This document shows positions 1 through 64,000 of a stretch of 64,000 nucleotides of DNA, piece by piece (within the stretch, counting starts at the first letter, position 1; every line of letters begins with the position of its first letter). Source of the stretch: a virus; IMG/VR virus record IMGVR_UViG_3300009512_000010, positions 1 through 64,000 of that record; one strand, written 5' to 3'. The notes below the pieces were generated by a model. The model was not told where the DNA came from. It saw nothing but the letters and a program-made list of their open reading frames with translations, and did no database searches. The position numbers and the translations under genes are program-made.

Positions 1-2700
1 AAATGGGTTAATGTTCATGAATTCGGTAGCTTGTGGTTGATCAATATAGTTTTGGTTTGTGTGATTAAGGTAAACGCTATCACCTTTAAGAATTACACCT
101 GTAGATAGATCACTATCGTAAAGCATTCTTACGTTTGCTTCTGAGAACCAAGGGCGCATTAGTTTAGCTTCTGGATCAATAGATGCTCTATAGTCTGCCG
201 ATTGGAAGGATCTTGCTTGATCAGCAAAGTTATCTACAAAGAAACCTGATTTAGTTCTGTTGTTTCCAGTTGCGTCTAGAACATTAAACGAATTGGTTTC
301 CAATTCAAGAAGGCTCAATGCTGTAGATTCTTCTAGTCTATCGATACGTTCTTCGATCTTACCGATGTCACGCATAGTAAAACGTTTGGCTCTAATAGTA
401 GTGGATGTTACATCTGCGTCATTGATTGTGAATGGGTTCATGTTCACGTGGAACATATCCAAAGCATTTGTAGGAATTGGTGGCAACATTGGGTTTACAC
501 TAGGTTCACCTTCAATTGCAGTAACATTACTTTCCCTATCAATAACAACACGTACTTTTTTACCCAAGTAGTATTCTGCATCACATGAGATCAAGCTTGT
601 GTTCTTAGGCATCTCGTTAATACGAGCACCAGAACCAAAGTTGCCAGATGAGTTAACTGTTGAACGGAAATCTAGAACATTTCTTAAATTAACTTCTGCA
701 CCGTTTGATTGAGTGTATGATGGAATATCACCATAATCAATCTGTCCAGTGTAAGAGTTAACAGCAAAGAAATCGCCAGATGCGCCGTGTGTGAAGTGCT
801 TATATCTCACAAACACATCAGCCGATTGAGTAACTCCAGCTTTCTTAACCATCCTACCATTTAGATAAGCAAAGTCACGTTGACCATTATCCAAGTCATA
901 AGATGTTGTTAAATCCGCACCATCTGAATCTGCAAGAGTAATTCTCTCAATGCTACTAATATCAGCTTTTGTGAAGTTTAGATTTCCAGATGCATCTGGA
1001 GTAATAGTCTCTGTAACTTCTGTTATGCTCTTGGTTCTAACAGTACCAGCAGATTTATTAACATATGTTAAGACCTCATAAGTACCATCTGGAATGTTAC
1101 CACCAATTGTACTAGCTGTACCACCAGCACCACTGAATGTAATGTTTGTGTTGACATCTGAGTCTGCATGTGCCGCAATCCAAGCACTAGTATCCGCAAA
1201 GGTTTCTCCTGTTGCAGTTAGTGTAAGTGTACCAGACTGACCAGAAACAACCGCACTACGTTTACGCTGTGTAGTTAGTGTGATGTCTGTAATAACCTTT
1301 GGACGATCTTCTGGTAATGGGAATAATAGACTTGTAGCCGCTTCGTCTTTAAACGCCGCTAGGGAGTTTTCAAGCACTAGTGTCATGTAGTCTGTAGAAC
1401 CAGTACCAAGCGACTTAATGTTGTTTTTGTTCTTGTTAGCATTGATCTTAATGTCAAACAGGTAAACTCTAAAGTTTGCGCCATCTTCTTCAACAGATCT
1501 TACACGTGCTGTACCGATAAGAGTTCCTGTACCTGCTGTGTTAGGGTATAGGTTTACCAGTGCAAATGTGTCAATGTTTGGCAGACCTTTGTTTCCAGAA
1601 CAAATAACATACTGACCGTATGCCGCCGCAACAACGTTATTGTTTTCTGTGATCGTTGTTCTAGGTTTTGAAACTGGAATTGATAGAGGAGAGTTAATAA
1701 CTGCCCTATAACCATCTACATATGCAACACCCGGAGTAATGTCGAAGTCTAGCTTAGTATCATCAGTTTCATTGGTGTCAAAACTTACTGTAAATCTCTT
1801 GGCAATGTAGTTGCCTGATTCTTCTTTAGTACGAAGAGCCATCCTATCTTCGATTGTATTATAGTTGTCTGTTGGTTCGACTTGCGCCACAATTATACCA
1901 TCAGTAATCTTACAGATATAGATAAAGTTCTCATCTGATGCAACATTAGCCTGATCAGTAATAGTTAATCTAATACGGTATCTGTCAGCACCTGGGGCAG
2001 ACACGTTAGGTGTAGCACCTGAGTTATCATATAATGCTGTAGTGTCTGATACTGTAACAATATCTTGAGTAACTTTAAAACCAATAATAGCATTTGCTGT
2101 CGGTGTATACTTAGAGACGATTAGTGACTGTTCTGCCGCAAATACAAATCTATCGTTAGCAAAGAAGTCACCTGCGTGGATAGAAACTCTAGTACCTTGA
2201 CCAACACATGGGTTAGCAACAGTGTTTGTTGCTTGAACAGTAAGTGTTTCACCACCACCCGATAGAGTATCACCTGCTGATACACGTACTGGTGAAGATC
2301 CACTAGTTCCACCTGACGTGCTTACATATCTTACGTAGATTGTAGCTGGTTCAGATTCTGATACTCGTGCAACTGCCTCATGAACCTGTACGATGATAGA
2401 GTTACCTGTTGAAGTAAACTGCACACCAACAATTGAATTGGTTGGAAGTTCTCCATCAAGTTTAATAAACTCATATCCGTTGTTACAAGTTGTTCCGCCC
2501 GGATTGACTGCCGCACCTTCTTTGAAGATGTTTCTACCCATTCGAGAAATCTCTCGTTGGGTAATAGTTTGCATTTGAGTCAACTCACGAGCTTGTAGAG
2601 CACGACCATTGTTAAAGAGAATTCTGTGATAATTGTCACTATCAGCAAAGTCGTCTTTGTATGTTGACGCAAAAAGGTCTTTTGTAAAGTCTCTAGTCAT
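1..2700 (-). CDS. Large virion structural protein, DUF4815/VrlC-like (3' end runs off the window)
   Basis: Not in ORF track; read manually from ATG at 2700: MTRDFTKDLFASTYKDDFADSDNYHRILFNNGRALQARELTQMQT..., later APGADRYR and KSGFFVDNF motifs typical of this family in marine T4-like phages. Confidence 0.8.
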   Translation of the reverse strand, partial: MTRDFTKDLFASTYKDDFADSDNYHRILFNNGRALQARELTQMQTITQREISRMGRNIFKEGAAVNPGGTTCNNGYEFIKLDGELPTNSIVGVQFTSTGNSIIVQVHEAVARVSESEPATIYVRYVSTSGGTSGSSPVRVSAGDTLSGGGETLTVQATNTVANPCVGQGTRVSIHAGDFFANDRFVFAAEQSLIVSKYTPTANAIIGFKVTQDIVTVSDTTALYDNSGATPNVSAPGADRYRIRLTITDQANVASDENFIYICKITDGIIVAQVEPTDNYNTIEDRMALRTKEESGNYIAKRFTVSFDTNETDDTKLDFDITPGVAYVDGYRAVINSPLSIPVSKPRTTITENNNVVAAAYGQYVICSGNKGLPNIDTFALVNLYPNTAGTGTLIGTARVRSVEEDGANFRVYLFDIKINANKNKNNIKSLGTGSTDYMTLVLENSLAAFKDEAATSLLFPLPEDRPKVITDITLTTQRKRSAVVSGQSGTLTLTATGETFADTSAWIAAHADSDVNTNITFSGAGGTASTIGGNIPDGTYEVLTYVNKSAGTVRTKSITEVTETITPDASGNLNFTKADISSIERITLADSDGADLTTSYDLDNGQRDFAYLNGRMVKKAGVTQSADVFVRYKHFTHGASGDFFAVNSYTGQIDYGDIPSYTQSNGAEVNLRNVLDFRSTVNSSGNFGSGARINEMPKNTSLISCDAEYYLGKKVRVVIDRESNVTAIEGEPSVNPMLPPIPTNALDMFHVNMNPFTINDADVTSTTIRAKRFTMRDIGKIEERIDRLEESTALSLLELETNSFNVLDATGNNRTKSGFFVDNFADQARSFQSADYRASIDPEAKLMRPWFSEANVRMLYDSDLSTGVILKGDSVYLNHTNQNYIDQPQATEFMNINPF

Positions 2701-2716
2701 GTTTTTTTACACCAAT

Positions 2717-4084
2717 TTAAAGTTGAATAACGATTTTAATATCTTCAGTTTGTTCTGCCGATCTAGTAACAGCCGCTCTATTATCTATATACAAAATATC
2801 ACCACTTAATGGGTTTAAATCCCCATTGATAAATGCATTTGTATCACCATCAGCGTTTGCTAATGCAAGAACACCAGAACCAGAACCATCTGTCTCTGAG
2901 ATAGATTCAGCTTCTTCAAACTGAATGAAGCCTGTTGTCTCGTTTTGATGATAGTAGAGGTTATCTGAGTCTACCTTATCGATATATGCTTGAGCACCAC
3001 TTGTGGAACCAAGGATAGTTTTATCTGGACTGAATGCCGATGAGATTGTAGATAGGTTTAGTCTATTAAGAGCATTGCCTGTGTTATCTGTTAGCTTTGC
3101 ACCAGCATGTGTTAGAGGATTTTTGATTAGAGCAACTTGACGGAAATCGTTTCCTACAATGAAGTCACCCTCTTCAATACCTTCTGGTTTTGTGTTGAAC
3201 ATGATTGCTCGTGTTCTTAGATCGTCTCTTGGATCTGCACCCACACCTAATTTAGGACCAAAGATTGGCCTAACAGATGCGCCTGTGCCACCACCACCCG
3301 ATAAGGTAATGCTTGCATACGTGTAGCCCGCACCAAACACAAGTGTTCCAGATGAGTCACGTGCGTCCAATTTAGATACTGCACCACCAGATACCGTGAC
3401 ATCAGCTTTAGCCAATGTGCCACCGTTACCTACGATTGTTGCAGTCGGCGTTGATGTGTAACCTGTCCCACCAGCAGTTACTGTATAACCAACGATTTCT
3501 CCTGCTACTGCCGCATCTTGAATACCCTTTTGCTCAACAATAGATGCTGGGCTATCACTGTCTGTTGAAACAATGAAGGTAACAGGAAGGAAGTTAGCAG
3601 AGAGGAATTTAGATGCTGTTAAAGCACCGATAGAGAATAAGAATTTCCAGACATAACCATCTGCCGTTTTAAATGCGTTTGTGGATGTGCCTGTAGGTTT
3701 AACCGTAGAGTTAACCACATTGCCAGCGGCATTACGACCAGCTTGTAAACAAATGTATACGTGGTTCTCGTCAGTAAAGACATAATATGCAGAGACAGGA
3801 TGTCCTTCGACATTGTCATTAAAACTTGAGTACGTTGCACCCGATGACCAATCTGTGCGTGGAACAACCAAAGACTTATCGGCAACTGCTTTGACAGACT
3901 GCAATGAAAGTCCCAAGTTACGAGTATCTCGTTGTGCGTTCTTAGGTGTGGGTGCGGTATCTGTACCGTCCCATGTCTCCGAACGACCTAAGCCAATGTA
4001 ATAGTCATTTGCCGCACTATCAATATCAGTAATGATATTAGTTAATAGTTGCTTTTTGAGTGTGTCTGTAATAATCGCTGTCAT
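2717..4084 (-). CDS. gp8: Baseplate wedge subunit gp8
   Basis: VPRTDWSSG, YVFTDENHVYICL, TADGYVWKFLF, NDFRQVALIKNP, ILYIDNR...EDIKIVIQL motifs; synteny. Confidence 0.9.
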   Translation of the reverse strand: MTAIITDTLKKQLLTNIITDIDSAANDYYIGLGRSETWDGTDTAPTPKNAQRDTRNLGLSLQSVKAVADKSLVVPRTDWSSGATYSSFNDNVEGHPVSAYYVFTDENHVYICLQAGRNAAGNVVNSTVKPTGTSTNAFKTADGYVWKFLFSIGALTASKFLSANFLPVTFIVSTDSDSPASIVEQKGIQDAAVAGEIVGYTVTAGGTGYTSTPTATIVGNGGTLAKADVTVSGGAVSKLDARDSSGTLVFGAGYTYASITLSGGGGTGASVRPIFGPKLGVGADPRDDLRTRAIMFNTKPEGIEEGDFIVGNDFRQVALIKNPLTHAGAKLTDNTGNALNRLNLSTISSAFSPDKTILGSTSGAQAYIDKVDSDNLYYHQNETTGFIQFEEAESISETDGSGSGVLALANADGDTNAFINGDLNPLSGDILYIDNRAAVTRSAEQTEDIKIVIQL

Positions 4085-4095
4085 TTTCTATGTCC

Positions 4096-5088
4096 TTAAG
4101 AAGCAACTGTTTTAGAGGCTAAGTGCCAGTTTGCACCATCCCACATCATGAAACCAGCTTCATGTGCCGCAAATGCTACTGTTGATGGGTTACCTGTACC
4201 GACTAAGCTTGTTACCGTTACTGTAGCAGTACCTATTCCCCTATTCACAAAGTATTTAGTCTCGCCAGTAATCGTCCCATCTGCCATCGTAATAGCAAGT
4301 GCAGAAGACGCATTGAAGATTGTTAGAGGAATTGTTAGGTTTACTGCGCCATCGCCTGTTAAAAAGTGTTCACGATGCACAATTTTGTTATTGATATTAA
4401 CTGCACCAGTACCCTTAGAAGCTAGAATAAGAGATACGTTAGTGTCATCCCCATCTGCCGAAATTGAGGGGCTGTTGCCTGTTGCGGAGTTCGTAACCAA
4501 GATCTGGTTCACTGCCGATGCAGTAGCTGTTACTTTGATCAACTCAGCACCGTTGGTGTCGTTGATACTAGTACCAATCTTACCTGTGTTGATAAGAGGA
4601 GATGTTAATGTCTTAGCCGCCAATGTCTGAGTAGCCGCCGCAAATACGAAAGTATCATTAGTGCCAAGTACAGGCAATGTGATGTTGCGATCAGCCGCTA
4701 GTTCACTTGCTACAACCATATACTTATGGTCTGAAGACAAGTCGTTGATTTGTGGTGTAGTGATAATAGGTGTAGTCAATGTCTTATTAGTCATTGTCTG
4801 TGTAGCGGTATTGGAGATCAATTCAGTACCGACTATAGGAAGAGATAGTGTAATATCACCAGATGGATTGCCAGCCGCCAAAGTTGTCTCATGCTGATCA
4901 ACATTAGTGCCTTCAAAGACAATGCCCTGATCGGTCATAGTGATGCCTGCGCTCAACTCACCTGAGTCGCCACCAAGCATCTCATAAACTTCTGCGAAGT
5001 TCTGATTAATTTTAAGACCAGCTACTCTGAGAGTATCGCCAGTTCCGTCATTAGCATTAGTGCCTCTGTCTATGTTCTGTCTTGCCAT
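4096..5088 (-). CDS. Baseplate wedge/tail fibre connector, gp9/gp10-type N-terminus
   Basis: MARQNIDRGTNANDGTGDTLRVAGLKINQNFAEVY N-terminus; TQTxTNKTLT fibre-like repeats. Confidence 0.75.
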   Translation of the reverse strand: MARQNIDRGTNANDGTGDTLRVAGLKINQNFAEVYEMLGGDSGELSAGITMTDQGIVFEGTNVDQHETTLAAGNPSGDITLSLPIVGTELISNTATQTMTNKTLTTPIITTPQINDLSSDHKYMVVASELAADRNITLPVLGTNDTFVFAAATQTLAAKTLTSPLINTGKIGTSINDTNGAELIKVTATASAVNQILVTNSATGNSPSISADGDDTNVSLILASKGTGAVNINNKIVHREHFLTGDGAVNLTIPLTIFNASSALAITMADGTITGETKYFVNRGIGTATVTVTSLVGTGNPSTVAFAAHEAGFMMWDGANWHLASKTVAS

Positions 5089-5119
5089 TGGTTGATCTCT
5101 ATTCTAAATCTGTTATCTT

Positions 5120-5127
5120 TATTTATA
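5120..5127 (-). promoter_or_regulatory. T4-type late promoter TATAAATA
   Basis: Exact TATAAATA on minus strand about 30 nt upstream of the gp9-like start. Confidence 0.8.
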
Positions 5128-5131
5128 AGGC

Positions 5132-6079
5132 TTATGCGGAGTCACTGTCGTACCAAGGGAAATTAACTTCATCAAATGTGTCTAAATCTGTAGACATTCT
5201 TGGTGTACGGTAATCAATCCCAGCACTATCTTCATCAAACGTTGGTGACTGTGTTCCAGCCCACTCTTCAATCGTATCATAGTTTCTATCAAGCTGTTCA
5301 AGTGTGATATTTTCATAATCTTGTAGTTTGCGTAGTAGATCCACACGTGTATCAGTTGGAACAATTCCTGTTGCTTCAAGTTGAGCACCAAAGATTGCTG
5401 TAGCAATACCTTCAACGACTGGATCTGTGTTTGCAACCAAGTCCACTGTAGGCATAACTAGGAGATCTTGTATGTTCTCAGAAACGATTTGTACTTCACC
5501 ACCGATATACATGCCAGCAGGATGCACAAATAGTTTATATGCTTCTTTCCACTCACTAATAGGAATAGGAGCCTTGACAAGCAGTGCATACTTCTGATAT
5601 AGTTTATCATCAATAAGATACTTGAGCGATTCGGATCCAATAGTTGAAGTGCTTTCACCAACATTAAAGATATTTTCCTTAGTGTAAACAACGTCAGGCG
5701 AAATACCAAAGAAAGTTCTAAAGAACTGTTCAATAGAGTATAGTGTACCCTTAGATCTATATAGTGTGTTAGAATACTTAGCCGCCGCACGTTTGTTTTG
5801 GAAGCCCTCAAAATATTGTTGCCCAAGTAATAGCTCGTCTTCGATAAACGATAGGTTAGTTAGATCTGTTGCGGTGATATCTCTACTAACAAATAGATCA
5901 CTTACTAACTTAGAAGGTGAGACATCACTGTCTTCAAATTGGTAGTATGCTTCAAGGAAAGATACTAGTTTAGGATACTCTTCTATAAAGTAACTGGGCA
6001 GAACTTCTTTTACAGAATTGTGATCCTGTAGGGAAAGCTCCCTTCTATTATTATCTTTTAATGTTTTATCTTTTGACAT
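5132..6079 (-). CDS. Baseplate wedge protein, gp7-like
   Basis: LPSYFIEEYPKLVSFLEAYY, YRSKGT..S, HPAG motifs; directly downstream of gp6. Confidence 0.65.
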   Translation of the reverse strand: MSKDKTLKDNNRRELSLQDHNSVKEVLPSYFIEEYPKLVSFLEAYYQFEDSDVSPSKLVSDLFVSRDITATDLTNLSFIEDELLLGQQYFEGFQNKRAAAKYSNTLYRSKGTLYSIEQFFRTFFGISPDVVYTKENIFNVGESTSTIGSESLKYLIDDKLYQKYALLVKAPIPISEWKEAYKLFVHPAGMYIGGEVQIVSENIQDLLVMPTVDLVANTDPVVEGIATAIFGAQLEATGIVPTDTRVDLLRKLQDYENITLEQLDRNYDTIEEWAGTQSPTFDEDSAGIDYRTPRMSTDLDTFDEVNFPWYDSDSA

Positions 6080-6088
6080 GCGTGTTTA

Positions 6089-7912
6089 TTATGTGGTAGA
6101 TACCACAACTCCTGTAGCAAATGATGGACCTGAGTCATATTCAAGAATGTCATTTCTTAGTGGACTAATGGCAGATTGATTGGCAGGAACAACACTTACC
6201 TTGATGAATTGATTTCCGCCAATAACAGAATTGACGTTAAGACCAACGATGCTAACAATCCCTGTTGCGGAATTGTATGAACCAATGTTATCCGATTGCA
6301 CAATCTTACTGCCTAATGCAACGATTTGAAGTTTATTGGATCCTAGTTTGTTTTGTATATTACATGTCGTACCATTAAAGTTAAATGGCGTTGATTTGAC
6401 AATGATGTCTTTATCATCAGCCTCTGCAATTCCAACAGGGTATCTCAGTGTGTGATCCTGTAGCGTATTTGTTGTCGGAGTAAATCTACGTTGCAACTTG
6501 ATGTTAGCACGTGATGATAGAACAGCCGTGTCAACCTCATCAACATCGTTCAATAGATTTGATCTACGGAATGATTGGTTGAACTTTCCGATATTTTCAG
6601 TAAAATACCTATCAATTTCTACCTGTACGTTATCCTGTACGGTTGTCAACGACAATGCGCCAAGCTTAGGGTTGAATTGGAAGAAGATCTCTGTCTCAAC
6701 GAATGTGGTAACTGGATCTTCAAACTTCGTATCAAATCCCACAACCGCAAGTTGCTTAGTTAGATCTACAATAGAGTTTTTTGTTGTTGCAATAGTTTCT
6801 GCTGTTACGTCTGCGTTAAACACGATTGATAAGAACACTGTACCAAATTCTGGTTTAAGAGCATCTTCACCACCAAAGGCTTGAATGTCTTTAATGATTG
6901 TACCAAAATTGCTCAACACAAGGGTAGAGTAATCGACTGCCGTAACCATACGGTTCTGTGTGGCATATTGGAATGGGGCATTCTTACGAATAGAAGCCAT
7001 TGTTTCTGCTTCTGCACCACCAAGAGAGTTGACTACAGTGACTGGTGTTACATCATAGTTTGTACCAAGAACAGATATTCTATTGTTAGCAGTCCAAGCC
7101 GTAGCTCCGTTAGCTTTAGATCCGTTAACTTGCAAGTATTCGATTACAATCTTATTACCTGCAACAGGTGCTTTACCAAGAGTTACGCCATCACCAAAGG
7201 TAATCTCGTAGAAACCATTAGGGGCTTCCTTCATAATATAGAGTTTGGTATTCTCATTGATCGTAGAAGCTTTAGAGATGTTGATATAGTTTGCAAATGT
7301 AGTATCAGTTGATGATTCATATACCTTTACTATGGCAGTTTCCATATCAATGTTCTTGTCTGGAATGACATAAACATCATCCACACTGTCTGGTCCTACA
7401 AAGAAAGTTTTGGTGTGACTATGACCCTCAAGGAGATCAATATTTAAAGATGATGATGGGGTCTTATATGCATAGTACCCAAATCCATTGTCAGTAGCAG
7501 TAACAGTTTCTCTAGTTTGGAATGTGTATGTCACATCATCAACAGTAGCCGTAAACTTAGTACCAGTTGGTAGAGATAGTGTTGAAGGTCTTCCTGATAA
7601 GTCGCCAGTGTTTGTCGTTAGTGTTACAGTACCTCTAGATGCAGTCTTCGACTTAGGGATATATCCAATACCTTCTGCAAGAGACACCAAAGAACTGCGA
7701 AGTTGTGCAGTAGACAAATATGATTCGTTTAATGCGAAGTTGGCAATAAGTGCATTGTAATGGGTATTAGTGGCTAATACGTCCAGAATATTGGACAAGC
7801 CAGATCCTTCAAAGTTATAGTCAGAAAACTCTGCATGTCTTTCAAAGTTTGTCTTTAGGTTGTTCTTGATCGTATCGAAGTCAAGCTCTGTTGATTTAAT
7901 TGTGGTAGCCAT
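6089..7912 (-). CDS. gp6: Baseplate wedge subunit gp6
   Basis: LDFDTIKNNL, DYNFEGSGLSNILDVLA, ESYLSTAQLRSS, QNRMVTAVDY motifs. Confidence 0.95.
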   Translation of the reverse strand: MATTIKSTELDFDTIKNNLKTNFERHAEFSDYNFEGSGLSNILDVLATNTHYNALIANFALNESYLSTAQLRSSLVSLAEGIGYIPKSKTASRGTVTLTTNTGDLSGRPSTLSLPTGTKFTATVDDVTYTFQTRETVTATDNGFGYYAYKTPSSSLNIDLLEGHSHTKTFFVGPDSVDDVYVIPDKNIDMETAIVKVYESSTDTTFANYINISKASTINENTKLYIMKEAPNGFYEITFGDGVTLGKAPVAGNKIVIEYLQVNGSKANGATAWTANNRISVLGTNYDVTPVTVVNSLGGAEAETMASIRKNAPFQYATQNRMVTAVDYSTLVLSNFGTIIKDIQAFGGEDALKPEFGTVFLSIVFNADVTAETIATTKNSIVDLTKQLAVVGFDTKFEDPVTTFVETEIFFQFNPKLGALSLTTVQDNVQVEIDRYFTENIGKFNQSFRRSNLLNDVDEVDTAVLSSRANIKLQRRFTPTTNTLQDHTLRYPVGIAEADDKDIIVKSTPFNFNGTTCNIQNKLGSNKLQIVALGSKIVQSDNIGSYNSATGIVSIVGLNVNSVIGGNQFIKVSVVPANQSAISPLRNDILEYDSGPSFATGVVVSTT

Positions 7913-7913
7913 A

Positions 7914-8354
7914 TTATCTTAACCTCGTAACGAATGTATTGAGTGTAACAGTTTCTTCTGTATTAACTACCTTAAAAGTAATTGAAACAGAAAGCGAATT
8001 TCTATCTGGTTGCAGATTTACATTAATGTCAAGAACTTCAGCACGTGGTTCGTAGATATAAAGTGAACTTTCTATCTGTTCTCTTGCTTCATCAGCAATA
8101 GACTCATCAGCCAATTCGAAGAACAAGGACGTAAGGTCTGCACCGAAGTCCTGATCAAAAGGCTTTTCTAGTCTTCCTGTAGCAACAATGTTCTTAACAC
8201 TTTGTTTAACCGCCGCCGAATCATTCTTTTTATAGATATCGCCTGATGGTCTTTTAGCAAAAGTCAAGTCTATATCTGAATACGATCTTGTGCGAGAAGT
8301 AAGAATACTTTCCACATTCGGATCTTTATCTTCTATTGATAGTACACGTGCCAT
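7914..8354 (-). CDS. gp25: Baseplate wedge subunit gp25
   Basis: YSDIDLTF, AVKQSVKNIV, EKPF...FG, YEPRA motifs. Confidence 0.93.
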   Translation of the reverse strand: MARVLSIEDKDPNVESILTSRTRSYSDIDLTFAKRPSGDIYKKNDSAAVKQSVKNIVATGRLEKPFDQDFGADLTSLFFELADESIADEAREQIESSLYIYEPRAEVLDINVNLQPDRNSLSVSITFKVVNTEETVTLNTFVTRLR

Positions 8355-8378
8355 TGATTATCCTTGAACTTATGCTTT

Positions 8379-8386
8379 TATTTATA
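8379..8386 (-). promoter_or_regulatory. T4-type late promoter TATAAATA
   Basis: Exact motif upstream of gp25. Confidence 0.8.
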
Positions 8387-8392
8387 ACAGTT

Positions 8393-10696
8393 TTACTGAG
8401 GACCTGTGGATGGTGGTGCGATTTCCACTAAACTATCTGATGCCTGTAATGCGTTATTGTATTTGGTTTCAACAACTCCATCATATGTCGCCGTTTCGCC
8501 CACGTAATTTGGAAGTTCGATAATGATTTGAACATTCAGAGATCCATCAGGAGCAAAGGTGTCATAGTCTAGGGTAAGTTTATCGAATTTGCCAATTTCT
8601 GCTAGAGCGCATGCAAGTTCATATGTGGCGTCAAGATCAGAACCTTTGGAGTCGTGCAGTTCGTATACAACTGCCCTACCCTTGCTTCTCAGATCCAGTA
8701 TGCCATCAGGAGTAAGTTCTTCAGTTTCCAATCCATTCGGACCTTCTCTACCATATATTTCCTTAGCATAGAACCCTTCAATAACCTTAAGCCTGTGGTT
8801 TGCAAATTGACCATCCACCCCATTAACAAAGTCTGTTAGTGTAGCGTGTTCAATATAATTATGACCAATTGCCTTTTTATCAGCCAAGCTCAGGTGTTTA
8901 AATGCACCAGCATCGTTGGCATTAATGAACCTAGCAAAGCGTATCTTTTTAATCAGTTTAGTACCTGTACCAATGTGAGTCTTATTGTCCATTGGACCGT
9001 GCCCACCGATAGCGTTTTTAAACACCTTCTTCTTTCGTTTTACACGGAAAGTCTTAGCGGCGGATGAAGAATTTCTTCTAGGAACCCAACCATTTAGGTC
9101 ATCGTCTAGATCAGCATCTCCAAAGCCCGCAAATGGCGGTGGTGGTGCTGACGCTGGATCATATGCAGTAAATGGTGGTGGTGTTGACTCCCCTTCTGGT
9201 GCCGAAATAGTAGTAGATCCTCCACCAGTAGTAGTGGTATTAGTGGTAGTGGTAGTGTTGCCAGAAGTGGTAGTAGTAGTAACATCTGTGTCTTCAGCCT
9301 CTGCAACAGTAACCGTGTTGCCTAAATTAGGACTACTTTGATCCTGTTGAGGTGATGTGGAAGCGTTACCCACAGTTACTGTTCCTCTTTGACAATTGCC
9401 ACCAGCGTTTCTAATTCTACCAAATCCATTAGGTGGTGATGTAGAAGCAAAGCTTGGGTTCAACGTACCAGCACCAACTTGTTTCGCCGTGAAATCTGGA
9501 TTAGCGAGATTGATAGGATCTCTTAACTTGGATCTAACATCACCTTCTTCAAGCACACGTGTACGAAGTGAGGTCTTTAGGAAGTCATCAATATCAACCT
9601 TAACTTTCTTAACACCTAGTTCTGATTTTTCAAGGACAGATTTTAGGATACCAGATGGTGCTGTATATACAGGTGGCTGTTCTGTGTCATCTGCCGTATA
9701 TCCTGCCGCCGAACCTGTGTTACCAGCCGAACCCGGATCAGTATCTGGATCCGAATAGTTCTGAGAGTTTGTTACGTCTGCCGTAATAGATCGAACTGCC
9801 GTACCCTGTAGATCTCCCCAAAATGCAGGTGCTGTTACACCTTCACTGAAGTGCGCACCTTGACCGTGAATTCTCATTTCAAGACCACCGATAGTACCAC
9901 CGTCACCCCAAACATACATTTCTGTTGCTTGCAAATTCATCTTAGGTGATGATTGGATTATACGTGTAGCGGCAGTCAACTCTAGCTTGTCAGAAGCCGC
10001 AATGATATGGCTTCCTTCAGTCGCTTGCTTGTTGTTGCCTTTAATAGCTGTAGTGACATTTCCAAGGTGGGTATTTACTGTACTGCCAACAACCGTATTA
10101 GATGAGTTGCCTGACACAGTCTTACCCTCGTTACCAAATACCTTAGTTCTGGAATGCCCTTGGATAGTCTCTGTTTTGTCATTCTTAGCAGTGAGGTCAA
10201 AACTGTTGCAGTTAACATTAAAGTCGCCCTTGACATTCAAGTTCAAGTCGCCCTCATATGTGAGTGTGCCGTTACCCTCTACTATCACCTTTTGGTCACC
10301 GTGAGTAACTTCAACCTTGTTACTTGTTGCTAAAACAACTACTGTTCCGTCTGGAAGTAATTCAACACCAGCACCACTGTTGTGCTTAATAAGAATACGC
10401 TCACCGCCCGGAGTATCATTGAATTCGAATACGTGACCGCTGACTGTTTCTTTAACATCAGAATGTGGATATACCGTTGAAATTACTGGTGGGAGTTCGA
10501 TATCAGCACCCAACCGTAATCTATGGGTCTTGCCAGAACGTATGGCCTCGTTTACACCTGATTGATTTTCGTATGTTTTCCTTGGGAATTGCTTACTAGG
10601 ATCTCCAAATGCGTCATATGACATACCTTGGGTTTGCGTAAAGCCTGTGCCAAAGCGTTCTTCTCTATCCTTTAGATCGTCTCTTTCCGTTGTCAT
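8393..10696 (-). CDS. gp5 C-terminal part (beta-helix spike) with Thr/Pro linker and extra C-terminal domain
   Basis: YPHSDVKETVSGHVFEFNDTPGGERILIKHNSG followed by V-x-G-N/D repeats characteristic of the gp5 beta-helix. Confidence 0.85.
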   Translation of the reverse strand: MTTERDDLKDREERFGTGFTQTQGMSYDAFGDPSKQFPRKTYENQSGVNEAIRSGKTHRLRLGADIELPPVISTVYPHSDVKETVSGHVFEFNDTPGGERILIKHNSGAGVELLPDGTVVVLATSNKVEVTHGDQKVIVEGNGTLTYEGDLNLNVKGDFNVNCNSFDLTAKNDKTETIQGHSRTKVFGNEGKTVSGNSSNTVVGSTVNTHLGNVTTAIKGNNKQATEGSHIIAASDKLELTAATRIIQSSPKMNLQATEMYVWGDGGTIGGLEMRIHGQGAHFSEGVTAPAFWGDLQGTAVRSITADVTNSQNYSDPDTDPGSAGNTGSAAGYTADDTEQPPVYTAPSGILKSVLEKSELGVKKVKVDIDDFLKTSLRTRVLEEGDVRSKLRDPINLANPDFTAKQVGAGTLNPSFASTSPPNGFGRIRNAGGNCQRGTVTVGNASTSPQQDQSSPNLGNTVTVAEAEDTDVTTTTTSGNTTTTTNTTTTGGGSTTISAPEGESTPPPFTAYDPASAPPPPFAGFGDADLDDDLNGWVPRRNSSSAAKTFRVKRKKKVFKNAIGGHGPMDNKTHIGTGTKLIKKIRFARFINANDAGAFKHLSLADKKAIGHNYIEHATLTDFVNGVDGQFANHRLKVIEGFYAKEIYGREGPNGLETEELTPDGILDLRSKGRAVVYELHDSKGSDLDATYELACALAEIGKFDKLTLDYDTFAPDGSLNVQIIIELPNYVGETATYDGVVETKYNNALQASDSLVEIAPPSTGPQ

Positions 10697-12168
10697 ACTG
10701 GTATTCCTGCATTAATCTGTGCTGTTGTAAGTGGACCCGATGATTTGGGGTTTGTTATCAAGTTTGTTTTACCAAAGGTTGCTCTAACATATTCTGGTAC
10801 GTCAAACCCAGGATCTACTTTACCTGCATCTGATGTGTCATTGTGTCCTAACGCCTGACCATCAGGCCATGCCTCATAGAACGACCTTACAAACATTCTA
10901 AATGTATTCATAGATGCAGGTGACAAGCTTTGTGCACTAATGTATCTATTGGGATTTGGCGTTCCACTTGGGCAGTTGTACCCCCCTGCCATAGAGACGC
11001 CGATTGAACGTCTGTTGTGACCATATGCGCCTGAGTGTGCACCCTGTCTATCCAATGGTCTTCCCCTTTGGAGTCTTCCATCCCTGCGTATAATGTAGTG
11101 GTATCCGCACCCAGACCAGCCACGATCTAAATGCCAAGAATGCACTTCGTCCGAACCGATATCTTGGTTAGTGTATGTGCCTGTCCAGTGGGCAACAAAC
11201 TGTGTAATTTCCCTATTAGTGTTTCTGAACTCTGCGATTAACTCTTCGGGAGAGTCAACGTAAGAAAACTGACCAGTGGTTATTGGTGTATTAGAACCTT
11301 CCCATGTAGCATTGTTCGATCCAATCTCAAAGCAGTCGGTTGTCTTCTGCCCCACAACAGGACTGGCACCATTACTTATGTTAGCACTTGGTGATAGGTC
11401 AAGGTTGTTGACCGTTTGTTCTATCTCTCCGAATGGTAAAGTCGATTGTGCAGAGATAAGAGCAATTGCTGTAGCTTTATCACCCCTCTCAATCAGACTT
11501 GCAATGATATCGATATCGATGTCAGTACCGATTAGTAGACCTTGAGTTATCAAATCAAAACTCTTGTCCGCTTTCCTAATCAAATTGCTTAGGAGACCAC
11601 CGCCAACACTACCCATAAGATCCTTGAAGCTACCTTCAAATGCCTTAGTAACATCCGCAATACCAGTTGAAATGCCAAGCCCTCCCGAAATGGATGCTGT
11701 TATTTTACTAATACCCTCTTGCCCATCTAGTGTAGCAACGGATTTTAACACTGAACTAATATCTTCTGCGGTCTTGCCTGTCACATTCGTGAGTGCTCTT
11801 GAGATAGCTTCGGGTGCGCCAGAACTAATTATAAGATCCAATTCACCGTTGGCAATTGTTTCTCCAATCGCACTACTGATATTGCTAGTTGTAGATGATA
11901 TGTCACCAATGAGTTCGTTTGATAATCCAGGAACTTGGCCTGTGATCTCTACAATTGAATCCAAAGCACTCACGTTGTCAAGGATATTGTCTCCACCACT
12001 AAGGGGAAGGATACCCGACACCGCTTCACCAACCTTAGTTAGTGATGTCTCTAGTTTACAAGATGTTGCGCCTACAATCTGAGACTTTTTCTCAAGTATC
12101 GCATCAAGATTACTGTTCTTTAAAATGCCAGATAGTTGACTATTAAGATTGTTGATATTAATTGCCAT
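10693..12168 (-). CDS. N-acetylmuramoyl-L-alanine amidase (Amidase_2, T7-lysozyme type) with long N-terminal extension
   Basis: VAHWT, HSWHLDRGWSGCGYHYII, GAH, GHND..KVDPGFDV motifs; start placed at MAININ (12168). Confidence 0.85.
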   Translation of the reverse strand: MAININNLNSQLSGILKNSNLDAILEKKSQIVGATSCKLETSLTKVGEAVSGILPLSGGDNILDNVSALDSIVEITGQVPGLSNELIGDISSTTSNISSAIGETIANGELDLIISSGAPEAISRALTNVTGKTAEDISSVLKSVATLDGQEGISKITASISGGLGISTGIADVTKAFEGSFKDLMGSVGGGLLSNLIRKADKSFDLITQGLLIGTDIDIDIIASLIERGDKATAIALISAQSTLPFGEIEQTVNNLDLSPSANISNGASPVVGQKTTDCFEIGSNNATWEGSNTPITTGQFSYVDSPEELIAEFRNTNREITQFVAHWTGTYTNQDIGSDEVHSWHLDRGWSGCGYHYIIRRDGRLQRGRPLDRQGAHSGAYGHNRRSIGVSMAGGYNCPSGTPNPNRYISAQSLSPASMNTFRMFVRSFYEAWPDGQALGHNDTSDAGKVDPGFDVPEYVRATFGKTNLITNPKSSGPLTTAQINAGIPV

Positions 12169-13024
12169 TATAAGCCTCCAATACTGCTTTAGCATGTGCT
12201 ACACGCTGTGCCTTATGTGCATACCTTGCATTAGGTGCTTCGTACTTGTCGCAGAAGAACTCTGTTGCAGTTGTGATATTTGTCATTTCTCTAAATTGGG
12301 AATACCCATAGTATCCCGGATTTATTGTAGAAAACTCATACAATAAAAATGCTAGTTGAGTTTCCAATTCACCAATCTGCAATCCACGTTCTTCAGAGAA
12401 GTCCTCTAACAACTGTAGTCTTCCAGCCGCTGGATTCCACTGAGCAATACCAAAAGAGTCCTCTCCTGTAAATCCAGATGTGACACCCGGATCTAGGTTA
12501 GATTCTTGAATAAGATTTCCTATTATAGCAGATGCCTGTATTGGTGTAAAGCCATTAGTTACAAAGAAGTTAAACGATTTTTCCGAATTAGATCCACCAA
12601 CCGCACTCCTAGTATCAATTGTATTATTTGATACGACAGGGCTACCCACTGGTGTGGCACCAGTAGAAGAGTTTCTACCAACATGCTGATCAATCGGATC
12701 CCCTTGTTCAAATCGTGGCATCGATCCCATGATGACTGGTACTTGACTTTGTTCTCCATCCATAAACATACCAAATACCTGAGCACCCGGAAGTAAACCC
12801 ACAGATCTACCAATTCCAGACATACCACCCTCAGTGGTTGGAATAAGGACTTGCGCCCATGGCAGTGAGCTTTCTGGAACTTCATTAACATCTTCGTTAT
12901 GAATTCCAAATATCCTAACTCTAACTCTAGCAACTCTTAATGGATCTTGCACATCGATTACAACACCAATGAACCACCTATGAATATCTCCGTAGAAATT
13001 GGATTGAATGGGTGTGAAACTCAT
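12158..13024 (-). CDS. gp5: gp5 N-terminal OB-fold fused to Phage_lysozyme2-type muramidase
   Basis: WFIGVVIDVQDPLRVARVRVRIFGIH, LPWAQV, VFGMFMDGE..Q.P; then GFTPIQASAIIGNLIQES, FGIAQW, YEAP. Confidence 0.88.
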   Translation of the reverse strand: MSFTPIQSNFYGDIHRWFIGVVIDVQDPLRVARVRVRIFGIHNEDVNEVPESSLPWAQVLIPTTEGGMSGIGRSVGLLPGAQVFGMFMDGEQSQVPVIMGSMPRFEQGDPIDQHVGRNSSTGATPVGSPVVSNNTIDTRSAVGGSNSEKSFNFFVTNGFTPIQASAIIGNLIQESNLDPGVTSGFTGEDSFGIAQWNPAAGRLQLLEDFSEERGLQIGELETQLAFLLYEFSTINPGYYGYSQFREMTNITTATEFFCDKYEAPNARYAHKAQRVAHAKAVLEAYNGN

Positions 13025-14259
13025 AATTTAGAAACTCCTAGTGTTACTTTGTGCTTCTCGTCAAAGAAGCTATGCCGTATGGATGATATGATAAACTCAC
13101 CAGACTTTTGATCATCAAGAACTGTCTCTTCACCTTCCATAGCAGTAACTTCCAATTCGATTTTACCGCCGATTGTTGGAGTATCAAGTTGCATGAACAG
13201 AGTACCAGTGACTGTCATAACAGCCGTGTTATTGCCCATTGCTTTGATAACAGCTTTTCGTCTGATCTTAGACTTTAGATTATCAACTTCTTCGTCATAT
13301 CCATACCCATCCATTCTAACCGATGAAGGTGCTGTAATGCCAAAGACGAAGTTTGACTCATATTCAGTAATTTTCTTACCCCCAACCTCAAATTCCGTAT
13401 CGATTAGTTGAGTGTCAGGTAACATTTCAGTTATCTTAAATTCTGGATTACTAATTCTGTTTCCGAATACAGTATCTAGCACATCATATCTGGCACCAAC
13501 CGAACCACTTGAGATATTGACTAAAGTATCGTTCCTACTGCTATATTCAATGTTTTCTATTGTGAATAGGTTTTTATCAGGATCGGCACTTGCCGCAATA
13601 GCACTCGATTTAACAAATGGTCTATTGAACAGTGGTTCTGCATCTAGAATATCTTCTAGACTTGTCATAAAGACATCATCACTCTTGATAGATCCAAACA
13701 AGAAGTATGGAAATCCTTTATTGGTTGTCAAACCGTTTAGCACCCAATTTAGAGTTACGACTGGTGTTATATATGGTGTAACAATGGACAGAGATCTCTG
13801 AACAGGATCTATGTTCATCATAGTGGTGTCTAAACTCACACCCAACTCACCATCAAGAACTCTCGTAACGATCTGTTCTGGTGTACCCTCATACGCTTTA
13901 CTAATCACTTGAAGATGGCTTCTGAATACATGCTCAGTCATTAAAGAAAATACATATGTCATAGTGGTGTCGTTCACTACTGTAACGGAAGCTGTTTCAT
14001 ACATGATAAAACGCTTCTTAATGCTCTTCTCTTGGACGTGGTTTAATACTTCTATTTCAAGTATCTCTGTACCAGTGAACTGCGAACTAGCAAACAAGTT
14101 GGCGTTGTCAACAATAAGTATCTTACCAGAAATCCCAATGCTTTTTATATTCTCAACAAGTATCAGTTCACCAATAACAGTAGAGACATCAATCTCTTGA
14201 TCACCCTTTATAATAATTGCTTTTTGATATTGATATTGACTTGCCGTTGTGTCAGACAT
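13021..14259 (-). CDS. Putative baseplate hub protein (gp27-like)
   Basis: Position between gp53 and gp5, about 410 aa, ends SGEFIISSIRHSF. Confidence 0.6.
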   Translation of the reverse strand: MSDTTASQYQYQKAIIIKGDQEIDVSTVIGELILVENIKSIGISGKILIVDNANLFASSQFTGTEILEIEVLNHVQEKSIKKRFIMYETASVTVVNDTTMTYVFSLMTEHVFRSHLQVISKAYEGTPEQIVTRVLDGELGVSLDTTMMNIDPVQRSLSIVTPYITPVVTLNWVLNGLTTNKGFPYFLFGSIKSDDVFMTSLEDILDAEPLFNRPFVKSSAIAASADPDKNLFTIENIEYSSRNDTLVNISSGSVGARYDVLDTVFGNRISNPEFKITEMLPDTQLIDTEFEVGGKKITEYESNFVFGITAPSSVRMDGYGYDEEVDNLKSKIRRKAVIKAMGNNTAVMTVTGTLFMQLDTPTIGGKIELEVTAMEGEETVLDDQKSGEFIISSIRHSFFDEKHKVTLGVSKL

Positions 14260-14985
14260 TTAAGTTTCCTTTAACTTAGAACTAAACTGTGAGGCAACTC
14301 TTTGAACTATTTTAGGATTAAGAACAATAATGTTAGACAGATTGTCGTTGAAGTCAATCATTCTTTGTATATGGGTCTTGGCTGTGAGGCCACCCAAGTC
14401 TGGATTATGAGGATTGATATCGGCATACTCTAACTCAGCATTCTCATAGTGATGAACTGAATCATATTGTGTGCTTTCACCAGTGATGATACATGTTTGA
14501 ATGTCACCGCCTGTGCCAACTGTAAGGGTCTCGCCTACGTTGAAGTTATCATTTGTTTTGATAACAATAGTACCAAGATTAAGGTTTACTTCCACAACAG
14601 GTCCTGTAGAACCCGACTGAGAACCTGTAACGATCTGCCCCTTTTTAAAGTTAGTCGTACCTATATCAGTTGTTGTCGTAACAACTCTATGGGGATAGTT
14701 CTCCAAAGCTGTGTGATATAGCTCGTTAGATCCTAAAGGCCAACCACTTTCTTTCAAAGAATTATTACATAGGAAGAAAGTCCAATAGTATTGGGTTGTT
14801 CCATAGAGTTTGTACGATAGAGTGTCGGGTCTTTCGCCTTGCATAATTGTATACTTTTCATATATCGTAGTATTGCCCACCGATTCTTCTGACAGAATTG
14901 CGGCTTTACCAAAGTTTTGAAACTTGACAAACGGCTCATTCGAACCAAACTTGTATATCGTATCTGGAAAATTCTTAAAAAACAT
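14260..14985 (-). CDS. gp53: Baseplate wedge subunit gp53
   Basis: MFFKNFP, YTIMQGERPDTLSYKLYGTTQYYW...N...WP motifs. Confidence 0.9.
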   Translation of the reverse strand: MFFKNFPDTIYKFGSNEPFVKFQNFGKAAILSEESVGNTTIYEKYTIMQGERPDTLSYKLYGTTQYYWTFFLCNNSLKESGWPLGSNELYHTALENYPHRVVTTTTDIGTTNFKKGQIVTGSQSGSTGPVVEVNLNLGTIVIKTNDNFNVGETLTVGTGGDIQTCIITGESTQYDSVHHYENAELEYADINPHNPDLGGLTAKTHIQRMIDFNDNLSNIIVLNPKIVQRVASQFSSKLKET

Positions 14986-14989
14986 CTAT

Positions 14990-15973
14990 CTATCTCCCCA
15001 TCTGTGCTATGTCTTGTTTATTGAGAGGACGGATCTCTGTAAACGATAGGGTAATCTGAGCATCAGTAAAGCCACCATCATCATAAAAACCTTGTCCTGC
15101 ACTATTATAAGTGACCTGACAGTTCGTGAGGTATGAAGTCAAGATTTTAGTAAATACACTTTTACCTTTATATTTCATGGTAATGTCAAAAGGATCTGGA
15201 AACTTATATCCGACTGCAATTTGACCAACACCAATCTCATCTGGATACATTGCCACTCTAAATTTCTTAATGATTTCTTTGATACGCTCTACTTCCTCTG
15301 CACTATTAGGCACTAGCTTGAAAGTGAATGAGTGGGATCTAGAAGAAACGCTTTGAAACAGTGTACGACTGTTGGGGTTTAGAGCAACACGTGTAGCAGA
15401 TGATACACCCTGTGCGGCCTGTGTGTTTAACCTACTTGCAACTTTTAGTGCCGCTAACGATCCACCAGATCCACCAGCAGTACCAACAATAGCATCAATA
15501 AAGCCCTTTGCTTCATTACCCATTGAGCTTGCGGCTGAAGCGATCATGCCAGATCCATTCGACATTCCAGCTTCTACTCCTGCGCCAATGGCACCTAGAT
15601 CTGCATTTTGATATCCAATGGTATCATTGAAGTTTTGTGCTGATGGCATTCTAAGCTGAATCGACCAATCACCCAATTTTCCCTGATCCATACGTTTGAT
15701 ACTTAGGTTTGGTTCTCTTGGTTGAACGTTTAGTGCCGCTTCTAATGCTTCTGAGGCTACATTATTCGCCACATCCGCCGCACTGTTTCCCTCTTGCCCT
15801 TCTGCGACATCTGCCGAAACTTCTGCAACAGTCCTTGCGATATCCGCAGAATTACTAACAAACTTTGATATATCCAATGGTGCAATTTCTCGTGGTCTGA
15901 AAGAAATGATTGCAGGATATTCTCCCTTATTGTCAATGGGGAATTCATAGACCTGTTTAAGTTGTTGTGGCAT
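14990..15973 (-). CDS. gp48: Baseplate tail-tube cap gp48
   Basis: NPNSRTLFQSVSSRSHSFTFKLVPNSAEE, C-terminal LSFTEI. Confidence 0.85.
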   Translation of the reverse strand: MPQQLKQVYEFPIDNKGEYPAIISFRPREIAPLDISKFVSNSADIARTVAEVSADVAEGQEGNSAADVANNVASEALEAALNVQPREPNLSIKRMDQGKLGDWSIQLRMPSAQNFNDTIGYQNADLGAIGAGVEAGMSNGSGMIASAASSMGNEAKGFIDAIVGTAGGSGGSLAALKVASRLNTQAAQGVSSATRVALNPNSRTLFQSVSSRSHSFTFKLVPNSAEEVERIKEIIKKFRVAMYPDEIGVGQIAVGYKFPDPFDITMKYKGKSVFTKILTSYLTNCQVTYNSAGQGFYDDGGFTDAQITLSFTEIRPLNKQDIAQMGR

Positions 15974-15984
15974 GTTTAAACCTT

Positions 15985-16015
15985 AATAAATAGAAGTGCA
16001 TCGGTATTATTTATA
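15985..16015. promoter_or_regulatory. Divergent late promoters: AATAAATA (+, 15985-15992) and TATAAATA (-, 16008-16015)
   Basis: Both motifs lie in the 51-bp gap between divergent gp48 and gp4. Confidence 0.7.
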
Positions 16016-16024
16016 AGGCAAATC

Positions 16025-16543
16025 ATGGCGCATAGTGGAAAATTTAAACCTAAAAACATAACAAAGTACAAGGGAGACTACACAAAGATCACTTATAGGT
16101 CTGGTTGGGAACTAAGATGCTTTAAGTGGTGTGACGATAGTCCTATGGTGAAGTATTGGTCAAGTGAAGAAGTGGTCATTCCCTACATGTATGATGTGGA
16201 TAAACGCATGCATAGATACTTCATGGATCTCAAGATCACATGGAAGGATGGATCTGTGGATCTTATTGAGATCAAACCAGACAAAGAGACAAGACCACCA
16301 GAATATAAGGGTAAGAAGACCAAGCGTTATATCAATGAGAGTTTGACTTACATCAAGAACCAAAACAAATGGACAACTGCCCGAAGCTACGCCAAGGATA
16401 GGGATTGGGGTTTCCAGATCTGGACTGAGCACACATTAGAAAAGATGGGTCTTATGCCTAAAAAGACCAAGCCACTTAAGTCGGCTAAGGTTGCGTTTAA
16501 ACCATTAAAACCGTTGAAGGTCAAAAAGCGGACTAAAAAGTAG
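16025..16543 (+). CDS. gp4: Head completion nuclease gp4
   Basis: GKFKPKN..KY.GD, YRSGWE, WSSEE, HRYFMD, IEIKP, NQNKW motifs. Confidence 0.93.
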   Translation: MAHSGKFKPKNITKYKGDYTKITYRSGWELRCFKWCDDSPMVKYWSSEEVVIPYMYDVDKRMHRYFMDLKITWKDGSVDLIEIKPDKETRPPEYKGKKTKRYINESLTYIKNQNKWTTARSYAKDRDWGFQIWTEHTLEKMGLMPKKTKPLKSAKVAFKPLKPLKVKKRTKK

Positions 16544-16551
16544 TATAAATA
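16544..16551 (+). promoter_or_regulatory. T4-type late promoter TATAAATA
   Basis: Exact motif just upstream of gp2. Confidence 0.75.
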
Positions 16552-16556
16552 ACATT

Positions 16557-17150
16557 ATGAACAAAAGCGTATTCGACAGATTAGAGATAGAAGCATTCCG
16601 TGCAGGTATTACTCCACGGACTGATCAAAGCCGTGCATGGTTTCGTAGACGTGCACAAGCAATGCGAAGAGTCAACAGAGAAGGTATTATGCAAGCCGAA
16701 CAGATGCAGTCCACTGGTAGGACAGAGTCTGTTGTGGGAAGCATGTACATGTTTTTCTATGACCCTAAGCACAAAGAGACATTACCATATTATGACCAAT
16801 TTCCTTTAATTTTTGTTCTCGGAGATGCGCCCGGTGGGTTCTTGGGTATGAACCTTCATTACCTACCACCACTATTGCGTCAAAAACTATTAAAAGCCTT
16901 ACTTGATCTAGCGAGTAACGATAAGTACAACAAAAGAACTAAACTGATGTTGTCCTACGATCTGCTCAAAGGATCTTCTAAGTATGCCGCATTCAAACCG
17001 ACAATTAAGCACTATCTAACATCACATGTTAAAACACGTCTAGCTAAAGTTCCAGCCGCCGAATGGGAGATTGCAATATTCTTACCTATGGCACAGTGGA
17101 AGAAAGCAAGTGCAACTCAGGTGTATAGAGACTCAAGGAAAATGATCTAA
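16557..17150 (+). CDS. gp2: DNA end protector gp2
   Basis: MFFYDPKHKETLPYYDQFPL, GFLGMNLHYLPP, IKHYL motifs. Confidence 0.93.
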   Translation: MNKSVFDRLEIEAFRAGITPRTDQSRAWFRRRAQAMRRVNREGIMQAEQMQSTGRTESVVGSMYMFFYDPKHKETLPYYDQFPLIFVLGDAPGGFLGMNLHYLPPLLRQKLLKALLDLASNDKYNKRTKLMLSYDLLKGSSKYAAFKPTIKHYLTSHVKTRLAKVPAAEWEIAIFLPMAQWKKASATQVYRDSRKMI

Positions 17151-17797
17151 TGTTCAATGTGGATGAAATGAAGGCAATGATCTCTAAAAAGGGTGGCTTC
17201 GCACAAGCCAACCAATTCAGAGTAGTACTTCCTGCACCAAGAACTATATCAAGACAGACTGATAGACGTGGTCTCGCTGAAGACATACGTGATATTAACC
17301 TACTATGTAAAGATGTGAACCTACCAGGAAGACAGATCCTAACACAGGAACGTCAGATTGGTATGACTAACCGTAAGGTTGCATATGGGTATGGGTATGA
17401 GGACGTGTCTATGACGTTCCATCTTATGAACGATTATGGCATGAAAAGATACTTTGAAAATTGGCAAGAACAGATAATTGATTTCGAAACAAAAGAGTTA
17501 AAATATAAGAACACATACACTCACGACATTGAAATTATACAATATAGAAAGGGTGTAGCAACTGCATCCAAATCTAGCACAACTAACATTGGTTTTGATA
17601 TCAATGATAATCTAAGATTTGACCTAGACATAACTAAGACGAAGAGGGGCATCGTAGCCCCAGCAGTTGAAGTGTATAAGTGCAAATTGATAAACGCATT
17701 CCCAACAACCTTGAATGCTTTACAACTAAACAATGAGCAAAATGGTTTGCTTGAAATTAATGTCCAATTTTCATATGACGATTGGGTGTCTACTTAA
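17150..17797 (+). CDS. Tail tube family protein (gp54/gp19-like tube initiator)
   Basis: GGFAQANQFRV, LLCKDVNLPG, YFENWQ, NAFPT motifs. Confidence 0.75.
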   Translation: MFNVDEMKAMISKKGGFAQANQFRVVLPAPRTISRQTDRRGLAEDIRDINLLCKDVNLPGRQILTQERQIGMTNRKVAYGYGYEDVSMTFHLMNDYGMKRYFENWQEQIIDFETKELKYKNTYTHDIEIIQYRKGVATASKSSTTNIGFDINDNLRFDLDITKTKRGIVAPAVEVYKCKLINAFPTTLNALQLNNEQNGLLEINVQFSYDDWVST

Positions 17798-17811
17798 ACA
17801 ATGGAGTTATT

Positions 17812-18522
17812 ATGGCTTTACCTAAACTAAATGATCAACCAAAATACGACTTGACAATCCCATCTAGTGGTGTTGAGATTCGAATCAGACCATTTTTGGT
17901 CAAAGAAGAAAAGGTTCTCCTACTCGCTATGGAGAGCCAAGATCAGTCGCAGATCCTATCTGCTATTGTTGATACTCTTGAGGCGTGTGTGTTAGGCGAT
18001 ATTGACGCAAATGCTCTAACAACGTTTGATATTGAATACCTATTCACTAAGCTGAGAACTAAATCGGTGGGCGAAAGTGCTAAGATTGAATTGTCATGTA
18101 CAAAGTGTGAAGCACAAAACCCTGTAACGGTTCCAATGGATGATGTTGGCGTTAAAGGTGATATGAATAGTCAAACTGCAAAAGTAGATTTGGGAAGTGG
18201 TATTAGCATCGATCTACAGTGGCCTCGTTATAAGACTATTGCAAACGACAAGACTGTTATTAGTGGTGGTGCAGAAGCTACATTCTCTATGATTAAACAT
18301 TGCATTAGTCATGTATGTACTGATGATGAGCGTATCAAGTTTGATGAGGAAAGCGCAAAGGAAAGAGATGACTTTGTCAACTCTATGACGAGTGAAAACT
18401 TTGGATCTATCAAAACCTTTATCGAAGCTATGCCCACACTGAAACATGACATCGATTTCAACTGTGTTGAATGTGGTCACAAGAACGAGTTTACCTTAGA
18501 GGGTATGCAAGATTTTTTTTAA
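17812..18522 (+). CDS. gp26: Baseplate hub assembly protein gp26
   Basis: MALPKL..PKY.L.IPS, RPFLVKEEK.LL.A.ES, FDIEYLF..LR.KSVGE, two CxxC, ends LEGMQDFF. Confidence 0.9.
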   Translation: MALPKLNDQPKYDLTIPSSGVEIRIRPFLVKEEKVLLLAMESQDQSQILSAIVDTLEACVLGDIDANALTTFDIEYLFTKLRTKSVGESAKIELSCTKCEAQNPVTVPMDDVGVKGDMNSQTAKVDLGSGISIDLQWPRYKTIANDKTVISGGAEATFSMIKHCISHVCTDDERIKFDEESAKERDDFVNSMTSENFGSIKTFIEAMPTLKHDIDFNCVECGHKNEFTLEGMQDFF

Positions 18523-18707
18523 TATGTCTATCCCATAATAGTATACTTAATTACTATAAGAACAACTTCGCACTGATGCAACATCACCAGTATAGTTTAG
18601 ATGAGATAGACGGATTGATACCATGGGAAAAGGAAGTGTATATTAGTATGCTTTCGGAATACATAAAAGAACAAGAAGAAGAACGGAAGCGACAGAAAAA
18701 TGGCTGA
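18513..18707 (+). CDS. gp51: Baseplate hub assembly catalyst gp51 (start uncertain; possibly reached by -1 frameshift from gp26)
   Basis: SHNSILNYYKNNFALMQHHQYSLDEIDGLIPWEKEVYISML motif. Confidence 0.85.
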   Translation, partial: FFLICLSHNSILNYYKNNFALMQHHQYSLDEIDGLIPWEKEVYISMLSEYIKEQEEERKRQKNG

Positions 18708-20538
18708 AACCACTCTCAATGATGTAGTCAAAACCCTACAGAAAGGTCAAGCAAAAGATGCTTTGCTGGCTAGAAGCTTTGACACATGGTTCAAGGCTAT
18801 GGAACGTGCACGTCTTGATGCTCTAGAGGAAGCTAGAGAGCGCAAGAAAGCCAGGCCTCTTGAGGTGAAGCAAGAGCGTTCCAAACGACCTAAAGACAAC
18901 GCTAAAGGCGGTTTCATGATCTTGGGTAAACTAATTGGACCTTTGACAGCATTCATTGCTGGCTTCGGCGCATTAGGTGCGGCTCTAGTGGGTTTCAGAG
19001 GATGGGAACTCAAGGCTATTAAGTCTTTGAATAATTTCGGTGGGTTCACTAAGCTGTTGAATCAAAAGTTCATCAATCTGAGAGCTACATTTTTTAGACG
19101 GTTGGGACTAGATCCTACGTTGGGTAAAGCTGTTGAGGGTAAGAGAACTCTTGCCACACCATTAACTACACAGTTGGCTAATGCTATAAGAACTTGGTTC
19201 TCTGCTTTACAACAGAAGTATTATAGGATCTTTGGTCTTGGTGTTGACGGAAAACCTGTCACGGTCAAAGGTGCTGATGGTAAGTTCAGACCACAAAGCA
19301 TTGTGTCTAGACTTGGCGTGAGAATAAACAGCCTCTTTAGACCTATAACTCGGCTATCGACTGCTATTGGTGGTTGGTTCACAGGAGCAGGAGCAAAGGT
19401 TATGACCTTTGTTAGGACTTTCCTTGGTAGAGGTGCTGGATTTCTTAGGCTAATGGGTAAAATACTATGGCCTATTGGTATTCTTATGTCAGCATTTGAT
19501 GGCATGAAAGCATATCAGAGTTCTGAAGAAGCCACAATCTTTGGTAGATTCGGTGATGGTCTTGCGGCAATGGTTGGATCCTTTATTGGTATTCCGTTTG
19601 ATATGATTAAGAATGGCATCCTTTGGATTATCCGTAGTATTACAGGCGCAGAAGTTGATGAGGACGGTAATTATGACACATCGACTGTAAGTGGTAAGAT
19701 ACTACAAGCCGCTACAGACTTTTCATTCACCGAACTGATTGGCAAGTTTGTTAAAGCACCATTCAATGCTATTATAGGTGTTCTCGATTGGATCAAAGAG
19801 AAGTTTGCTATATTCTCTGATGAAGGAGAAGGTGGTGGCATGAGCGGTGTTCTGAAATCTATATTTGATGACGCCCTAGCTCTTATGGGTTTTGATAAGA
19901 GTATGTCTGTAGGACAGATCATTGGTCAGATTGCTGTAGCACCCGCAACTGCCGCTATAAACTGGCTTGCTGGTATATTTGGATTTGAACTACCAGAAGG
20001 CTTTACTCTAAATCCAGTTACTTTGATAACGAAATATGGTAACGATGCATTCAATTGGGTTGCGTCTAAGTTTGGTTTCGAGTTCGCTGATGATGACTTT
20101 AGTATCACTGGTTGGATTAAGAACAAATGGGACAATGCTGTTGCTAAGATGCAAGAAGCATTTGTCGATCTAGGGTTATGGATGTCGATGATCGGACCTA
20201 AACTAAAGGTCATGGCTGTTGAAGCTATTAAGGAATATACAGGTAGTTGGATTGTTAGTGACGATACACTGGAAGAACTTAGGGCAGACGTTCAGCAAAG
20301 ACAAGATAATGCCGACAGGCTAAAAGAAGAACTGAGAGCACAAAGAGCACTCCTAACCGTAGTGCCAGACGCATTGCCACAAGATGGTAGTGGTAACACT
20401 GTTGTATTCTCAGCCCCAAGCGGTGGTGTGGATAACTCCACCTCAATTAATAATGAAATTAGACTAGATGCAAATCCTGGCGCTGACGCTTGGGTTGAAG
20501 AACAAATGTTACTACGTAGGCGTATGACAGCATTTTAG
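18700..20538 (+). CDS. Putative tape measure protein (gp29-like)
   Basis: 612 aa, helical Gly/Ala/aromatic-rich, follows gp26/gp51, length close to T4 gp29. Confidence 0.65.
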   Translation: MAETTLNDVVKTLQKGQAKDALLARSFDTWFKAMERARLDALEEARERKKARPLEVKQERSKRPKDNAKGGFMILGKLIGPLTAFIAGFGALGAALVGFRGWELKAIKSLNNFGGFTKLLNQKFINLRATFFRRLGLDPTLGKAVEGKRTLATPLTTQLANAIRTWFSALQQKYYRIFGLGVDGKPVTVKGADGKFRPQSIVSRLGVRINSLFRPITRLSTAIGGWFTGAGAKVMTFVRTFLGRGAGFLRLMGKILWPIGILMSAFDGMKAYQSSEEATIFGRFGDGLAAMVGSFIGIPFDMIKNGILWIIRSITGAEVDEDGNYDTSTVSGKILQAATDFSFTELIGKFVKAPFNAIIGVLDWIKEKFAIFSDEGEGGGMSGVLKSIFDDALALMGFDKSMSVGQIIGQIAVAPATAAINWLAGIFGFELPEGFTLNPVTLITKYGNDAFNWVASKFGFEFADDDFSITGWIKNKWDNAVAKMQEAFVDLGLWMSMIGPKLKVMAVEAIKEYTGSWIVSDDTLEELRADVQQRQDNADRLKEELRAQRALLTVVPDALPQDGSGNTVVFSAPSGGVDNSTSINNEIRLDANPGADAWVEEQMLLRRRMTAF

Positions 20539-20553
20539 ATTAGAGGAAATGAA

Positions 20554-20748
20554 ATGTATGTAATGATAACACTATTGATGCTTCACGGTCAGTTTTCTGT
20601 ACAGGCACCTAACATAACATTCACTACTTTGAATGATTGTATGAGAGCAAAGACTCTACAGAATAAGATATTAGATCTTACCAGACCAGATGCTGATGCT
20701 ACACATATAACCAAATGTGTTAAGATGGTTAAGGACTTGCAAGCGTAA
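20554..20748 (+). CDS. Small hypothetical protein (two Cys)
   Basis: ORF with GAGGA Shine-Dalgarno, ends at a terminator. Confidence 0.6.
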   Translation: MYVMITLLMLHGQFSVQAPNITFTTLNDCMRAKTLQNKILDLTRPDADATHITKCVKMVKDLQA

Positions 20749-20773
20749 AGGCAGAGGTTTCCCCCTGCCTTTT
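20747..20773. terminator. Bidirectional rho-independent terminator
   Basis: AAAGGCAGAGG-TTTC-CCCCTGCCTTTT hairpin (GAAA loop on minus strand) between convergent genes. Confidence 0.8.
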
Positions 20774-20793
20774 GCCGATGTTACTTGCCGATG

Positions 20794-21708
20794 TTATTCT
20801 TCTGCGGTTAGACGAGAGAAGTAAGACAGTGTGTCTTCTTCGCCAACAGTAGAACTTTCCATTGCCTCTGCCGTGACAGGCGCAAACTCTCGTGCAGGTG
20901 GAGCATCATTAAACGATGGTGCTGGTGCTGTACGTGAAAGGTCTTCGGTTGCCTGTGTGGTCATAGTCGATTGACCAGTAACCTTCTCAAAACGAGCTTT
21001 CAACTCTGCATATGACTTAAAGTTCTTTGGATCGTTGAACTCATTCAAGTCGTGCATCTTGTTATAGATGACTTCCAACTCAGCATCGTTGCTTGACAAT
21101 GCACTCTGAGGAGAGAACTCAGACTTATCGTAGTTGCGATAGCCTTCGACTTGGCGGATCTTCAGTTTGAAGTCTGCACCTTCCCAGAAGTTAAATGGAT
21201 CTACAGGCTTCTCGTCTGCAAATTCTGGTTGCATGGCATCAATGATCTTATCATAGATCTTCTTACCGAACTGATACAACATTACCTTACCTTCGTTGGC
21301 AGGGTTCGCAGGATCTGATACGATCAATGCATTAACAACATAGTGCAAACGGCGTTTCTGTTTACGAGCAAGTGTCTTGCCCTCTTCAGTACCATTGTTC
21401 CATAGTGTTGAGTTGTATTCGGATACAGGATCCTGTTCGTTAAGAGTAGTCAAAGACTTCTCAATATACCAACCACCTGGGCCTTGAAAGCCGTGATCAA
21501 AGTAACGAACCCATGGTAGGGCTTGTCCTTCTGCCGCAGGTAGGAAGCGTAGAACGGCATAACCGTTACCCATCTTATCCACCGTTGGTTTCCATAGGCG
21601 GTCATCGCCATAGCTCTTCTTACCAGTAGCACCACCACCTGCGGCATCTGCCGCCGCTAGTAGATCACCGATTTGATTGCGTTTAGTTTTTAGATTTGCA
21701 AAAGACAT
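20794..21708 (-). CDS. gp32: Single-stranded DNA-binding protein gp32
   Basis: DDRLWKP, GNGYAVLRFLP, WYIEKSLTTL, FGKKIYDKI, NYDKSEF, acidic tail. Confidence 0.96.
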   Translation of the reverse strand: MSFANLKTKRNQIGDLLAAADAAGGGATGKKSYGDDRLWKPTVDKMGNGYAVLRFLPAAEGQALPWVRYFDHGFQGPGGWYIEKSLTTLNEQDPVSEYNSTLWNNGTEEGKTLARKQKRRLHYVVNALIVSDPANPANEGKVMLYQFGKKIYDKIIDAMQPEFADEKPVDPFNFWEGADFKLKIRQVEGYRNYDKSEFSPQSALSSNDAELEVIYNKMHDLNEFNDPKNFKSYAELKARFEKVTGQSTMTTQATEDLSRTAPAPSFNDAPPAREFAPVTAEAMESSTVGEEDTLSYFSRLTAEE

Positions 21709-21761
21709 TTATATGTTCCTCGTATTTGCTGAATTATGATTGTATTATTGTGTACTGAATT

Positions 21762-21790
21762 ATTATACTATAGATTCGATGTGGTGTCAA
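21762..21790 (-). promoter_or_regulatory. Sigma70-type promoter for gp32
   Basis: TTGACA-17-TATAAT, CGAATC in spacer. Confidence 0.85.
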
Positions 21791-21793
21791 CCA

Positions 21794-22027
21794 TCAATCA
21801 TCGAACAATAGTACATTTTGTCTAGGGAGATAGTTCAACTTCATAGCTTCCCCCTCTAACTTCTCAACGATAACGTTGTTAAGAAACTTCTTTACATCCT
21901 CTGGTTCAATGTTTGTATCTTCACAGACATCGATGACTGCATCCATATAGGATAGGTTCTTGTCATATGCGGATGCTTCAACCATGCTTGAGAACTTGCT
22001 CTTATTTAGAAACTCTGTTTCACTCAT
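21794..22027 (-). CDS. gp33: Late transcription co-activator gp33
   Basis: FSSMVE, SYMDAVIDVCE, EKLEGEAMKLNYL motifs; adjacent to gp32. Confidence 0.88.
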   Translation of the reverse strand: MSETEFLNKSKFSSMVEASAYDKNLSYMDAVIDVCEDTNIEPEDVKKFLNNVIVEKLEGEAMKLNYLPRQNVLLFDD

Positions 22028-23133
22028 TTACTCATTGCCCTTAAGATGATTGTATCCCTATTTAGTCTTCCGTTTGGAGCGGTAGTATTGGTAGTTAGTG
22101 CACTCCACGCCTTACCAATTTGATTTGGCGTTTTGCTTAAGGCAACAGGGAGAACATCATTTGGTTTACGGAGTGTGATCTGCCTTGATAGATCTGCATC
22201 CCAACCCTTAAGTGATGTTCCTTTAACTTCAAACCCTGTTGCCTTATGGCTTACGTATTCGATCAGTTTCTTTGACTTGATGTTAAAGCAATACAATCTC
22301 ATCGCACCCACGATTGACATGGGGTGGATTGATTTGAGTTTGTACTCTTTGTTTTCAGAACAAATCTGTATCTTAACGACTTGCTTGTCCGCACTCTTAA
22401 CACGTATTTTGCGTGGTGTGCGTGTAGCTTTCTTAGCCGCCACATACTTATCAGCATCATCAATGATACTCTGAACGAATGCGAGATACTTCTTCCATAC
22501 ACTCAGTGGTTGACTAGAGTATGCCTCAACAAGATCGGGAGTTTTCTTGCTGATTAGCTCAGTCAGTTCATTACGTAATGGTGTGTAGAAAGAAACCACT
22601 GCACTCGCTGTTGATTGTGGAAAGGCATCTTTAAGCAAATCAACATATACAGTGTGAGTGGACTTTTCTGTCCATTCATCAAGAGTGATTTCAATGCCCC
22701 CAATGAAGTCCGAAGTCTTCTCTTGGATAATCTCAGCGGGTGTTTTACGTGGTTTAGATACCACTTCCTCTGTCTTGGCATACAGGTACTTATTACCCAT
22801 CTCCTCAAGGTAAGCAAAGAAAGTGTCCAAAGCGGACTTTGCATTCCAATTGTCTGGAAATGCCTTGCCCTTCTGTTCCCACAAGATAGTAGAAGCAATG
22901 AAGTGCTTAGGCGTGAAAGCCCACTCTGGTGCGGCAAGGTAAACTCTTTGTTTATCCTTGTCGAATGTCTGCTTGATGTAAGTCTTAATGAAAGACGCAA
23001 CGTCCTTCTTATCGACTTCCATACGGATGTAGTCGTTGAAATGGGTAAAGTTTGTGTCAGGTGCCGCACCAATACCTGTACGAGCACGTGCTCTTGGTAA
23101 TGATTTAGTCTTCTTCATTTTTTTGATAGCCAT
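22024..23133 (-). CDS. Conserved hypothetical protein of marine T4-like phages
   Basis: 369-aa ORF; KGTSL, LRKP, NGRLN..TIILR C-terminal motifs. Confidence 0.75.
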   Translation of the reverse strand: MAIKKMKKTKSLPRARARTGIGAAPDTNFTHFNDYIRMEVDKKDVASFIKTYIKQTFDKDKQRVYLAAPEWAFTPKHFIASTILWEQKGKAFPDNWNAKSALDTFFAYLEEMGNKYLYAKTEEVVSKPRKTPAEIIQEKTSDFIGGIEITLDEWTEKSTHTVYVDLLKDAFPQSTASAVVSFYTPLRNELTELISKKTPDLVEAYSSQPLSVWKKYLAFVQSIIDDADKYVAAKKATRTPRKIRVKSADKQVVKIQICSENKEYKLKSIHPMSIVGAMRLYCFNIKSKKLIEYVSHKATGFEVKGTSLKGWDADLSRQITLRKPNDVLPVALSKTPNQIGKAWSALTTNTTAPNGRLNRDTIILRAMSK

Positions 23134-23162
23134 AACGAATCTCCTTCAAGTAGTTACATAAT

Positions 23163-23191
23163 ACATTAACCTAGCACAAAACTGTTGTCAA
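23163..23191 (-). promoter_or_regulatory. Sigma70-type early promoter
   Basis: TTGACA-17-TAATGT. Confidence 0.7.
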
Positions 23192-23194
23192 CCC

Positions 23195-23434
23195 CTATTC
23201 AACATCTTTTTTAGATACCTTCTGTTGGTTCCAAGGATGTAGAACTAACTCGTCGTTAGCATCCCAATGATGTTTAACAAACCCCTCGTCACATAGATAC
23301 TCAACGGTGGTGCTCACTATATCGTCACGTTTATCTGCCCACCAATGTTTATGGATCATCCATCCGCACCATGCACTAGCTACCCCGAAGAGAAATCCCA
23401 AAACATCTTGATCAATGTAAAACTGCAATCGCAT
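23195..23434 (-). CDS. Small membrane protein
   Basis: One hydrophobic segment; GGGAG Shine-Dalgarno. Confidence 0.65.
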   Translation of the reverse strand: MRLQFYIDQDVLGFLFGVASAWCGWMIHKHWWADKRDDIVSTTVEYLCDEGFVKHHWDANDELVLHPWNQQKVSKKDVE

Positions 23435-23455
23435 TCTCCCTCTGTAAACAACTAT

Positions 23456-23707
23456 TTAGGTGTCTATCTCAACGTCTTTTCTGAAGTGATATATTCCATG
23501 GGGTAAGTCCCACGCTTGCATTAGTTTACGATACATGTCGGATGTAAACCCAATAGCCATGAAGTTATTGTTTTGCTCATCCCACTGCCTAAGAAAGACA
23601 TCCCCCTGAGCATCAACGATCAGTTGAACATCCTCATAGGTCTCGGTTGTGTCGAGTATAGTGACTAACGTTTCGTTGAAATGCTCGTCTTCCTCAATGG
23701 TAATCAT
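23456..23707 (-). CDS. Hypothetical protein
   Basis: ORF in tightly packed operon; start placed at MITIEE. Confidence 0.7.
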   Translation of the reverse strand: MITIEEDEHFNETLVTILDTTETYEDVQLIVDAQGDVFLRQWDEQNNNFMAIGFTSDMYRKLMQAWDLPHGIYHFRKDVEIDT

Positions 23708-23709
23708 TC

Positions 23710-24000
23710 TTAGTAATCGCCCCAATCATTATCAAGACCTGTAGTGGCACGATAAGCTTCGCCATAATGCTCTTCGGCATACTTAGATGAATCCGTCCAG
23801 TAATTGACGTTCTCGCCTTGGACAGGCTCACGGATCTCTCCTGATATCTTAGAACGATTAATGCCTTTGACATCTTCCAAAGACTGTTTAGATTTACGCT
23901 TTAGCGTATTCATGCGATTATTACGCTGTAGCGTATTTCGTTCAGCGATTTCTTTAATCATAGCCAAACGGTCAGCTTTTTGATTTGGTGTCATTGTCAT
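23710..24000 (-). CDS. Hypothetical protein
   Basis: ORF in operon. Confidence 0.7.
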   Translation of the reverse strand: MTMTPNQKADRLAMIKEIAERNTLQRNNRMNTLKRKSKQSLEDVKGINRSKISGEIREPVQGENVNYWTDSSKYAEEHYGEAYRATTGLDNDWGDY

Positions 24001-24149
24001 AAGTTACAATCCTTCTCTTACAAATTCTTCAAAAGTTTTAGGGAATACATCTTGTGTAGTATCCAGATAGATTTCATATCTCTGACCATCTTCTGTTAAA
24101 GGTGAATTTTCATCATAAGTCATAATATATTCCTTCGATTTAGTAGTTT

Positions 24150-24178
24150 ATTATAGCACAGTATCAAAAGGCTGTCAA
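24150..24178 (-). promoter_or_regulatory. Sigma70-type early promoter
   Basis: TTGACA-17-TATAAT. Confidence 0.8.
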
Positions 24179-24366
24179 GATCTTTGATCAGCCCCATCCA
24201 ACCAAATTTGGTATTCACGTTCAACCTCGGCTTCCATGACAACCATGTTAGCGGCAAGTTCCCTCTTGAATTCGATAAGCTCTCTGATCGATTTGAAATC
24301 TGGTTTAGATATGTCAAGGATATCTTCCAACTTGTCGATGACCATTTGTGTATCAAGAATATCCAT
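24175..24366 (-). CDS. Small hypothetical early protein
   Basis: Coupled to upstream gene (TAATG overlap), GGAAG SD. Confidence 0.65.
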   Translation of the reverse strand: MDILDTQMVIDKLEDILDISKPDFKSIRELIEFKRELAANMVVMEAEVEREYQIWLDGADQRS

Positions 24367-24710
24367 TATGCCGCTTCCTTTTCAAAGTTCATTTCTATTT
24401 TCTCAAACCCCATCATGGCGCAGATAAACCACTCGCCATTGAGTTCGAAGATATCGCCAACAGAACTACTATGAGTACGGTCACCGATGACATCAACAGT
24501 GGGTTGATTATTCCAAAGGTTAGTCCACTCAAAAGCTTTTTCAAGATCACTAGTATATACAGTATAAGCAAGGTCGTAGAATTCAAAATTAGAAGTGTCA
24601 AATTTTCCCATACTAGCTTTACACTTAACTTCAAAAGCGGGAACCTTTTCGTTAGCATTAACGGCGTTGTATTGCTCGTTGGTCAGTTGAATTTGATAAA
24701 TGTTGATCAT
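24366..24710 (-). CDS. Hypothetical early protein (YodL-like S.SVGD motif)
   Basis: HSSSVGDIFELNGEWFICAMMGF; start moved to MINIYQ because the longer ORF overlaps its own promoter. Confidence 0.7.
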   Translation of the reverse strand: MINIYQIQLTNEQYNAVNANEKVPAFEVKCKASMGKFDTSNFEFYDLAYTVYTSDLEKAFEWTNLWNNQPTVDVIGDRTHSSSVGDIFELNGEWFICAMMGFEKIEMNFEKEAA

Positions 24711-24741
24711 TTGATTTTCACTTTCTGTTTGGTATACATAA

Positions 24742-24770
24742 TCTATAGCAAATTGATTCGGGGGTGTCAA
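24742..24770 (-). promoter_or_regulatory. Sigma70-type early promoter with GANTC motif
   Basis: TTGACA-17-TATAGA; TGATTCG at 24754-24760. Confidence 0.75.
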
Positions 24771-24997
24771 CCCACTATTTTAAAAGGAACCTGAGTTTCT
24801 AACCACTTTACGGCATCTGTTGCGCAAGTGAATACTTCTTCGTCACCTTCTAAAGTAACGGCATCTTCAAAAGAACCTACCCAACCGACACATGCGACAT
24901 GCTCTACAAAACAGTTTTTTGTGGCATTGGTAGACTTAAAGAAGTTAGGGAACTGTGTCTCTTCGAACTTCATCATAGTGTCAAATACGTTTGTCAT
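24767..24997 (-). CDS. Small hypothetical early protein
   Basis: ORF behind its own promoter/leader cassette. Confidence 0.7.
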   Translation of the reverse strand: MTNVFDTMMKFEETQFPNFFKSTNATKNCFVEHVACVGWVGSFEDAVTLEGDEEVFTCATDAVKWLETQVPFKIVG

Positions 24998-25028
24998 TGG
25001 ATGTCTCTTTCTTTGTTTCTATACATTC

Positions 25029-25057
25029 TTTATAGGTGATTCGAATGATATTGTCAA
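25029..25057 (-). promoter_or_regulatory. Sigma70-type early promoter with GANTC motif
   Basis: TTGACA-17-TATAAA; TGATTCG at 25037-25043. Confidence 0.75.
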
Positions 25058-25092
25058 CAGCTAATATAGCTAATATTCATATATTTTATGGG

Positions 25093-25121
25093 TTGACAGA
25101 ATCAGAGAATCTATGTATAAT
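25093..25121 (+). promoter_or_regulatory. Consensus sigma70 promoter of the radical SAM operon
   Basis: TTGACA-GAATCAGAGAATCTATG-TATAAT; two GAATC sites in the spacer. Confidence 0.85.
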
Positions 25122-25193
25122 AAAGGATCAGCTTCGAACACAGGGAAAGGATATATTAATTGTCTATATACTCTGTAATGAAATGGAATACGT

Positions 25194-26096
25194 ATGTACT
25201 ATGAACTAGATCCTTCAATGAACGAGTTTAAGACTCTTTCTATACAGACCACGTATAAGTGTCAACAGACATGCTCCAACTGCTATTTGGGTACGATGCT
25301 GAATAATGATAGTATACCAGACGTAGACCTTATTAAATTTGAAGACGCAATTTCAAGGTTGCCCAACAGAACTGATATTAGGTTTATTGGTGCCGAACCT
25401 ACAATGAACCCCAACCTAGTTAAATTGATTGGTATAGTAAGACGTAATGGGCACCGTCCATCATTACTTACCAATGGACTAAAGCTACGCCGTGAACCTT
25501 ATGCCCAAGAGTTAAAGAATTCTGGTTTAAACCTTCTAGGCATCTCTATGAATGGTGGACTAGATAATGATGTATATATGGACTTTGATAATGGCAAGTA
25601 TGCCAAGTCAAAGATGATTGCCCTTGAAAACATATTTAAAGTAAAAATGTTACCCCATATCAACGTAATCCTAGATCCAAGTAACGTACACATCGTAAAA
25701 CCATTGATCGACTATATTGTTGATATGGCTTTAAAGCATAATGTTAAGTTTAGTCCTACCAAGTTTCCTGTGATGATCCGACTAAAGTCTATAGGTAAGA
25801 TGGGTTTCTATAAGGATAGTCACACCTTCTCTATACACGAACTCAAAGATATTGTTACTGACTTGCATGGGGATGATATTAACTTCATAGATACTATAGA
25901 TGGTCACCTAGAGAAACGATCTCTCACATATAAGTTTCCTACTAGGGCTGGTATTATGTTAGGAAAGATCACTGATTGGACTGTGGATGATGATGGCATA
26001 CCAGACTCAGGCTCCACTAGACGTGGTATCTTAACAGATGATTATAAAGTCGCTCCATTCTTCGAGTATTACGATAAGGCACATAAAGAGACATGA
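25194..26096 (+). CDS. Radical SAM enzyme
   Basis: CQQTCSNC (CxxxCxxC), IGAEPT (GGEP-like), LTNG. Confidence 0.9.
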   Translation: MYYELDPSMNEFKTLSIQTTYKCQQTCSNCYLGTMLNNDSIPDVDLIKFEDAISRLPNRTDIRFIGAEPTMNPNLVKLIGIVRRNGHRPSLLTNGLKLRREPYAQELKNSGLNLLGISMNGGLDNDVYMDFDNGKYAKSKMIALENIFKVKMLPHINVILDPSNVHIVKPLIDYIVDMALKHNVKFSPTKFPVMIRLKSIGKMGFYKDSHTFSIHELKDIVTDLHGDDINFIDTIDGHLEKRSLTYKFPTRAGIMLGKITDWTVDDDGIPDSGSTRRGILTDDYKVAPFFEYYDKAHKET

Positions 26097-26848
26097 AACA
26101 CTTTGAACGAACATGGCATCTAAAGATAGATACCAATATCATTAAAAAGATAATAGACGCTAATAGTGATAAGTTCGTGTGTCCGTTTTCCAACACTGAT
26201 AGCTATCTAAACATCTATAAGAATAGAGAGTGTGCGGTTCAGTTTTTTAATCTTCAAGAGTGTGATTATGACAGAGAGCCTAACAGAGACGGTACAAAGT
26301 ATATTAGATACTTAACAAGCGTAGAGCATAAGTTGGGTAATAAGGATACTGTGGAGTTTCTCAAGACTAACAAGGATAAATTTCAAGTTGAAACAAACGA
26401 AGAAAACTTTGTTATACCATCAAAAGATCCTGATGTAAGGAAGTTCCTAATAGATCTGAATTCTATGTGGGCATTTGATGGAAGCCAAAGACCCAAGGGT
26501 AATATCTGTAGAGCACGAATCGTAAGACTTCCGTCTGGTGGTACAATGCCTTATCACAGAGATGAGACTGCCTCTAAGAACATTCGAGTTATATGTCCTA
26601 TCGTCACACATCCAGATGTGAAGAATGCCTTTCGAGATGTTGATGGTGAAAAGTTATATGAATTCCCAGCAACTGGTCATTTCTATACGTTTGAAGAGGA
26701 CAAGATAGAGCATGCGGTCTTCAACAACTCAGAGATTGATAGGTACGCTTTAATCTTTACAGTAGTTGATGTCACTGACCTAAAGGAATGGGACAGAGCA
26801 TATAAAAAAAATGATATGTTTTGGAAGGCTTGGTCTCGTGGAATCTAA
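26093..26848 (+). CDS. 2OG-Fe(II) oxygenase, aspartyl/asparaginyl beta-hydroxylase-like
   Basis: RARIVRLPSGGTMPYHRD...EHAVFNNSEIDRYALI (HxD...H...R). Confidence 0.85.
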   Translation: MKHFERTWHLKIDTNIIKKIIDANSDKFVCPFSNTDSYLNIYKNRECAVQFFNLQECDYDREPNRDGTKYIRYLTSVEHKLGNKDTVEFLKTNKDKFQVETNEENFVIPSKDPDVRKFLIDLNSMWAFDGSQRPKGNICRARIVRLPSGGTMPYHRDETASKNIRVICPIVTHPDVKNAFRDVDGEKLYEFPATGHFYTFEEDKIEHAVFNNSEIDRYALIFTVVDVTDLKEWDRAYKKNDMFWKAWSRGI

Positions 26849-27329
26849 ACTAATCACAGATAAGACAATAGCCAAGCACATCTTTACTCAGGGAAATCTA
26901 ACTGAAGATAAGAATAGCGAGAACTACACTTTAGCAGAGTTTGAAAAGGGTTGGAAATCTTGGACAGCATTCTTTGTATTGTATGATGGACATGATACAG
27001 TAGCCTTTTGTGGAGTTCGTAAGTTTGGTGACAGATATGTACGAGTCTTCGATAGGTACTTTGTGTTCCCCGAATATAGAAGACTTGGATTAAACAATGC
27101 CGAACACTCTATGCAAATGATAAAACAACAGCTAAACTTCACAGATGGGCGGACACCATTCTTTTCTATAGAGAGTAGTCGAAGTGCGGTTATACGTGCA
27201 GTACGTAAGTTTAATACTGTTATAGATAATAGAGACCACTTCCAAGTTCTGGATGGTCTATATAACACAGCAGGTAGTAGCATGCAACATATTGCTATAA
27301 AAAAACCACACACAACTATCAACTTATAG
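26838..27329 (+). CDS. GNAT-fold acyltransferase-like protein
   Basis: TVAFCGV...RVFDRYFVFPEYRRLGL (acyl-CoA binding motif A); GTG start assumed. Confidence 0.65.
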   Translation: MESKLITDKTIAKHIFTQGNLTEDKNSENYTLAEFEKGWKSWTAFFVLYDGHDTVAFCGVRKFGDRYVRVFDRYFVFPEYRRLGLNNAEHSMQMIKQQLNFTDGRTPFFSIESSRSAVIRAVRKFNTVIDNRDHFQVLDGLYNTAGSSMQHIAIKKPHTTINL

Positions 27330-27341
27330 GAGGATAGAAAT

Positions 27342-27647
27342 ATGCCTTTTACCGAAGTAAGCAAATTTACTAAAGCAGACACCACTTGGGACAACACAAA
27401 TCAAGCTTTTGATGAACTCAAGACGGATATTATGGTGAGCGAAACATTTATCGAGTCTAAAACGGCGGCAGATGCTAACGTATTATCTGAGATTGTCAGT
27501 CTGAATGAAGAGGGTACTGAGCTAATCATCACTAAGACTTGGGATGAAGAAGCATCTTATACTGCATATATGGCTTCAGTATCGAGTCACCTCGCAGATA
27601 TACAATCCAATTTAGAAGCTTATGGGTGGACTGAGACTGATGAGTAG
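27342..27647 (+). CDS. Small acidic protein, possibly dimeric alpha/beta barrel
   Basis: Strong GGAGG SD; ELIITKTWDEEASYTAY resembles the ABM-fold motif. Confidence 0.65.
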   Translation: MPFTEVSKFTKADTTWDNTNQAFDELKTDIMVSETFIESKTAADANVLSEIVSLNEEGTELIITKTWDEEASYTAYMASVSSHLADIQSNLEAYGWTETDE

Positions 27648-28203
27648 CTTTAAAAGGCTTAACTTAGACCCATATCCTAATTTGTTATCAGAACTAAATG
27701 AACTAGATTTAAAATTCAAATCGAATCAAATTTGTTTAAACACTACTGTGGATAAGCCTGATGATTATCTCTTAGGTTGCGGATCTCTATATTATGATTG
27801 GAGTACCGCTAAACGAAATGATAAGAACGAACTTATTAGTGTAGATGTTTGGGATAACCCCCTAACAGAATCAGACTTTACGGAGTTCTGTTCAGTATTT
27901 TCTGGAACTACATTTGAAAGATTGTACAGAGACATCTCTTCTCAGTATGAGGTGGGTCGTGTTCGTATAATGAACCTAGCCCCTGGAAGAGTTATGACAT
28001 GGCATCTTGATGATAGCCCTCGTTTACATTATCCATTTAAAACTCAAGAGGGTTGTTCTATGGTAATTGATAATGAAGTAATGCATTTAGATCAAGACGT
28101 GTGGTGGTGGACAGATACCACAAAGCATCATACAGCGTTTAATGCAAGTGGAGAAAGTAGATACCACATAGTTGCGGCTCTACTCAAACCTACCATCAGT
28201 TAA
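27640..28203 (+). CDS. 2OG-Fe(II) oxygenase, aspartyl/asparaginyl beta-hydroxylase-like
   Basis: GRVRIMNLAPGRVMTWHLD..PRLHYP...HHTAFNASGESRYHIV. Confidence 0.87.
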   Translation: MSSFKRLNLDPYPNLLSELNELDLKFKSNQICLNTTVDKPDDYLLGCGSLYYDWSTAKRNDKNELISVDVWDNPLTESDFTEFCSVFSGTTFERLYRDISSQYEVGRVRIMNLAPGRVMTWHLDDSPRLHYPFKTQEGCSMVIDNEVMHLDQDVWWWTDTTKHHTAFNASGESRYHIVAALLKPTIS

Positions 28204-28986
28204 TGATGTGATACGTTCTCTTACTTGATCGTAGTTGGTGATTAGAGAACTGTAGTCATTATCAAGCTTTATAGGTGTGCTTGATGGCACATCCTCTTTC
28301 CACTCATCACTACCAGCAATATTAGAAATGCACTCATCGATTTTACATTGATCGTCTAGGTCTTCGTAATAAACAACTCTGATATCCTTAACAGTGTTAC
28401 GAAGGTTATAGAGGGTTCCTACCTTATCCATGAATGGCTTAATCTGATTTAATGTTTCTTTATTGATCGTCACTGGTTGTGCAGATTTATTTTTATACAA
28501 CTCTTCGTGACCCACTGTCATGTGAAACATTTTAATCTGAGTTGCAAATAGCGTACTGCAAACGAGTTCTGTTACATCATTTCGAAGTGTGAGTACTATA
28601 TCATAGTCTCGAAAGAAGTCTAGCGTTTCGTCTATAGCATCTGCTATGTTATACGTCCCTTTAATATAATACTCATTACCACTCTGTCGTGCTTGAGCAA
28701 GTAACTTCAGCTTACTCAACACACTTGTCTTATTATCCTTATAGACGTGTGGGTAGATATAATGAATGTCCATAGACTTATCAGTCATTATAGGATGCAT
28801 CTCCATCAAATACTTTTCACCTGTCTTATGGTCTGTCATTGTCTTGTTCTGTAGGGTGTGCAGAAAGGGTTCGCTATGACCAACCAAAGGCAAAAGCTTA
28901 GTGTGCTTCATGACAAAGGGTTTTAGCGATTCGTATAATATGGTACTTCTAGTTCTTGGTGGGCAGATAAAAAAAGGTTTTTTCAC
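28180..28986 (-). CDS. Sulfotransferase-like protein (Stf0/P-loop type)
   Basis: FFICPPRTRSTIL (5'-PSB-like), LTLR.D....S (3'-PB-like), VYYEDL. Confidence 0.65.
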   Translation of the reverse strand: MKKPFFICPPRTRSTILYESLKPFVMKHTKLLPLVGHSEPFLHTLQNKTMTDHKTGEKYLMEMHPIMTDKSMDIHYIYPHVYKDNKTSVLSKLKLLAQARQSGNEYYIKGTYNIADAIDETLDFFRDYDIVLTLRNDVTELVCSTLFATQIKMFHMTVGHEELYKNKSAQPVTINKETLNQIKPFMDKVGTLYNLRNTVKDIRVVYYEDLDDQCKIDECISNIAGSDEWKEDVPSSTPIKLDNDYSSLITNYDQVRERITSLTDGRFE

Positions 28987-29534
28987 GGACAGAGTGGTCC
29001 TTTACGCTCATGAAATGCCAATACACTAGGTCTAATGATTAAAGCTATTCTAGGTCTAGTAATACCCACAACCCTATGAGGAGTTTTTACATTAATCCTA
29101 AACCATGAGTTGGGAACTTCTTGGATCGTCTTAATCAAAGTACGTCCTTCGATGTCAATACCCTCACCCTCTATACTACCACCCTCTATAGGATCATCAT
29201 CCAATTCGCTATAGAATTCAGTCTTAACATCGTCACCACCTGTATCAGTCAAATAAAGATACTTGTCTGAACTCGTTCCCCAATCATAATGAATAGGTAG
29301 ATCCCCAGTAACTACCTGCCACCTAACAGCAACTTTATATGGGAAGTGTGATTGATATTGCTCAAACAACTCATCAGAAACGTCATAGACAGAAAAGATA
29401 CTTTCTTTTTCTGGATCTATATTACCTGTTTGAGATCTTTCATACGTCCATTTAATAGCATCTAAGGCCAAGATGTCATTAGGATTCGGTGGCGGTAAGA
29501 ATTCGATGTCAGAATGATAACGGTCATCGCCCAT
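28983..29534 (-). CDS. Putative 2OG-Fe(II)/cupin-fold oxygenase
   Basis: LPIHYD...WFRINVKTPHRVVG...PRIAL (HxD...H...R). Confidence 0.65.
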   Translation of the reverse strand: MGDDRYHSDIEFLPPPNPNDILALDAIKWTYERSQTGNIDPEKESIFSVYDVSDELFEQYQSHFPYKVAVRWQVVTGDLPIHYDWGTSSDKYLYLTDTGGDDVKTEFYSELDDDPIEGGSIEGEGIDIEGRTLIKTIQEVPNSWFRINVKTPHRVVGITRPRIALIIRPSVLAFHERKGPLCP

Positions 29535-29539
29535 ATCAC

Positions 29540-29803
29540 TTATCCTTTATAAATTTTTGTGATCACATTCTCGAACTGTTCTACCTTATCTAGGCGATTA
29601 GGCCAAAGGATATAATCCTTCTCAGGGTTCTTCTTTAGATTGTTTAAGAGTGGAATGACTGCGTTATACAGACTATCCAATCGTTCTTGTACGGTCTCTG
29701 CTTCGTTAGCGGCCTCTACAGCCTTAGCCACAGCCTTCTGAGAATACTCTAGCTCGTCCTCAGTAACGGCAGTAAAGCCAAAGTCAAATATATCATCCGT
29801 CAT
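29540..29803 (-). CDS. Conserved hypothetical protein
   Basis: FDFGFTAV.EDEL...PLLNNLKKNPEKDYILWPNR. Confidence 0.75.
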   Translation of the reverse strand: MTDDIFDFGFTAVTEDELEYSQKAVAKAVEAANEAETVQERLDSLYNAVIPLLNNLKKNPEKDYILWPNRLDKVEQFENVITKIYKG

Positions 29804-30427
29804 TTAGTCTCTCCATGGAATTAGTTTACCTTTATTATATGTAGCAAACTGCGTACCCTCAAATGATACTTCTCCGAAGCCAAATCTCTTAGCCATGGAA
29901 TGCCTCTGTTTTGTACCAATCTCCATTGATGAAGTCGTGTACGTTAGCCAATCCTTACATGCTCTAGGGTATACAACAACGGTATCTCCGTCTATGCCCT
30001 CAACACCACACCACTCACCCTTCACAGCCAGACCACGAAGGTGTTTAAACGCCTCGAATAACAGCCTTGTCTTATCAGTCTTAGGTAATTCTGTTTGATG
30101 ATATGGACTTTTCCATTTCCATCCTATCTCTACCATACGACTTTTGTTATCATAACGAATGGTTTCCATAACCTTCTTCATATGCTCCTTAACATACTCA
30201 GGATCTTCGTTATTCATTACGTTGTCGTACATAGAAATATAAAGGTATTGGTCTTTACTCTCATACACCGTAATAAATTTTTCAAAGGTTGCACTCAGAT
30301 TACCACGCTTTGCCTCAAAGGTTTCGAATTGGCTCTCTGGAAATGCAGAAATAGGCACCTCTTGCGAGATACCTAGTTCCTTTAGATATATGTAGTATAG
30401 CTTAGTGTACTTAAGTGAGGTACTCAT
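29804..30427 (-). CDS. Hypothetical protein
   Basis: ORF; start moved to MSTSLK to limit overlap with the upstream gene. Confidence 0.6.
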   Translation of the reverse strand: MSTSLKYTKLYYIYLKELGISQEVPISAFPESQFETFEAKRGNLSATFEKFITVYESKDQYLYISMYDNVMNNEDPEYVKEHMKKVMETIRYDNKSRMVEIGWKWKSPYHQTELPKTDKTRLLFEAFKHLRGLAVKGEWCGVEGIDGDTVVVYPRACKDWLTYTTSSMEIGTKQRHSMAKRFGFGEVSFEGTQFATYNKGKLIPWRD

Positions 30428-30989
30428 AGATCTCTTTCCAAGTCTTGGCGACAAAGACATCCTCAACAGTGCCACGGTTAAAGCCGTGATCAACCATGAT
30501 ACAATCAAGACCAAGCTTTTTACCAAGCTCAACGTTCTCAGGTTTGTCTTCAATCCAAACCATACCGCTATCACGATACTGTTCAAGAGCTTCATCTTTA
30601 TCAGCACCTGTATCTAGGCACACAACATCTTCAAAGACAGTGGCACCAAACAAGGCTTCTAGGTTAGCGACACGTGCTTTCTTAGCACTAACGCTTAAGC
30701 TCAAACTAGTAATGGCACGAAAGACAAAACCGTGATCTTCATGAAGCTTCTTAACATATTTAATAGCATCACGTAGTGGCGGCATGTACTGAATATCAGC
30801 ACTTTCGTTGAACATTCGTACAGTCTTCTTACACTCCGCTTTAGGAATACCGAAGACCTTTTCCATCTCATAAGTAGCGTCTGGATACATCTCCATGACG
30901 TAACCCTGACGTAACATCCATTGGCAATATTTGTTGACCCAATCAAGCAGAACGCCATCACAGTCAGTTAGAATCACTTTTTCATTCAT
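30411..30989 (-). CDS. HAD-family 5'-nucleotidase-like protein (T4 30.2-like)
   Basis: ILTDCDGVLLDW, ITS, WIEDKPEN HAD motifs. Confidence 0.85.
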   Translation of the reverse strand: MNEKVILTDCDGVLLDWVNKYCQWMLRQGYVMEMYPDATYEMEKVFGIPKAECKKTVRMFNESADIQYMPPLRDAIKYVKKLHEDHGFVFRAITSLSLSVSAKKARVANLEALFGATVFEDVVCLDTGADKDEALEQYRDSGMVWIEDKPENVELGKKLGLDCIMVDHGFNRGTVEDVFVAKTWKEIYEYLT

Positions 30990-31015
30990 ATTATATACTC
31001 TCTTATTACTCAATC

Positions 31016-31044
31016 ATAATAGCACTATGGCACTATCTTGTCAA
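31016..31044 (-). promoter_or_regulatory. Sigma70-type early promoter
   Basis: TTGACA-17-TATTAT. Confidence 0.7.
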
Positions 31045-31442
31045 TACTTAATAAACTTATCTGGGCTTTTAAAATTCTTTTTTCGCATAATCGTTTTCAT
31101 AACAACATCAAACTCATCGTTACGTCTATCATATGTCACTGCGACAGGAATATTCAGATCCTTTTGCATGTCTTTAAGAACAGCTTCAGCACCTACAACG
31201 CCCTTTAGAGACTTACCTTGCTTTGCATAAACCTTCTTGATGAACTCTGCTAACTCTTTAAGAGTGATACAAGGTGTGTTACGCTCATCACTCATACGAT
31301 CACCGAAGTGACGTGTAAAGTTAAAGTCGATGTTATACTTCTTAAACAGTTGATCAACAACCTTCTCGAATGTTTTAATCTGTTTCATACCAATCAAGTC
31401 GCATGAAGATGCTTCTTGTAGATGTTCTTTAAATGTTAGCAT
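31041..31442 (-). CDS. Hypothetical protein with capsid-targeting-like N-terminus; possible RNase-toxin-like fold
   Basis: MLTFKEHLQEA...FTRHFGDRMSDERN...KTIMRK. Confidence 0.7.
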   Translation of the reverse strand: MLTFKEHLQEASSCDLIGMKQIKTFEKVVDQLFKKYNIDFNFTRHFGDRMSDERNTPCITLKELAEFIKKVYAKQGKSLKGVVGAEAVLKDMQKDLNIPVAVTYDRRNDEFDVVMKTIMRKKNFKSPDKFIKY

Positions 31443-31443
31443 A

Positions 31444-32364
31444 TTACCATTCCACTCCCTTTGGTACATATTGTGAGATCTTCATACGGATCTCTTTATC
31501 CAACTTGGCTACAGGGATGGGTTTAGCCCCTTTACGTTTGACATAGAAGTATTCGGCATTCTTTAGGTACTGACCACCCTTGGTGCTACCCTTCATACCA
31601 ACCTTACTACCACTCTTATCAGACTTCATGAGTTCGCTGTCTACACCAACCTTATTGAATGCAAACACGATGTCTCCGTCCATATATTTTTTTAGACGAG
31701 TGCCCATACTCACGATGTCGTTCATAGTAGAGGATGCGCCACGGTGTGTGTTGACTAGAATATCAGTAGGAACTACACGGTCTCTCTTCTTGTTCTGTGT
31801 CTTAGCAACTTCGATATCATTAACAACCCACACGATGTGGATACTTTTTTTATCATAGCCCAATGCAGATACTTGACGTGTGATGTTATCCAACTTCTGT
31901 AGATCTTTTAGTGTCACATCAAATATGATGTTAGGCTTGCGCTCAGGTGCAGAGGAGAATACAGACTTAAAAAACGCCGCTTGCTTCTTATCAGGAAGTT
32001 TCAGCGTGTCTCCAATGATAGAGTGAAGCTTACCCACGTTCTTAGCACTCTTTAGATTAGCTCCGATCTTAGACAAGTCATCGCCTGTCTCAGCTTTAAT
32101 CTTAGCAATAATCTTAGGTGCTTTAGAAGCGGCTAGTTTCAATGCATCAACATCAAAGACTTTGCCTTCAAGTCCTACGAGATTGTCTTTGACAAACCCC
32201 TTACCCGATCCCGCTCCGCCCGCCATAATAACAACGTTACCAAACTTAGGATAGGCTCTACCACCAAACGTAATAAGCTTTTCAAGGAGAATATCAAAGT
32301 GGGCTTCGATATACTCCTCGTCTAGCACTTGGGTGTCTGCCATAAAATTTCTAAAATTCTTCAA
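31444..32364 (-). CDS. P-loop kinase (zeta-toxin/AAA_33-like)
   Basis: MAGGAGSGKGFV Walker A, FDVD, IIFDVT, NKKRDRVVP; TTG start after GGAG gives MKNFRNFMAD. Confidence 0.8.
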   Translation of the reverse strand: MKNFRNFMADTQVLDEEYIEAHFDILLEKLITFGGRAYPKFGNVVIMAGGAGSGKGFVKDNLVGLEGKVFDVDALKLAASKAPKIIAKIKAETGDDLSKIGANLKSAKNVGKLHSIIGDTLKLPDKKQAAFFKSVFSSAPERKPNIIFDVTLKDLQKLDNITRQVSALGYDKKSIHIVWVVNDIEVAKTQNKKRDRVVPTDILVNTHRGASSTMNDIVSMGTRLKKYMDGDIVFAFNKVGVDSELMKSDKSGSKVGMKGSTKGGQYLKNAEYFYVKRKGAKPIPVAKLDKEIRMKISQYVPKGVEW

Positions 32365-32393
32365 CTCTAATCTCCATAGATGCTTTTCACATC

Positions 32394-32401
32394 TATTTAT
32401 A
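32394..32401 (-). promoter_or_regulatory. T4-type late promoter TATAAATA
   Basis: Exact motif 30 nt upstream of the kinase start. Confidence 0.75.
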
Positions 32402-32807
32402 CAACTTGGTAAGGCTTGTTCCACTTACCAACATTGATATCTAAATAATAAGCAATGTGGAAGTAGTCAGTCATCATATCACTCTCGTCAAACCAACCAG
32501 TACCTTTCATAGCTCCGATCAACTCACCGAAGAATTTACCGATAACACCTTCGCCTTCGTCAGCACGGTAAGGATTAACTTGGTAATAACCGTCTGTGAT
32601 CTCATAGGCTTGTTCGCCACGCCACTCAGCCTTTTCAGCATTAGACTTGTTAGCCGCACCGATAAAGTCTAGAGCACCTTCTTTAAGGTTAACAACTAGG
32701 CTAGAGTGATGACGAATAGCGATAGTGCCTTTAACGCCGTACTTCTTAAGAACAGCTTTGATTGAAGGAGCTAATGCTTTTTTGTCTTCTTGTGAAATGT
32801 AGGCCAT
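32397..32807 (-). CDS. Conserved hypothetical early protein
   Basis: MAYISQEDKKALAPSIK...FDESDMMTDYFH.AYY..INVGKWNKPY. Confidence 0.8.
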   Translation of the reverse strand: MAYISQEDKKALAPSIKAVLKKYGVKGTIAIRHHSSLVVNLKEGALDFIGAANKSNAEKAEWRGEQAYEITDGYYQVNPYRADEGEGVIGKFFGELIGAMKGTGWFDESDMMTDYFHIAYYLDINVGKWNKPYQVV

Positions 32808-32813
32808 GATGTA

Positions 32814-32869
32814 TCTCGCTTTCTTTGTTTCTATACCATCTTTGTATTTGATTCGGATTGGTTTGTCAA
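32814..32869 (-). promoter_or_regulatory. Early promoter plus leader cassette (33-bp copy at 61188-61220)
   Basis: TTGACA-17-TACAAA; TGATTCG at 32849-32855. Confidence 0.75.
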
Positions 32870-33005
32870 CCCTCTTATTTCAATAAATAAATCTTTTGGC
32901 ATAACACCAAGACCAACAGAAGTTCTGGTCTGGCAGTAATGAGCGTAATCTTTACACTCACTAGCTGATGGAAGTTCGTAGGCGGAAGGAAAAAAATCTA
33001 ACATA

Positions 33006-33395
33006 TTAAGATCCTGTTACTAATTCAAATGAACCGTCTGCTTGTCTATCGAAACCTTCCACATATCTGTGGTGGTTGTCTTGCTCAATAGCAGACTGTG
33101 TGATCAAGTATTCGGCGGCTTTCCAAAACTCTTTGACAGTGTTGCCCATGACATAGGCTTTGTAAACGATCTTCTCATGAGTGTTGTTCATCATCTGCTC
33201 AACTGTAGCACCTTTAGCAATAACTTCATAAGTGATCTTCTGTTGACCGTCACCCTTTTGGGCAGAACCTTCCCACTCACCTTCATACATCACTTGATCA
33301 AGGCTAGTGAACTCGGTGTCACAAGACCAGATTGAGTTGTAGTTCAGAGCATCTTGGTGGAAACCGAAGTATTTGCTTTGTTCATCGTAGGTCAT
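33006..33395 (-). CDS. Hypothetical early protein
   Basis: ORF behind promoter cassette; ends HRYVEGF...FELVTGS. Confidence 0.75.
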   Translation of the reverse strand: MTYDEQSKYFGFHQDALNYNSIWSCDTEFTSLDQVMYEGEWEGSAQKGDGQQKITYEVIAKGATVEQMMNNTHEKIVYKAYVMGNTVKEFWKAAEYLITQSAIEQDNHHRYVEGFDRQADGSFELVTGS

Positions 33396-33427
33396 GTAAG
33401 TCTCACTTTCTTTGTTTCTATACTATT

Positions 33428-33456
33428 TTAATAGCACACCGATTCGGGGTTGTCAA
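33428..33456 (-). promoter_or_regulatory. Early promoter with GANTC motif
   Basis: TTGACA-17-TATTAA; CGATTCG at 33440-33446. Confidence 0.75.
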
Positions 33457-33635
33457 GCACTAAATTGCAAGTATTAGATTCATTTCATCAACGATATCTT
33501 GGTATTTGGCAATCTTCTTCTCAATTGCATACTTCTTCATTCTTACTGATGAAGTGTTACCGTAAAACGTAGTTAGATATTTTTCTAACTTTTTGATTTC
33601 ATTTTCATACTGTTCTAGCATTTCAATCTCCTCTA

Positions 33636-33818
33636 CTAATCTACATAAGAATTAGTTATTTTATCCCATCCCCAAGCAACAAACTTGCCCATCTCTTCGC
33701 CTTCTTTAATGCCCACATTAAAAGCACACTCTTTAAAAGCAGAAGTGATCTCTAAATCAGGATACATATCGATTATCTGACACGCTTGATTATAGGCATT
33801 TTCAAAATTAGTATTCAT
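33636..33818 (-). CDS. Small hypothetical early protein
   Basis: AAGGAG SD, own promoter. Confidence 0.7.
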   Translation of the reverse strand: MNTNFENAYNQACQIIDMYPDLEITSAFKECAFNVGIKEGEEMGKFVAWGWDKITNSYVD

Positions 33819-33834
33819 AAAAATCTCCTTGTTT

Positions 33835-34155
33835 CTACATTACACTCATAGCTGATTCGGATCGACTTGTCAACCCCTTTATTGCCATCTGCGCAACTTC
33901 TTCGAATTCGACATTGGCAATCATATCCTCAAGACGATCTTGGATCTCGACTAACTCGTCAAACGATTTGTCCATATCAAAGACAGCATCATTACAAGCA
34001 CCTGTGAGTTCTTCAATCTGCTTTTCGGTATCCCAATCAAAATCACCGCTTAGGGCATTTGATAGAGCACGTTCAGCATCACGCTTATTTGCTTTAAGAG
34101 CATTAGACGCTATGATGATATCTTCAAGAGTTTCTTTGATTAACTGGATAGACAT
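33835..34155 (-). CDS. Hypothetical coiled-coil early protein
   Basis: ORF with AAAGGA SD and own promoter. Confidence 0.7.
   Translation of the reverse strand: MSIQLIKETLEDIIIASNALKANKRDAERALSNALSGDFDWDTEKQIEELTGACNDAVFDMDKSFDELVEIQDRLEDMIANVEFEEVAQMAIKGLTSRSESAMSVM
33845..33873 (-). promoter_or_regulatory. Early promoter with GANTC motif (inside the 3' end of the upstream ORF)
   Basis: TTGACA-17-TATGAG; TGATTCG at 33853-33859. Confidence 0.7.
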
Positions 34156-34184
34156 TGCGAATCCTTTCTGAGATTACCCTTATA

Positions 34185-34213
34185 GTAATAGCGAATGATT
34201 CGTCCTATGTCAA
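34185..34213 (-). promoter_or_regulatory. Early promoter with GANTC motif
   Basis: TTGACA-17-TATTAC; TGATTCG at 34196-34202. Confidence 0.7.
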
Positions 34214-34216
34214 GCA

Positions 34217-35296
34217 CTATTTTCCGATATATTCGTGTGAGTAACACACTCTATCTGCGTGTTTGAAATGACTATCAGCAAATCCACCATAACTAGGTTT
34301 ATCTGGGTTTGCCATTGATCCTGTCTTATAATCCTGTCTGGATATACCATTCTTGGATGTAGCTCTCCATTTTTCGCTACGGTTACGATACTCTCCCAAT
34401 CTAGGGTGAGCCGTTTTTGTAAAATATCTTTTACCTTCGGCTAAATGAATATCGCCCAAAGCATCAGTCAACCTAGCACCTATGCCCAATCCTTGATACT
34501 CTGGTAATACCACTGTGCGATGACCTCGCCAAGCTTTCTTTAAACTACCAGAAGGCATGCTTAAGCTAGAAAGAAATCCGACAAGTCTGCCGTTCCATGT
34601 TGCGATCCAACAAGATGCACCTTTGTGGATGTGGTAGTCGAGATAGTGATGGTCGCTGAAGGTCGTCCAGATGTCTCTGGTACAAGGCTTGATTTCCAAA
34701 ACGATATCTGGCCTTTGATACCCCCTTGTGGTCAGCTTACCTGTTTGAGTATCGAATACCCAATCAGGTTGCAACCACTCAATGATGTCATAGTGACAAG
34801 AGGAGAATACGATGTTCTTTAGATTATTTCTTTTAACATAACGTGAGATAGCATTAGAGCAACTCTTAGCGACATCTCTATCAATAACAGATGTGAACTC
34901 ATCCACAACAATATTACTGCCTAGTTGCCTAGCTAACCTAGCTCGGAACTGTTCTCCATTAGAAAGAACATGATAGGGACGCATCCAAGAGGGAATACTG
35001 TTAAACCCAACAGCACCTAAACGATCTTGAACATCATCAATATCCTTGAAATGAGAAGCGATAGATTTGTTATCAAACCAATAAGGATCCTGTTCAGAAC
35101 CAAATTCTTTAAGTAGAGTGGTCTTACCAGATCCCGAAGGTCCTACAATAAGACCAATACCAAAGTCTTTGAGCGTTGTCTCACGATCAATTGAATTGAT
35201 TTCATGTGGATGAAACGTAGATGTCCCATCAAACTCATAGTCAAAGATCCGACTGATCTCATCCGTGATACCATCACGCTCTACTGTTACTTCCAT
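34217..35296 (-). CDS. ABC-type ATPase fused to GNAT acyltransferase (Mom-like)
   Basis: GPSGSGKT, LSNGE, IVVDE, SCH; then HHYL and HRTVVLPEYQGLGIG. Confidence 0.85.
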   Translation of the reverse strand: MEVTVERDGITDEISRIFDYEFDGTSTFHPHEINSIDRETTLKDFGIGLIVGPSGSGKTTLLKEFGSEQDPYWFDNKSIASHFKDIDDVQDRLGAVGFNSIPSWMRPYHVLSNGEQFRARLARQLGSNIVVDEFTSVIDRDVAKSCSNAISRYVKRNNLKNIVFSSCHYDIIEWLQPDWVFDTQTGKLTTRGYQRPDIVLEIKPCTRDIWTTFSDHHYLDYHIHKGASCWIATWNGRLVGFLSSLSMPSGSLKKAWRGHRTVVLPEYQGLGIGARLTDALGDIHLAEGKRYFTKTAHPRLGEYRNRSEKWRATSKNGISRQDYKTGSMANPDKPSYGGFADSHFKHADRVCYSHEYIGK

Positions 35297-35816
35297 TTCG
35301 CTTTCCTTTCATCTTTGGGTTGTTAGCCCAATATATAGTGTTGGGTGGTAGGATCCCATGCATGAACCAAGCATTACCAAAGTGTGGTGCGCCACCACCT
35401 GTGAAGTCTACTCTGTTATTATACACCAGTGTAGACATTCCATAGTCCATGAACATCTGTCCACGTTTACCACCTTGGAACGATGCTACAGGTAGGAATA
35501 ACGCAAATGGTTTGCCTAACGAATAGCAATGCTCAATAAACTTATCCTTCAGACTGTATGGTGGATTAGTTATAATACCGTCATATACATCATCAGGTTG
35601 ACACCCAAAGAAATCTTTTCCCTGACTGCCTACCATATTATAACCGAATTTGTGCATTCCGTCAAGTATATTCGAAGAGATCCCCGAAGTAGCTTCGTAG
35701 TATGTCTTATCCTTATCTAGATATTCCAACAAAGGAATGATTTGATCTGATGGCGTGTAGCACTCATCACTTTCAGCATTCCGACTAGTTCGTTTAATCA
35801 TTTCAAGATTTGACAT
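35274..35816 (-). CDS. Small N6-adenine methyltransferase
   Basis: SDECYTP, DFF, ITNPPYS (motif IV), GKPFALFLP. Confidence 0.82.
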   Translation of the reverse strand: MSNLEMIKRTSRNAESDECYTPSDQIIPLLEYLDKDKTYYEATSGISSNILDGMHKFGYNMVGSQGKDFFGCQPDDVYDGIITNPPYSLKDKFIEHCYSLGKPFALFLPVASFQGGKRGQMFMDYGMSTLVYNNRVDFTGGGAPHFGNAWFMHGILPPNTIYWANNPKMKGKRNGSNSRA

Positions 35817-35827
35817 TCTGTTCCACC

Positions 35828-35956
35828 TTAGTCATTTCTTTCATCCCGCCCCTTCTTAATTTCAAGGTACCTAGTCACCACTAAGTATGCGGCACCTATG
35901 TATGCAACTGATACCAACGGTACACTCAACAGTAGTCCAAGCAATTCTTTAGTCAT
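35828..35956 (-). CDS. 42-aa single-TM protein
   Basis: Manual read: MTKELLGLLLSVPLVSVAYIGAAYLVVTRYLEIKKGRDERND; fills the gap, coupled to the upstream stop. Confidence 0.5.
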   Translation of the reverse strand: MTKELLGLLLSVPLVSVAYIGAAYLVVTRYLEIKKGRDERND

Positions 35957-36648
35957 TACATAAACTCCTCAAGGCTGTTACCCAAAGTAATCGAATGGGA
36001 ATTAACACAGTATCTGCGCATCTCAGTCATATTCAACCTCAACTCCAGTCTACGCTTTCCTAATTGAAGATATGTTCTACCGTACTTAGGATCTATCAAT
36101 GGTATGTCTACGTTTCGAGTTCCACGAAGCACCATCTCATCAATTAAATTGGGATTATGACGTTGTATTACTTTCAATAAGCAATACCAAACCTGACCAT
36201 CCTCTTTATCACGTATAGCACACAGCACGTGAAGATTGTTGGTCTTACTAACTTTTCTGATAAACGGTTCTATGAACATCTCATTTAGACCTTCATAGTC
36301 ACCCTTCTTTAACTGTACATAAAAATTATCTTGGCTTGATTGTAAGTTTTGAAGAATACTGGCTTCACTTGTTATGCTTTGTAGATTATTGCAACTGATA
36401 CCTTTAACATCAATATCAAGCCTTGGCGTTACGACATCAACAACGTTATTGCCTGCGCCACACCACTTAGCATTCTCTATACTATCCGATACAGCATACT
36501 CCCAAGTCTCCTTACCGATGTTAACAGTTCTAGACTTGTTTTGGTAAGGGGCATAGTAATCATTCATCTCTTTAGCAAACTTTTCATTAAAGTCTGAGCC
36601 TATAAGAGCATCATGCTTATCTATCGAAATTGGCTCATAGTATATCAT
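35956..36648 (-). CDS. Hypothetical protein, possible PD-(D/E)xK restriction-endonuclease fold
   Basis: ETWE...VVDVV....IDVKGIS; start moved to MIYYEP because the longer ORF overlaps tRNA-Trp. Confidence 0.55.
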   Translation of the reverse strand: MIYYEPISIDKHDALIGSDFNEKFAKEMNDYYAPYQNKSRTVNIGKETWEYAVSDSIENAKWCGAGNNVVDVVTPRLDIDVKGISCNNLQSITSEASILQNLQSSQDNFYVQLKKGDYEGLNEMFIEPFIRKVSKTNNLHVLCAIRDKEDGQVWYCLLKVIQRHNPNLIDEMVLRGTRNVDIPLIDPKYGRTYLQLGKRRLELRLNMTEMRRYCVNSHSITLGNSLEEFM

Positions 36649-36659
36649 ATATTTCCTAT

Positions 36660-36733
36660 TGGCAAAGGTGGAAGGAGTTGAACCCTCGCTTGCGGATTTG
36701 GAATCCGCCGTGCTACCATAACACTTCACCCCT
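36660..36733 (-). tRNA. trnW: tRNA-Trp(CCA)
   Basis: AGGGGTG acceptor, GCGGA-TTCCAAA-TCCGC anticodon arm, GGTTCAACTCC T-arm, encoded CCA. Confidence 0.93.
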
Positions 36734-36740
36734 ACGCATT

Positions 36741-36818
36741 TGGTGTTTCCTGTAGGACTCGAACCTACGGCCTAGTCATTAGAAGTGACTTGCTCTAATC
36801 CAGCTGAGCTAAGGAAAC
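36741..36818 (-). tRNA. trnR: tRNA-Arg(TCT)
   Basis: GTTTCCT/AGGAAAC acceptor, TAGCTCAGCTGG D-arm, AGTCA-CTTCTAA-TGACT, GGTTCGAGTCC, CCA end. Confidence 0.95.
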
Positions 36819-36824
36819 TAACTC

Positions 36825-37322
36825 TTATTTCACAAACTCTGTCGTGTAAGTAATACCATCAATTTTCCAATTAATGATTGAGTAACTATACTCTGTACGC
36901 TCAACGGTACGATAATAAGTTACGTAATCACAACGGTTCTCAGTTCGGTATCCTGTAATACCTTGACCGGGTTTTGGTTTAGCACCTTTGTCAGCACCCA
37001 CAAGACCACCAAAGATAGCTCCTGCGGCGGCACCCTTATCGTCGCCTGTGACACCTTTACCAACAAGACCACCAAGGATCATACCAAGTAAGGCTCCCTC
37101 TGCGGCATTGCCTTGTTTATGGACTGTACCATATACTGGAACATTTACATTCACACACTCTTTTTTAGTGTATGGTTCACTGTCCTGTACTACTGAATAG
37201 TAGTCCATCACTGTGCCCTTAATAGGTGTTGAATTCTCAGCACTAGCCTTTGTTGCCACAACAGCAGTTAGTAGCATAGCCGCACCAATGATCGTGTTAG
37301 TAATTAACTTATCTTTATTCAT
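36825..37322 (-). CDS. Glycine-zipper 2TM secreted/membrane protein
   Basis: Signal-like N-terminus, GALLGMILGGLVG...AAAGAIFGGLVG. Confidence 0.8.
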   Translation of the reverse strand: MNKDKLITNTIIGAAMLLTAVVATKASAENSTPIKGTVMDYYSVVQDSEPYTKKECVNVNVPVYGTVHKQGNAAEGALLGMILGGLVGKGVTGDDKGAAAGAIFGGLVGADKGAKPKPGQGITGYRTENRCDYVTYYRTVERTEYSYSIINWKIDGITYTTEFVK

Positions 37323-37464
37323 CTTTTTCTCCTATCCAAACGTTTATTGTTACCATTCTCTCATTATGGTTCTGAAAAACTGCCCATTCGAGATCTGCTC
37401 CGCTTAATGCATTTCGTAAGACTTCCATCTTAGGCGTCTTAGGAATTGTTTGTTTCGGCATCAT
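37315..37464 (-). CDS. 49-aa hypothetical protein
   Basis: Manual read MMPKQTIPK...; AAGGAG SD; promoter TTGACT-17-TATCAT at 37486-37514. Confidence 0.5.
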   Translation of the reverse strand: MMPKQTIPKTPKMEVLRNALSGADLEWAVFQNHNERMVTINVWIGEKDE

Positions 37465-37530
37465 GCGATTCTCCTTGTTAAAGTTATGATAACATCGTTT
37501 GTATTCTAAGTCAAGGTTTAAATTTATCTC

Positions 37531-37875
37531 TTAGGTTCTTCGTATATCTAATAGAGCACCTTCCACTCTTGATGGATACTCTCCAAGATATGTTCCTGCC
37601 ATAAGCATGTCCTTAGTTAGAAACTTCTTGTGTTGATGCTCTACGGTGTCCCACACCTTTAGCAACTTCTTAGCCAACCTATCAAACATAACGTCTTCTA
37701 GGATGGGATCGTCATCTATATAGTAAGCATACGCCGCCATCAAATACCAAGGAACAAGCATGTTATCGTTGTTATCAATGGTATCCATCATGATCTTTGT
37801 AATTTTGGCTATACTTCTACTTTTCTTCTTTTGGTTTGGGGATTGTGTGTTTTGACCAGTCATCGCAAGGGTCAT
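37531..37875 (-). CDS. Stand-alone NAD-dependent DNA ligase N-terminal (Ia-like) domain protein; start uncertain
   Basis: YLMAAYAYYIDDDPILEDVMFDRL resembles the LigA YY..D.P..SD..YD motif. Confidence 0.65.
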   Translation of the reverse strand: MTLAMTGQNTQSPNQKKKSRSIAKITKIMMDTIDNNDNMLVPWYLMAAYAYYIDDDPILEDVMFDRLAKKLLKVWDTVEHQHKKFLTKDMLMAGTYLGEYPSRVEGALLDIRRT

Positions 37876-37939
37876 CCTTCTCGTTGTCGAAGGAAGTTGA
37901 ATTAATCATCATGATGGTGTCCTTCTATACTCGGTTTAT

Positions 37940-37975
37940 TATTTATATAATAACAAACTACAATATAGATGTCAA
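37940..37975 (-). promoter_or_regulatory. Overlapping sigma70 promoter (TTGACA-17-TATTAT) and late promoter TATAAATA
   Basis: Both motifs read directly. Confidence 0.65.
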
Positions 37976-37980
37976 TAGCC

Positions 37981-38580
37981 TTATGGCGTTACAATTGTAA
38001 CATTCTGTGGGCATTCCATCTTAGTATTAGAATGTTTATGGAATAGTCTGAACTCCGTGTCAGGGAACTCTTTAAACAACTGAGGCCAAATTCCTCGCCA
38101 GTTGTTAGCCAGTCTGTTGGTGTTCTGTTGACCACGATCTGATTCTAGATAGAAATCAGTAGAGCTTGTCATGTCAAAGTCGAAGATAGAGTTAAAGCCA
38201 AACATGTTACACACCTTTGGTTTCCATCTACTGACGCCATAGTGTGTTGCTACGTGACCACAGTTGAAATCGGTTGCATTACGTGCGTATGGTGGCACAT
38301 CAAGGTAGAAGCCACGGATCTGTGATGCATGTCTTAGATAGAAAGAAGAGTTCTGTTCCATGTGGATCTTAGGTCTGTTGCCAAGGATCCAATGACCAGG
38401 AACTTGTACACTACCATCTTGGATTGCTCTCATCATTTTAAAGTCAACCATTATAGTCGCAAATACATTATCGATAGCCATGGGTGGTAGATTGCACGTT
38501 AGTCTAATACCCTTTTGGTCATCTCTAAAGTACCCTGCACTTTGACCATTACCAATAATGTTTACAATATCTTCGCTCAT
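37981..38580 (-). CDS. Glycosylation-island protein (DUF115/sialyltransferase-like N-terminal motif)
   Basis: VNIIGNGQS, TCN, NCGH, MFGFNS. Confidence 0.55.
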   Translation of the reverse strand: MSEDIVNIIGNGQSAGYFRDDQKGIRLTCNLPPMAIDNVFATIMVDFKMMRAIQDGSVQVPGHWILGNRPKIHMEQNSSFYLRHASQIRGFYLDVPPYARNATDFNCGHVATHYGVSRWKPKVCNMFGFNSIFDFDMTSSTDFYLESDRGQQNTNRLANNWRGIWPQLFKEFPDTEFRLFHKHSNTKMECPQNVTIVTP

Positions 38581-39209
38581 TACTTCATCATCTCTTTAAT
38601 TACTTCTTTACCCTTACCGCCTGTCCAATGCACGATAGCCGCATCGTCAAACCCTGGGTACTTATCTTGTATATCTAGGCGTAGGAAATTGTACCTTGCT
38701 GGCAAATGATTGATATGGGTAATCTCTCTGATGGGATCCCCACCAAGCATCCAATTCAACACTTCCTGATCACCAACTTCATTCGTTAGACCATCTTTGA
38801 TGTATCTAGCCCATTCAGATAGAATAGGTGGAATACCTTCAAACCCCACAACACCACTGTTGTACCAAGTACCACGATCACCACGTCTTGTAGTCCATGG
38901 ACGATCTACTGCCATAGTCAACTTCTGAGATGAAATGTGATTAAAGATACCGTCTAGGTTCTTCTTAACTTCGCAATCGCTGTCGATCCACACAACCTGA
39001 TCTGCAATAGCGGAAGCATCCATCATAGCGGCAGGTTTCTTAAACCAACCCTGTAGATCCTGTCTGAAGGTGTCAAACTCATAGACTGCTAGTTGCGCAT
39101 CTGGATTGTGTAGGGTAAAGTTTTCTTCGAACCACGGCAACATCCAATCAGTCTTTTTATCAGCCCCTGTGATATAGAGTTTGTTAAACTGCTTCTTAGA
39201 TAATGCCAT
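38580..39209 (-). CDS. Glycosyltransferase, GT-A fold (GT8-like)
   Basis: WFKKP, WIDSD, YNSGV, GDQEVLN, IVHWTG. Confidence 0.85.
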   Translation of the reverse strand: MALSKKQFNKLYITGADKKTDWMLPWFEENFTLHNPDAQLAVYEFDTFRQDLQGWFKKPAAMMDASAIADQVVWIDSDCEVKKNLDGIFNHISSQKLTMAVDRPWTTRRGDRGTWYNSGVVGFEGIPPILSEWARYIKDGLTNEVGDQEVLNWMLGGDPIREITHINHLPARYNFLRLDIQDKYPGFDDAAIVHWTGGKGKEVIKEMMK

Positions 39210-39837
39210 AGTCTTCTCCATAATTATGTTTGGCTAGACAGCCTGTCTCATTCTGAATAGTAGTAAAACTATCGTCACAGTCTACAGGCCATGGATAGTA
39301 CTCTTCTAGCCATGGGAATAGTCTGTTGTTAAGATATATATCTGTGGGTTGTGCATTGAATACCGCTTCGGCAATGATAGCTTCAGCACCCCTTGGAGTG
39401 ACTGCATATGCGTGTGCTCCGGGTAAGTATTGTTTTGAAACCAATTTACCAAGACCTAGATTGGGCATAATGTATTTACCATAGGATGGTTTACCGATGT
39501 TTACCAACCCATTGAATGGCATCTTGGGGATAGCCGCCTTGACAACCGCATCGTGCTCGAAGATAATGATTGATTCATTTAGTTCCACACACTTCTTCCA
39601 CAATAGGAAGTGTGACATGAATGCCGACACAACTCTATCATATCTTGAATACTTCTCAAGGAAGTTCTTAACAGGGATGCCGTGCTTTTCTGCCAAAGAA
39701 AACACACTCTGTTCTGGTGTGATAGCGTCAAACACCTCTATACTATCATCATTATGCCGTTTAAACGACTTTATGCAACGATCAGACATCTCCACACTCT
39801 GTGGATTATCTTTTATTGTGATAACAAATGCTCTCAT
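39196..39837 (-). CDS. Glycosyltransferase family 25-like
   Basis: FDAITP, FMSHFLLWKKC, IFEHDA, GAHAYAVTP.GA. Confidence 0.85.
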   Translation of the reverse strand: MRAFVITIKDNPQSVEMSDRCIKSFKRHNDDSIEVFDAITPEQSVFSLAEKHGIPVKNFLEKYSRYDRVVSAFMSHFLLWKKCVELNESIIIFEHDAVVKAAIPKMPFNGLVNIGKPSYGKYIMPNLGLGKLVSKQYLPGAHAYAVTPRGAEAIIAEAVFNAQPTDIYLNNRLFPWLEEYYPWPVDCDDSFTTIQNETGCLAKHNYGEDYGII

Positions 39838-40529
39838 AGTGTAGTCGTACTCCTAGTACGTTGTATCGTGGTATAATACTTCTTAGTCACACCGATATTC
39901 TTAATAATCTGTCTGCACATTATAGCATCATTAGGCCATAGGCCATACTGATAACATGCTCTCAACAGATCATCTGCCCCATCTGGTGTTAGTATATATG
40001 CACTGTTTCCAGCGATACCTTGAGGCACACCCCAACCATCTATATGAGGAACTGGTTGCACCACTTCTTTTCTATTCTGTATTACATCATGAAACTGTTG
40101 CGATTTGCGTGTTGCTCCTAGTGGAGAATTAACACCTATGATATTATACCCTTTGTTTAGGTAATTGTCAACATTAAGATTGGTGGTAAATATCGCATCG
40201 TGTTCGAATATCAACATAGGTGCTTTGTTTCTAGAACATCTGTCCCACAACCTAAAGTGGCTCATAGAGCATGCTACACGTGCATGTCTATTGGCTGTCT
40301 GATATGCCACCTTCCTCAGTCCAGAAGCCATATCGTGGATCTCTCCATCCCAAGGCCAATTCCACTGAAGCTTGTATGCCTTAACCCACTCTTCAACATC
40401 GTCTGGCGTAGTGGCCTCGAAGGTCTTTATCTTAAATTTGTTATCAAACTTAGCAGAGGATGCAATGCAATTTGCGGCGGCAGTTTCGCTTACTTCGTTA
40501 CCCTTAATGGTTATAACGTGTGCTTCCAT
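39834..40529 (-). CDS. Glycosyltransferase family 25-like
   Basis: ACSMSHFRLW, IFEHDA, GNSAYILTPDGA. Confidence 0.85.
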   Translation of the reverse strand: MEAHVITIKGNEVSETAAANCIASSAKFDNKFKIKTFEATTPDDVEEWVKAYKLQWNWPWDGEIHDMASGLRKVAYQTANRHARVACSMSHFRLWDRCSRNKAPMLIFEHDAIFTTNLNVDNYLNKGYNIIGVNSPLGATRKSQQFHDVIQNRKEVVQPVPHIDGWGVPQGIAGNSAYILTPDGADDLLRACYQYGLWPNDAIMCRQIIKNIGVTKKYYTTIQRTRSTTTL

Positions 40530-41209
40530 TATAAAATACCTTTATCAACCAATGCCTGATAGTTCTTGATCTTCTCTTGCTTCGGTCCTGATGGTGTAAT
40601 CTTTGTACGTACATGGATCATACCAGCGTATTGTGGATACTCTAGGTAGTTGTCATAGCACCACTTTGGATGTAGGAACTGATCGTCGGAGATCTTAACA
40701 CCTGTTTTGAAAGCAAGTGTGTGAAAGATACCCTCGTCTTCCCATTGATACGGTTTATTGTATGCGTTCATCCAACTCTCATTACCACCAAGTCCACCAC
40801 GTAGTTTCTGTCGCAATGCTCTATCCATCTTGTAGATAGCACCACCCCAATAAGGAGCATTCATGGATCCTTGGAATGAGTTTTGTCTTACAAGCTTAGT
40901 GTGTAGATTCTGTTGAATAGGGTTGTATAGACCAACCCCCACTTCGTCAAAGATGTCCTTATCCATATTCTTTGGAACAAACATATCAATGTCTACCATC
41001 AGGACGTTGTCATAATCGTCATACTCTTCGTCTATCATGTAAACTTTTTGACAAGGTGCTGTTAGATGATCACGGAATGGCATGCCCAAGACAAGCGAAT
41101 AGTCCGCACCCACCTGTACTGCATACTCTTGAATGTTCTTTTGACTTTTCTTGTCAAGTTCTCCCATGTTGTCAAACTTGTCGAAGTGTTGTAGGATTAT
41201 ATTACGCAT
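40529..41209 (-). CDS. Glycosyltransferase, GT-A fold
   Basis: YA..VGADY, QK, YDNVLMVDIDM, DEG, IHVR. Confidence 0.75.
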   Translation of the reverse strand: MRNIILQHFDKFDNMGELDKKSQKNIQEYAVQVGADYSLVLGMPFRDHLTAPCQKVYMIDEEYDDYDNVLMVDIDMFVPKNMDKDIFDEVGVGLYNPIQQNLHTKLVRQNSFQGSMNAPYWGGAIYKMDRALRQKLRGGLGGNESWMNAYNKPYQWEDEGIFHTLAFKTGVKISDDQFLHPKWCYDNYLEYPQYAGMIHVRTKITPSGPKQEKIKNYQALVDKGIL

Positions 41210-41771
41210 CTCGTTTTAGCACCGTAAAGCCTACATTAACTATGCCACGTTCAATGATATTCCATTGACTATTGTTATTACAGAAACGCTCTAGGCAAGC
41301 TTGGAGTTCTGGTACTGAGTTGGTGTCATGTGCTACGATATACTTCTTAGCAAGTCCAGAGTGTAGATCCAACTCTTTCGTCATATGATAAGCTTTGTGG
41401 ATACTATCGATCAACAACATATCTACCTGTTGACCTACTGCACCTAGACCAGAACTATCAACTTCTTTCATAACAAGTTTAATGCCGTTCTCTCGTGCAT
41501 AGTGTTCCGCATGGGGTTGACAGAATTTGCGATAGCGGCTCATGTCGATATCCACACCTTCTACATAATCAAATCCACTTAGAAGTGCATTGGCTAGTGT
41601 GCCGCCTTGGTGCGTACCCAACTCACGATAGGAAGAACATTCAGATGCATAGAACTTGATTGCATCATGTTGACCACAATAATCATCACCATGCGCACCT
41701 TCTTGACCGCTACGGATCTCATCATAAAATTCTACCAAGTTCTTTACGTGGCCTAGTTCAACGTTAATCAT
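41202..41771 (-). CDS. Class I SAM-dependent methyltransferase (Methyltransf_24-like)
   Basis: ELGTHQGGT, DMLLIDSIH, YIVAHDT. Confidence 0.82.
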   Translation of the reverse strand: MINVELGHVKNLVEFYDEIRSGQEGAHGDDYCGQHDAIKFYASECSSYRELGTHQGGTLANALLSGFDYVEGVDIDMSRYRKFCQPHAEHYARENGIKLVMKEVDSSGLGAVGQQVDMLLIDSIHKAYHMTKELDLHSGLAKKYIVAHDTNSVPELQACLERFCNNNSQWNIIERGIVNVGFTVLKRDA

Positions 41772-41808
41772 ATTAATTCCTCTTCAAAGTATTCGATGTT
41801 ATCTATAC

Positions 41809-42597
41809 TCATAGGTTCCACCCCTCAACAGGTTTGTTAGCAATATCTTTCATAGTCCACAGGGTAAAATCGCCTTTACCTCGTATCTGTACATGTACAA
41901 ACTTAGTATCTTTTGTTCTTAAATCATTGATAGGTCTCGGATCCTGTGTCTCTGGAACGTAGTTCACTGAGCTATTCCAAGTATAGTCTAGCAACCCCCA
42001 ATTAACACCACACATCATTACATTCAAATAGTTCTGATCAAGTGTATAAAATCTAGGAAATCTACTAGCTCCATTTATGTAATTAGTAACCGATAACTCA
42101 AAGTTACCGACAAGAGTACGAAACTTCTTTCGTCCTTCTTTAGAATATAGCACGACACCAGAATTAAATACTCTTACTCTACCGTCTTCGGTTCTAGGTA
42201 CAGATGCGCCATATGTGCGTTTAGCCCATTCTGCCCACTCATTATCTCGTGCACCAGTAATACCACCAACATTGTATTTGGCTCTTGCTTCTGGTTGGTT
42301 CCATTCTTCGGCAATCAATACATCACGATCATTCATCTCATCAAAGATATTATCGGTAAGCCCATCAATAGGAATGATATCGCAATCTGCAAATAGGATG
42401 TTGTCATACTTATCAAACTCAGGATCAATCACTGGACGAAATGCGCCATAGTATGGATTGCTCTTAATCCACCCCTGATTATCATCAAAGATATATTCAG
42501 CACCAATTCTTTCAGCATAATCTTTCATAAGAAGAACACCAGCCGCCACACCAGTGGTTACCTTACCCTCATAGTACTGATATATTAGATTAGACAA
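41809..42597 (-). CDS. Glycosyltransferase, GT-A fold (GT8-like)
   Basis: YDNILFADCD, FNSGVV, DQNYLN, WN, FVH. Confidence 0.82.
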   Translation of the reverse strand: MSNLIYQYYEGKVTTGVAAGVLLMKDYAERIGAEYIFDDNQGWIKSNPYYGAFRPVIDPEFDKYDNILFADCDIIPIDGLTDNIFDEMNDRDVLIAEEWNQPEARAKYNVGGITGARDNEWAEWAKRTYGASVPRTEDGRVRVFNSGVVLYSKEGRKKFRTLVGNFELSVTNYINGASRFPRFYTLDQNYLNVMMCGVNWGLLDYTWNSSVNYVPETQDPRPINDLRTKDTKFVHVQIRGKGDFTLWTMKDIANKPVEGWNL

Positions 42598-43375
42598 TTT
42601 TCTTCAACTCCTCTACGTTCTCGCCCCTATCAGGTAGTTTATCTTTAAGGAAGAAGTGAATGAAGTGTGCGTCTTTCAGAAGTTCATTAGGAATAGCAGT
42701 GTACAATGCATTAAACTTATAGTCTAAATGCTTTACCTTCATACCAGTCATATTAATGAATGTGTTAAGTAACGTCTGATCCGTAGACCATTTCCATGTG
42801 CCCTTACCATCAACGAATGCTTTAAACATAGGTTGGGTGATCCACTCTTTGGGTGACATACCATTTAATTGTTTTGAGAACGATTTATTCATAACCATCA
42901 TACCCATGTTCATAAACGCACCACCATTAGGATGATTGAAGTCGAAGTCCATACCAGACTGACCGTCAAGAGAACCATACTGCATTCTAGAATAGTTACG
43001 GATCTTATTAGCGTATTGGGGAGTTACAGGCATCTCACGTTCATAGACACCACCAAAGTCATGATCATCTAACTCGTCAAACACATTAGGGGAGTTCTCA
43101 CGAATGTAGATGTCACTGTCGATGATAGCGATCTGATCATACTCAGGGAAATACTCAAAGGCATTCTCTTTCTCAAAGATAGGTAGATACCCCAAACGAG
43201 AAGCACCCTCACTACGATTGGTAGTAAAGGGATCTGGTTTGATAAACAGTTTAGGTGATGTCAGTAGAACATAATCGGCGTTAATGCTATCGGCATATGC
43301 CTTTACACTCTCGGTACACCAATTGTATAGGTTGGACGATTGCCCAACATAGACTTGATAGATCAATCTTTTCAT
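42590..43375 (-). CDS. Glycosyltransferase, GT-A fold (GT8-like)
   Basis: YDQIAIIDSDI, NMGMMV, DQTLLN, FIHFF. Confidence 0.82.
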   Translation of the reverse strand: MKRLIYQVYVGQSSNLYNWCTESVKAYADSINADYVLLTSPKLFIKPDPFTTNRSEGASRLGYLPIFEKENAFEYFPEYDQIAIIDSDIYIRENSPNVFDELDDHDFGGVYEREMPVTPQYANKIRNYSRMQYGSLDGQSGMDFDFNHPNGGAFMNMGMMVMNKSFSKQLNGMSPKEWITQPMFKAFVDGKGTWKWSTDQTLLNTFINMTGMKVKHLDYKFNALYTAIPNELLKDAHFIHFFLKDKLPDRGENVEELKKIV

Positions 43376-43389
43376 AACAAACTTTCATA

Positions 43390-43758
43390 TTACTTCTTAG
43401 CGGCATTAGACTTGATAGCGGCGGCACCAAAGAATGCCGCAATTATTCCTGCAACTGCAATGAAGTACACACCAGCCATATCACCAAGGATCTTGGCGGC
43501 ACTGTCTACTCCAAACACAACTGCTAGGATAACCGCAAATGGATAGCCTAACATTCCCACGAGACAGAACCATGCCATGGCTCTTTGGGCGTCTTCCTTC
43601 TTGTCTTCATTCTCAAGACGGATTAGACGCTCTTGTCGTGCTATTTCTGCATCAGTAATGATACCGTCATTATTAGTATCAGCACTATTAAGATCTGAGT
43701 CGACACACAGCACCTTCGGGGTTACGCCGAACGAATTCGGCTTTTCTTCTATTGCCAT
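43390..43758 (-). CDS. Two-TM membrane protein with EF-hand-like loop
   Basis: DTNNDGIITDAE followed by two hydrophobic helices. Confidence 0.7.
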   Translation of the reverse strand: MAIEEKPNSFGVTPKVLCVDSDLNSADTNNDGIITDAEIARQERLIRLENEDKKEDAQRAMAWFCLVGMLGYPFAVILAVVFGVDSAAKILGDMAGVYFIAVAGIIAAFFGAAAIKSNAAKK

Positions 43759-43924
43759 TGGCTTCTCCTATAATAGCTTTAGCAATATCACAGGCTCTCG
43801 TCTTACGAGTACACTGCTTTACAAAAGCTGTTAAACTATCTATATCACTTTTAAATGACTTTTTGTTCTTAAACATAATATCGTCAAATTCTGAGCGTAG
43901 GTTCAAGATGGAGAATATGTTCAT
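43688..43924 (-). CDS. Hypothetical protein
   Basis: ORF from MNIFSIL. Confidence 0.5.
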   Translation of the reverse strand: MNIFSILNLRSEFDDIMFKNKKSFKSDIDSLTAFVKQCTRKTRACDIAKAIIGEANGNRRKAEFVRRNPEGAVCRLRS

Positions 43925-44020
43925 TTTCGTAGCTTCCAATCAGTCCAGTTGTTGATAGAATAAAATTTAGAGAAGACAAACGAGTAGTTCATCTTCCCAT
44001 TACGCTTACGTTCCCACTGT

Positions 44021-44707
44021 TTAGCTGAGTGGGTTTTTAGCTTTATCCGCCCAATAGAGATCAACCGTTTCAAGTAACTTGGGAACCCAAGTGTCACGGT
44101 GCTCTTTATATACAACAGGTTCATGTCCATCTACATCCATTATTGTTACAAGGTTTGTAATGGGCATTCCTGTACGCTCTTCCCACATAATAGCATATGC
44201 GGCTTCCTGTGCAAAGTAGCTTGTTACCCATTCACGTTTCTTAGGTCTTTTACTTGTTTTGAAATCAATTATACTAGGTACTCCGTCAAAGTATCCAATA
44301 CAGTCAACTCGTCCTGCCACACCAAGGTGTTTAGAATAGAGTGGAGCTTCTTGAATAAAGATGTCGCCAATACGCTCATCTAAGATGGGCATAAGGTTCA
44401 TCCAACTTTGTATCACATCATGTGTATATTTAGTAGGATCGATAGTTTCATTATCTAGGTACTTCTCCACAATATCGTGCACTGCCGTGCCTCGTGTGGA
44501 AGCCCGATGGGAAACCTTATTGGCTTCCTCATCTCCTACTTTTCTTCGCCATGCGGCAATGGAGTCTCGACTGAGGATTGATAAGACAGTGGTGATACTA
44601 GGATATCGATTACCTTCTGGATCGATATACGTTCTACCAGTTGACTTGGTTTCTGCCAATAGGTCTTCATACCCTAAGTCCAATGGTGTGTGGTTGAACT
44701 TTCTCAT
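44021..44707 (-). CDS. PD-(D/E)xK exonuclease
   Basis: YPSITTVL, RGTAVH, AGRVDCI, IIDFKTS, YFAQEAAYA. Confidence 0.9.
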   Translation of the reverse strand: MRKFNHTPLDLGYEDLLAETKSTGRTYIDPEGNRYPSITTVLSILSRDSIAAWRRKVGDEEANKVSHRASTRGTAVHDIVEKYLDNETIDPTKYTHDVIQSWMNLMPILDERIGDIFIQEAPLYSKHLGVAGRVDCIGYFDGVPSIIDFKTSKRPKKREWVTSYFAQEAAYAIMWEERTGMPITNLVTIMDVDGHEPVVYKEHRDTWVPKLLETVDLYWADKAKNPLS

Positions 44708-44825
44708 TCTCTAAATCCTTCACTTTCTTTTCAGTGGGCTTAATTCGAAGGTCTTTCTCTAAAGCCTTAACCTTGTTTCGTCCCATTTTCTTATTTCTTG
44801 GATCATATCTGGCGAATTTAGCCAT
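44667..44825 (-). CDS. 52-aa basic hypothetical protein
   Basis: Manual read MAKFARYDPRNKKMGRNK...; coupled to the phoH stop. Confidence 0.5.
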   Translation of the reverse strand: MAKFARYDPRNKKMGRNKVKALEKDLRIKPTEKKVKDLENEKVQPHTIGLRV

Positions 44826-45520
44826 TACCTTACTCCGTTCATCTCCTTGGTCATAATATAATCTCGTACAATCCCTGATCGTACAATGTCTTTCCAGTCA
44901 AAGTTTACAGTCGTGAAGTCTTTCATCTGCTCCAATAGGTTTAAGAAAGGGGGCAGTCCATTCTTCTCGTCCTCAAAGCGGAAATCCGACTGATGAAAGT
45001 CTCCGCAAAAGATAATCTTACAGTTGTTGCCGATACGAGTGATAACTGAATCTAGCTCGTGAAAGGTCAAGTTCTGCATTTCGTCAACGACAATGATTGT
45101 GTCGTTTAGTGTGATACCACGAATAAAAGACGTACTCTCAAAAGAAACACTGTTAGACGCTTGTAACTTCATCCATGCTTGGTTGTCTTGAAACAACTCA
45201 GTCAGGATCCCCAAATAGGGTGCGGCATAGGCTTGCTTCTTTTCGTCTTCATTTCCTGGTAGGAACCCAATGTCCCTTGTAGGAACAATAGATCTGATTA
45301 CCGTTAGTTTATCATATTCTGTCTCTTTGTCAAGCACTTCTTCAAGACCTAAAGAAATTGCTAGGAACGTTTTACCTGTACCAGCAGATCCAGACAGGAC
45401 AAGGTTATCGCCCTCTTCCCATGCTTCACACGCCAGTGCTTGGTTTTCGGTAATCGGTTCAAATTCAGCCATATTATCTAAACGTAGGATCATGCTCTTA
45501 GTCGTTTGTTTACGGCTCAT
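44825..45520 (-). CDS. phoH: PhoH-family ATPase
   Basis: GSAGTGKT, IGFLPG, FIRG.T, VDEMQN, GDFHQSD, DIVRSG. Confidence 0.95.
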   Translation of the reverse strand: MSRKQTTKSMILRLDNMAEFEPITENQALACEAWEEGDNLVLSGSAGTGKTFLAISLGLEEVLDKETEYDKLTVIRSIVPTRDIGFLPGNEDEKKQAYAAPYLGILTELFQDNQAWMKLQASNSVSFESTSFIRGITLNDTIIVVDEMQNLTFHELDSVITRIGNNCKIIFCGDFHQSDFRFEDEKNGLPPFLNLLEQMKDFTTVNFDWKDIVRSGIVRDYIMTKEMNGVR

Positions 45521-45750
45521 ATTTTCATTTTGCTTTCTCGACCTGCGTGTTTGTGCATTGATTTAGTCAAGTCTTTCCACCCATCAGAGGTCTTGGCAAT
45601 AGAACCACCAACTGAAGATAGGATCTTGGGTGTAGATAAAACTTGGGTGTAGAGGGGGTTTTCAGATAGATACTCTGTAAGCTGAGACCAAGACATTACT
45701 GTGTCCCACTCTTCATCACTACTGGTATCTCGTATTGTATATACTGGCAT
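45517..45750 (-). CDS. Conserved small protein upstream of phoH
   Basis: MPVYTIRD...SDGWKD. Confidence 0.7.
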   Translation of the reverse strand: MPVYTIRDTSSDEEWDTVMSWSQLTEYLSENPLYTQVLSTPKILSSVGGSIAKTSDGWKDLTKSMHKHAGRESKMKI

Positions 45751-45777
45751 GCTATGCTTCCATTATGTGTTACGCTT

Positions 45778-46347
45778 TTATATAGCTACGTTATATCGGA
45801 ACCAATCGGGTACGACAGAGTTAGTCCAGACCATAGAGAAACGCTCTTGCTTGGTTTGATAGAACTTACGGTATGATCCAATAGGATCTGACTTGTCAAT
45901 ACACTCTGGTGATGCACCCATAGCAAGTTCAAACGGTGTTACAATATTGCTATAGCATGTCATAGTAGGAGCACGTTTGAGCAAATCACGTAACTTAGTA
46001 TCAGTCATATGCACTTTACCATAACGTTTTGTATACTCGTCACATAGCGCAATGAAGTGTTTATAATGCCAATTGTAATTGGAGTTAGTTTTCATAGTCC
46101 ATACAGTACAGGGATGGCCTGTGTGTACAGCCTTATATAACGCTTGCTCCATGACAGGGTTTTTGAGTTCCCAATACTTTGACATAGTCTTGCCTGATTG
46201 TGATGGACGTTTGGTTAACTTACCGTCTAACATACGGTGTGCAGTCGATAGCATCTGACCACTCTCTAGGATCATCTTGACTACATGTTTGTCGCACTGC
46301 ATTTGTGCTGATTTGATTGGGCACTTATCTAATATAAAGATATTCAT
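45778..46347 (-). CDS. Pyrimidine-dimer DNA glycosylase/DenV-like protein
   Basis: MNIFILD, DKHVVKMILESGQMLSTAH, HPCTVW, EY..RYGK.H. Confidence 0.8.
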   Translation of the reverse strand: MNIFILDKCPIKSAQMQCDKHVVKMILESGQMLSTAHRMLDGKLTKRPSQSGKTMSKYWELKNPVMEQALYKAVHTGHPCTVWTMKTNSNYNWHYKHFIALCDEYTKRYGKVHMTDTKLRDLLKRAPTMTCYSNIVTPFELAMGASPECIDKSDPIGSYRKFYQTKQERFSMVWTNSVVPDWFRYNVAI

Positions 46348-46381
46348 GGTACTCTCCACCTTTGCTTAACAATGTTACTTT

Positions 46382-46418
46382 ATTATACACACGTTAGGCA
46401 AAGGTGTCAAGTGATTCG
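46382..46418 (-). promoter_or_regulatory. Sigma70 promoter with TGATTCG just upstream of -35
   Basis: TTGACA-17-TATAAT; TGATTCG at 46412-46418. Confidence 0.8.
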
Positions 46419-46423
46419 TTTTC

Positions 46424-46597
46424 CTAATTAAACTTAGCGTGTTCCGATACTACATCTGCGATATGTTGATCGATGAACTCTTTCTTTAACATGATTTTAT
46501 GAACTAGATCGGTTCTACCCTTCTTCTCTAGTTTTTTTCCATATGTTGTAAGCTCACGACTGTCTCTTTTGAGACGTTCAATTTGTGCTGATATCAT
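46424..46597 (-). CDS. 57-aa hypothetical protein
   Basis: Manual read MISAQIERLKRDSRELTTYGKKLEKKG...; AAGGA SD. Confidence 0.55.
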   Translation of the reverse strand: MISAQIERLKRDSRELTTYGKKLEKKGRTDLVHKIMLKKEFIDQHIADVVSEHAKFN

Positions 46598-46619
46598 ATT
46601 AGTAAGTTTTCCTTAAAGT

Positions 46620-46652
46620 AAAAAAGGTCAACCCACAAGTGAGACGACCTTT
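46620..46652 (-). terminator. Probable rho-independent terminator
   Basis: AAAGGTCGTCTCAC-TT-GTGGGTTGACC followed by a T run on the minus strand. Confidence 0.55.
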
Positions 46653-46679
46653 GTTATAGTTGTTATGGATGGATATTCA

Positions 46680-47105
46680 TTAGCCAGATGCATCCCTGAG
46701 TAGACCAGGAAATGCTTCGTAAACTACCTTGCGGGTCAAACCTTTTACTGCACGTTTTTGGTTAACCATATTGATCACGTGTTTGGCGTCCTCTGGATGA
46801 ATTGACTCCAGAATTTCTACAAACAAGTTCTCTCTACGGATAGGGGGCATGTTGTCCCCAGGACCACCTTTAATGAAGTTAACAAACTTCTTGTGCTGTC
46901 GGTGAAGGTTGGATGGTTCGGAACCATTTTTGTTGGGCGTATATGGTGGTGCGCCCACAGGCAAATTCCACACAATAGTGCTGTCCATAGTTCCTCGAAT
47001 GATGTCCTTTAAAGGCCAAGATTCGTTCTTCTTAAGGATCTCGACACGATCCTCTTTAGTTGATGCTTTGACTAGGTCTTCAAGCACCTCATATACTAGT
47101 GTCAT
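46680..47105 (-). CDS. Conserved hypothetical protein (DUF6433-like)
   Basis: WNLPVGAPPY, RRENLFVEILESIHPEDA, V.EAFP. Confidence 0.8.
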   Translation of the reverse strand: MTLVYEVLEDLVKASTKEDRVEILKKNESWPLKDIIRGTMDSTIVWNLPVGAPPYTPNKNGSEPSNLHRQHKKFVNFIKGGPGDNMPPIRRENLFVEILESIHPEDAKHVINMVNQKRAVKGLTRKVVYEAFPGLLRDASG

Positions 47106-47950
47106 TAAATAAACTCTCCTACACTTTCAATTAATAATCTACATCTGTTAGTCAAGAGATAGTTAAGAACCTTGGTGTTATTTGCCGTAGGATCTTGGCT
47201 ATCGTAGTTATTTATAATATCTTGTTTGACAACTTCTGGACATTCCTTCAAGTCGATCAACTTTCTGTTACGATGTATATTACGAAGCACTTCATCTCCC
47301 AATGCAGATGGATCTTCCATGAGCATTGCCTTCTTCTTGGCAGTCAGCGTATTCTGCCTACGCTCATCTACAAAGACATTATCATCAGACAGTACGTTAG
47401 GCACACCATCAGACGAGTCTCCCTTGAGGATGTGATCAGCTAGGAATAGTCGTGGATTTGGCTCCACTAGGAACTTTTTAGTAACCGTCGAATACTGCTT
47501 AACGTTCTTCATCGTCTGCAACTGCAAAAAGTCTTTATCTCCTGAGACGATCATGACAGGCTCGTGCTTGCCAAACTCTTGAGTTTCGTAACACAACTGA
47601 GCAATCGCATCATCGGCTTCACAGCCCTCTTGATGTATGACCTTGTATGGAAAGTTGTCACGAATGTCATCACGAACAAGATCTGAACAACGGTACACTT
47701 CATTCCAATCAACCTTGCTCTCATTACGAGTTTTCTTACGCTTGGCCTTATATTGTGGAAAGATCTCTCTACGAAAGTTATTCGTACCATTATCAGCAAC
47801 AACACAGATTTCTCCATATTCTCGCTGAAACCTTCCACGATATATGCGGATTTGGTTAAGGATCATGTGCCGCATCGAATCCTCATCAGGCAACATCTTT
47901 GAGGCTAGAAACGTACTAATCGCAACAGCATTATAATCAATTAATATCAT
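47105..47950 (-). CDS. rnh: T4-type RNase H (5'-3' exonuclease)
   Basis: MILIDYN, FPQYKAKRK, EADD, VSGDKDFLQL, GDSSDGVPN. Confidence 0.95.
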   Translation of the reverse strand: MILIDYNAVAISTFLASKMLPDEDSMRHMILNQIRIYRGRFQREYGEICVVADNGTNNFRREIFPQYKAKRKKTRNESKVDWNEVYRCSDLVRDDIRDNFPYKVIHQEGCEADDAIAQLCYETQEFGKHEPVMIVSGDKDFLQLQTMKNVKQYSTVTKKFLVEPNPRLFLADHILKGDSSDGVPNVLSDDNVFVDERRQNTLTAKKKAMLMEDPSALGDEVLRNIHRNRKLIDLKECPEVVKQDIINNYDSQDPTANNTKVLNYLLTNRCRLLIESVGEFI

Positions 47951-48126
47951 ATGAACTCTTCCATTCCCACATCACGGTGATCAATAACGAAACTCTCTAA
48001 CAGATTCGTACTGTTAGCTTCAGTAACCCAAGTCATAGCTTGCTTATCTGTATAGAAGTAAGCTTCCTTGGTAACGTCATTATATAGCTTATACTTAGCC
48101 ACAAACATTTTTTGTTTTAGTCCCAT
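47947..48126 (-). CDS. 59-aa hypothetical protein
   Basis: Manual read MGLKQKMFVAKYKLY...; AGGAG SD; overlaps rnh start (ATGA-type). Confidence 0.5.
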   Translation of the reverse strand: MGLKQKMFVAKYKLYNDVTKEAYFYTDKQAMTWVTEANSTNLLESFVIDHRDVGMEEFI

Positions 48127-48155
48127 TCGAATCGCTCCTATTTGTTATCATAACT

Positions 48156-48184
48156 AATATAGCATGTAGCAAATGGGGTGTCAA
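48156..48184 (-). promoter_or_regulatory. Sigma70 early promoter
   Basis: TTGACA-17-TATATT. Confidence 0.75.
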
Positions 48185-48186
48185 GA

Positions 48187-48417
48187 CTAATCGTAACCTA
48201 GACGTGCCACCTTAGAGATCTCTTTGGCCTCTTCTTCTAGTCTATCAGACCAAGCAAGCTCAAAGCCTATGAGCCTATAACAGTATTCGTGGTTCCCCCA
48301 CATGCGTTTAAGGTAACTGTCATAGATCTTTTTGATCTCATCTAAGTCATTTCCCTTGGGGATCAGGTGACCCTTGACCGCCCAATGTAGTTCATTGGCG
48401 AATTTAACGTCCACCAT
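48187..48417 (-). CDS. Hypothetical protein
   Basis: ORF in operon. Confidence 0.65.
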   Translation of the reverse strand: MVDVKFANELHWAVKGHLIPKGNDLDEIKKIYDSYLKRMWGNHEYCYRLIGFELAWSDRLEEEAKEISKVARLGYD

Positions 48418-48844
48418 TGATCATTTCCGGGGCTAAATGAGAAACGTGCTTTGAATGGCACTTTAACCCTATGAATTCATTGTAATAATTAGGGTCAAAA
48501 AGTACGTTTTTCTCGAATTGTTCTTTAGCTTCCATATAAGACATTTCCCCCTTACTGACACACAAACGCACGATAGAACGTCTAAAACGATCTCCACTAT
48601 GTTCGGTCAGTATTTGTTTGATTGCTTCGTTGGATCCATAGTAATCCATCCAGTCGGATTCTTTTACTATCACACGTTTACGGCTCTTTCCCTTAAGTGG
48701 TGGCAACCGTCTAGTAGACCAAAAGTTCTTCTTTCCGATATACTTCATACCGTTAGCGGTATCAAGGATCTCATACACAAAACCCACCCACGATGATAAC
48801 TCATCAGGGGTGGGCTTAAATTCTTTATCTTCTAATAACCACAT
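48404..48844 (-). CDS. Free-standing GIY-YIG nuclease-domain protein
   Basis: GFVYEI....GMKYIGKK, WMDYYGS, E, YYN. Confidence 0.85.
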   Translation of the reverse strand: MWLLEDKEFKPTPDELSSWVGFVYEILDTANGMKYIGKKNFWSTRRLPPLKGKSRKRVIVKESDWMDYYGSNEAIKQILTEHSGDRFRRSIVRLCVSKGEMSYMEAKEQFEKNVLFDPNYYNEFIGLKCHSKHVSHLAPEMINGGR

Positions 48845-48870
48845 AATTCACCTTTTCATTACGGTGTTAT

Positions 48871-49020
48871 TTAGTCATCTTCTAACTCTTCATATCCTTC
48901 TTCTTCCATAATGATTGGATAGCCACACATAGGACAGTGGCAAGGAACTTCTCCTGAGATTACTTCTATCAAAGTTTCCTCTTCACAGATCGTACATTCG
49001 TGTTTGATTGGTTTCGCCAT
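48871..49020 (-). CDS. 49-aa zinc-ribbon/rubredoxin-like protein
   Basis: Manual read MAKPIKHECTICEEETLIEVISGEVPCHCPMCGYPIIMEEEGYEELEDD; abuts the nrdA stop. Confidence 0.65.
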   Translation of the reverse strand: MAKPIKHECTICEEETLIEVISGEVPCHCPMCGYPIIMEEEGYEELEDD

Positions 49021-50673
49021 TTACGCCTCACATGCCGCACAGTTCATGATATCTCGTACCAATTCCTGAGCTGGGTTAGCTGATCGTTGGTAATAGAACG
49101 TCTTGACGCCCAACTTCCAACCTTCGATAATCAAAGCATTGACATCTTTTGCTGGTACATCGGGATGGATCAGAATGTTCAAGCTCTGTGCCTGATCGAT
49201 ATACTTCTGTCGAGCACCTGCTTGCTGTACAATGACCAATGGTGCAATCTCTGAGAATGTCTTAAAGACAGCTTTCTCTTCATCAGACAAGAAGTCTAGT
49301 TGTTGTACGGATCCACCGTGCTTCAGAATGTCCAACCAAGTCTTATCATCATTCTTACCATGCTTTGTCAGAACATCATCAAGATATGGGTTGCGGTATG
49401 TAAACTTACCTTTAGCCAAGTCTTTGGTGAAGTAGTTAGAAGCCAATGGTTCGATAGAAGGTGACACTTGACCTAAGATGAAAGACGAACTTGTTGTCGG
49501 AGCAATTGCACATGTAGTCAGGTTGCGCATACCATAACCAAGCATACCTTCTGGTTCACCATATTCAATAGCAAGTTCTTTAGATGCCGCCCAAGAACGG
49601 TCTTGAATGAACTTAGAGATCTCAACAGTTAGGATGTGTGCATCAAACGACTCAAATGGGATCATCTTAGACTGTAGGTACGAATGCCAACCAAGTTGAC
49701 CTAGACCCAAAGCTCTCCAACGTCGAGCAAACTTGTTAGACGAACCCATGAATGGAACATCATCAGTCTTCTCAATGTATTCTTCCATGACAGCATCAAG
49801 GAACCAAATCATTGTCTCAACAGCGTCTGTCTCTTTCCACTCATCATACTTCAGTACGTTCATAGATGCTAGGTTGCACACAAACGATTCATCTTCTGAA
49901 GATGGTAGTGCAATCTCTGAACATAAGTTAGATGCCCAAATCTTGATACCCTGATCACGCAATGCTTTTGGTGCGGCATTATTAATCGTATCTTTAAAGA
50001 ACAAATAAGGATAGCCACTCTCACGGCGTTTGCGTAGGATACGTGCCCAAACAGTACGCTTGTCCTGATCACCGTCGATCATAGACTGCATCCACTCATC
50101 ACCAATACAAACACCAAGGCTTAGATTGATGATAGAGGATCCCTCTTCACGTGCATCTAGGAACTCCATGATGTCAGGAGATTCAACATCAAGATATGCC
50201 GCCATGGATCCACGACGAACATTACCCTGTGCCACAACATCAACTGTTGTTTCCCATAGGTTCATAAAGTGTACAGGACCATCGGCTGTACCACCACTCT
50301 TAATAGGAGCACCTCGGTGACGTAGTGCACCAAAGTATGCAGATGTGCCTGCACCCATCTTAGTCTGCATACCAACTTCTGCAACCTTAGCTAAGATCGA
50401 TGGCATGTTGTCCTCTACCTTAACCCCATTGCATGAGATTGGTAGTCCTTTACTTGTAGCATAGTTTGCCCACACAGGAGAAGACAATGAATAGAAGCCA
50501 CGACTCATATAGTCGTAGAACTTATCAGCCCATCCTGTGCCTTCCAAGCCAAGAGATTTCTCCCCAGCTTGTGCAATATTTCTTGTTCTTTCTTCAACGG
50601 TCATATTACCGTCGATGTATCCACGGCTCAAAAACTTCCGTGAATCATCATTTGCCCATTCGAAACCCATCAT
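49021..50673 (-). CDS. nrdA: Ribonucleotide reductase class I alpha subunit
   Basis: PISC, VAQGNVRRG, SNLCSEI, CNLAS, APTTSS, DQAQSLN, KTFYY, terminal CAAC. Confidence 0.96.
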   Translation of the reverse strand: MMGFEWANDDSRKFLSRGYIDGNMTVEERTRNIAQAGEKSLGLEGTGWADKFYDYMSRGFYSLSSPVWANYATSKGLPISCNGVKVEDNMPSILAKVAEVGMQTKMGAGTSAYFGALRHRGAPIKSGGTADGPVHFMNLWETTVDVVAQGNVRRGSMAAYLDVESPDIMEFLDAREEGSSIINLSLGVCIGDEWMQSMIDGDQDKRTVWARILRKRRESGYPYLFFKDTINNAAPKALRDQGIKIWASNLCSEIALPSSEDESFVCNLASMNVLKYDEWKETDAVETMIWFLDAVMEEYIEKTDDVPFMGSSNKFARRWRALGLGQLGWHSYLQSKMIPFESFDAHILTVEISKFIQDRSWAASKELAIEYGEPEGMLGYGMRNLTTCAIAPTTSSSFILGQVSPSIEPLASNYFTKDLAKGKFTYRNPYLDDVLTKHGKNDDKTWLDILKHGGSVQQLDFLSDEEKAVFKTFSEIAPLVIVQQAGARQKYIDQAQSLNILIHPDVPAKDVNALIIEGWKLGVKTFYYQRSANPAQELVRDIMNCAACEA

Positions 50674-50680
50674 ATATCCT

Positions 50681-51652
50681 CTAAAATAAATCGTCTGCGG
50701 AGATGCCTTTACCCTTTGCATACTCAACAGGTCTCTTCTGAAAGAAGTCTGTCATGTTTGCGCCAAATAGTTCTTCATCAAACCAGAACGTTTGCTTAAT
50801 GTGATCATCGTCATAAACGATTTCACTGCTATCTATGCCAATTGAATCCATGCTATCTGACATGCGTTTCGCAATGAAAGACTTTAGGATATCAGCACTT
50901 AGACCATCGGCGGTGTGTCCGTCCATAATCCACTCAATAACTTTACTCTCAGCCTTCAAAGACTCAATGCACTCATGCTTGATACGCTCTTCTAGCTCTT
51001 CGTCAAACAGTTCTGGATACTCTTCACGCAATGTCTGGATCAGCTTGATGCCAACTTGAGCATGCAACATCTCTTCGTTACGTGTGTATTGTACTTGTTG
51101 TGCACAGTCCTTCATTACCGCTTTGTTGCGATTCATGTGCATGATAATGTAGAACTGTGAGAACAAACTAACATTTTCCACAAACAATGTAAAGAGGATA
51201 ATTGAGTAGATGTACTGCTTTCGGTCATCAGCATATACTTTTTTATTGTATTTACGTAGGTAATCTACACGACCCTTTACGACCTCTACATTGAGGTTCT
51301 CTTCGAATACATGGGTGAGGTGTAGAACATCTAAGATCTTTTCATAAGCCATGTTGTGAATGACTTCTGAGTTCGCCATAGCGTAACCTAGATCTTTAAT
51401 TGATGGGTGTGGTAGGTTGTTACCTACGTCTGCCCAAAATGATTTAACCGCAATTTCAATCTGTCCAATAGCGGACATTGTTTTGACAACAACTTGTTGT
51501 TCTGCTGGGGTTAAATCATTTTTGAATTGGGAATAGTCTGAGCGGAAATTGAATTCTTCGGGTGTCCAAAAGCCTTTCCAAATCGCCTCAATGAACTGTT
51601 TAGTCCAAGGGTATTGATCAGGCTTTCGTGAGATTTGTTCTTCGAACAACAT
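50681..51652 (-). CDS. nrdB: Ribonucleotide reductase class I beta subunit
   Basis: FWTPEE, SEVIH..AY, VENVSLFSQF, EEMLH, DFF.KRP.EY. Confidence 0.95.
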   Translation of the reverse strand: MLFEEQISRKPDQYPWTKQFIEAIWKGFWTPEEFNFRSDYSQFKNDLTPAEQQVVVKTMSAIGQIEIAVKSFWADVGNNLPHPSIKDLGYAMANSEVIHNMAYEKILDVLHLTHVFEENLNVEVVKGRVDYLRKYNKKVYADDRKQYIYSIILFTLFVENVSLFSQFYIIMHMNRNKAVMKDCAQQVQYTRNEEMLHAQVGIKLIQTLREEYPELFDEELEERIKHECIESLKAESKVIEWIMDGHTADGLSADILKSFIAKRMSDSMDSIGIDSSEIVYDDDHIKQTFWFDEELFGANMTDFFQKRPVEYAKGKGISADDLF

Positions 51653-51706
51653 AAACGGCGTCTCCATAGAAAATGGGATGAGAGAATACTCACCCCAGTT
51701 GGTAGT

Positions 51707-51735
51707 AGTATATAGCATGTTGGGTAGTTTGTAAA
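51707..51735 (-). promoter_or_regulatory. Sigma70 promoter for nrdB-nrdA
   Basis: TTTACA-17-TATACT. Confidence 0.6.
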
Positions 51736-51780
51736 TAGCTAAATGTAGTAGATAATCAAATTAATGTACTACATGTGACA

Positions 51781-52179
51781 CTAAGGCTCAGATGGTGTTA
51801 GAGCTTCTTCATAGTAGCCTACAACAGCCTGTGTGTCTTTGATATATCGGCGTAGATCCCCAATACCCAAGGCAAGGTTTTCATATCCTTTAGGTGTAAT
51901 AGCAAAGAAGACTGGTTGTCCAGTATCGTTTTGAACTCTCTCTAGGAATTCCTCAACGTTATCTCCGTTAACCACATACCAATCCACAGGTGGCATTGAT
52001 ACACCTTTGGGACGTGCTTGGATAGGCACCGATTGCTCCACAAACTCTGTCTGTGTAATGATTTTTGGTTCGATTAGTCGAGACGCCGCACCACAGTTAA
52101 TCAGCAGTAGCGGTGCTGTCAACAGGAGGAGATGTCTCAGTTTCAATTCTTTTAATAAGTTTAGCGACTGCATTGTCAA
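51781..52179 (-). CDS. Putative outer-membrane spanin (lipoprotein); start uncertain
   Basis: Hydrophobic leader with LINC lipobox, Pro-rich segment, YENLAL..DL.RYI; overlaps the i-spanin 3' end. Confidence 0.7.
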   Translation of the reverse strand: MTMQSLNLLKELKLRHLLLLTAPLLLINCGAASRLIEPKIITQTEFVEQSVPIQARPKGVSMPPVDWYVVNGDNVEEFLERVQNDTGQPVFFAITPKGYENLALGIGDLRRYIKDTQAVVGYYEEALTPSEP

Positions 52180-52501
52180 CCCTTTCTTCCAAACCCTGTG
52201 GGTTTGTTATAGCTTCCATAGTTAAATCAATCTTCGAGAACTTGTTTCTCAAAGCGTCCAAGTGCACCTGTGAGTTCTGTAGTGCTTTAGATAGGTTTGC
52301 GTTCAATTCTTCATTACGTTCCGCATTCTCTGTCATCGTTTTGATGGTGTTAGCTTGTGTGACCGTAACGGCCTCTAGCTTCACATTGTTCTCACGAAGA
52401 GTATTCATAGTTTCTTGGCTCCATAGGTAGTATTTGTAACCACCATATCCAGCCGATCCCATAATCCCTACGACTATAAGAAATAGATATACTTTAATCA
52501 T
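52097..52501 (-). CDS. Putative inner-membrane spanin
   Basis: N-terminal TM followed by long coiled coil. Confidence 0.7.
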   Translation of the reverse strand: MIKVYLFLIVVGIMGSAGYGGYKYYLWSQETMNTLRENNVKLEAVTVTQANTIKTMTENAERNEELNANLSKALQNSQVHLDALRNKFSKIDLTMEAITNPQGLEERVDNAVAKLIKRIETETSPPVDSTATAD

Positions 52502-52670
52502 AACTCAATCCTTCCACAAACTTCCTAAACCGCTTTAGCAGTACAGGTTGTTTCTTCTTTGAATGTCTTTTGTCAGTTACATTGATCTCTTTAGGCTTAG
52601 GCAATGCATTCGGTGCCATGTCCACGCCACCATGAGCGATAGAGTTAGTCGGTGCATCTTCTTTAATCAT
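52494..52670 (-). CDS. 58-aa basic protein
   Basis: Manual read MIKEDAPTNSIAHGGVD...VLLKRFRKFVE; fills the gap with short overlaps at both ends. Confidence 0.6.
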   Translation of the reverse strand: MIKEDAPTNSIAHGGVDMAPNALPKPKEINVTDKRHSKKKQPVLLKRFRKFVEGLSYD

Positions 52671-53227
52671 CTGATTAGTTCCCCTGCCGTTATATAGATA
52701 TTCTTACCTGTTCGCATATGAGTTACCTCATAGATGTCTAATCCTAGAACTTCGCCAACAGGGAATGTATCTTCTTTAATTCGTACTTGATCTCTTTTGA
52801 TAACAACTTCATCACAAGTTTCGTTGATTACCTTGCTTCCGTTCACCCTAAACACTCCGGGAGACAGTTGCTTGTTTTCCAAAACAAACCACTCACTGGA
52901 CTCTGCTACCATATCAACTGGATCTATCCCACTCTCTTTGAGGATCTTGTCAAAGCAGGTTACTCCATACTTCTCCTTTAAAAGGAATAGTGCGGCGGCA
53001 TATGAGCCAAATCGTTTTCCGGGCAAAAGCCTCTTGATGTTGAACACGAGCTTGTGAAAAGCATTATAAACATTCTTGTCTTCTGGTGTGACTGCTTTCT
53101 TTATAACTTTCCCCGAACCGTCAATAAGACCTGCTTCGAATGCACCTGTGTTTTCCCAAGGCGTGGTTAGTAGCCTCAGAAAGCGCAAGGTGTATACTAG
53201 ATCTCCTGCTCTGGATAGAATGCCCAT
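52667..53227 (-). CDS. Conserved hypothetical protein of T4-like phages
   Basis: RFLRLLTTPW..T.AF..GLID..G, FHKLVFNIKRLL, SYAAALFLLKE. Confidence 0.8.
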   Translation of the reverse strand: MGILSRAGDLVYTLRFLRLLTTPWENTGAFEAGLIDGSGKVIKKAVTPEDKNVYNAFHKLVFNIKRLLPGKRFGSYAAALFLLKEKYGVTCFDKILKESGIDPVDMVAESSEWFVLENKQLSPGVFRVNGSKVINETCDEVVIKRDQVRIKEDTFPVGEVLGLDIYEVTHMRTGKNIYITAGELIR

Positions 53228-53590
53228 TTAGATGTTCCTCAACCTTTCGACCACTTGTGGATCCATAGGCGTATTTGTTATTTCGTCGTTTTTAATGTAT
53301 CTTAGAAAAACTAAGAATGGTTTTATCACACTCATCTGACTATCTGTCAGTTTAATCTTCAACATATTAACACCCGGTGTGATACCAAACACATTATGAA
53401 TGACTATCAAGTGATTGAGTATTAAGCGGTCAGCTAGGTAATCTGTTTCGATATACCTATTCACCAACCGCTTAATATACTTAAGTCGTTTTAAGTCCTC
53501 TATGAATTCCTCATGATCTGAACCAAGTGGATTGTAGTAATGCTTGGCGGCATATAGTGGGATGTTATCCTCAGTTAATTGCATTTCCAT
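53228..53590 (-). CDS. Conserved hypothetical protein of T4-like phages
   Basis: YAAKHYYNP, EF.EDLKR.KYIKRL, RLILNHLI...NVFG. Confidence 0.8.
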   Translation of the reverse strand: MEMQLTEDNIPLYAAKHYYNPLGSDHEEFIEDLKRLKYIKRLVNRYIETDYLADRLILNHLIVIHNVFGITPGVNMLKIKLTDSQMSVIKPFLVFLRYIKNDEITNTPMDPQVVERLRNI

Positions 53591-53606
53591 AGATTGTTCA
53601 CTTTGA

Positions 53607-53942
53607 TTAGGAGAATTTAATTGCTTTCTTAACACTATCTATCAAAGTTTTTTTACCCTTTCGGCGGTCAAGTTCGATACCATTTTGACGCCCAAGAGCC
53701 TCAAGTTGTACCTTAGTCATACTATCCAAGTCGCCTGCAACAGGAGCTTCAGTCAACATAGAAGGTTCTGGTGTTTGTGGAACTTCCACGATCACTTCGG
53801 GTTCACCGTTCATATGGTTCATGTACTCGTCTACCTGTTCTTGAGTGAAGCGCATAGGCTTCAAGATTTCTCTACGTGCGTGGTGTTTCCAACCACGTAC
53901 TGTTGGAACTGCCTTTGAGCACCATTGTGGGGGTTTAATCAT
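53607..53942 (-). CDS. Hypothetical protein with C-terminal Rho-N/HeH-like motif
   Basis: LDSMTKVQLEALGRQNGIELDRRKGKKTLI. Confidence 0.65.
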   Translation of the reverse strand: MIKPPQWCSKAVPTVRGWKHHARREILKPMRFTQEQVDEYMNHMNGEPEVIVEVPQTPEPSMLTEAPVAGDLDSMTKVQLEALGRQNGIELDRRKGKKTLIDSVKKAIKFS

Positions 53943-54887
53943 TTACATCCTTCCTTCTGGCTTATCCGCCTTCAAGTCGCCTTGCTTATTGTCGCCTGGA
54001 CGAAGTGGAGCGGCTTTCATTGGGTTATCAATAGCATGTTTATTCTTAGCCATTGCAATTGTAATATCGGCTTTATCTGCTTGCCTGTCTGCCGTGCCCA
54101 TCTTCTCATGGTCATCAACAAACTTCTTTTCTTCACCAGATTGATTATCTTCTGGATCCATAGCTTTAACAGAGTTCTTAGTTTGATCACCACGAACCTT
54201 TTCCATGATACGATTGTATACAGTCCACTTAGTATTTTCTGTTTTGGTTTCTGTTTTGGTTTCTGCTTTAGGATTCATAACAGCCTTCTCAGCACCACCC
54301 TTTTCAACATCAGGGTTCTTTGGGCAATCCTTAGCATGGTTCTCTGTAGATCCATCGCATTCACTACAAGGAGTAGTTTCATCTGCTTCTTCGGTATAAG
54401 CTTTAAGAGACTTACGGCGACCAGATTTCACATGGCGACCCATAGCATCAGCATGCGCTTTATCTTTTGCACGTTGAATTTTAATGGAATCTCCACCCAT
54501 CTTTGGAGCACCTTTGCGACGAGCGGCTTCTTCAAGATCGACCTCTTCTTTGGCAATAGATTTGCCAACAGCCTTACGGCGTTTATGAAGGTACTCATCA
54601 GACGAGTCAGTATCACCATCGTTGTCAAGATCTTTATCTTTACGATCTTTGAACTTCTTCTTAGCGGCTTTAGGATCTGCTTTATCTAGACCTTCGCCAT
54701 CATCGGACTTGTCGTTAGAAGCATCTTCTTCAACTTCTTCCTTCTTGTCCCACGGTGCCTTCTTAAGAGACACCTTGTCTTTTGGTTGAGCATCTTTAGC
54801 GGCTTTAGCCAATGCTCTTTGCTTTAGTGTAGCTTCTTGGACTTCTGCGTATGCATCGCCCAATCTGTTCATTACATCTTTTTCCAT
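53943..54887 (-). CDS. Highly charged putative internal head protein
   Basis: Lys/Glu/Asp-rich, DLDNDGDTDSSDEYLHKRRKA motif, several [LV]-x-E sites. Confidence 0.65.
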   Translation of the reverse strand: MEKDVMNRLGDAYAEVQEATLKQRALAKAAKDAQPKDKVSLKKAPWDKKEEVEEDASNDKSDDGEGLDKADPKAAKKKFKDRKDKDLDNDGDTDSSDEYLHKRRKAVGKSIAKEEVDLEEAARRKGAPKMGGDSIKIQRAKDKAHADAMGRHVKSGRRKSLKAYTEEADETTPCSECDGSTENHAKDCPKNPDVEKGGAEKAVMNPKAETKTETKTENTKWTVYNRIMEKVRGDQTKNSVKAMDPEDNQSGEEKKFVDDHEKMGTADRQADKADITIAMAKNKHAIDNPMKAAPLRPGDNKQGDLKADKPEGRM

Positions 54888-54900
54888 GTGTGTTTTCCTT

Positions 54901-55176
54901 TTACATCCACAATTGGGCGGCAATTGATCCTGAGATAGCAACAACTGCTACCCAGAATAGTTTGTTAATGAGACCTACAGTTGCGGCATTGTCCGCAACC
55001 GACTTCTCTATATCATCCAGTTTCTGACTGAACTTATTCATTCTATCATAATTTGCAGAGTTCTTCAACTCCATTTGTATCAATTTCTCTTCGGTTCGTG
55101 CGATAGCTATCAGTGCGTCAGATAGTTTATCTATCTTCGCTTCAATTCTATCCAATCTGTGCAAGTCATCTGGCAT
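54901..55176 (-). CDS. Coiled-coil protein with C-terminal TM (XhlA/holin-like architecture)
   Basis: RLDRIEAKIDKL...KLFWVAVVAISGSIAAQLWM. Confidence 0.65.
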   Translation of the reverse strand: MPDDLHRLDRIEAKIDKLSDALIAIARTEEKLIQMELKNSANYDRMNKFSQKLDDIEKSVADNAATVGLINKLFWVAVVAISGSIAAQLWM

Positions 55177-55247
55177 ATTAATCCACTTTTCCCATTTTTA
55201 GGTTATTGTTACTACTACTGCTTTGGTCTTCTGGTCTTACGAACCAA

Positions 55248-56297
55248 TTACTTATTTCTTGGTGGTAGGGATTTGCTTTCTTGCATATTGTTATTACTAG
55301 ACCGAACAAGAGTGATGTCACTAGTATCATTGCGATCATACACACCATAGTCTTTATTGGCCTTCGGGGTTCTAAACGGATCATTTAGTTTAACCTTTCT
55401 ACCTTGATATTCCGCTTCTGTTATAAAACTTGCAAATGAATATTTGGTATCTGGTTTGGCTACATCTTCCTTAACATGTCCGCACACTTTACCACTAACC
55501 TTCTCCACTGACTCCAACCATTGACGTGTTCGTCCTTTGGCTGTGTCAACAATTAGGTAGTTAGCACCAAGCATTGAGATAGTTCCTACCTCATCGCTTT
55601 CTTTAATAATTACGGAATCTCCGAGCGAAAAGAGATCTCCATTTACAAAAGCTTCACGTTCTTCAGAGACTGACTCTAGTTCTACGTGATGCCTAAACGA
55701 TGCTTCTTCCTTAATGCCCATAGCATTACGAATATCGCTGAATAGCTTTTTCGCATCTGAATTACTTAATGGTTTGGGTACACCCTGTGAAAATGTGGTG
55801 AAGTCATTGGCCTTCGCACTTCCACGTTGTTTGCTAGAACTTTCTAAATCTGGATTTTCGCCAGCCGATACGACTGTGATCTTCTTAAAGTTATAGAAAC
55901 CATGTCTACCCTTGACACCGTTATATTTTTGTAGTAGAATCTCGAATTCGTTTACCCTCTCAGACCCAACAGTCATCACAACAGTCTTAAAACCCTCATC
56001 ATATAGCACAGTTGCTACATCTATAGGTTTCTTAACTTTAGTGTTGACCATGATCTGTCGAGCATGCTTGGGAAACATCTTTCGAGCATACTTAATCTTT
56101 TCTTTGTACAACAAAGGGTTCTTGTTCTTGTCTTGACTTTGTGACAAGTAAACCCTATACGGATTCCTACCCGCTTTAGCCGCTAGTTTATTCAATAGTT
56201 TGTCATGATCAATAGTCGGAGGATTCATTTCACCAAAAGTGAAATAAACAGCTTGCTCCTCTTCGACTAAGAACTGGCTAAATGATGCGAATGCCAT
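55248..56297 (-). CDS. Cytidylyltransferase-like (HIGH-type nucleotidyltransferase) protein, divergent
   Basis: FTFGEMNPPTIDH, KNPL.Y..K....RKMFP, VGSERV.EF..LL.KYNG, VVSAG. Confidence 0.75.
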   Translation of the reverse strand: MAFASFSQFLVEEEQAVYFTFGEMNPPTIDHDKLLNKLAAKAGRNPYRVYLSQSQDKNKNPLLYKEKIKYARKMFPKHARQIMVNTKVKKPIDVATVLYDEGFKTVVMTVGSERVNEFEILLQKYNGVKGRHGFYNFKKITVVSAGENPDLESSSKQRGSAKANDFTTFSQGVPKPLSNSDAKKLFSDIRNAMGIKEEASFRHHVELESVSEEREAFVNGDLFSLGDSVIIKESDEVGTISMLGANYLIVDTAKGRTRQWLESVEKVSGKVCGHVKEDVAKPDTKYSFASFITEAEYQGRKVKLNDPFRTPKANKDYGVYDRNDTSDITLVRSSNNNMQESKSLPPRNK

Positions 56298-56302
56298 AAA
56301 GG

Positions 56303-57151
56303 TTACTTCTTTCCACGTTTTCTTGCTATCTCTGCTTTACGCACATCTTTCATCATACGCTTTGCTATATTATTTATACGTGGTCTCATCTTGTCTAAAC
56401 GCTTTTCGATCTCAGCCTTACGTGCTGGAGTCATGTCCTTTTTAGGACCATCCTTAGCAATCTTAAGAGCCATTTGAGTACGAGCCTGTCTTTGGGCACG
56501 TTTCTTCAACTTATCTGTAGAAGCAATCTTATTAGCGGCTTTACGTCTGCCCATTGCCATCTTGGTCTTGTTCTTACGAGCGGAAATACCCCGATCACGG
56601 CGTTGCTTGATATTTAGAACCTCATCCAGTTCTTCATTAGGAAACATCATAGCCGTTGCACGTGCAGTAGCTTCTGGTGTACCCTCTTGGTGTACGTTAG
56701 GATCATAATCCTCATCAAATTTGATATTTGGATACTTTTTACGGAAATCTGCATGATCTTTAGCGGCGGCTTTAGATCTAGCACTAGCATCCTTCTGATC
56801 TTTTTGGTTCTGAGAGTGTGTCTTATTTACAGACCTTGCGAATGCAGTACCCTTCACACCTTTGCGGTGTAACAGACCCTTATGACGAATACCTTCTTCT
56901 ACAGGATTGTCACGCATGCGTGGCTCTCTACGGTTCTCGCCCGGATCTTCGAGACGTAAGTTCTTAGGATCGTTGTTCAAAGGATCATTGTCCTTGTGCC
57001 CAACGTCTTTGCCCTTGACGTTCATCTTCTTAGCCATCAAACGTCGAGCTTTATTACGAGAAGATCTCTTCTCGATTTGCTCAGGTTTACCCTGATAGTT
57101 TTCGTATTCTTTGGCATAGTTTCGTTCTAAGAACAACTTAAACGTTTTCAT
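56303..57151 (-). CDS. HNH-domain protein with capsid-targeting-like N-terminus
   Basis: MKTFKLFLE; RNYAKEY...RNKARR...DVGHKDNDPLNN.PKNL......NR. Confidence 0.7.
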   Translation of the reverse strand: MKTFKLFLERNYAKEYENYQGKPEQIEKRSSRNKARRLMAKKMNVKGKDVGHKDNDPLNNDPKNLRLEDPGENRREPRMRDNPVEEGIRHKGLLHRKGVKGTAFARSVNKTHSQNQKDQKDASARSKAAAKDHADFRKKYPNIKFDEDYDPNVHQEGTPEATARATAMMFPNEELDEVLNIKQRRDRGISARKNKTKMAMGRRKAANKIASTDKLKKRAQRQARTQMALKIAKDGPKKDMTPARKAEIEKRLDKMRPRINNIAKRMMKDVRKAEIARKRGKK

Positions 57152-57442
57152 TTAACACTTCCACCTTCTAAGCGACATTGCTTTACGAGTTGGTCTACCC
57201 TTCTCGTCTTTCATAGGACCCTTCATTCCACTCATACGAGCACAGAATGATTTGCGGCGTCCAGCATCTTTACTGCCTGCTTTAACTTTGCCTGTAACGG
57301 CTGTTTTGAGTTTACTTCCTGGGTTCTTACGTCTATAGGCGGCGACACCTTTAGGGGTCATACCAGCACCATCTTTGGTTGCTATCTTGTGTCCCTTGGA
57401 ATCTTCCCCACGAGCTTCTCGTATTGCCTTAAACGTTTTCAT
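57152..57442 (-). CDS. Basic protein, DUF6321-like
   Basis: MKTFKAIREA; GMTPKGVAAYRRKNPGSKLK, RRKSFCARMSG, SLRRWKC. Confidence 0.75.
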   Translation of the reverse strand: MKTFKAIREARGEDSKGHKIATKDGAGMTPKGVAAYRRKNPGSKLKTAVTGKVKAGSKDAGRRKSFCARMSGMKGPMKDEKGRPTRKAMSLRRWKC

Positions 57443-57443
57443 G

Positions 57444-58337
57444 TTAACGTTTACTTTTTTGGTAAGCGTTGTACTCTTTACGGCGTTCTGCTTCGGCTTT
57501 CTTTTTTGCTGGAGTATCCTTTGACATGGATCCAGTCTTAACAACACCAGAGTTCTTAATACGATTGATAAGCTTCAAGTTCTCATCAAGAGATTCTTTG
57601 TACATATTCAATTCGTACTTACTGCCCATGTTATAGACTTGTACTTGAATAGCACCCTTGTCACCCTTTAGGCGATAGCTGTTTGTCTTACCATTTCCTG
57701 GTTTACGTGGGCCAGAAGCAACCTTGTCATCAATTTCACTAGGCTTAACGGTAATTCCGTAGTTCTTTTTGGCAGACGCATATGCGTGTTGCATAGCACC
57801 AGAGAAGTCTTTGTGGTAAATTTCGTATGGAGCTTTTTTGGCTTCAGATACTTGACGCAACATAGCTTCAGATAAAGCAGATTCCATTGCAGTTTTCTTA
57901 ACCAAGGCGTGAAACTGATCATCCCCTTTAACCTTATTAACAGCCTTTGACATAATCTTCCTGTGCTCAGGACCATTAAGCATTTGCTTGTATAGCTTAT
58001 CAAACTTCTTCTTTTGTGCAGAAGTCATTTCATCAAGTTCTACAGACTCAACAAATCCTTTGTCGCCCTGCTTCTTGCCATGGTTCATGACCTTTTTGCC
58101 AATAGGGGTAAGATTGCCCTTCTTGTCATACATTGTATTGACAAGCTTCTTTTCGGCGGCAGTGAGTTCTTGTACTACTTCTACCTCTTCTTTAGGCACA
58201 CAGTTAGGAACTTCTTTTCCACCCTTTTTCTTCATACCAACTTGTTTGTGACTATCCCAACAAGGATCGTCATTCTCATTAGTTGCCTTGAATTTAAGGT
58301 TCTCTAATAGCTTATCTTTGAATGTCATTTTAGTCAT
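57444..58337 (-). CDS. Putative internal head protein (mosaic of short basic modules)
   Basis: MTFKDKLLE; PCWDSHKQVGMKKKGGKEVPNCVP motif; many [LV]-x-E sites. Confidence 0.65.
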   Translation of the reverse strand: MTKMTFKDKLLENLKFKATNENDDPCWDSHKQVGMKKKGGKEVPNCVPKEEVEVVQELTAAEKKLVNTMYDKKGNLTPIGKKVMNHGKKQGDKGFVESVELDEMTSAQKKKFDKLYKQMLNGPEHRKIMSKAVNKVKGDDQFHALVKKTAMESALSEAMLRQVSEAKKAPYEIYHKDFSGAMQHAYASAKKNYGITVKPSEIDDKVASGPRKPGNGKTNSYRLKGDKGAIQVQVYNMGSKYELNMYKESLDENLKLINRIKNSGVVKTGSMSKDTPAKKKAEAERRKEYNAYQKSKR

Positions 58338-58373
58338 CTTTCCCAGAAGTTCCCATATCTTACGTTGTTAAGA

Positions 58374-58568
58374 CTATTTATAAGATTTAATTTGGCTATT
58401 TTTTACTGATTCGACAGGCAAAACCTTACGTGCTTTCCGAAGTTTGCGGTACTCTTCGGACAGGTGTACGGTTACACCACTCACTATGTTGTGTGCGGCC
58501 TTCGTCCTGTTTACTACCCCATAGAGTTGCTCTTGAGATGGTATCGAATAAACGGATCCTATTTTCAT
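58374..58568 (-). CDS. Small hypothetical protein
   Basis: ATGA overlap with upstream gene. Confidence 0.5.
   Translation of the reverse strand: MKIGSVYSIPSQEQLYGVVNRTKAAHNIVSGVTVHLSEEYRKLRKARKVLPVESVKNSQIKSYK
58375..58382 (-). promoter_or_regulatory. T4-type late promoter TATAAATA
   Basis: Exact motif upstream of the 58337 start. Confidence 0.75.
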
Positions 58569-59440
58569 ACGCTCTTTACCTCAAACAGTTCGTGAAGATC
58601 TTTGACGTTATCAAGGCTGTATCTAGATTTGACGTGCGATTTCAATCTACCCTGACAACGATAACCAGCACCAACAACACGATAGGTCTTATCACCAACC
58701 GTGCGTACTTTACTGCCTGATGCACCTAATCGAAACTCTACGTCCATAGCTCCTTTTAGCTCAGGTATGGGTAGTCTCAGGGGATTTTTGCCAAGATAGA
58801 ACAGACCTGCGCCACCGATCTGAATGTAATAAACATTCTTACGATTGTATGCCTTGGCAATGTTCTTAGTATCGGGAAATGATCGTGTGGCATTCATTTC
58901 TTTTAACAAGCCCGCATTCTTAGCGGCAATCCAAGCTTCTTTAGTCACCGAACCAAATGGTATCGTATATGGCACTTTGCTATGAAGTTCTTTGGGTTCT
59001 TGTTTACGAATGAAATCCACCCAAACCTTGAGTGGAGCATCTTGCACTTTAGCGGCTTTCATAAAGAATGGGATAGCGTCAGCATCAACCGCATCGGGCT
59101 GAACAAGAGTACATGTTTTTTCATTACTGTCTATTCGTATAGACGTACCACCCATCTGTGGAAACATGTCAAGTTTGACCTCAATATTGAATTGCTCACC
59201 TCTGTAAGTTGCTTCAATATCTCCTGCGCCTTGGTTACTGAACCCTGCACCATTAACACTACCAACATCTAATCCATCAATCTTGGCGGATTTCATGATA
59301 TCAAAAACTTTTGTTTCGTAATCTAAGGCTCTTGATCCTGTTGGTTCTTCTAGTGGCGTTGCTAACGCCTCTGCTTCATAGTTCATATTGATCTGCCAAT
59401 GTAGATCATGATGCCTCGTTGATCTGCCTTTATATATCAA
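58565..59440 (-). CDS. Putative PD-(D/E)xK endonuclease
   Basis: YE...AGDIE......NIEVK, YYIQIG..GLFYLG.NP; TTG start after AAGGAG. Confidence 0.65.
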   Translation of the reverse strand: MIYKGRSTRHHDLHWQINMNYEAEALATPLEEPTGSRALDYETKVFDIMKSAKIDGLDVGSVNGAGFSNQGAGDIEATYRGEQFNIEVKLDMFPQMGGTSIRIDSNEKTCTLVQPDAVDADAIPFFMKAAKVQDAPLKVWVDFIRKQEPKELHSKVPYTIPFGSVTKEAWIAAKNAGLLKEMNATRSFPDTKNIAKAYNRKNVYYIQIGGAGLFYLGKNPLRLPIPELKGAMDVEFRLGASGSKVRTVGDKTYRVVGAGYRCQGRLKSHVKSRYSLDNVKDLHELFEVKSV

Positions 59441-59466
59441 CTCACTTCTCCTTGATAAGTTGATAC

Positions 59467-59474
59467 TATTTATA
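59467..59474 (-). promoter_or_regulatory. T4-type late promoter TATAAATA
   Basis: Exact motif upstream of the 59440 start. Confidence 0.75.
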
Positions 59475-59478
59475 CCAT

Positions 59479-59661
59479 CTACTTGCGGCGAATAAACACC
59501 TTATTACCGATACTCTCTACATAGAATTGGTATTGTTCGAAATTGTCATCCATAAGATCTACGTTAAGAGTTTTGATAGTAGCTTGCAGAGATACCATCT
59601 CTGCTTCGCTAACATCTTCGGCATATAGATCTGGATCACGTTTGTCCATAATCAGTTTCAT
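59479..59661 (-). CDS. Small hypothetical protein
   Basis: ORF with GGGGA SD. Confidence 0.6.
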   Translation of the reverse strand: MKLIMDKRDPDLYAEDVSEAEMVSLQATIKTLNVDLMDDNFEQYQFYVESIGNKVFIRRK

Positions 59662-59671
59662 AACCTATCCC

Positions 59672-60646
59672 CTATGAAGCCAGTGCGTATTGCACTGCCT
59701 TCTCTGCCGCTTTCATCTTGCGGTTTTGGTTTGCGCCGAACCACTGGCTGTGGAGACGATTTTCTGCATTACGACCTTGAACGTGGTCTGTAACATAAGT
59801 TACTGAGTTGAATGCTTGCCACCAAGATCCTTCGGCGTAGTTGGCTCCCGGTTGGCTCTCTAACACATCATAGCAGTTCTTTGCTTGACGTGACAGATCA
59901 TCAACTGTCTTCACTGAGGCAACCTTACGCTTAGTGTCAGTGTGTGGGAACACATCGTTGTAGAAGTTGATGAGTTCTTCGGCACCGTAGCGGCGTGATC
60001 CAATGAACTGAGCCATCTCTTTATACTTCTCAAACTTCTCGTGTGCGATACCCAAGTGCTCTTTAGCCTGTTGTGGATCAAAAGCTTTACGGTGTGACAC
60101 CTTCTCAACACGCTTATCGTTAGCGTTAAGAGACATAGTCAATGTGTTGTTGCATACCACACGAACAGGTGTGAAGCGCACATCGATTGACTTACCGTAC
60201 ATGTGTGGATTGGAGAACAGCAAGAATGATTCTACTGTATCATCACCAAAGACATCGAAGCTTTCCTTGACCTTAGCCAAAGCCCATACCTGTTGACCAC
60301 CTTTAAGCGATCCCGCAGTATGCATCTCCATATCTCCTGCGGCAATGTATTCCGCAAAGAATTCAAACGCAGTCTCGTTCTGCACAGGGTTCCAATTCTC
60401 TCCAACATTGGTCAGAACTGAGTTATCAGATGTACGGATCAGGGACTGTTGTCCTGTCTTGATCTGTTGACCGTTAACGTTCACGAATGAATCGTGCTTC
60501 TCGACGTTCCAATCAAGACCCGCTTTTTGCATCATCTGAACAGGAGTGAGTTCGTTAGATACCTGAGTACCCAAGCCATGCCAAGGCGTATCGCCCGCAT
60601 AAGCCATCTGAGCAACACCGTCGATAATTTCTACTTCATGTGACAT
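59672..60646 (-). CDS. DUF932/DUF945-family protein
   Basis: PWHGLG, AGLDW.V, PVQN..AF.FF, TAGSL.GG..VW.LA, TPVRVVCNNTL, WW.AFN.VT...DH. Confidence 0.9.
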   Translation of the reverse strand: MSHEVEIIDGVAQMAYAGDTPWHGLGTQVSNELTPVQMMQKAGLDWNVEKHDSFVNVNGQQIKTGQQSLIRTSDNSVLTNVGENWNPVQNETAFEFFAEYIAAGDMEMHTAGSLKGGQQVWALAKVKESFDVFGDDTVESFLLFSNPHMYGKSIDVRFTPVRVVCNNTLTMSLNANDKRVEKVSHRKAFDPQQAKEHLGIAHEKFEKYKEMAQFIGSRRYGAEELINFYNDVFPHTDTKRKVASVKTVDDLSRQAKNCYDVLESQPGANYAEGSWWQAFNSVTYVTDHVQGRNAENRLHSQWFGANQNRKMKAAEKAVQYALAS

Positions 60647-60684
60647 TGTATTTCCCTTCACTTGTTTTCATAACTAATATAAAC

Positions 60685-60713
60685 AATATAGCATATTGAT
60701 TCGGAGTTGTCAA
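60685..60713 (-). promoter_or_regulatory. Early promoter with GANTC motif
   Basis: TTGACA-17-TATATT; TGATTCG at 60697-60703. Confidence 0.78.
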
Positions 60714-60716
60714 CCC

Positions 60717-60902
60717 CTAATCGAAGAAGTTTCCTTCAACCCAATCAAAAGCATTAGTGATCCCAACTTGGAACCATGCGCCATCTTTAGATCCTGCAAA
60801 TTTCCACAGGAGTTCTTTGTTGGCGGCTTCCATGGCACGGCTACAAGTTCCGTGCTCTTCAGTAAAGGTTACCCCATATGCGTTGAATGTATAAGTTTCC
60901 AT
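60717..60902 (-). CDS. Small hypothetical early protein
   Basis: METYTF start after AGGAG. Confidence 0.65.
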   Translation of the reverse strand: METYTFNAYGVTFTEEHGTCSRAMEAANKELLWKFAGSKDGAWFQVGITNAFDWVEGNFFD

Positions 60903-60912
60903 AATATATCTC

Positions 60913-61182
60913 CTAAGCGAACATTGGTTGCATGTTTGAGAACACAGCATTGTAGGCATTTACTTCACTGCTATAGTACTCAAAGAATTCGTCATCATCT
61001 TCAAAAGCTACAACAGCTACTTTTCCGTTGAAGAAATCATTTTGACTTGCAACGTATTCTGTCCAACAACGATCCATAGCTTCCATACCCTCAAGAGTAT
61101 CACCACGACCATGGCGTTTCATAGTGTCCCAACCTTCTTGGAAGGATACTTCGTCTTGGTAAAAATTAGGAATTCTAAACAT
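60913..61182 (-). CDS. Small hypothetical early protein
   Basis: ORF behind promoter cassette. Confidence 0.7.
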   Translation of the reverse strand: MFRIPNFYQDEVSFQEGWDTMKRHGRGDTLEGMEAMDRCWTEYVASQNDFFNGKVAVVAFEDDDEFFEYYSSEVNAYNAVFSNMQPMFA

Positions 61183-61187
61183 GTAAG

Positions 61188-61243
61188 TCTCGCTTTCTTT
61201 GTTTCTATACCATCTTTGTACCTGATTCGATATCAGATGTCAA
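61188..61243 (-). promoter_or_regulatory. Early promoter plus leader cassette (33-bp copy at 32814-32846)
   Basis: TTGACA-17-TACAAA; TGATTCG at 61223-61229. Confidence 0.75.
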
Positions 61244-61250
61244 GCCCTAT

Positions 61251-61634
61251 TTAATTATATTCGACAATTTGTAGAAGTTCTGTTACCAAACGCTTACCGT
61301 AGGCGGTGAACAAGATCCCTTGCTTCCAAACCCAACCTTCTACACACTGACTATTATAGAATGTCTCAGTTTGGGTCATCCAACGTAGAGCACTTTTACG
61401 ATTAGGGGCACCAAGCTTCATGTATGCTTTGATGTCTTGCTCCACCTGTGCAACAGCTTTCAACTCTTGTACACGATCAAACTCAGCATTAGATGCCAAC
61501 TCTTCGCAAAGCTGATCCCAACGAACTTGCTTTTCAGTAGGTGCCATTGAGTTCCAGTTATCCATGATTACACCACGAGGGCGGAAGCCATAGACTTCTT
61601 TGTGAAGATCTGAAAATACGTTATCGTCATACAT
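61251..61634 (-). CDS. Hypothetical early protein
   Basis: FSDLHKEVYGFRPRG...LGAPNRKSALRWM. Confidence 0.75.
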   Translation of the reverse strand: MYDDNVFSDLHKEVYGFRPRGVIMDNWNSMAPTEKQVRWDQLCEELASNAEFDRVQELKAVAQVEQDIKAYMKLGAPNRKSALRWMTQTETFYNSQCVEGWVWKQGILFTAYGKRLVTELLQIVEYN

Positions 61635-61661
61635 GATTCTCTCCTATTTGCTTTCATAACT

Positions 61662-61690
61662 AATATGACACAAAGGAGTTTAGCTGTCAA
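61662..61690 (-). promoter_or_regulatory. Sigma70 early promoter
   Basis: TTGACA-17-CATATT. Confidence 0.65.
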
Positions 61691-61693
61691 GTC

Positions 61694-63727
61694 TTATTTT
61701 GTGGTTGCTCTAAAGATCCCATCCCAATCCTTTGGGAGATCTTGTGTCTTCATATACTCACAACGTTCAATCCAGATGTCATAATAGTCATCCATCTTGC
61801 CTTCGAACTTACCCTTCATATCTTTACAGATGTAGATAGCTTCGTCAAAGTGCTGTGTTGCATAGAAGTTGTGCATAGTGTTGTGATTGAGCATATCCAC
61901 ACCATGTTTGTTAAGGTCAATGTCTAATACTGTATAAATCGTTAACCCTACAGTCTTACCCTTAACGGCAAGATTGTCAAGTTGTAAATAAAAGAAATCA
62001 TTTTGCGTTAGCTCGTAGGTATGGGGTCCCACAATTAATAGAACCCCATACCCTTTGCATGCGCTCTCTAGTCGAGCGGCTGTACTGACACTGTCTCCGA
62101 GGATATCATAGGAGTGTCTGGATGTAGAACCCATCTCTCCAATATAACCAAGGCCAGTATTAATGCCAGCACCCATACCGACTTGCGGTTTACCTTGTTC
62201 CATAAGTTTTTCATTAAATTTCTCCACTGCTTTTAGCATGTTTAGTCCAACCTGTACCGCAGTCTTTGGATGACTGGGATCTGGGATTGGAGCGTTGTGT
62301 ATGTGCATAGTTGCGTCACCGATATATTTGATGATCATTCCGTTGGCATCTAGCACAGGTTGTGTTATTGCATCCATGTAACTGTTCATCACTGTTGTCA
62401 AACCTTTAACATCATCTCCGAACGATTCACCCAATGGGGTGAAACCTCTAAGATCAGAAAATACAATGCTTACTTTTTTCTTCCGACCTTCTTTAATTAG
62501 TTGTGGGTTCTTCTGTAGTAACTCCACAACTTCTGGTGAAGCATATCCACCGAATTGTTTCTTAATTGCTTGTTTCTCTAGGAACTCTCTAACAAACTTA
62601 ATACCATATACTTGCAATGCTATGATCACAAAGACTATGGTAGGTGCTGTCACATCTATTAGCATCTTCTCTGTATTATACATGTACATTGAATATGGTA
62701 TGACAGAACCGATAAGAACACCTGTCGCAATCAGTCCTACTATCATCCATTTGCTTAGTGCAATTAGAGCCAAGCCACCAATCACAATAGCAAGTAGTTC
62801 CGCCATTGGTGCCCAATCGGGACGTTGGATGTTAGTTCCATTAAACATTGTGCCTAGAACTGCCGCTTGGACTTCCCCTGCATATACAGATCCCATAGCA
62901 GTTGGGGTAGGATTGGCTATACCTGCGGCTGTCACGTCAACGATAACAACTGCACCATCAAAGTTTGGTAGATCCGTTATGGACACTCTCTTACTCTTTT
63001 GGCTCCAATCGATCCAGACACGACCTTCACTGTCAGTTGGGATAATACCGAACTGAGGGATCCTCATCTTCTCTATACCGTTGGGCTGTAATTTGATTTG
63101 AAAGCTAATGTCGCCTGCAAGAACACGTAATGTCTCAAGTGCTAGGCTAGGGTATAGTGTACCATCAACCATTGCTACGGTTGGCATACGTCTAACCACA
63201 CCATCTATCTCTGGTTCTGTGCTAATGATCCCTGCACCAACAGAGTTTTGTTCTATGATTGGGACGTTAGCAATTATGCCATCGTATGGAAGAATTGCAT
63301 GCAAATGCTCTGGATTGATAATAGCCGCACCAGGATTGATAGGTTCGTTCTTAGTTTTGTCTGATGGGCGTGAAGCTAGGACTACAGGATAATCGTATAG
63401 AATATCACCCATATATGCATCACCACCTAAACGATCCTCTTCTGGCATCATGATTGTCCAGACCACAAGACCCGCACCCGAATCATATAAACCTTTTATT
63501 ATATCACCATAAACGTTTCTTGGAAAGGGGTATTGACCATATTTGTTTAAAGCTTCTTCATCTATCTCTGCAACATAGATGTTATTATCTACAGGCTCTT
63601 GGTTAATGATCAGTTGATCAAAATAGTTCAGTCTAATGCTTTGTACAAAGTTAGACGGATATACAAACGTATATACTAAAACTGCTAGGGTTAATATTGC
63701 CCACCAAGGACTCAATAGTTTCTTCAT
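61694..63727 (-). CDS. CHASE2-domain class III adenylate/guanylate cyclase
   Basis: N-terminal TM, CHASE2 (IDEEAL.KYGQYPFPR, DGVVRR.P), three TMs, cyclase FSDLRGFT, KYIGDA, GINTG, GEMGS, YDILGDSVSTAARLE. Confidence 0.93.
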   Translation of the reverse strand: MKKLLSPWWAILTLAVLVYTFVYPSNFVQSIRLNYFDQLIINQEPVDNNIYVAEIDEEALNKYGQYPFPRNVYGDIIKGLYDSGAGLVVWTIMMPEEDRLGGDAYMGDILYDYPVVLASRPSDKTKNEPINPGAAIINPEHLHAILPYDGIIANVPIIEQNSVGAGIISTEPEIDGVVRRMPTVAMVDGTLYPSLALETLRVLAGDISFQIKLQPNGIEKMRIPQFGIIPTDSEGRVWIDWSQKSKRVSITDLPNFDGAVVIVDVTAAGIANPTPTAMGSVYAGEVQAAVLGTMFNGTNIQRPDWAPMAELLAIVIGGLALIALSKWMIVGLIATGVLIGSVIPYSMYMYNTEKMLIDVTAPTIVFVIIALQVYGIKFVREFLEKQAIKKQFGGYASPEVVELLQKNPQLIKEGRKKKVSIVFSDLRGFTPLGESFGDDVKGLTTVMNSYMDAITQPVLDANGMIIKYIGDATMHIHNAPIPDPSHPKTAVQVGLNMLKAVEKFNEKLMEQGKPQVGMGAGINTGLGYIGEMGSTSRHSYDILGDSVSTAARLESACKGYGVLLIVGPHTYELTQNDFFYLQLDNLAVKGKTVGLTIYTVLDIDLNKHGVDMLNHNTMHNFYATQHFDEAIYICKDMKGKFEGKMDDYYDIWIERCEYMKTQDLPKDWDGIFRATTK

Positions 63728-64000
63728 TAGTTACCGTTCTGGTCTATGTTAAGTGCGCAACCAGTATCAAGAAAACAAGTTCCCACAACAGAATATGTCA
63801 TACTGTTAGATCCGTACTGTGTAGAGTTAATATCTGCCATTGCATTACTTCCTGTTTCAATATCTATACTCACAGAATGGTTGCCAGATCCTGTCTGAGA
63901 TATATCGAAATCATGGGGTGAGCCTAACATATCGAGAAATGCGTATTTGGATGATCCTGTCTGTGTCAACAGCACGTCATTATCATCACCACTAACCATG
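63727..64000 (-). CDS. Curlin-repeat-like protein (5' end outside window)
   Basis: GDDNDVLLTQTG, FDISQTGSGNH, INSTQYGSNS, LNIDQN: repeated hydrophobic-x-Q-x-G-x-x-N units. Confidence 0.6.
   Translation of the reverse strand, partial: MVSGDDNDVLLTQTGSSKYAFLDMLGSPHDFDISQTGSGNHSVSIDIETGSNAMADINSTQYGSNSMTYSVVGTCFLDTGCALNIDQNGN

What the first reader, a model, noticed from the sequence alone, without database searches (positions are those of the whole stretch)
21762..61243. Early promoters carry the CcrM/GcrA methylation motif (TGATTCG), mostly where the -10 box is weak: possible epigenetic hijack of the host cell-cycle activator
Seen: nine minus-strand TTGACA-N17 promoters have GATTCG in the spacer in the same orientation (21773, 24755, 25038, 32850, 33441, 33854, 34197, 60698, 61224), mostly 4 or 8 nt from the -35 box. 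The + strand promoter at 25093 has two GAATC in its spacer, and another TGATTCG abuts the -35 at 46412. Seven of the nine lack the conserved last T of the -10 hexamer (TATAGA, TATAAA, TACAAA x2, TATTAA, TATGAG, TATTAC), whereas all eight promoters I found without a spacer motif keep it. Known: in Alphaproteobacteria CcrM methylates GANTC, and GcrA binds sigma70 plus methylated YGAKTC(G/T)-type sites to stimulate open-complex formation. Inference: a class of early genes depends on m6A-GANTC and GcrA (host or phage-encoded). That would tie expression to host cell-cycle state and could shut it off on newly replicated unmethylated DNA. It also points to an alphaproteobacterial host.
Basis: partly seen in the sequence, partly recalled or inferred. 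Interest (0 to 1): 0.88.

Follow-up and report, generated by a model that had tools for sequence, protein, structure and literature searches.

The report
GcrA-type boxes in phage promoters
An uncultured marine T4-like phage puts the exact DNA word preferred by GcrA, the methylation-reading cell-cycle transcription cofactor of alphaproteobacteria, inside about a dozen of its host-type promoters, so it probably borrows that host factor for early transcription; this is not yet tested.

Summary
In the 160-kb phage genome, CGAATC (reverse complement GATTCG) lies in the -35/-10 spacer of 11 TTGACA-N17 promoters, against 0.08 expected. It is always on the non-template strand, and 7 of the 9 minus-strand sites in the window read TGATTCG. 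That heptamer is the published optimum site of Caulobacter GcrA. Strand and position (centres about -22 to -18, a few at -27) match the solved GcrA-RNA polymerase-promoter complex, whose scaffold reads TTGACA-N6-CGAATC-N5-TATAAT. Boxes stay intact in diverged relatives while neighbouring spacer bases change. Box promoters mostly lack the -7 T of the -10 hexamer. GANTC is otherwise depleted genome-wide (0.56 of expectation).

Cultured Rhodobacter and Ruegeria phages carry the same box at the same offset. T4, Cr30 and SAR11, OM43 and cyanobacterial phages do not.

The phage has no GcrA, CcrM-type methylase, MotA or AsiA. It does encode a small gamma-class adenine-methylase-like protein of unknown specificity.

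The host, the methylation and GcrA dependence are all unproven. The proposed methylation-based shut-off is speculation.

This scan has noted the same kind of finding in at least 25 other phage genomes. I found no paper describing it.

The parts
21762..21790 (-). Promoter of gp32 (ssDNA-binding protein, 20794-21708): TTGACA-N6-CGAATC-N5-TATAAT. The box is GATTCG at 21773-21778 on the + strand.
   Evidence: Same geometry as the cryo-EM PcsM scaffold. The 89% clade has CGATTC here: GANTC is kept and the centre base flipped.
24742..24770 (-). Box promoter, class A (box starts at spacer position 5). TGATTCG at 24754-24760, -10 TATAGA preceded by TGC. Drives a 114-aa ORF (24366-24710).
   Evidence: The orthologue in L008 keeps CGAATCA with 3 of 10 flank changes and has -10 TATACA.
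25029..25057 (-). Box promoter, class B (box starts at position 9). TGATTCG at 25037-25043, -10 TATAAA. Drives a 76-aa ORF (24767-24997). Lies back to back with the promoter at 25093.
25093..25121 (+). Consensus promoter with two GAATC (25099-25103, abutting the -35, and 25107-25111). Drives the + strand radical SAM operon (25194-).
   Evidence: Both boxes are kept in L008 while the last four spacer bases all differ.
32841..32869 (-). Box promoter, class B. TGATTCG at 32849-32855, -10 TACAAA, leader GATGGTATAGAAACAAAGAAAG. Drives a 136-aa ORF (32397-32807).
33428..33456 (-). Box promoter, class A. CGATTCG at 33440-33446, -10 TATTAA. Drives a 129-aa ORF (33006-33395).
33845..33873 (-). Box promoter, class B. 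TGATTCG at 33853-33859, -10 TATGAG. Drives a 60-aa ORF (33636-33818).
34185..34213 (-). Box promoter (box starts at position 6). TGATTCG at 34196-34202, -10 TATTAC. Drives a 106-aa ORF (33835-34155).
   Evidence: The orthologue in L091 keeps the heptamer with 5 of 10 flank changes.
60685..60713 (-). Box promoter, class A. TGATTCG at 60697-60703, -10 TATATT. Drives a DUF932 protein (59672-60661).
61215..61243 (-). Box promoter, class B. TGATTCG at 61223-61229, -10 TACAAA, same leader as 32869. Drives an 89-aa ORF (60913-61182).
46382..46418 (-). Consensus promoter (TTGACA-N17-TATAAT) of the denV-like gene, with TGATTCG at 46412-46418 just upstream of the -35. Probably not part of the system.
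   Evidence: The position is outside the known GcrA windows, and there is no enrichment upstream of -35 boxes.
35274..35816 (-). Small methyltransferase-like gene (P0121, 180 aa; motifs YYEATSG and ITNPPY). A candidate N6-adenine methylase of unknown specificity; its link to the boxes is unproven.
   Evidence: phrog_799 'DNA methyltransferase', E 5.6e-30. AlphaFold model pLDDT 83. Best folds are the catalytic domains of type I HsdM, M.TaqI and M.BseCI. No Pfam, NCBIfam or PDB sequence hit.

Best explanation
The CGAATC(A) word in the -35/-10 spacer is a functional cis element. Most likely it is read by the host's GcrA.

GcrA rides on sigma70 through its C-terminal domain. Its flexibly linked N-terminal domain binds TGATTCG-type GANTC sites, best when they carry N6-methyladenine. 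This helps RNA polymerase load and form an open complex.

The phage keeps a perfect -35. In most box promoters it has a -10 hexamer without the -7 T, so these promoters would fire well only with GcrA. Box-free TATAAT promoters would fire without it.

The host would then be an alphaproteobacterium, and GANTC methylation would come from host CcrM or possibly a phage enzyme.

Shown here: the element exists, is orientation-specific, is under purifying selection, and matches the GcrA site in sequence, strand and position.
For: 1. Enrichment and strand bias. There are 15 GAATC against 0 GATTC in TTGACA spacers, with 1.2 expected. CGAATC is the top spacer 6-mer, P 2.6e-20.

2. Identity. Seven of the nine sites in the window are exact TGATTCG, and 9 of 11 genome-wide fit CGAATCR, the reverse complement of YGATTCG. 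TGATTCG is the MEME consensus of GcrA-bound sites (PMC4647560). All seven of its bases contact the GcrA DNA-binding domain in the crystal structure (PMC5887438).

3. Geometry. Known boxes centre at -20+/-1 and -30+/-2 in the spacer (PMC9976885). The cryo-EM scaffold reads TTGACA-CCCGGG-CGAATC-CCTGC-TATAAT on the non-template strand. The phage boxes are on the same strand, at spacer positions 5 to 9 (centres about -22 to -18), plus position 1 (about -27). The gp32 promoter has exactly the scaffold's spacing.

4. Selection. In seven orthologous promoter pairs with the 86-89% clades, 2 of 55 box positions changed against 21 of 64 other spacer positions, P 4e-5. A 77% relative, L126, has boxes in 9 of about 11 strong promoters, at varied offsets and in a different leader context. 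Common descent of one cassette therefore does not explain them.

5. Weak -10. The -7 T is missing in 7 of 10 box promoters against 0 of 10 box-free ones, P 0.003. Orthologues keep a non-T there while other -10 positions change.

6. GANTC is depleted to 0.56 of the Markov expectation, while GATC, GTNAC and CANTG are 0.91 to 1.03.

7. Cultured phages of Rhodobacterales carry the box in repeated promoter cassettes at the same offset and strand: RcXuper 9 sites and DSS3P8 7 sites, for example TTGACC-GGGCAAG-CGAATCG-TGG. MD18 has five TTGACA-GATTCG. Counts of the CGAATC pattern are 0 in Melnitz (OM43 host), HTVC008M and Cr30, 1 in T4 and 2 in a cyanophage; the inverted GATTCG pattern, run only on Melnitz and the cyanophage among these, gave 1 and 0.

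8. The best phage matches of nrdA and nrdB are phages of Sinorhizobium, Ruegeria, Rhodobacter, Phaeobacter and Agrobacterium, unlike the T4 core genes.

9. The phage encodes no MotA, AsiA or GcrA of its own.
Against: - The host is unknown. No direct host link could be made.
- The nearest cultured relatives by gp32 infect OM43 and cyanobacteria.
- The two main box classes lie 4 bp apart, about 137 degrees around the helix. Their centres (-22 and -18) fall just outside the published -20+/-1 window. My numbering assumes the start site from the -10 hexamer and may be off by 1 or 2.
- The bona fide Caulobacter T4-like phage Cr30 and the SAR11 phage HTVC008M have no such promoters. An alphaproteobacterial host therefore does not by itself predict the feature.
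- Brevundimonas GcrA showed no extended-motif preference (PMC7987155).
- No CcrM-type methylase is encoded, and host CcrM is cell-cycle restricted in Caulobacter, so methylation of phage DNA is uncertain.
- L126 has many boxes without GANTC depletion (0.91).
Confidence: 0.6

Rival explanations
1. The box is the site of another sequence-specific protein. This could be a phage early protein of unknown family, or a different host factor, acting as activator or as shut-off repressor on a subset of sigma70 promoters. The match to the GcrA site would then be coincidental.
For: The box is clearly functional but its reader is not identified. Most genes behind box promoters are small ORFs without known families, so an unknown regulator could be among them. 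Box use is patchy among related phages: it is present in the window's clade, L126 and L101, and absent in L088, L098, L099 and the 64-69% gp32 clades. That pattern fits a lineage-specific factor as well as a host switch.
Against: The heptamer, the strand and the spacer position all coincide with a factor characterised independently. The site is a 7-mer read at variable offsets, which suits a monomer on a flexible tether rather than a dimeric operator; no palindrome or extended flank is conserved. The same box occurs in unrelated siphophages of cultured Rhodobacterales, which argues for a shared host factor. MotA and AsiA are absent and the -35 is intact.
Confidence: 0.25
2. Methylation itself is the signal, without GcrA. 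N6-methyladenine at GANTC in the spacer, laid down by host CcrM, by a HinfI-like system or by the phage's own adenine methylase-like protein, would change promoter strength or block another protein. The GANTC sites would be kept for that reason.
For: GANTC is specifically depleted elsewhere in the genome. That shows pressure on the pentamer as such. In the 89% clade the gp32 box changed from GAATC to GATTC, which keeps GANTC but flips the asymmetric part. The phage encodes an adenine-methylase-like protein.
Against: A pure methylation signal needs only the palindromic GANTC. It explains neither the strict strand bias (15 GAATC against 0 GATTC) nor the conserved flanks C...A. The presence of the methylase-like gene does not track box promoters in relatives.
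Confidence: 0.08
3. The box has no function of its own. It was carried along when one promoter-plus-leader cassette was duplicated through the early region.
For: Five box promoters share the leader GTATAGAAACAAAGAAAG, and several are clearly paralogous.
Against: The same leader occurs without any GANTC in the 64-69% clades. Boxes sit at five different offsets and in promoters with unrelated leaders (gp32, DUF932, radical SAM operon). Box positions are conserved while the flanks diverge. Unrelated phages carry it.
Confidence: 0.03

Closest known systems
GcrA-activated, CcrM-methylated sigma70 promoters of Caulobacter crescentus (for example PcsM; Haakonsen 2015 PMC4647560; Wu 2018 PMC5887438; Wu 2023 PMC9976885)
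   Same: The core is sigma70-type. A single GANTC site of the TGATTCG/YGAKTCG type sits in the -35/-10 spacer, with CGAATC on the non-template strand, centred near -20 (a minor class near -27). A poor -10 fits a factor that promotes open-complex formation.
   Different: Here the promoters belong to a lytic T4-like phage, not to cell-cycle genes. A dozen promoters carry the optimum heptamer, whereas cellular sites are degenerate. Box centres spread over -22 to -18. Host, methylation and GcrA dependence are not shown.
GcrA homologues encoded by phiCbK-like Caulobacter phages (Gill 2012, PMC3556154), and a GcrA-dependent prophage-like operon in Brevundimonas subvibrioides (PMC7987155)
   Same: These are links between phages and the GcrA circuit of alphaproteobacteria.
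   Different: phiCbK brings the protein, and no promoter boxes were described for it. This phage brings the DNA sites and no protein. The Brevundimonas case is a resident, apparently defective prophage.
MotA/AsiA-dependent middle promoters of phage T4
   Same: A T4-like phage sets apart a promoter class by a short extra word upstream of the -10. That class would depend on an added factor bound to sigma70.
   Different: The MotA box replaces the -35 at -30 and needs phage MotA and AsiA. Here the -35 is a perfect TTGACA, the word lies further downstream, and neither gene is present.
Repeated promoter cassettes of Rhodobacter phage RcXuper and Roseobacter phage DSS3P8
   Same: They have TTGAC(N)-N7-CGAATCG on the same strand and at the same offset as class B here, with a poor -10 and a conserved leader.
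   Different: They are unrelated siphophages with high G+C. As far as my literature searches show, these boxes have not been described or tested either.

Membership tests
GcrA-activated methylated sigma70 promoters | sigma70-type -35 and -10 elements | tested here: met
   TTGACA-N17-TAnnnn in all members, several with an extended -10 TGn.
GcrA-activated methylated sigma70 promoters | GANTC site with the extended motif YGAKTCG (optimum TGATTCG) | tested here: met
   Seven exact TGATTCG and one CGATTCG among the nine minus-strand sites. Genome-wide, 9 of 11 fit CGAATCR, against PMC4647560 and PMC5887438.
GcrA-activated methylated sigma70 promoters | Box centred at -20+/-1 or -30+/-2 in the spacer (or at +5 to +30) | tested here: inconclusive
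   Inferred centres are -22 (3), -21, -20, -19, -18 (5) and -27 (2). They are counted from the -10 hexamer, not from mapped start sites, so they are near but not strictly inside the published windows.
GcrA-activated methylated sigma70 promoters | Same strand orientation as the solved PcsM complex | tested here: met
   The scaffold's non-template strand reads TTGACACCCGGGCGAATCCCTGCTATAAT. All phage boxes read CGAATC on the non-template strand.
GcrA-activated methylated sigma70 promoters | N6-methyladenine on the GANTC site (CcrM) | not testable with these tools
   No CcrM-type (PF01555) or Dam-type (PF02086) methylase is in the phage. A gamma-class methylase-like protein of unknown specificity is present. 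No methylome data are available.
GcrA-activated methylated sigma70 promoters | GcrA present in the cell and required for activation | not testable with these tools
   The host is unidentified. The phage has no GcrA: PF07750 gave none, and custom HMMs gave a best E of 0.4.
T4 MotA-dependent middle promoters | MotA box at -30 in place of the -35, plus motA and asiA genes | tested here: not met
   The -35 is an intact TTGACA. PF09114 and PF09010 are not found in the 160 kb.

The most novel reading that the evidence does not exclude
The box promoters form a methylation-gated temporal class in a T4-like phage that has no MotA or AsiA. The injected, fully methylated genome would recruit GcrA-sigma70 holoenzyme to promoters that are otherwise crippled at -7. 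Replication would dilute the N6-methyladenine mark and passively switch this class off. The phage's own small adenine-methylase-like protein (35274-35816) may set or reset the mark before packaging.
Probability: 0.15. Interest if true: 0.85.

Novelty: new variant of a known kind. Interest (0 to 1): 0.62.

Why it matters
If true, a lytic phage has written the recognition site of a host epigenetic reader into its early promoters. Infection would then depend on a cell-cycle cofactor, and perhaps on the methylation state of the incoming DNA.

That would be a new way for T4-like phages without MotA/AsiA to build promoter classes. It would also be a new role for the CcrM/GcrA module outside the cell cycle.

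The box would serve as a sequence-only marker for phages of alphaproteobacteria in viromes.

The idea is directly testable. The same box occurs in cultured systems (DSS3P8 on Ruegeria pomeroyi, RcXuper on Rhodobacter capsulatus), and a purified Caulobacter GcrA/RNA polymerase transcription system exists.

Tried and rejected
- Megablast of 10 kb against cultured phages found no match.
A scan of genome contigs with gp32 gave only distant T4-like contigs binned into unrelated MAGs. Earlier scan notes held nothing on relatives of this genome.
- Phage-encoded GcrA: PF07750 gave no match. Custom full-length, N-terminal and C-terminal HMMs, built from 16 alphaproteobacterial GcrA sequences, gave a best E of 0.4 against all 2330 six-frame ORFs. 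Rejected.
- CcrM-type and Dam-type methylases (PF01555, PF02086): none found.
- MotA and AsiA: none found.
- Cr30, a T4-like phage of Caulobacter, as a positive comparator: no box promoters, and GANTC at 0.85 of expectation in its first 50 kb. The feature is not general to T4-like phages of alphaproteobacteria.
- Whole-genome counts of TTGAC-N8-10-CGAATC in 31 Rhodobacterales genomes gave 118, against 101 for the inverted box. The reversed-pattern control is also exceeded in a cyanobacterial, a Bacteroidota and an Opitutia genome. The test has no discriminating power, so nothing is concluded from it.
- GANTC between the Shine-Dalgarno sequence and the start codon, as possible downstream boxes: 16 regions against 11.3 +/- 3.5 in shuffles. 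Not significant.
- Correlation of the methylase-like gene with box promoters in relatives: none seen within the 20-kb loci.
- The TGATTCG at 46412 upstream of a -35 is treated as chance.

Full report
**What the DNA is.** The window is the first 64 kb of a 159,934-bp IMG/VR virus record, estimated 91% complete, with 40% G+C. It encodes gp32, T4-type RNase H, a SegE-like endonuclease, PhoH and nrdAB, so it is a T4-like myovirus. By gp32 the nearest cultured phages, at 52-55% identity, are Phage C48C1 (Kyanoviridae), the OM43 phage Melnitz and cyanomyoviruses. No cultured close relative exists.

**The observation.** Each lies in the 17-nt spacer of a minus-strand TTGACA promoter and reads CGAATC on the promoter strand.
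- Genome-wide, 173 TTGACA words have 15 GAATC in the following 17 nt, against 1.2 expected. There is no GATTC, and neighbouring windows show no excess.
- CGAATC is by far the most enriched spacer hexamer: 11 promoters against 0.08 expected, P 2.6e-20. GAATCA comes next.
- Three further members lie outside the window, at 92128+, 95476+ and 139159+.
- The box starts at spacer position 5 (three promoters), 6, 7, 8 or 9 (five promoters). Two + strand promoters have GAATC abutting the -35.
- The claim about weak -10 boxes holds. Seven of 10 box promoters in the window lack the -7 T, against 0 of 10 box-free promoters with a plausible gene downstream (P 0.003). With a looser promoter list the contrast is weaker.

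**Is it selected?** I fetched IMG/VR relatives anchored on gp32 and on the GNAT/AAA gene at 34217-35296.
- Clades at 86-89% protein identity keep the heptamer in orthologous promoters while the rest of the spacer drifts. Two of 55 box positions changed against 21 of 64 others, P 4e-5.
- Their -10 hexamers change (TATAGA to TATACA, TACAAA to TATAAA, TATTAC to TATTAA) but stay without -7 T.
- At the gp32 promoter the 89% clade has CGATTC, so GANTC is kept while the centre base is flipped.
- A 77% relative, L126, carries the box in 9 of about 11 strong promoters, at other offsets. These include a tandem CGAATCGAATCA and one inverted copy.
- More distant clades (64-69% gp32) use TTTACA -35 boxes and the same TATAGAAACAA leader, but have no GANTC in any spacer. 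The box is therefore not baggage of a duplicated cassette.
- GANTC is otherwise avoided: 0.56 of the Markov expectation in the genome, while GATC, GTNAC and CANTG are normal. The 86-98% clades show 0.43-0.5. Clades at about 62% show about 1.0.

**Comparison with GcrA biology.**
- In Caulobacter, sites bound by GcrA give the consensus TGATTCG, more broadly YGAKTCK (PMC4647560).
- All seven bases contact the GcrA DNA-binding domain in the crystal structure (PMC5887438).
- Upstream boxes centre at -20+/-1 and -30+/-2 within the spacer. GcrA acts as a monomer tethered to sigma70 region 2 by a roughly 60-residue linker (PMC9976885).
- The non-template strand of the cryo-EM scaffold reads TTGACA-CCCGGG-CGAATC-CCTGC-TATAAT.
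- The phage boxes have the same strand. Their offsets bracket this one, and the gp32 promoter (TTGACA-CCACAT-CGAATC-TATAG-TATAAT) has exactly the same spacing.
- Counted from the -10 hexamer, the phage boxes centre at about -22 to -18 and at -27. This is near the published windows but not strictly inside them. Start sites are not mapped, and the two main classes lie 4 bp apart. I therefore score this feature inconclusive rather than met.

**Who reads and who writes?**
- The phage has no GcrA. PF07750 gave nothing. HMMs that I built from 16 alphaproteobacterial GcrA sequences gave a best E of 0.4 over all six-frame ORFs. The HMMs used loci L168-L192 only.
- There is no CcrM/HinfI-type (PF01555) or Dam-type (PF02086) methylase, and no MotA or AsiA.
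- A motif scan turned up a 180-aa protein at 35274-35816 with YYEATSG and ITNPPY. It matches phrog_799 'DNA methyltransferase' at E 5.6e-30. It has 745 unnamed metagenomic homologues.
- Its model (pLDDT 83) resembles the catalytic domains of gamma-class N6-adenine DNA methylases: type I HsdM, M.TaqI and M.BseCI.
- It lacks a target-recognition domain and its specificity is unknown. Its presence does not track box promoters in the fetched relatives. It is a lead, not part of the argument.

**Host.** I could not identify it. The indirect pointers to an alphaproteobacterium are these.
- The box itself and the GANTC-specific depletion.
- nrdA and nrdB. Their best phage matches (58-64%) are all phages of Sinorhizobium, Ruegeria, Rhodobacter, Phaeobacter and Agrobacterium, unlike the T4 core genes.
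Whole-record pattern counts of TTGAC-N1-13-CGAATC give 11 in this phage, 9 in Rhodobacter phage RcXuper and 7 in Roseobacter phage DSS3P8. They give 0 in Melnitz, HTVC008M and Cr30, 1 in T4, 2 in a cyanophage and 3 in C48C1.
- In RcXuper and DSS3P8 the hits are repeated promoter cassettes, with the box at spacer position 8, a TGn and a poor -10. Phaeobacter phage MD18 instead has five TTGACA-GATTCG.

The feature is not universal among phages of alphaproteobacteria. Cr30 and the SAR11 phage lack it.

**Reading.** The element is certainly functional. I put GcrA as its reader at about 0.6. Another phage or host protein gets about 0.25, methylation acting without GcrA about 0.08, and no function about 0.03. 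The proposed coupling to the cell cycle, and the shut-off on unmethylated daughter DNA, are untested; I give that extended model about 0.15.

**Known or new?** Full-text searches found three related things: GcrA homologues in phiCbK-like phages (PMC3556154), a GcrA-dependent prophage-like operon in Brevundimonas (PMC7987155), and the Caulobacter promoter work. They found no description of GcrA boxes in phage promoters. Within this scan, the same kind of finding has been noted in at least 25 other phage genomes.

Noticed in passing
window 35274-35816 (-): A 180-aa protein with the motifs YYEATSG and ITNPPY. It matches phrog_799 'DNA methyltransferase', has no Pfam family, and folds like the catalytic domain of gamma-class N6-adenine DNA methylases without a target-recognition domain. 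It is a widespread, unnamed metagenomic family of 165-200 aa.
   Followed up: partly
window 24995-25028, 32808-32840, 33396-33427, 61183-61214; also 95505-95535 of the genome: A conserved leader, GTATAGAAACAAAGAAAG(C/T)GAGA, follows five or six early promoters. It also occurs, without any GANTC box, behind TTTACA promoters of relatives at 64-69% gp32 identity. In class B promoters it supplies a second, extended -10-like TGGTATAGA, which would place the box at about -29.
   Followed up: partly
window 25093-25190 (+) and 46330-46410 (-); genome 92128-92230 (+) and 139159-139260 (+): Four paralogous consensus promoters (TATAAT) are followed by AAAG(G/T)A...GGGGAGAGAG. The copies at 92128 and 139159 have no ORF of 50 aa or more for over 600 nt downstream. 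They might drive antisense or non-coding transcripts.
   Followed up: no
whole 160-kb genome: GANTC is at 0.56 of its Markov expectation, while GATC, GTNAC and CANTG are normal. The depletion fades in more distant relatives.
   Followed up: yes
window 35637-35665 (-), inside the methylase-like gene: TTGACG-N17-TATAAT lies inside the coding sequence and is conserved in relatives L089 and L091. It may be an internal promoter for the GNAT/AAA gene, or coding constraint only.
   Followed up: no
loci L091 and L126 (relatives): Many leaders end in GAGAATCAC just before the ATG. This is a second GAATC at roughly +25, inside the window where downstream GcrA boxes act in Caulobacter. In the window's own genome, GANTC between the Shine-Dalgarno sequence and the ATG is not significantly enriched.
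   Followed up: partly
window 36660-36818 (-): tRNA-Trp(CCA) and tRNA-Arg(TCT) genes lie side by side.
   Followed up: no
window 38580-43375 (-): A run of four GT8- and GT25-like glycosyltransferase genes lies in the early region.
   Followed up: no
window 48404-48844 (-): A SegE-like GIY-YIG homing endonuclease gene lies next to nrdA.
   Followed up: no
records OP186293.1 (RcXuper) 139271-142811 and KT870145.1 (DSS3P8) 872-963, 142310-143299: Repeated promoter cassettes (A-tract, TTGAC(C/G), N7, CGAATCG, TGG, poor -10, leader cttaccgaaacg) occur in cultured Rhodobacterales phages. They are a tractable system for testing the GcrA-box idea.
   Followed up: partly

Follow-up and report, generated by a model that had tools for sequence, protein, structure and literature searches.

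A recurrent radical SAM, dioxygenase and acyltransferase module of marine phages and its possible role in tailoring a non-protein substrate

The window analyzed here, a stretch of 64,000 nucleotides from a large uncultured marine T4-like phage (IMGVR_UViG_3300009512_000010), carries at positions 25093-29534 a cassette of seven genes (g1-g7; five on the + strand, two on the - strand), raising the question of whether they constitute one pathway and, if so, on which substrate it acts. A preliminary description, made from the sequence alone, had read the locus as a tailoring pathway, and its account of the layout was borne out when the coordinates of all seven ORFs were re-derived. Upstream of the + strand operon lies a sigma-70-type early promoter (TTGACA-17-TATAAT, 25093..25121, + strand), which matches the consensus at 12/12 positions, has two GANTC sites within its spacer, and sits inside an extended element that recurs elsewhere in this phage genome, at ~92.1 and ~139.1 kb. 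The cassette is transcribed early in infection. Genes g1-g5 are tightly spaced, with overlaps of 4, 38 and 26 nt and a single gap of 12 nt, and run against the - strand orientation of most neighboring genes. The 3' ends of g5 and g6 converge, sharing 24 bp (28180-28203). A second sigma-70-like promoter (31016..31044, - strand; 11/12 with TG) could drive an NT5C-like ORF, g9, g8, g7 and g6; the first three of these are not kept beside the module in the related loci L020 and L021. A 157-aa antisense ORF (26924-27397) was taken as spurious. As had been proposed, the cassette harbors no transporter, peptidase or recognizable precursor peptide by Pfam, PHROGs and NCBIfam, and the catalytic motifs named below were all found in the sequence.

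The first gene, g1 (25194..26096, + strand, 300 aa), encodes a single-cluster radical SAM enzyme, placed in the superfamily by PF04055 (41.8 bits, cut-off 29.5). Its CxxxCxxC motif reads CQQTCSNC, with C23-x3-C27-x2-C30 invariant across 24 homologues, and since the protein contains three cysteines in total, it is devoid of the auxiliary-cluster cysteines typical of peptide-modifying SPASM enzymes. NCBIfam scores are far under every equivalog cut-off (about 10-fold), and the identifications as MoaA (41.6, cut-off 284), as PqqE (30.5, cut-off 381) and as a viperin-like enzyme (NF038283, 32 bits, 180 required) were rejected, as was that as a SPASM/twitch protein (anSME/AslB, PqqE, sactisynthases; these and MoaA are names that some sources apply to homologues), given the three cysteines and the other SPASM models, which are also far under cut-off. 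Neither a QueE-like role nor an analogy to Elp3, with radical SAM and GNAT split over two genes, found backing in NCBIfam or Pfam, and both were discarded. g1, for which 581 homologues were found, is the founding member of a new virus-borne radical SAM family (F2). Searches with g1, g2 and g6 against 50,697 deposited phage records (DNA and protein searches; tblastn) returned no match, and no confirmed relative of the radical SAM family emerged when GTDB representatives were scanned twice by pattern, an absence that weighs little because the scans rest on short peptide patterns.

The start of g2 (26093..26848, + strand, 251 aa) overlaps the g1 stop codon. It encodes an Fe(II)/2OG cupin dioxygenase with an HRD...H motif, the HxD...H...R pattern being invariant in the alignment, and scores 20.9 bits against Asp_Arg_Hydrox (PF05118), slightly under the cut-off of 22.6. 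The same model assigns g5 (27622..28203, + strand, 193 aa; HLD...H) to the Asp/Arg beta-hydroxylase-type cupins with 34.4 bits; five invariant columns (H, D, H, R, N) are common to g5 and g2, and g5 shows 34% identity to an Asp_Arg_Hydrox protein from Pelagibacter phage Mosig and has an orthologue with 62% identity in L020. The third oxygenase of the preliminary description, g7 (28983..29534, - strand, 183 aa), whose stop overlaps the g6 start, is retained as a candidate cupin-type Fe/2OG oxygenase, on the strength of profile-profile homology and motifs rather than of structure. Its HYD...H...R motif is invariant in the family as H82-x-D84...H153...R162, and hhalign aligns the deep g7 family to the g2/g5 family with a probability of 91% (E 1.1e-6) and the motifs in register, a value that stems from the deeper alignments only, as a shallow first comparison was non-significant (2%). 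Scanning the whole g7 family and the bridging proteins with Pfam produced no match to an oxygenase.

For two further genes, predicted structures suggest the family. g3 (26811..27329, + strand, 172 aa; family F4, 232 representatives) is predicted to be a divergent GNAT-fold acyltransferase: its Pfam GNAT scores are under threshold (19.1 vs 27 and 17.8 vs 20.7) and weak matches occur in 4/7 family members, whereas Foldseek of its AF2 model (pLDDT 92.9) gave 211 PDB matches at E<=1e-3, those listed being all GNAT or acyltransferase, many with probability 1.0, and VIA gave Z 11-12.5, with 140 residues aligned at rmsd 3.4 for values up to 12.5. At the Q/R-x-x-G-x-G/A acyl-CoA pyrophosphate loop the family consensus is YRxxxL, in which the glycines are unconserved, so that the acyl donor could be CoA, ACP or another carrier. 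The nearest Atlas clusters are virus-only. No sulfotransferase model in Pfam matched g6 (28180..28986, - strand, 268 aa). The best Foldseek match of its AF2 model (pLDDT 92.1) is Stf0 (1tex, probability 1.0), and all 50 VIA matches listed have the sulfotransferase fold (one is retinol dehydratase; Z 8.4-10.7). With PPRTRST (P10-R11-T12-R13-S14), R135 and S144 invariant in 19 homologues, the modeled fold, the 5'-PSB loop and the 3'-PB Arg/Ser pair mark g6 as a predicted PAPS-dependent sulfotransferase. The phage genome contains no APS kinase, ATP sulfurylase or PAPS reductase-family gene, therefore sulfation would depend on host PAPS, the supply of which is doubtful if the host is SAR11.

Folds or profiles thus agree with the families originally assigned to six of the seven genes, the exception being g4 (27342..27647, + strand), an acidic 101-aa protein of no known family. 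It has no match in Pfam or the PDB, and its earlier label as a small barrel was not confirmed. Single-sequence and profile searches against PDB sequences returned nothing useful for g3, g4, g6, g7 or S1, the small protein of other loci, and neither g4 nor S1 matches a leader family. A ferredoxin-like (ABM/Dabb-type) reading of g4 and S1, drawn from sequence patterns and supported by no tool, was rejected. Both proteins have the look of folded alpha/beta domains, and either may be a small enzyme or a subunit. A predicted complex of g3 and g4 scored 0.00, which is uninformative for or against pairing.

A core of radical SAM enzyme, coupled Fe/2OG dioxygenase, GNAT and ~100-aa protein is found in about 26 lineages from IMG/VR and metagenomes, counted at <=90% identity after the minus-strand locus L020 had been corrected and one split and one partial match dropped (raw script tally: dioxygenase 22/28, GNAT 20/28). 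In about 23/26 lineages the gene immediately after the radical SAM gene encodes a cupin or TauD dioxygenase, g2 having this place in most lineages, and a GNAT lies <=4 genes from the radical SAM gene in about 21/26. The two dioxygenase types replace each other non-orthologously, and in every context read the dioxygenase gene overlaps that of the radical SAM enzyme. Both this exchange and the consistent coupling of an O2-sensitive radical enzyme to an O2-dependent dioxygenase are unusual. L020 (40-62% identity; g6 53%) retains the convergent 5+2 layout, while L021 has radical SAM, cupin, GNAT, 2OG oxygenase, g7 and sulfotransferase all on one strand. The g7 gene adjoins the sulfotransferase in this cassette, L020, L021 and L042; more widely, sulfotransferases join the module repeatedly, often beside a g7-type cupin, and at least three types have been recruited (Stf0-like, short PR(Y/C)GS(T/S) forms and Sulfotransfer_2-like). 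The sulfotransferase-g7 pair is an optional add-on, and the seven-gene cassette is one elaboration of a wider four-part core rather than a self-contained invention. The proposal of a tailoring pathway stands as regards the linked genes, their synteny at 40-62% identity and the one-strand version elsewhere, but not as regards a self-contained seven-gene unit. Co-occurrence in relatives is not random: the seven genes are co-inherited as a linked set.

The module occurs in T4-like and in smaller marine phages and is missing from the records of cultured phages. In T4-like relatives the cassette adjoins gp32, ThyX, DnaB and polymerase genes, in small phages the module lies near tail-fibre and structural genes, and in L011 a split QueC pair comes after it. 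Other neighbors in relatives include a DegT aminotransferase, a KdsA-like DAHP synthase, a carbamoyltransferase, UDP-glucose dehydrogenase, a GT8-like protein and methyltransferases. SPASM and B12 radical SAM genes, together with other small ORFs, occupy the same islands.

The small protein, treated as a minor item in the preliminary description, turned out to be a consistent component and the fastest-evolving one. A ~100-aa protein with no enzymatic family lies inside or beside the triad, in three arrangements, at 25 fetched loci (S1) and at the g4-type loci; L020 and L011 hold g4 homologues in the equivalent slot, and g4 and S1 show no significant relation by hhalign (probability 2%). Throughout, this protein diverges fastest, together with the GNAT. 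Within the cassette g4 is the divergence hot-spot, with a dN of 0.12-0.14 against 0.003-0.04 in adjacent genes and an identity of 75-78% where the enzymes are 95-99% identical; for the small protein of the module in general, identities of 24-70% occur where the radical SAM is 90-96% identical. Such a steep climb in divergence from enzymes to small protein is likewise unusual.

We tentatively read the cassette as an early-expressed multi-enzyme tailoring pathway acting on a host-supplied non-protein substrate, most likely of the sugar, nucleotide-sugar or glycan type, and favor such a substrate over modification of the small protein itself. In this scheme, the radical SAM enzyme would carry out a rearrangement, decarboxylation or C-C step initiated by C-H abstraction on the scaffold, the dioxygenase coupled to it, with g5 and g7 as additional cupins, would install hydroxyl groups, the GNAT would acylate an amine, and the sulfotransferase, paired with the g7-type hydroxylase and using host PAPS, would sulfate a hydroxyl; the strongly conserved radical SAM enzyme and dioxygenase would set the invariant chemistry, and strain-to-strain differences in the finished decoration would come from the fast-diverging GNAT, the small protein and the add-on enzymes. 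Several pointers lead to a sugar or small molecule: the best structural match of the g6 model is a trehalose sulfotransferase and several sulfotransferase types have been recruited; by profile, the nearest solved relative of the cupins is Cpz10, followed by a free-proline hydroxylase, and among the solved matches of g1 is BlsE, whose substrate is a nucleoside sugar acid; the DegT, KdsA-like, carbamoyltransferase, UDP-glucose dehydrogenase, GT8-like and methyltransferase genes named above neighbor the module in relatives; and the searches revealed neither a peptidase nor a transporter nor a leader-type precursor. Against this, the cassette itself has no scaffold-building enzyme or glycosyltransferase, sulfation depends on host PAPS supply, and the nearest-structure pointers are all distant (TM about 0.45-0.6, identity 10-16%). 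Moreover, the top VIA matches of the GNAT are protein N-terminal acetyltransferases (NatC, Ard1, RimI), although all the matches tie within 1 Z, members of the Asp/Arg-hydroxylase family often act on proteins, peptide hydroxylases among them, and an embedded, fast-evolving small protein of no catalytic family fits a protein substrate equally well. These last three observations, as well as the SPASM and B12 radical SAM genes and further small ORFs of the same islands, speak for a RiPP-like or modified-protein system whose ribosomal substrate, the small protein (g4 in this cassette, S1 at other loci), would undergo radical modification, beta-hydroxylation on Asp/Asn or other residues, GNAT acylation and, in this cassette, sulfation. 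We regard that system as somewhat less likely: Pfam, PHROGs and NCBIfam showed neither leader/core architecture nor any recognition element, leader-binding domain, protease or exporter in the cassette, which weakens membership in a RiPP cluster but not the possibility of the small protein as a substrate; in addition, g1 has no auxiliary clusters, g4 and S1 are not demonstrably homologous and may themselves be small enzymes or subunits, and some lineages have no detected small protein. Slightly less likely still is its extended form, a widespread, unrecognized marine-phage system in which an early-made, strain-diversified small protein is radical-modified, hydroxylated, acylated and sometimes sulfated with the help of the new virus-restricted radical SAM family.

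Early expression, the replication genes beside the cassette in T4-like relatives, the QueC pair of L011, the NT5C-like nucleotidase ORF in the same - strand unit as g6 and g7, and the activity of the solved relatives BlsE and Cpz10 on nucleoside-derived molecules would also suit a hypermodification of nucleotides or phage DNA that evades host defenses, and radical SAM and acetyltransferase enzymes participate in known thymidine hypermodification pathways. However, the module has no DNA-binding, glycosylase/transglycosylase, kinase or pyrophosphorylase partner, the nucleotide-metabolism neighbors are not kept with it and give way to tail-fibre and structural genes in small phages, and to our knowledge sulfation of DNA bases has no precedent, making this explanation improbable. 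Least probable, and already disfavored, is an accumulation of independent accessory genes with no common pathway in a hypervariable region; the region is plastic in T4-like genomes, cassette content differs between relatives and radical SAM cassettes have been described as variable insertions (PMC7029224), yet the same families remain adjacent through inversions, reorderings and phage types at 24-60% identity, and stop/start codon overlaps recur. The recurring core points to a chemistry that is encoded by the virus and acts soon after infection, in host-virus systems that rank among the most abundant in the ocean, and the module is small enough for a direct test by co-expression and mass spectrometry.

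Known systems resemble parts of the cassette. BlsE (cytosylglucuronate decarboxylase) and GDGT-MAS/Tes, which with MoaA are the nearest solved structures to g1, have in common with it the N-terminal radical SAM core and CxxxCxxC motif (profile E 9e-12 and 1e-16), but the alignment is confined to this core (about residues 16-180), the C-terminal domain of ~120 residues, in which the motifs KxTDW...RRGI.T...PFFEY are invariant, is particular to the family, and g1 differs in having no auxiliary-cluster cysteines. Stf0 trehalose 2-sulfotransferase and cytosolic SULTs match the predicted g6 in fold (Z 10.7, 180 residues, rmsd 3.7), 5'-phosphosulfate loop and R...S 3'-phosphate motif, at an identity of just 13-15%. 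Proteusin/polytheonamide-type RiPP sets combine a radical SAM enzyme, an Fe/2OG hydroxylase and other tailoring enzymes on a ~100-aa precursor, and, like the cassette, bring this chemistry together with a small ribosomal product that evolves fast and has its gene in the cluster; in contrast to them, the cassette has no nitrile-hydratase-like or other leader, recognition element, SPASM domain, protease or exporter. Cpz10 of caprazamycin biosynthesis (7v4f), which hydroxylates a nucleoside-antibiotic intermediate and is matched by the g2 profile with an E of 3.6e-12, and L-proline cis-4-hydroxylase (4p7w) are, like g2, small Asp_Arg_Hydrox-type cupins with an HxD...H triad (PMC9814697), the match spanning ~105 residues of the catalytic barrel and g2 having an extra ~110-residue N-terminal region. 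No description of this enzyme combination in phages was found in the literature, in agreement with the preliminary description, nor of the wider module with its optional hydroxylase-sulfotransferase add-ons, and PMC9599517 does not mention these cassette genes. The closest account concerns the pelagimyophages, in which an Asp/Asn beta-hydroxylase is described as core and radical SAM cassettes are found in variable regions, with no composition, conservation or function given for them and the present module undescribed (Zaragoza-Solas et al., 2020; PMC7029224). Their genome type matches that of this phage, which is marine and T4-like and has a curli operon elsewhere in the record. Islands with many radical SAM and oxygenase genes had been noticed in marine phages but not dissected, and a compact recurring core is now defined.

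The seven open reading frames that the preliminary description had grouped into a tailoring island at 25093-29534 were all found at the positions it gave, spanning 25194-29534. g1-g5 are on the + strand, overlapping or nearly abutting and opposite to the local minus-strand gene direction, and encode a radical SAM protein, a cupin oxygenase, a GNAT, a small protein and a second cupin. g5 converges with a 24-bp overlap on the minus-strand gene g6 (sulfotransferase fold), which overlaps the candidate third cupin gene, g7, by 4 nt. A 157-aa ORF antisense to g3/g4 (26924-27397, minus strand) is without support and probably spurious. Ahead of g1-g5 stands a perfect TTGACA-17-TATAAT promoter (25093-25121, + strand), located within a roughly 100-bp early promoter and leader element (TTTTAGGG-TTGACA-N17-TATAATAAAGGATCAGCTTCGA...AGGGGAGAGA) that occupies 25060-25170 of the window and is conserved at about 92.1 kb and 139.1 kb of the whole phage genome (loci L003 and L002); the spacer of the copy preceding g1 contains GANTC twice. 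As the element recurs at two other sites, the g1 promoter belongs to an early-promoter class and is not a chance match. A second promoter (11/12; 31044-31016, minus strand) lies upstream of an NT5C-like ORF, g9, g8, g7 and g6, and g7/g6 may be read from it through the three preceding genes. The NT5C-like 5'-nucleotidase ORF (30411-31013, minus strand; 30.2 bits) covers about 197 nt of the 5' end of g9 (267 aa, 29804-30607, minus strand), hence the GTG start of g9 was probably called too far upstream.

The virus record, of which the window is the initial 64 kb, comprises 159,934 bp and is 91% complete by CheckV. Judged by its sequence, the phage is assigned to the distant T4-like myoviruses on account of a gp5-like hub protein, gp32 (20794-21708) and TATAAATA late-promoter-like motifs. 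Its genome type matches that of the pelagimyophages in PMC7029224, and the Asp_Arg_Hydrox protein of Pelagibacter phage Mosig is 34% identical to g5. Radical enzymes are unusually numerous in this phage: about nine more radical SAM-like genes lie beyond the window, several of them clustered (about 116-124 kb, 141.1-141.6 kb and 146.7-149.0 kb; loci L024 and L026-L031).

g1 matches radical SAM at 41.8 bits, carries the motif CQQTCSNC and has only three cysteines, and therefore lacks an auxiliary cluster. All NCBIfam equivalog models scored far under their cut-offs on g1, so that the source names "MoaA" and "AslB" on its homologues are unsupported; a profile of 24 homologues matched GDGT-MAS, BlsE and MoaA in the N-terminal core only. 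Among the cupins, g5 scores above the Asp_Arg_Hydrox threshold and g2 just below it; the two share invariant HxD...H...R columns, and the solved structures nearest to their joint profile are L-proline cis-4-hydroxylase and Cpz10, a beta-hydroxylase in caprazamycin biosynthesis (PMC9814697). g7 had no match in Pfam or among PDB sequences; its HxD...H...R is likewise invariant, and hhalign with deeper alignments places both motifs in register with g2/g5 (91% probability, E 1.1e-6), making it a candidate cupin related to these. For g3, GNAT matches in Pfam were sub-threshold only, and the AF2 model built from 50 homologues (pLDDT 92.9) is predicted unambiguously to have the GNAT fold; its closest Atlas clusters are virus-only, and within the family the glycines of the acyl-CoA loop vary. 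g6 had no match in Pfam. Its model (pLDDT 92.1) gave Stf0 as first match, every row among the matches listed by VIA was a sulfotransferase-fold entry, and a protein-language-model search pointed in the same direction; the PPRTRST loop is invariant, as are R135 and S144. A search of the phage genome for PAPS-synthesis genes found none.

For the g1 family, 581 homologues were found, most of them in marine metagenomes; none came from deposited phage records or, by pattern scans, from GTDB representative genomes. From IMG/VR, 56 loci were retrieved and their genes labelled by family HMMs; a lineage filter (≤90% identity, ≥2 kb downstream) gave a script count of 28, and about 26 lineages were usable after the minus-strand locus L020 had been corrected and one split and one partial match dropped. 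An Fe/2OG dioxygenase lies directly 3' of the radical SAM gene in about 23/26 lineages (raw script 22 of 28), the two genes overlapping in all contexts examined, and belongs either to the Asp_Arg_Hydrox-type cupins or to the TauD family, the recurrent "241-aa" gene being a TauD member (69 bits). A GNAT gene lies at most four genes away in about 21/26 (raw script 20 of 28). In the related locus L020 the convergent arrangement is preserved, and g1 to g7 have counterparts that are 23-62% identical, the lowest value being the 23% of g4 (from a tblastn match of marginal significance, E 0.006). In L021, a radical SAM, a cupin, a GNAT, a 2OG-FeII_Oxy_3-like protein, g7 and a sulfotransferase share one strand, and in L022 a sulfotransferase converges with a g3-like GNAT amid four cupins. 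These data show that the genes of the cassette are inherited together as an enzyme module and that an early promoter precedes them; its chemistry and target are inferred. The triad of radical SAM, dioxygenase and GNAT also occurs at 7482-10848 of L013, a 98,955-bp ENA contig that looks like a low-GC marine bacterial chromosome rather than phage, given MurD, MraY, HflX and Dus alongside and 31% GC.

The triad is accompanied by a small protein. g4, for which no assignable family was found, occupies the same slot in the window, L020 and L011, always with the GNAT adjacent. At 25 other loci, a family of ~95-131 aa (S1; consensus MAYxxxxxYTRP...SxDxLT...F..E...N.F) lies within or adjoining the triad, for example in L053 (10105-10440, minus strand), L057 (7700-7978, + strand) and L039 (6408-6713, minus strand), these being among loci L036-L084. 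Its gene either follows the GNAT gene in convergent orientation, immediately precedes the radical SAM gene or sits between a pair of cupin genes; S1 had no match in Pfam or PDB, and homology to g4 was not demonstrable. S1 is the fastest-evolving member of the module: at 90-96% radical SAM identity, dioxygenases retain 69-97% (mostly 82-97%), GNATs 48-92% and S1 24-70%. Near-identical copies of the window's cassette show g4 at 75-78% identity, compared with 95-99% for the enzymes, and a g4 dN of 0.12-0.14 against 0.003-0.04, with g4 dN/dS at 0.5-0.7.

At least six types of cassette combine the triad with a sulfotransferase-like protein, which is Stf0-like in the window, L020 and L021 and a short form with a PR(Y/C)GS(T/S) loop in L018, L042 and L010; three additional neighbours resemble Sulfotransfer_2. 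The sulfotransferase adjoins a g7-family cupin in four cassettes (the window, L020, L021 and L042), which suggests a hydroxylation-then-sulfation pair. Further recurrent neighbours are extra radical SAM, SPASM and B12 proteins, methyltransferases, DegT aminotransferase, KdsA-like synthase, carbamoyltransferase, QueC and Mtd_N-type tail-fibre genes. On five smaller phage contigs (L014, L015, L018, L019 and L063), the module adjoins an Mtd_N/PTL_trimer tail-fibre-like gene and, likewise, a MoxR-AAA and DUF2201 pair. Directly downstream of the module in the 157-kb phage contig L011 (11816-12975) are adjacent 179- and 207-aa ORFs, both matching QueC; they are a tandem pair or one gene split in two, and they hint that this phage carries out 7-deazaguanine chemistry.

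As to what the module acts on, we tentatively favour a sugar, a nucleotide-sugar or a small molecule, because the sulfotransferase matches are carbohydrate-type, different sulfotransferases have been recruited repeatedly, the cupins and the radical SAM protein have small-molecule enzymes as their nearest relatives, sugar-pathway genes are among the neighbours, and no peptidase, exporter or leader was found. The main rival is a reading in which the small protein serves as the substrate; it would explain why that protein is constantly present, diverges to an extreme degree and co-varies with the GNAT, and is possible, if somewhat unlikely. Modification of DNA or nucleotides appears improbable, and it is very improbable that the cassette genes are unlinked.

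Pelagimyophages have been reported to carry radical SAM cassettes and, as a core gene, an Asp/Asn hydroxylase, with neither composition nor function given (PMC7029224), and a literature search found no published description of the module. The enzymes are members of known superfamilies; the module itself, its radical SAM family, the virus-specific GNAT family and the small-protein families are so far undescribed.
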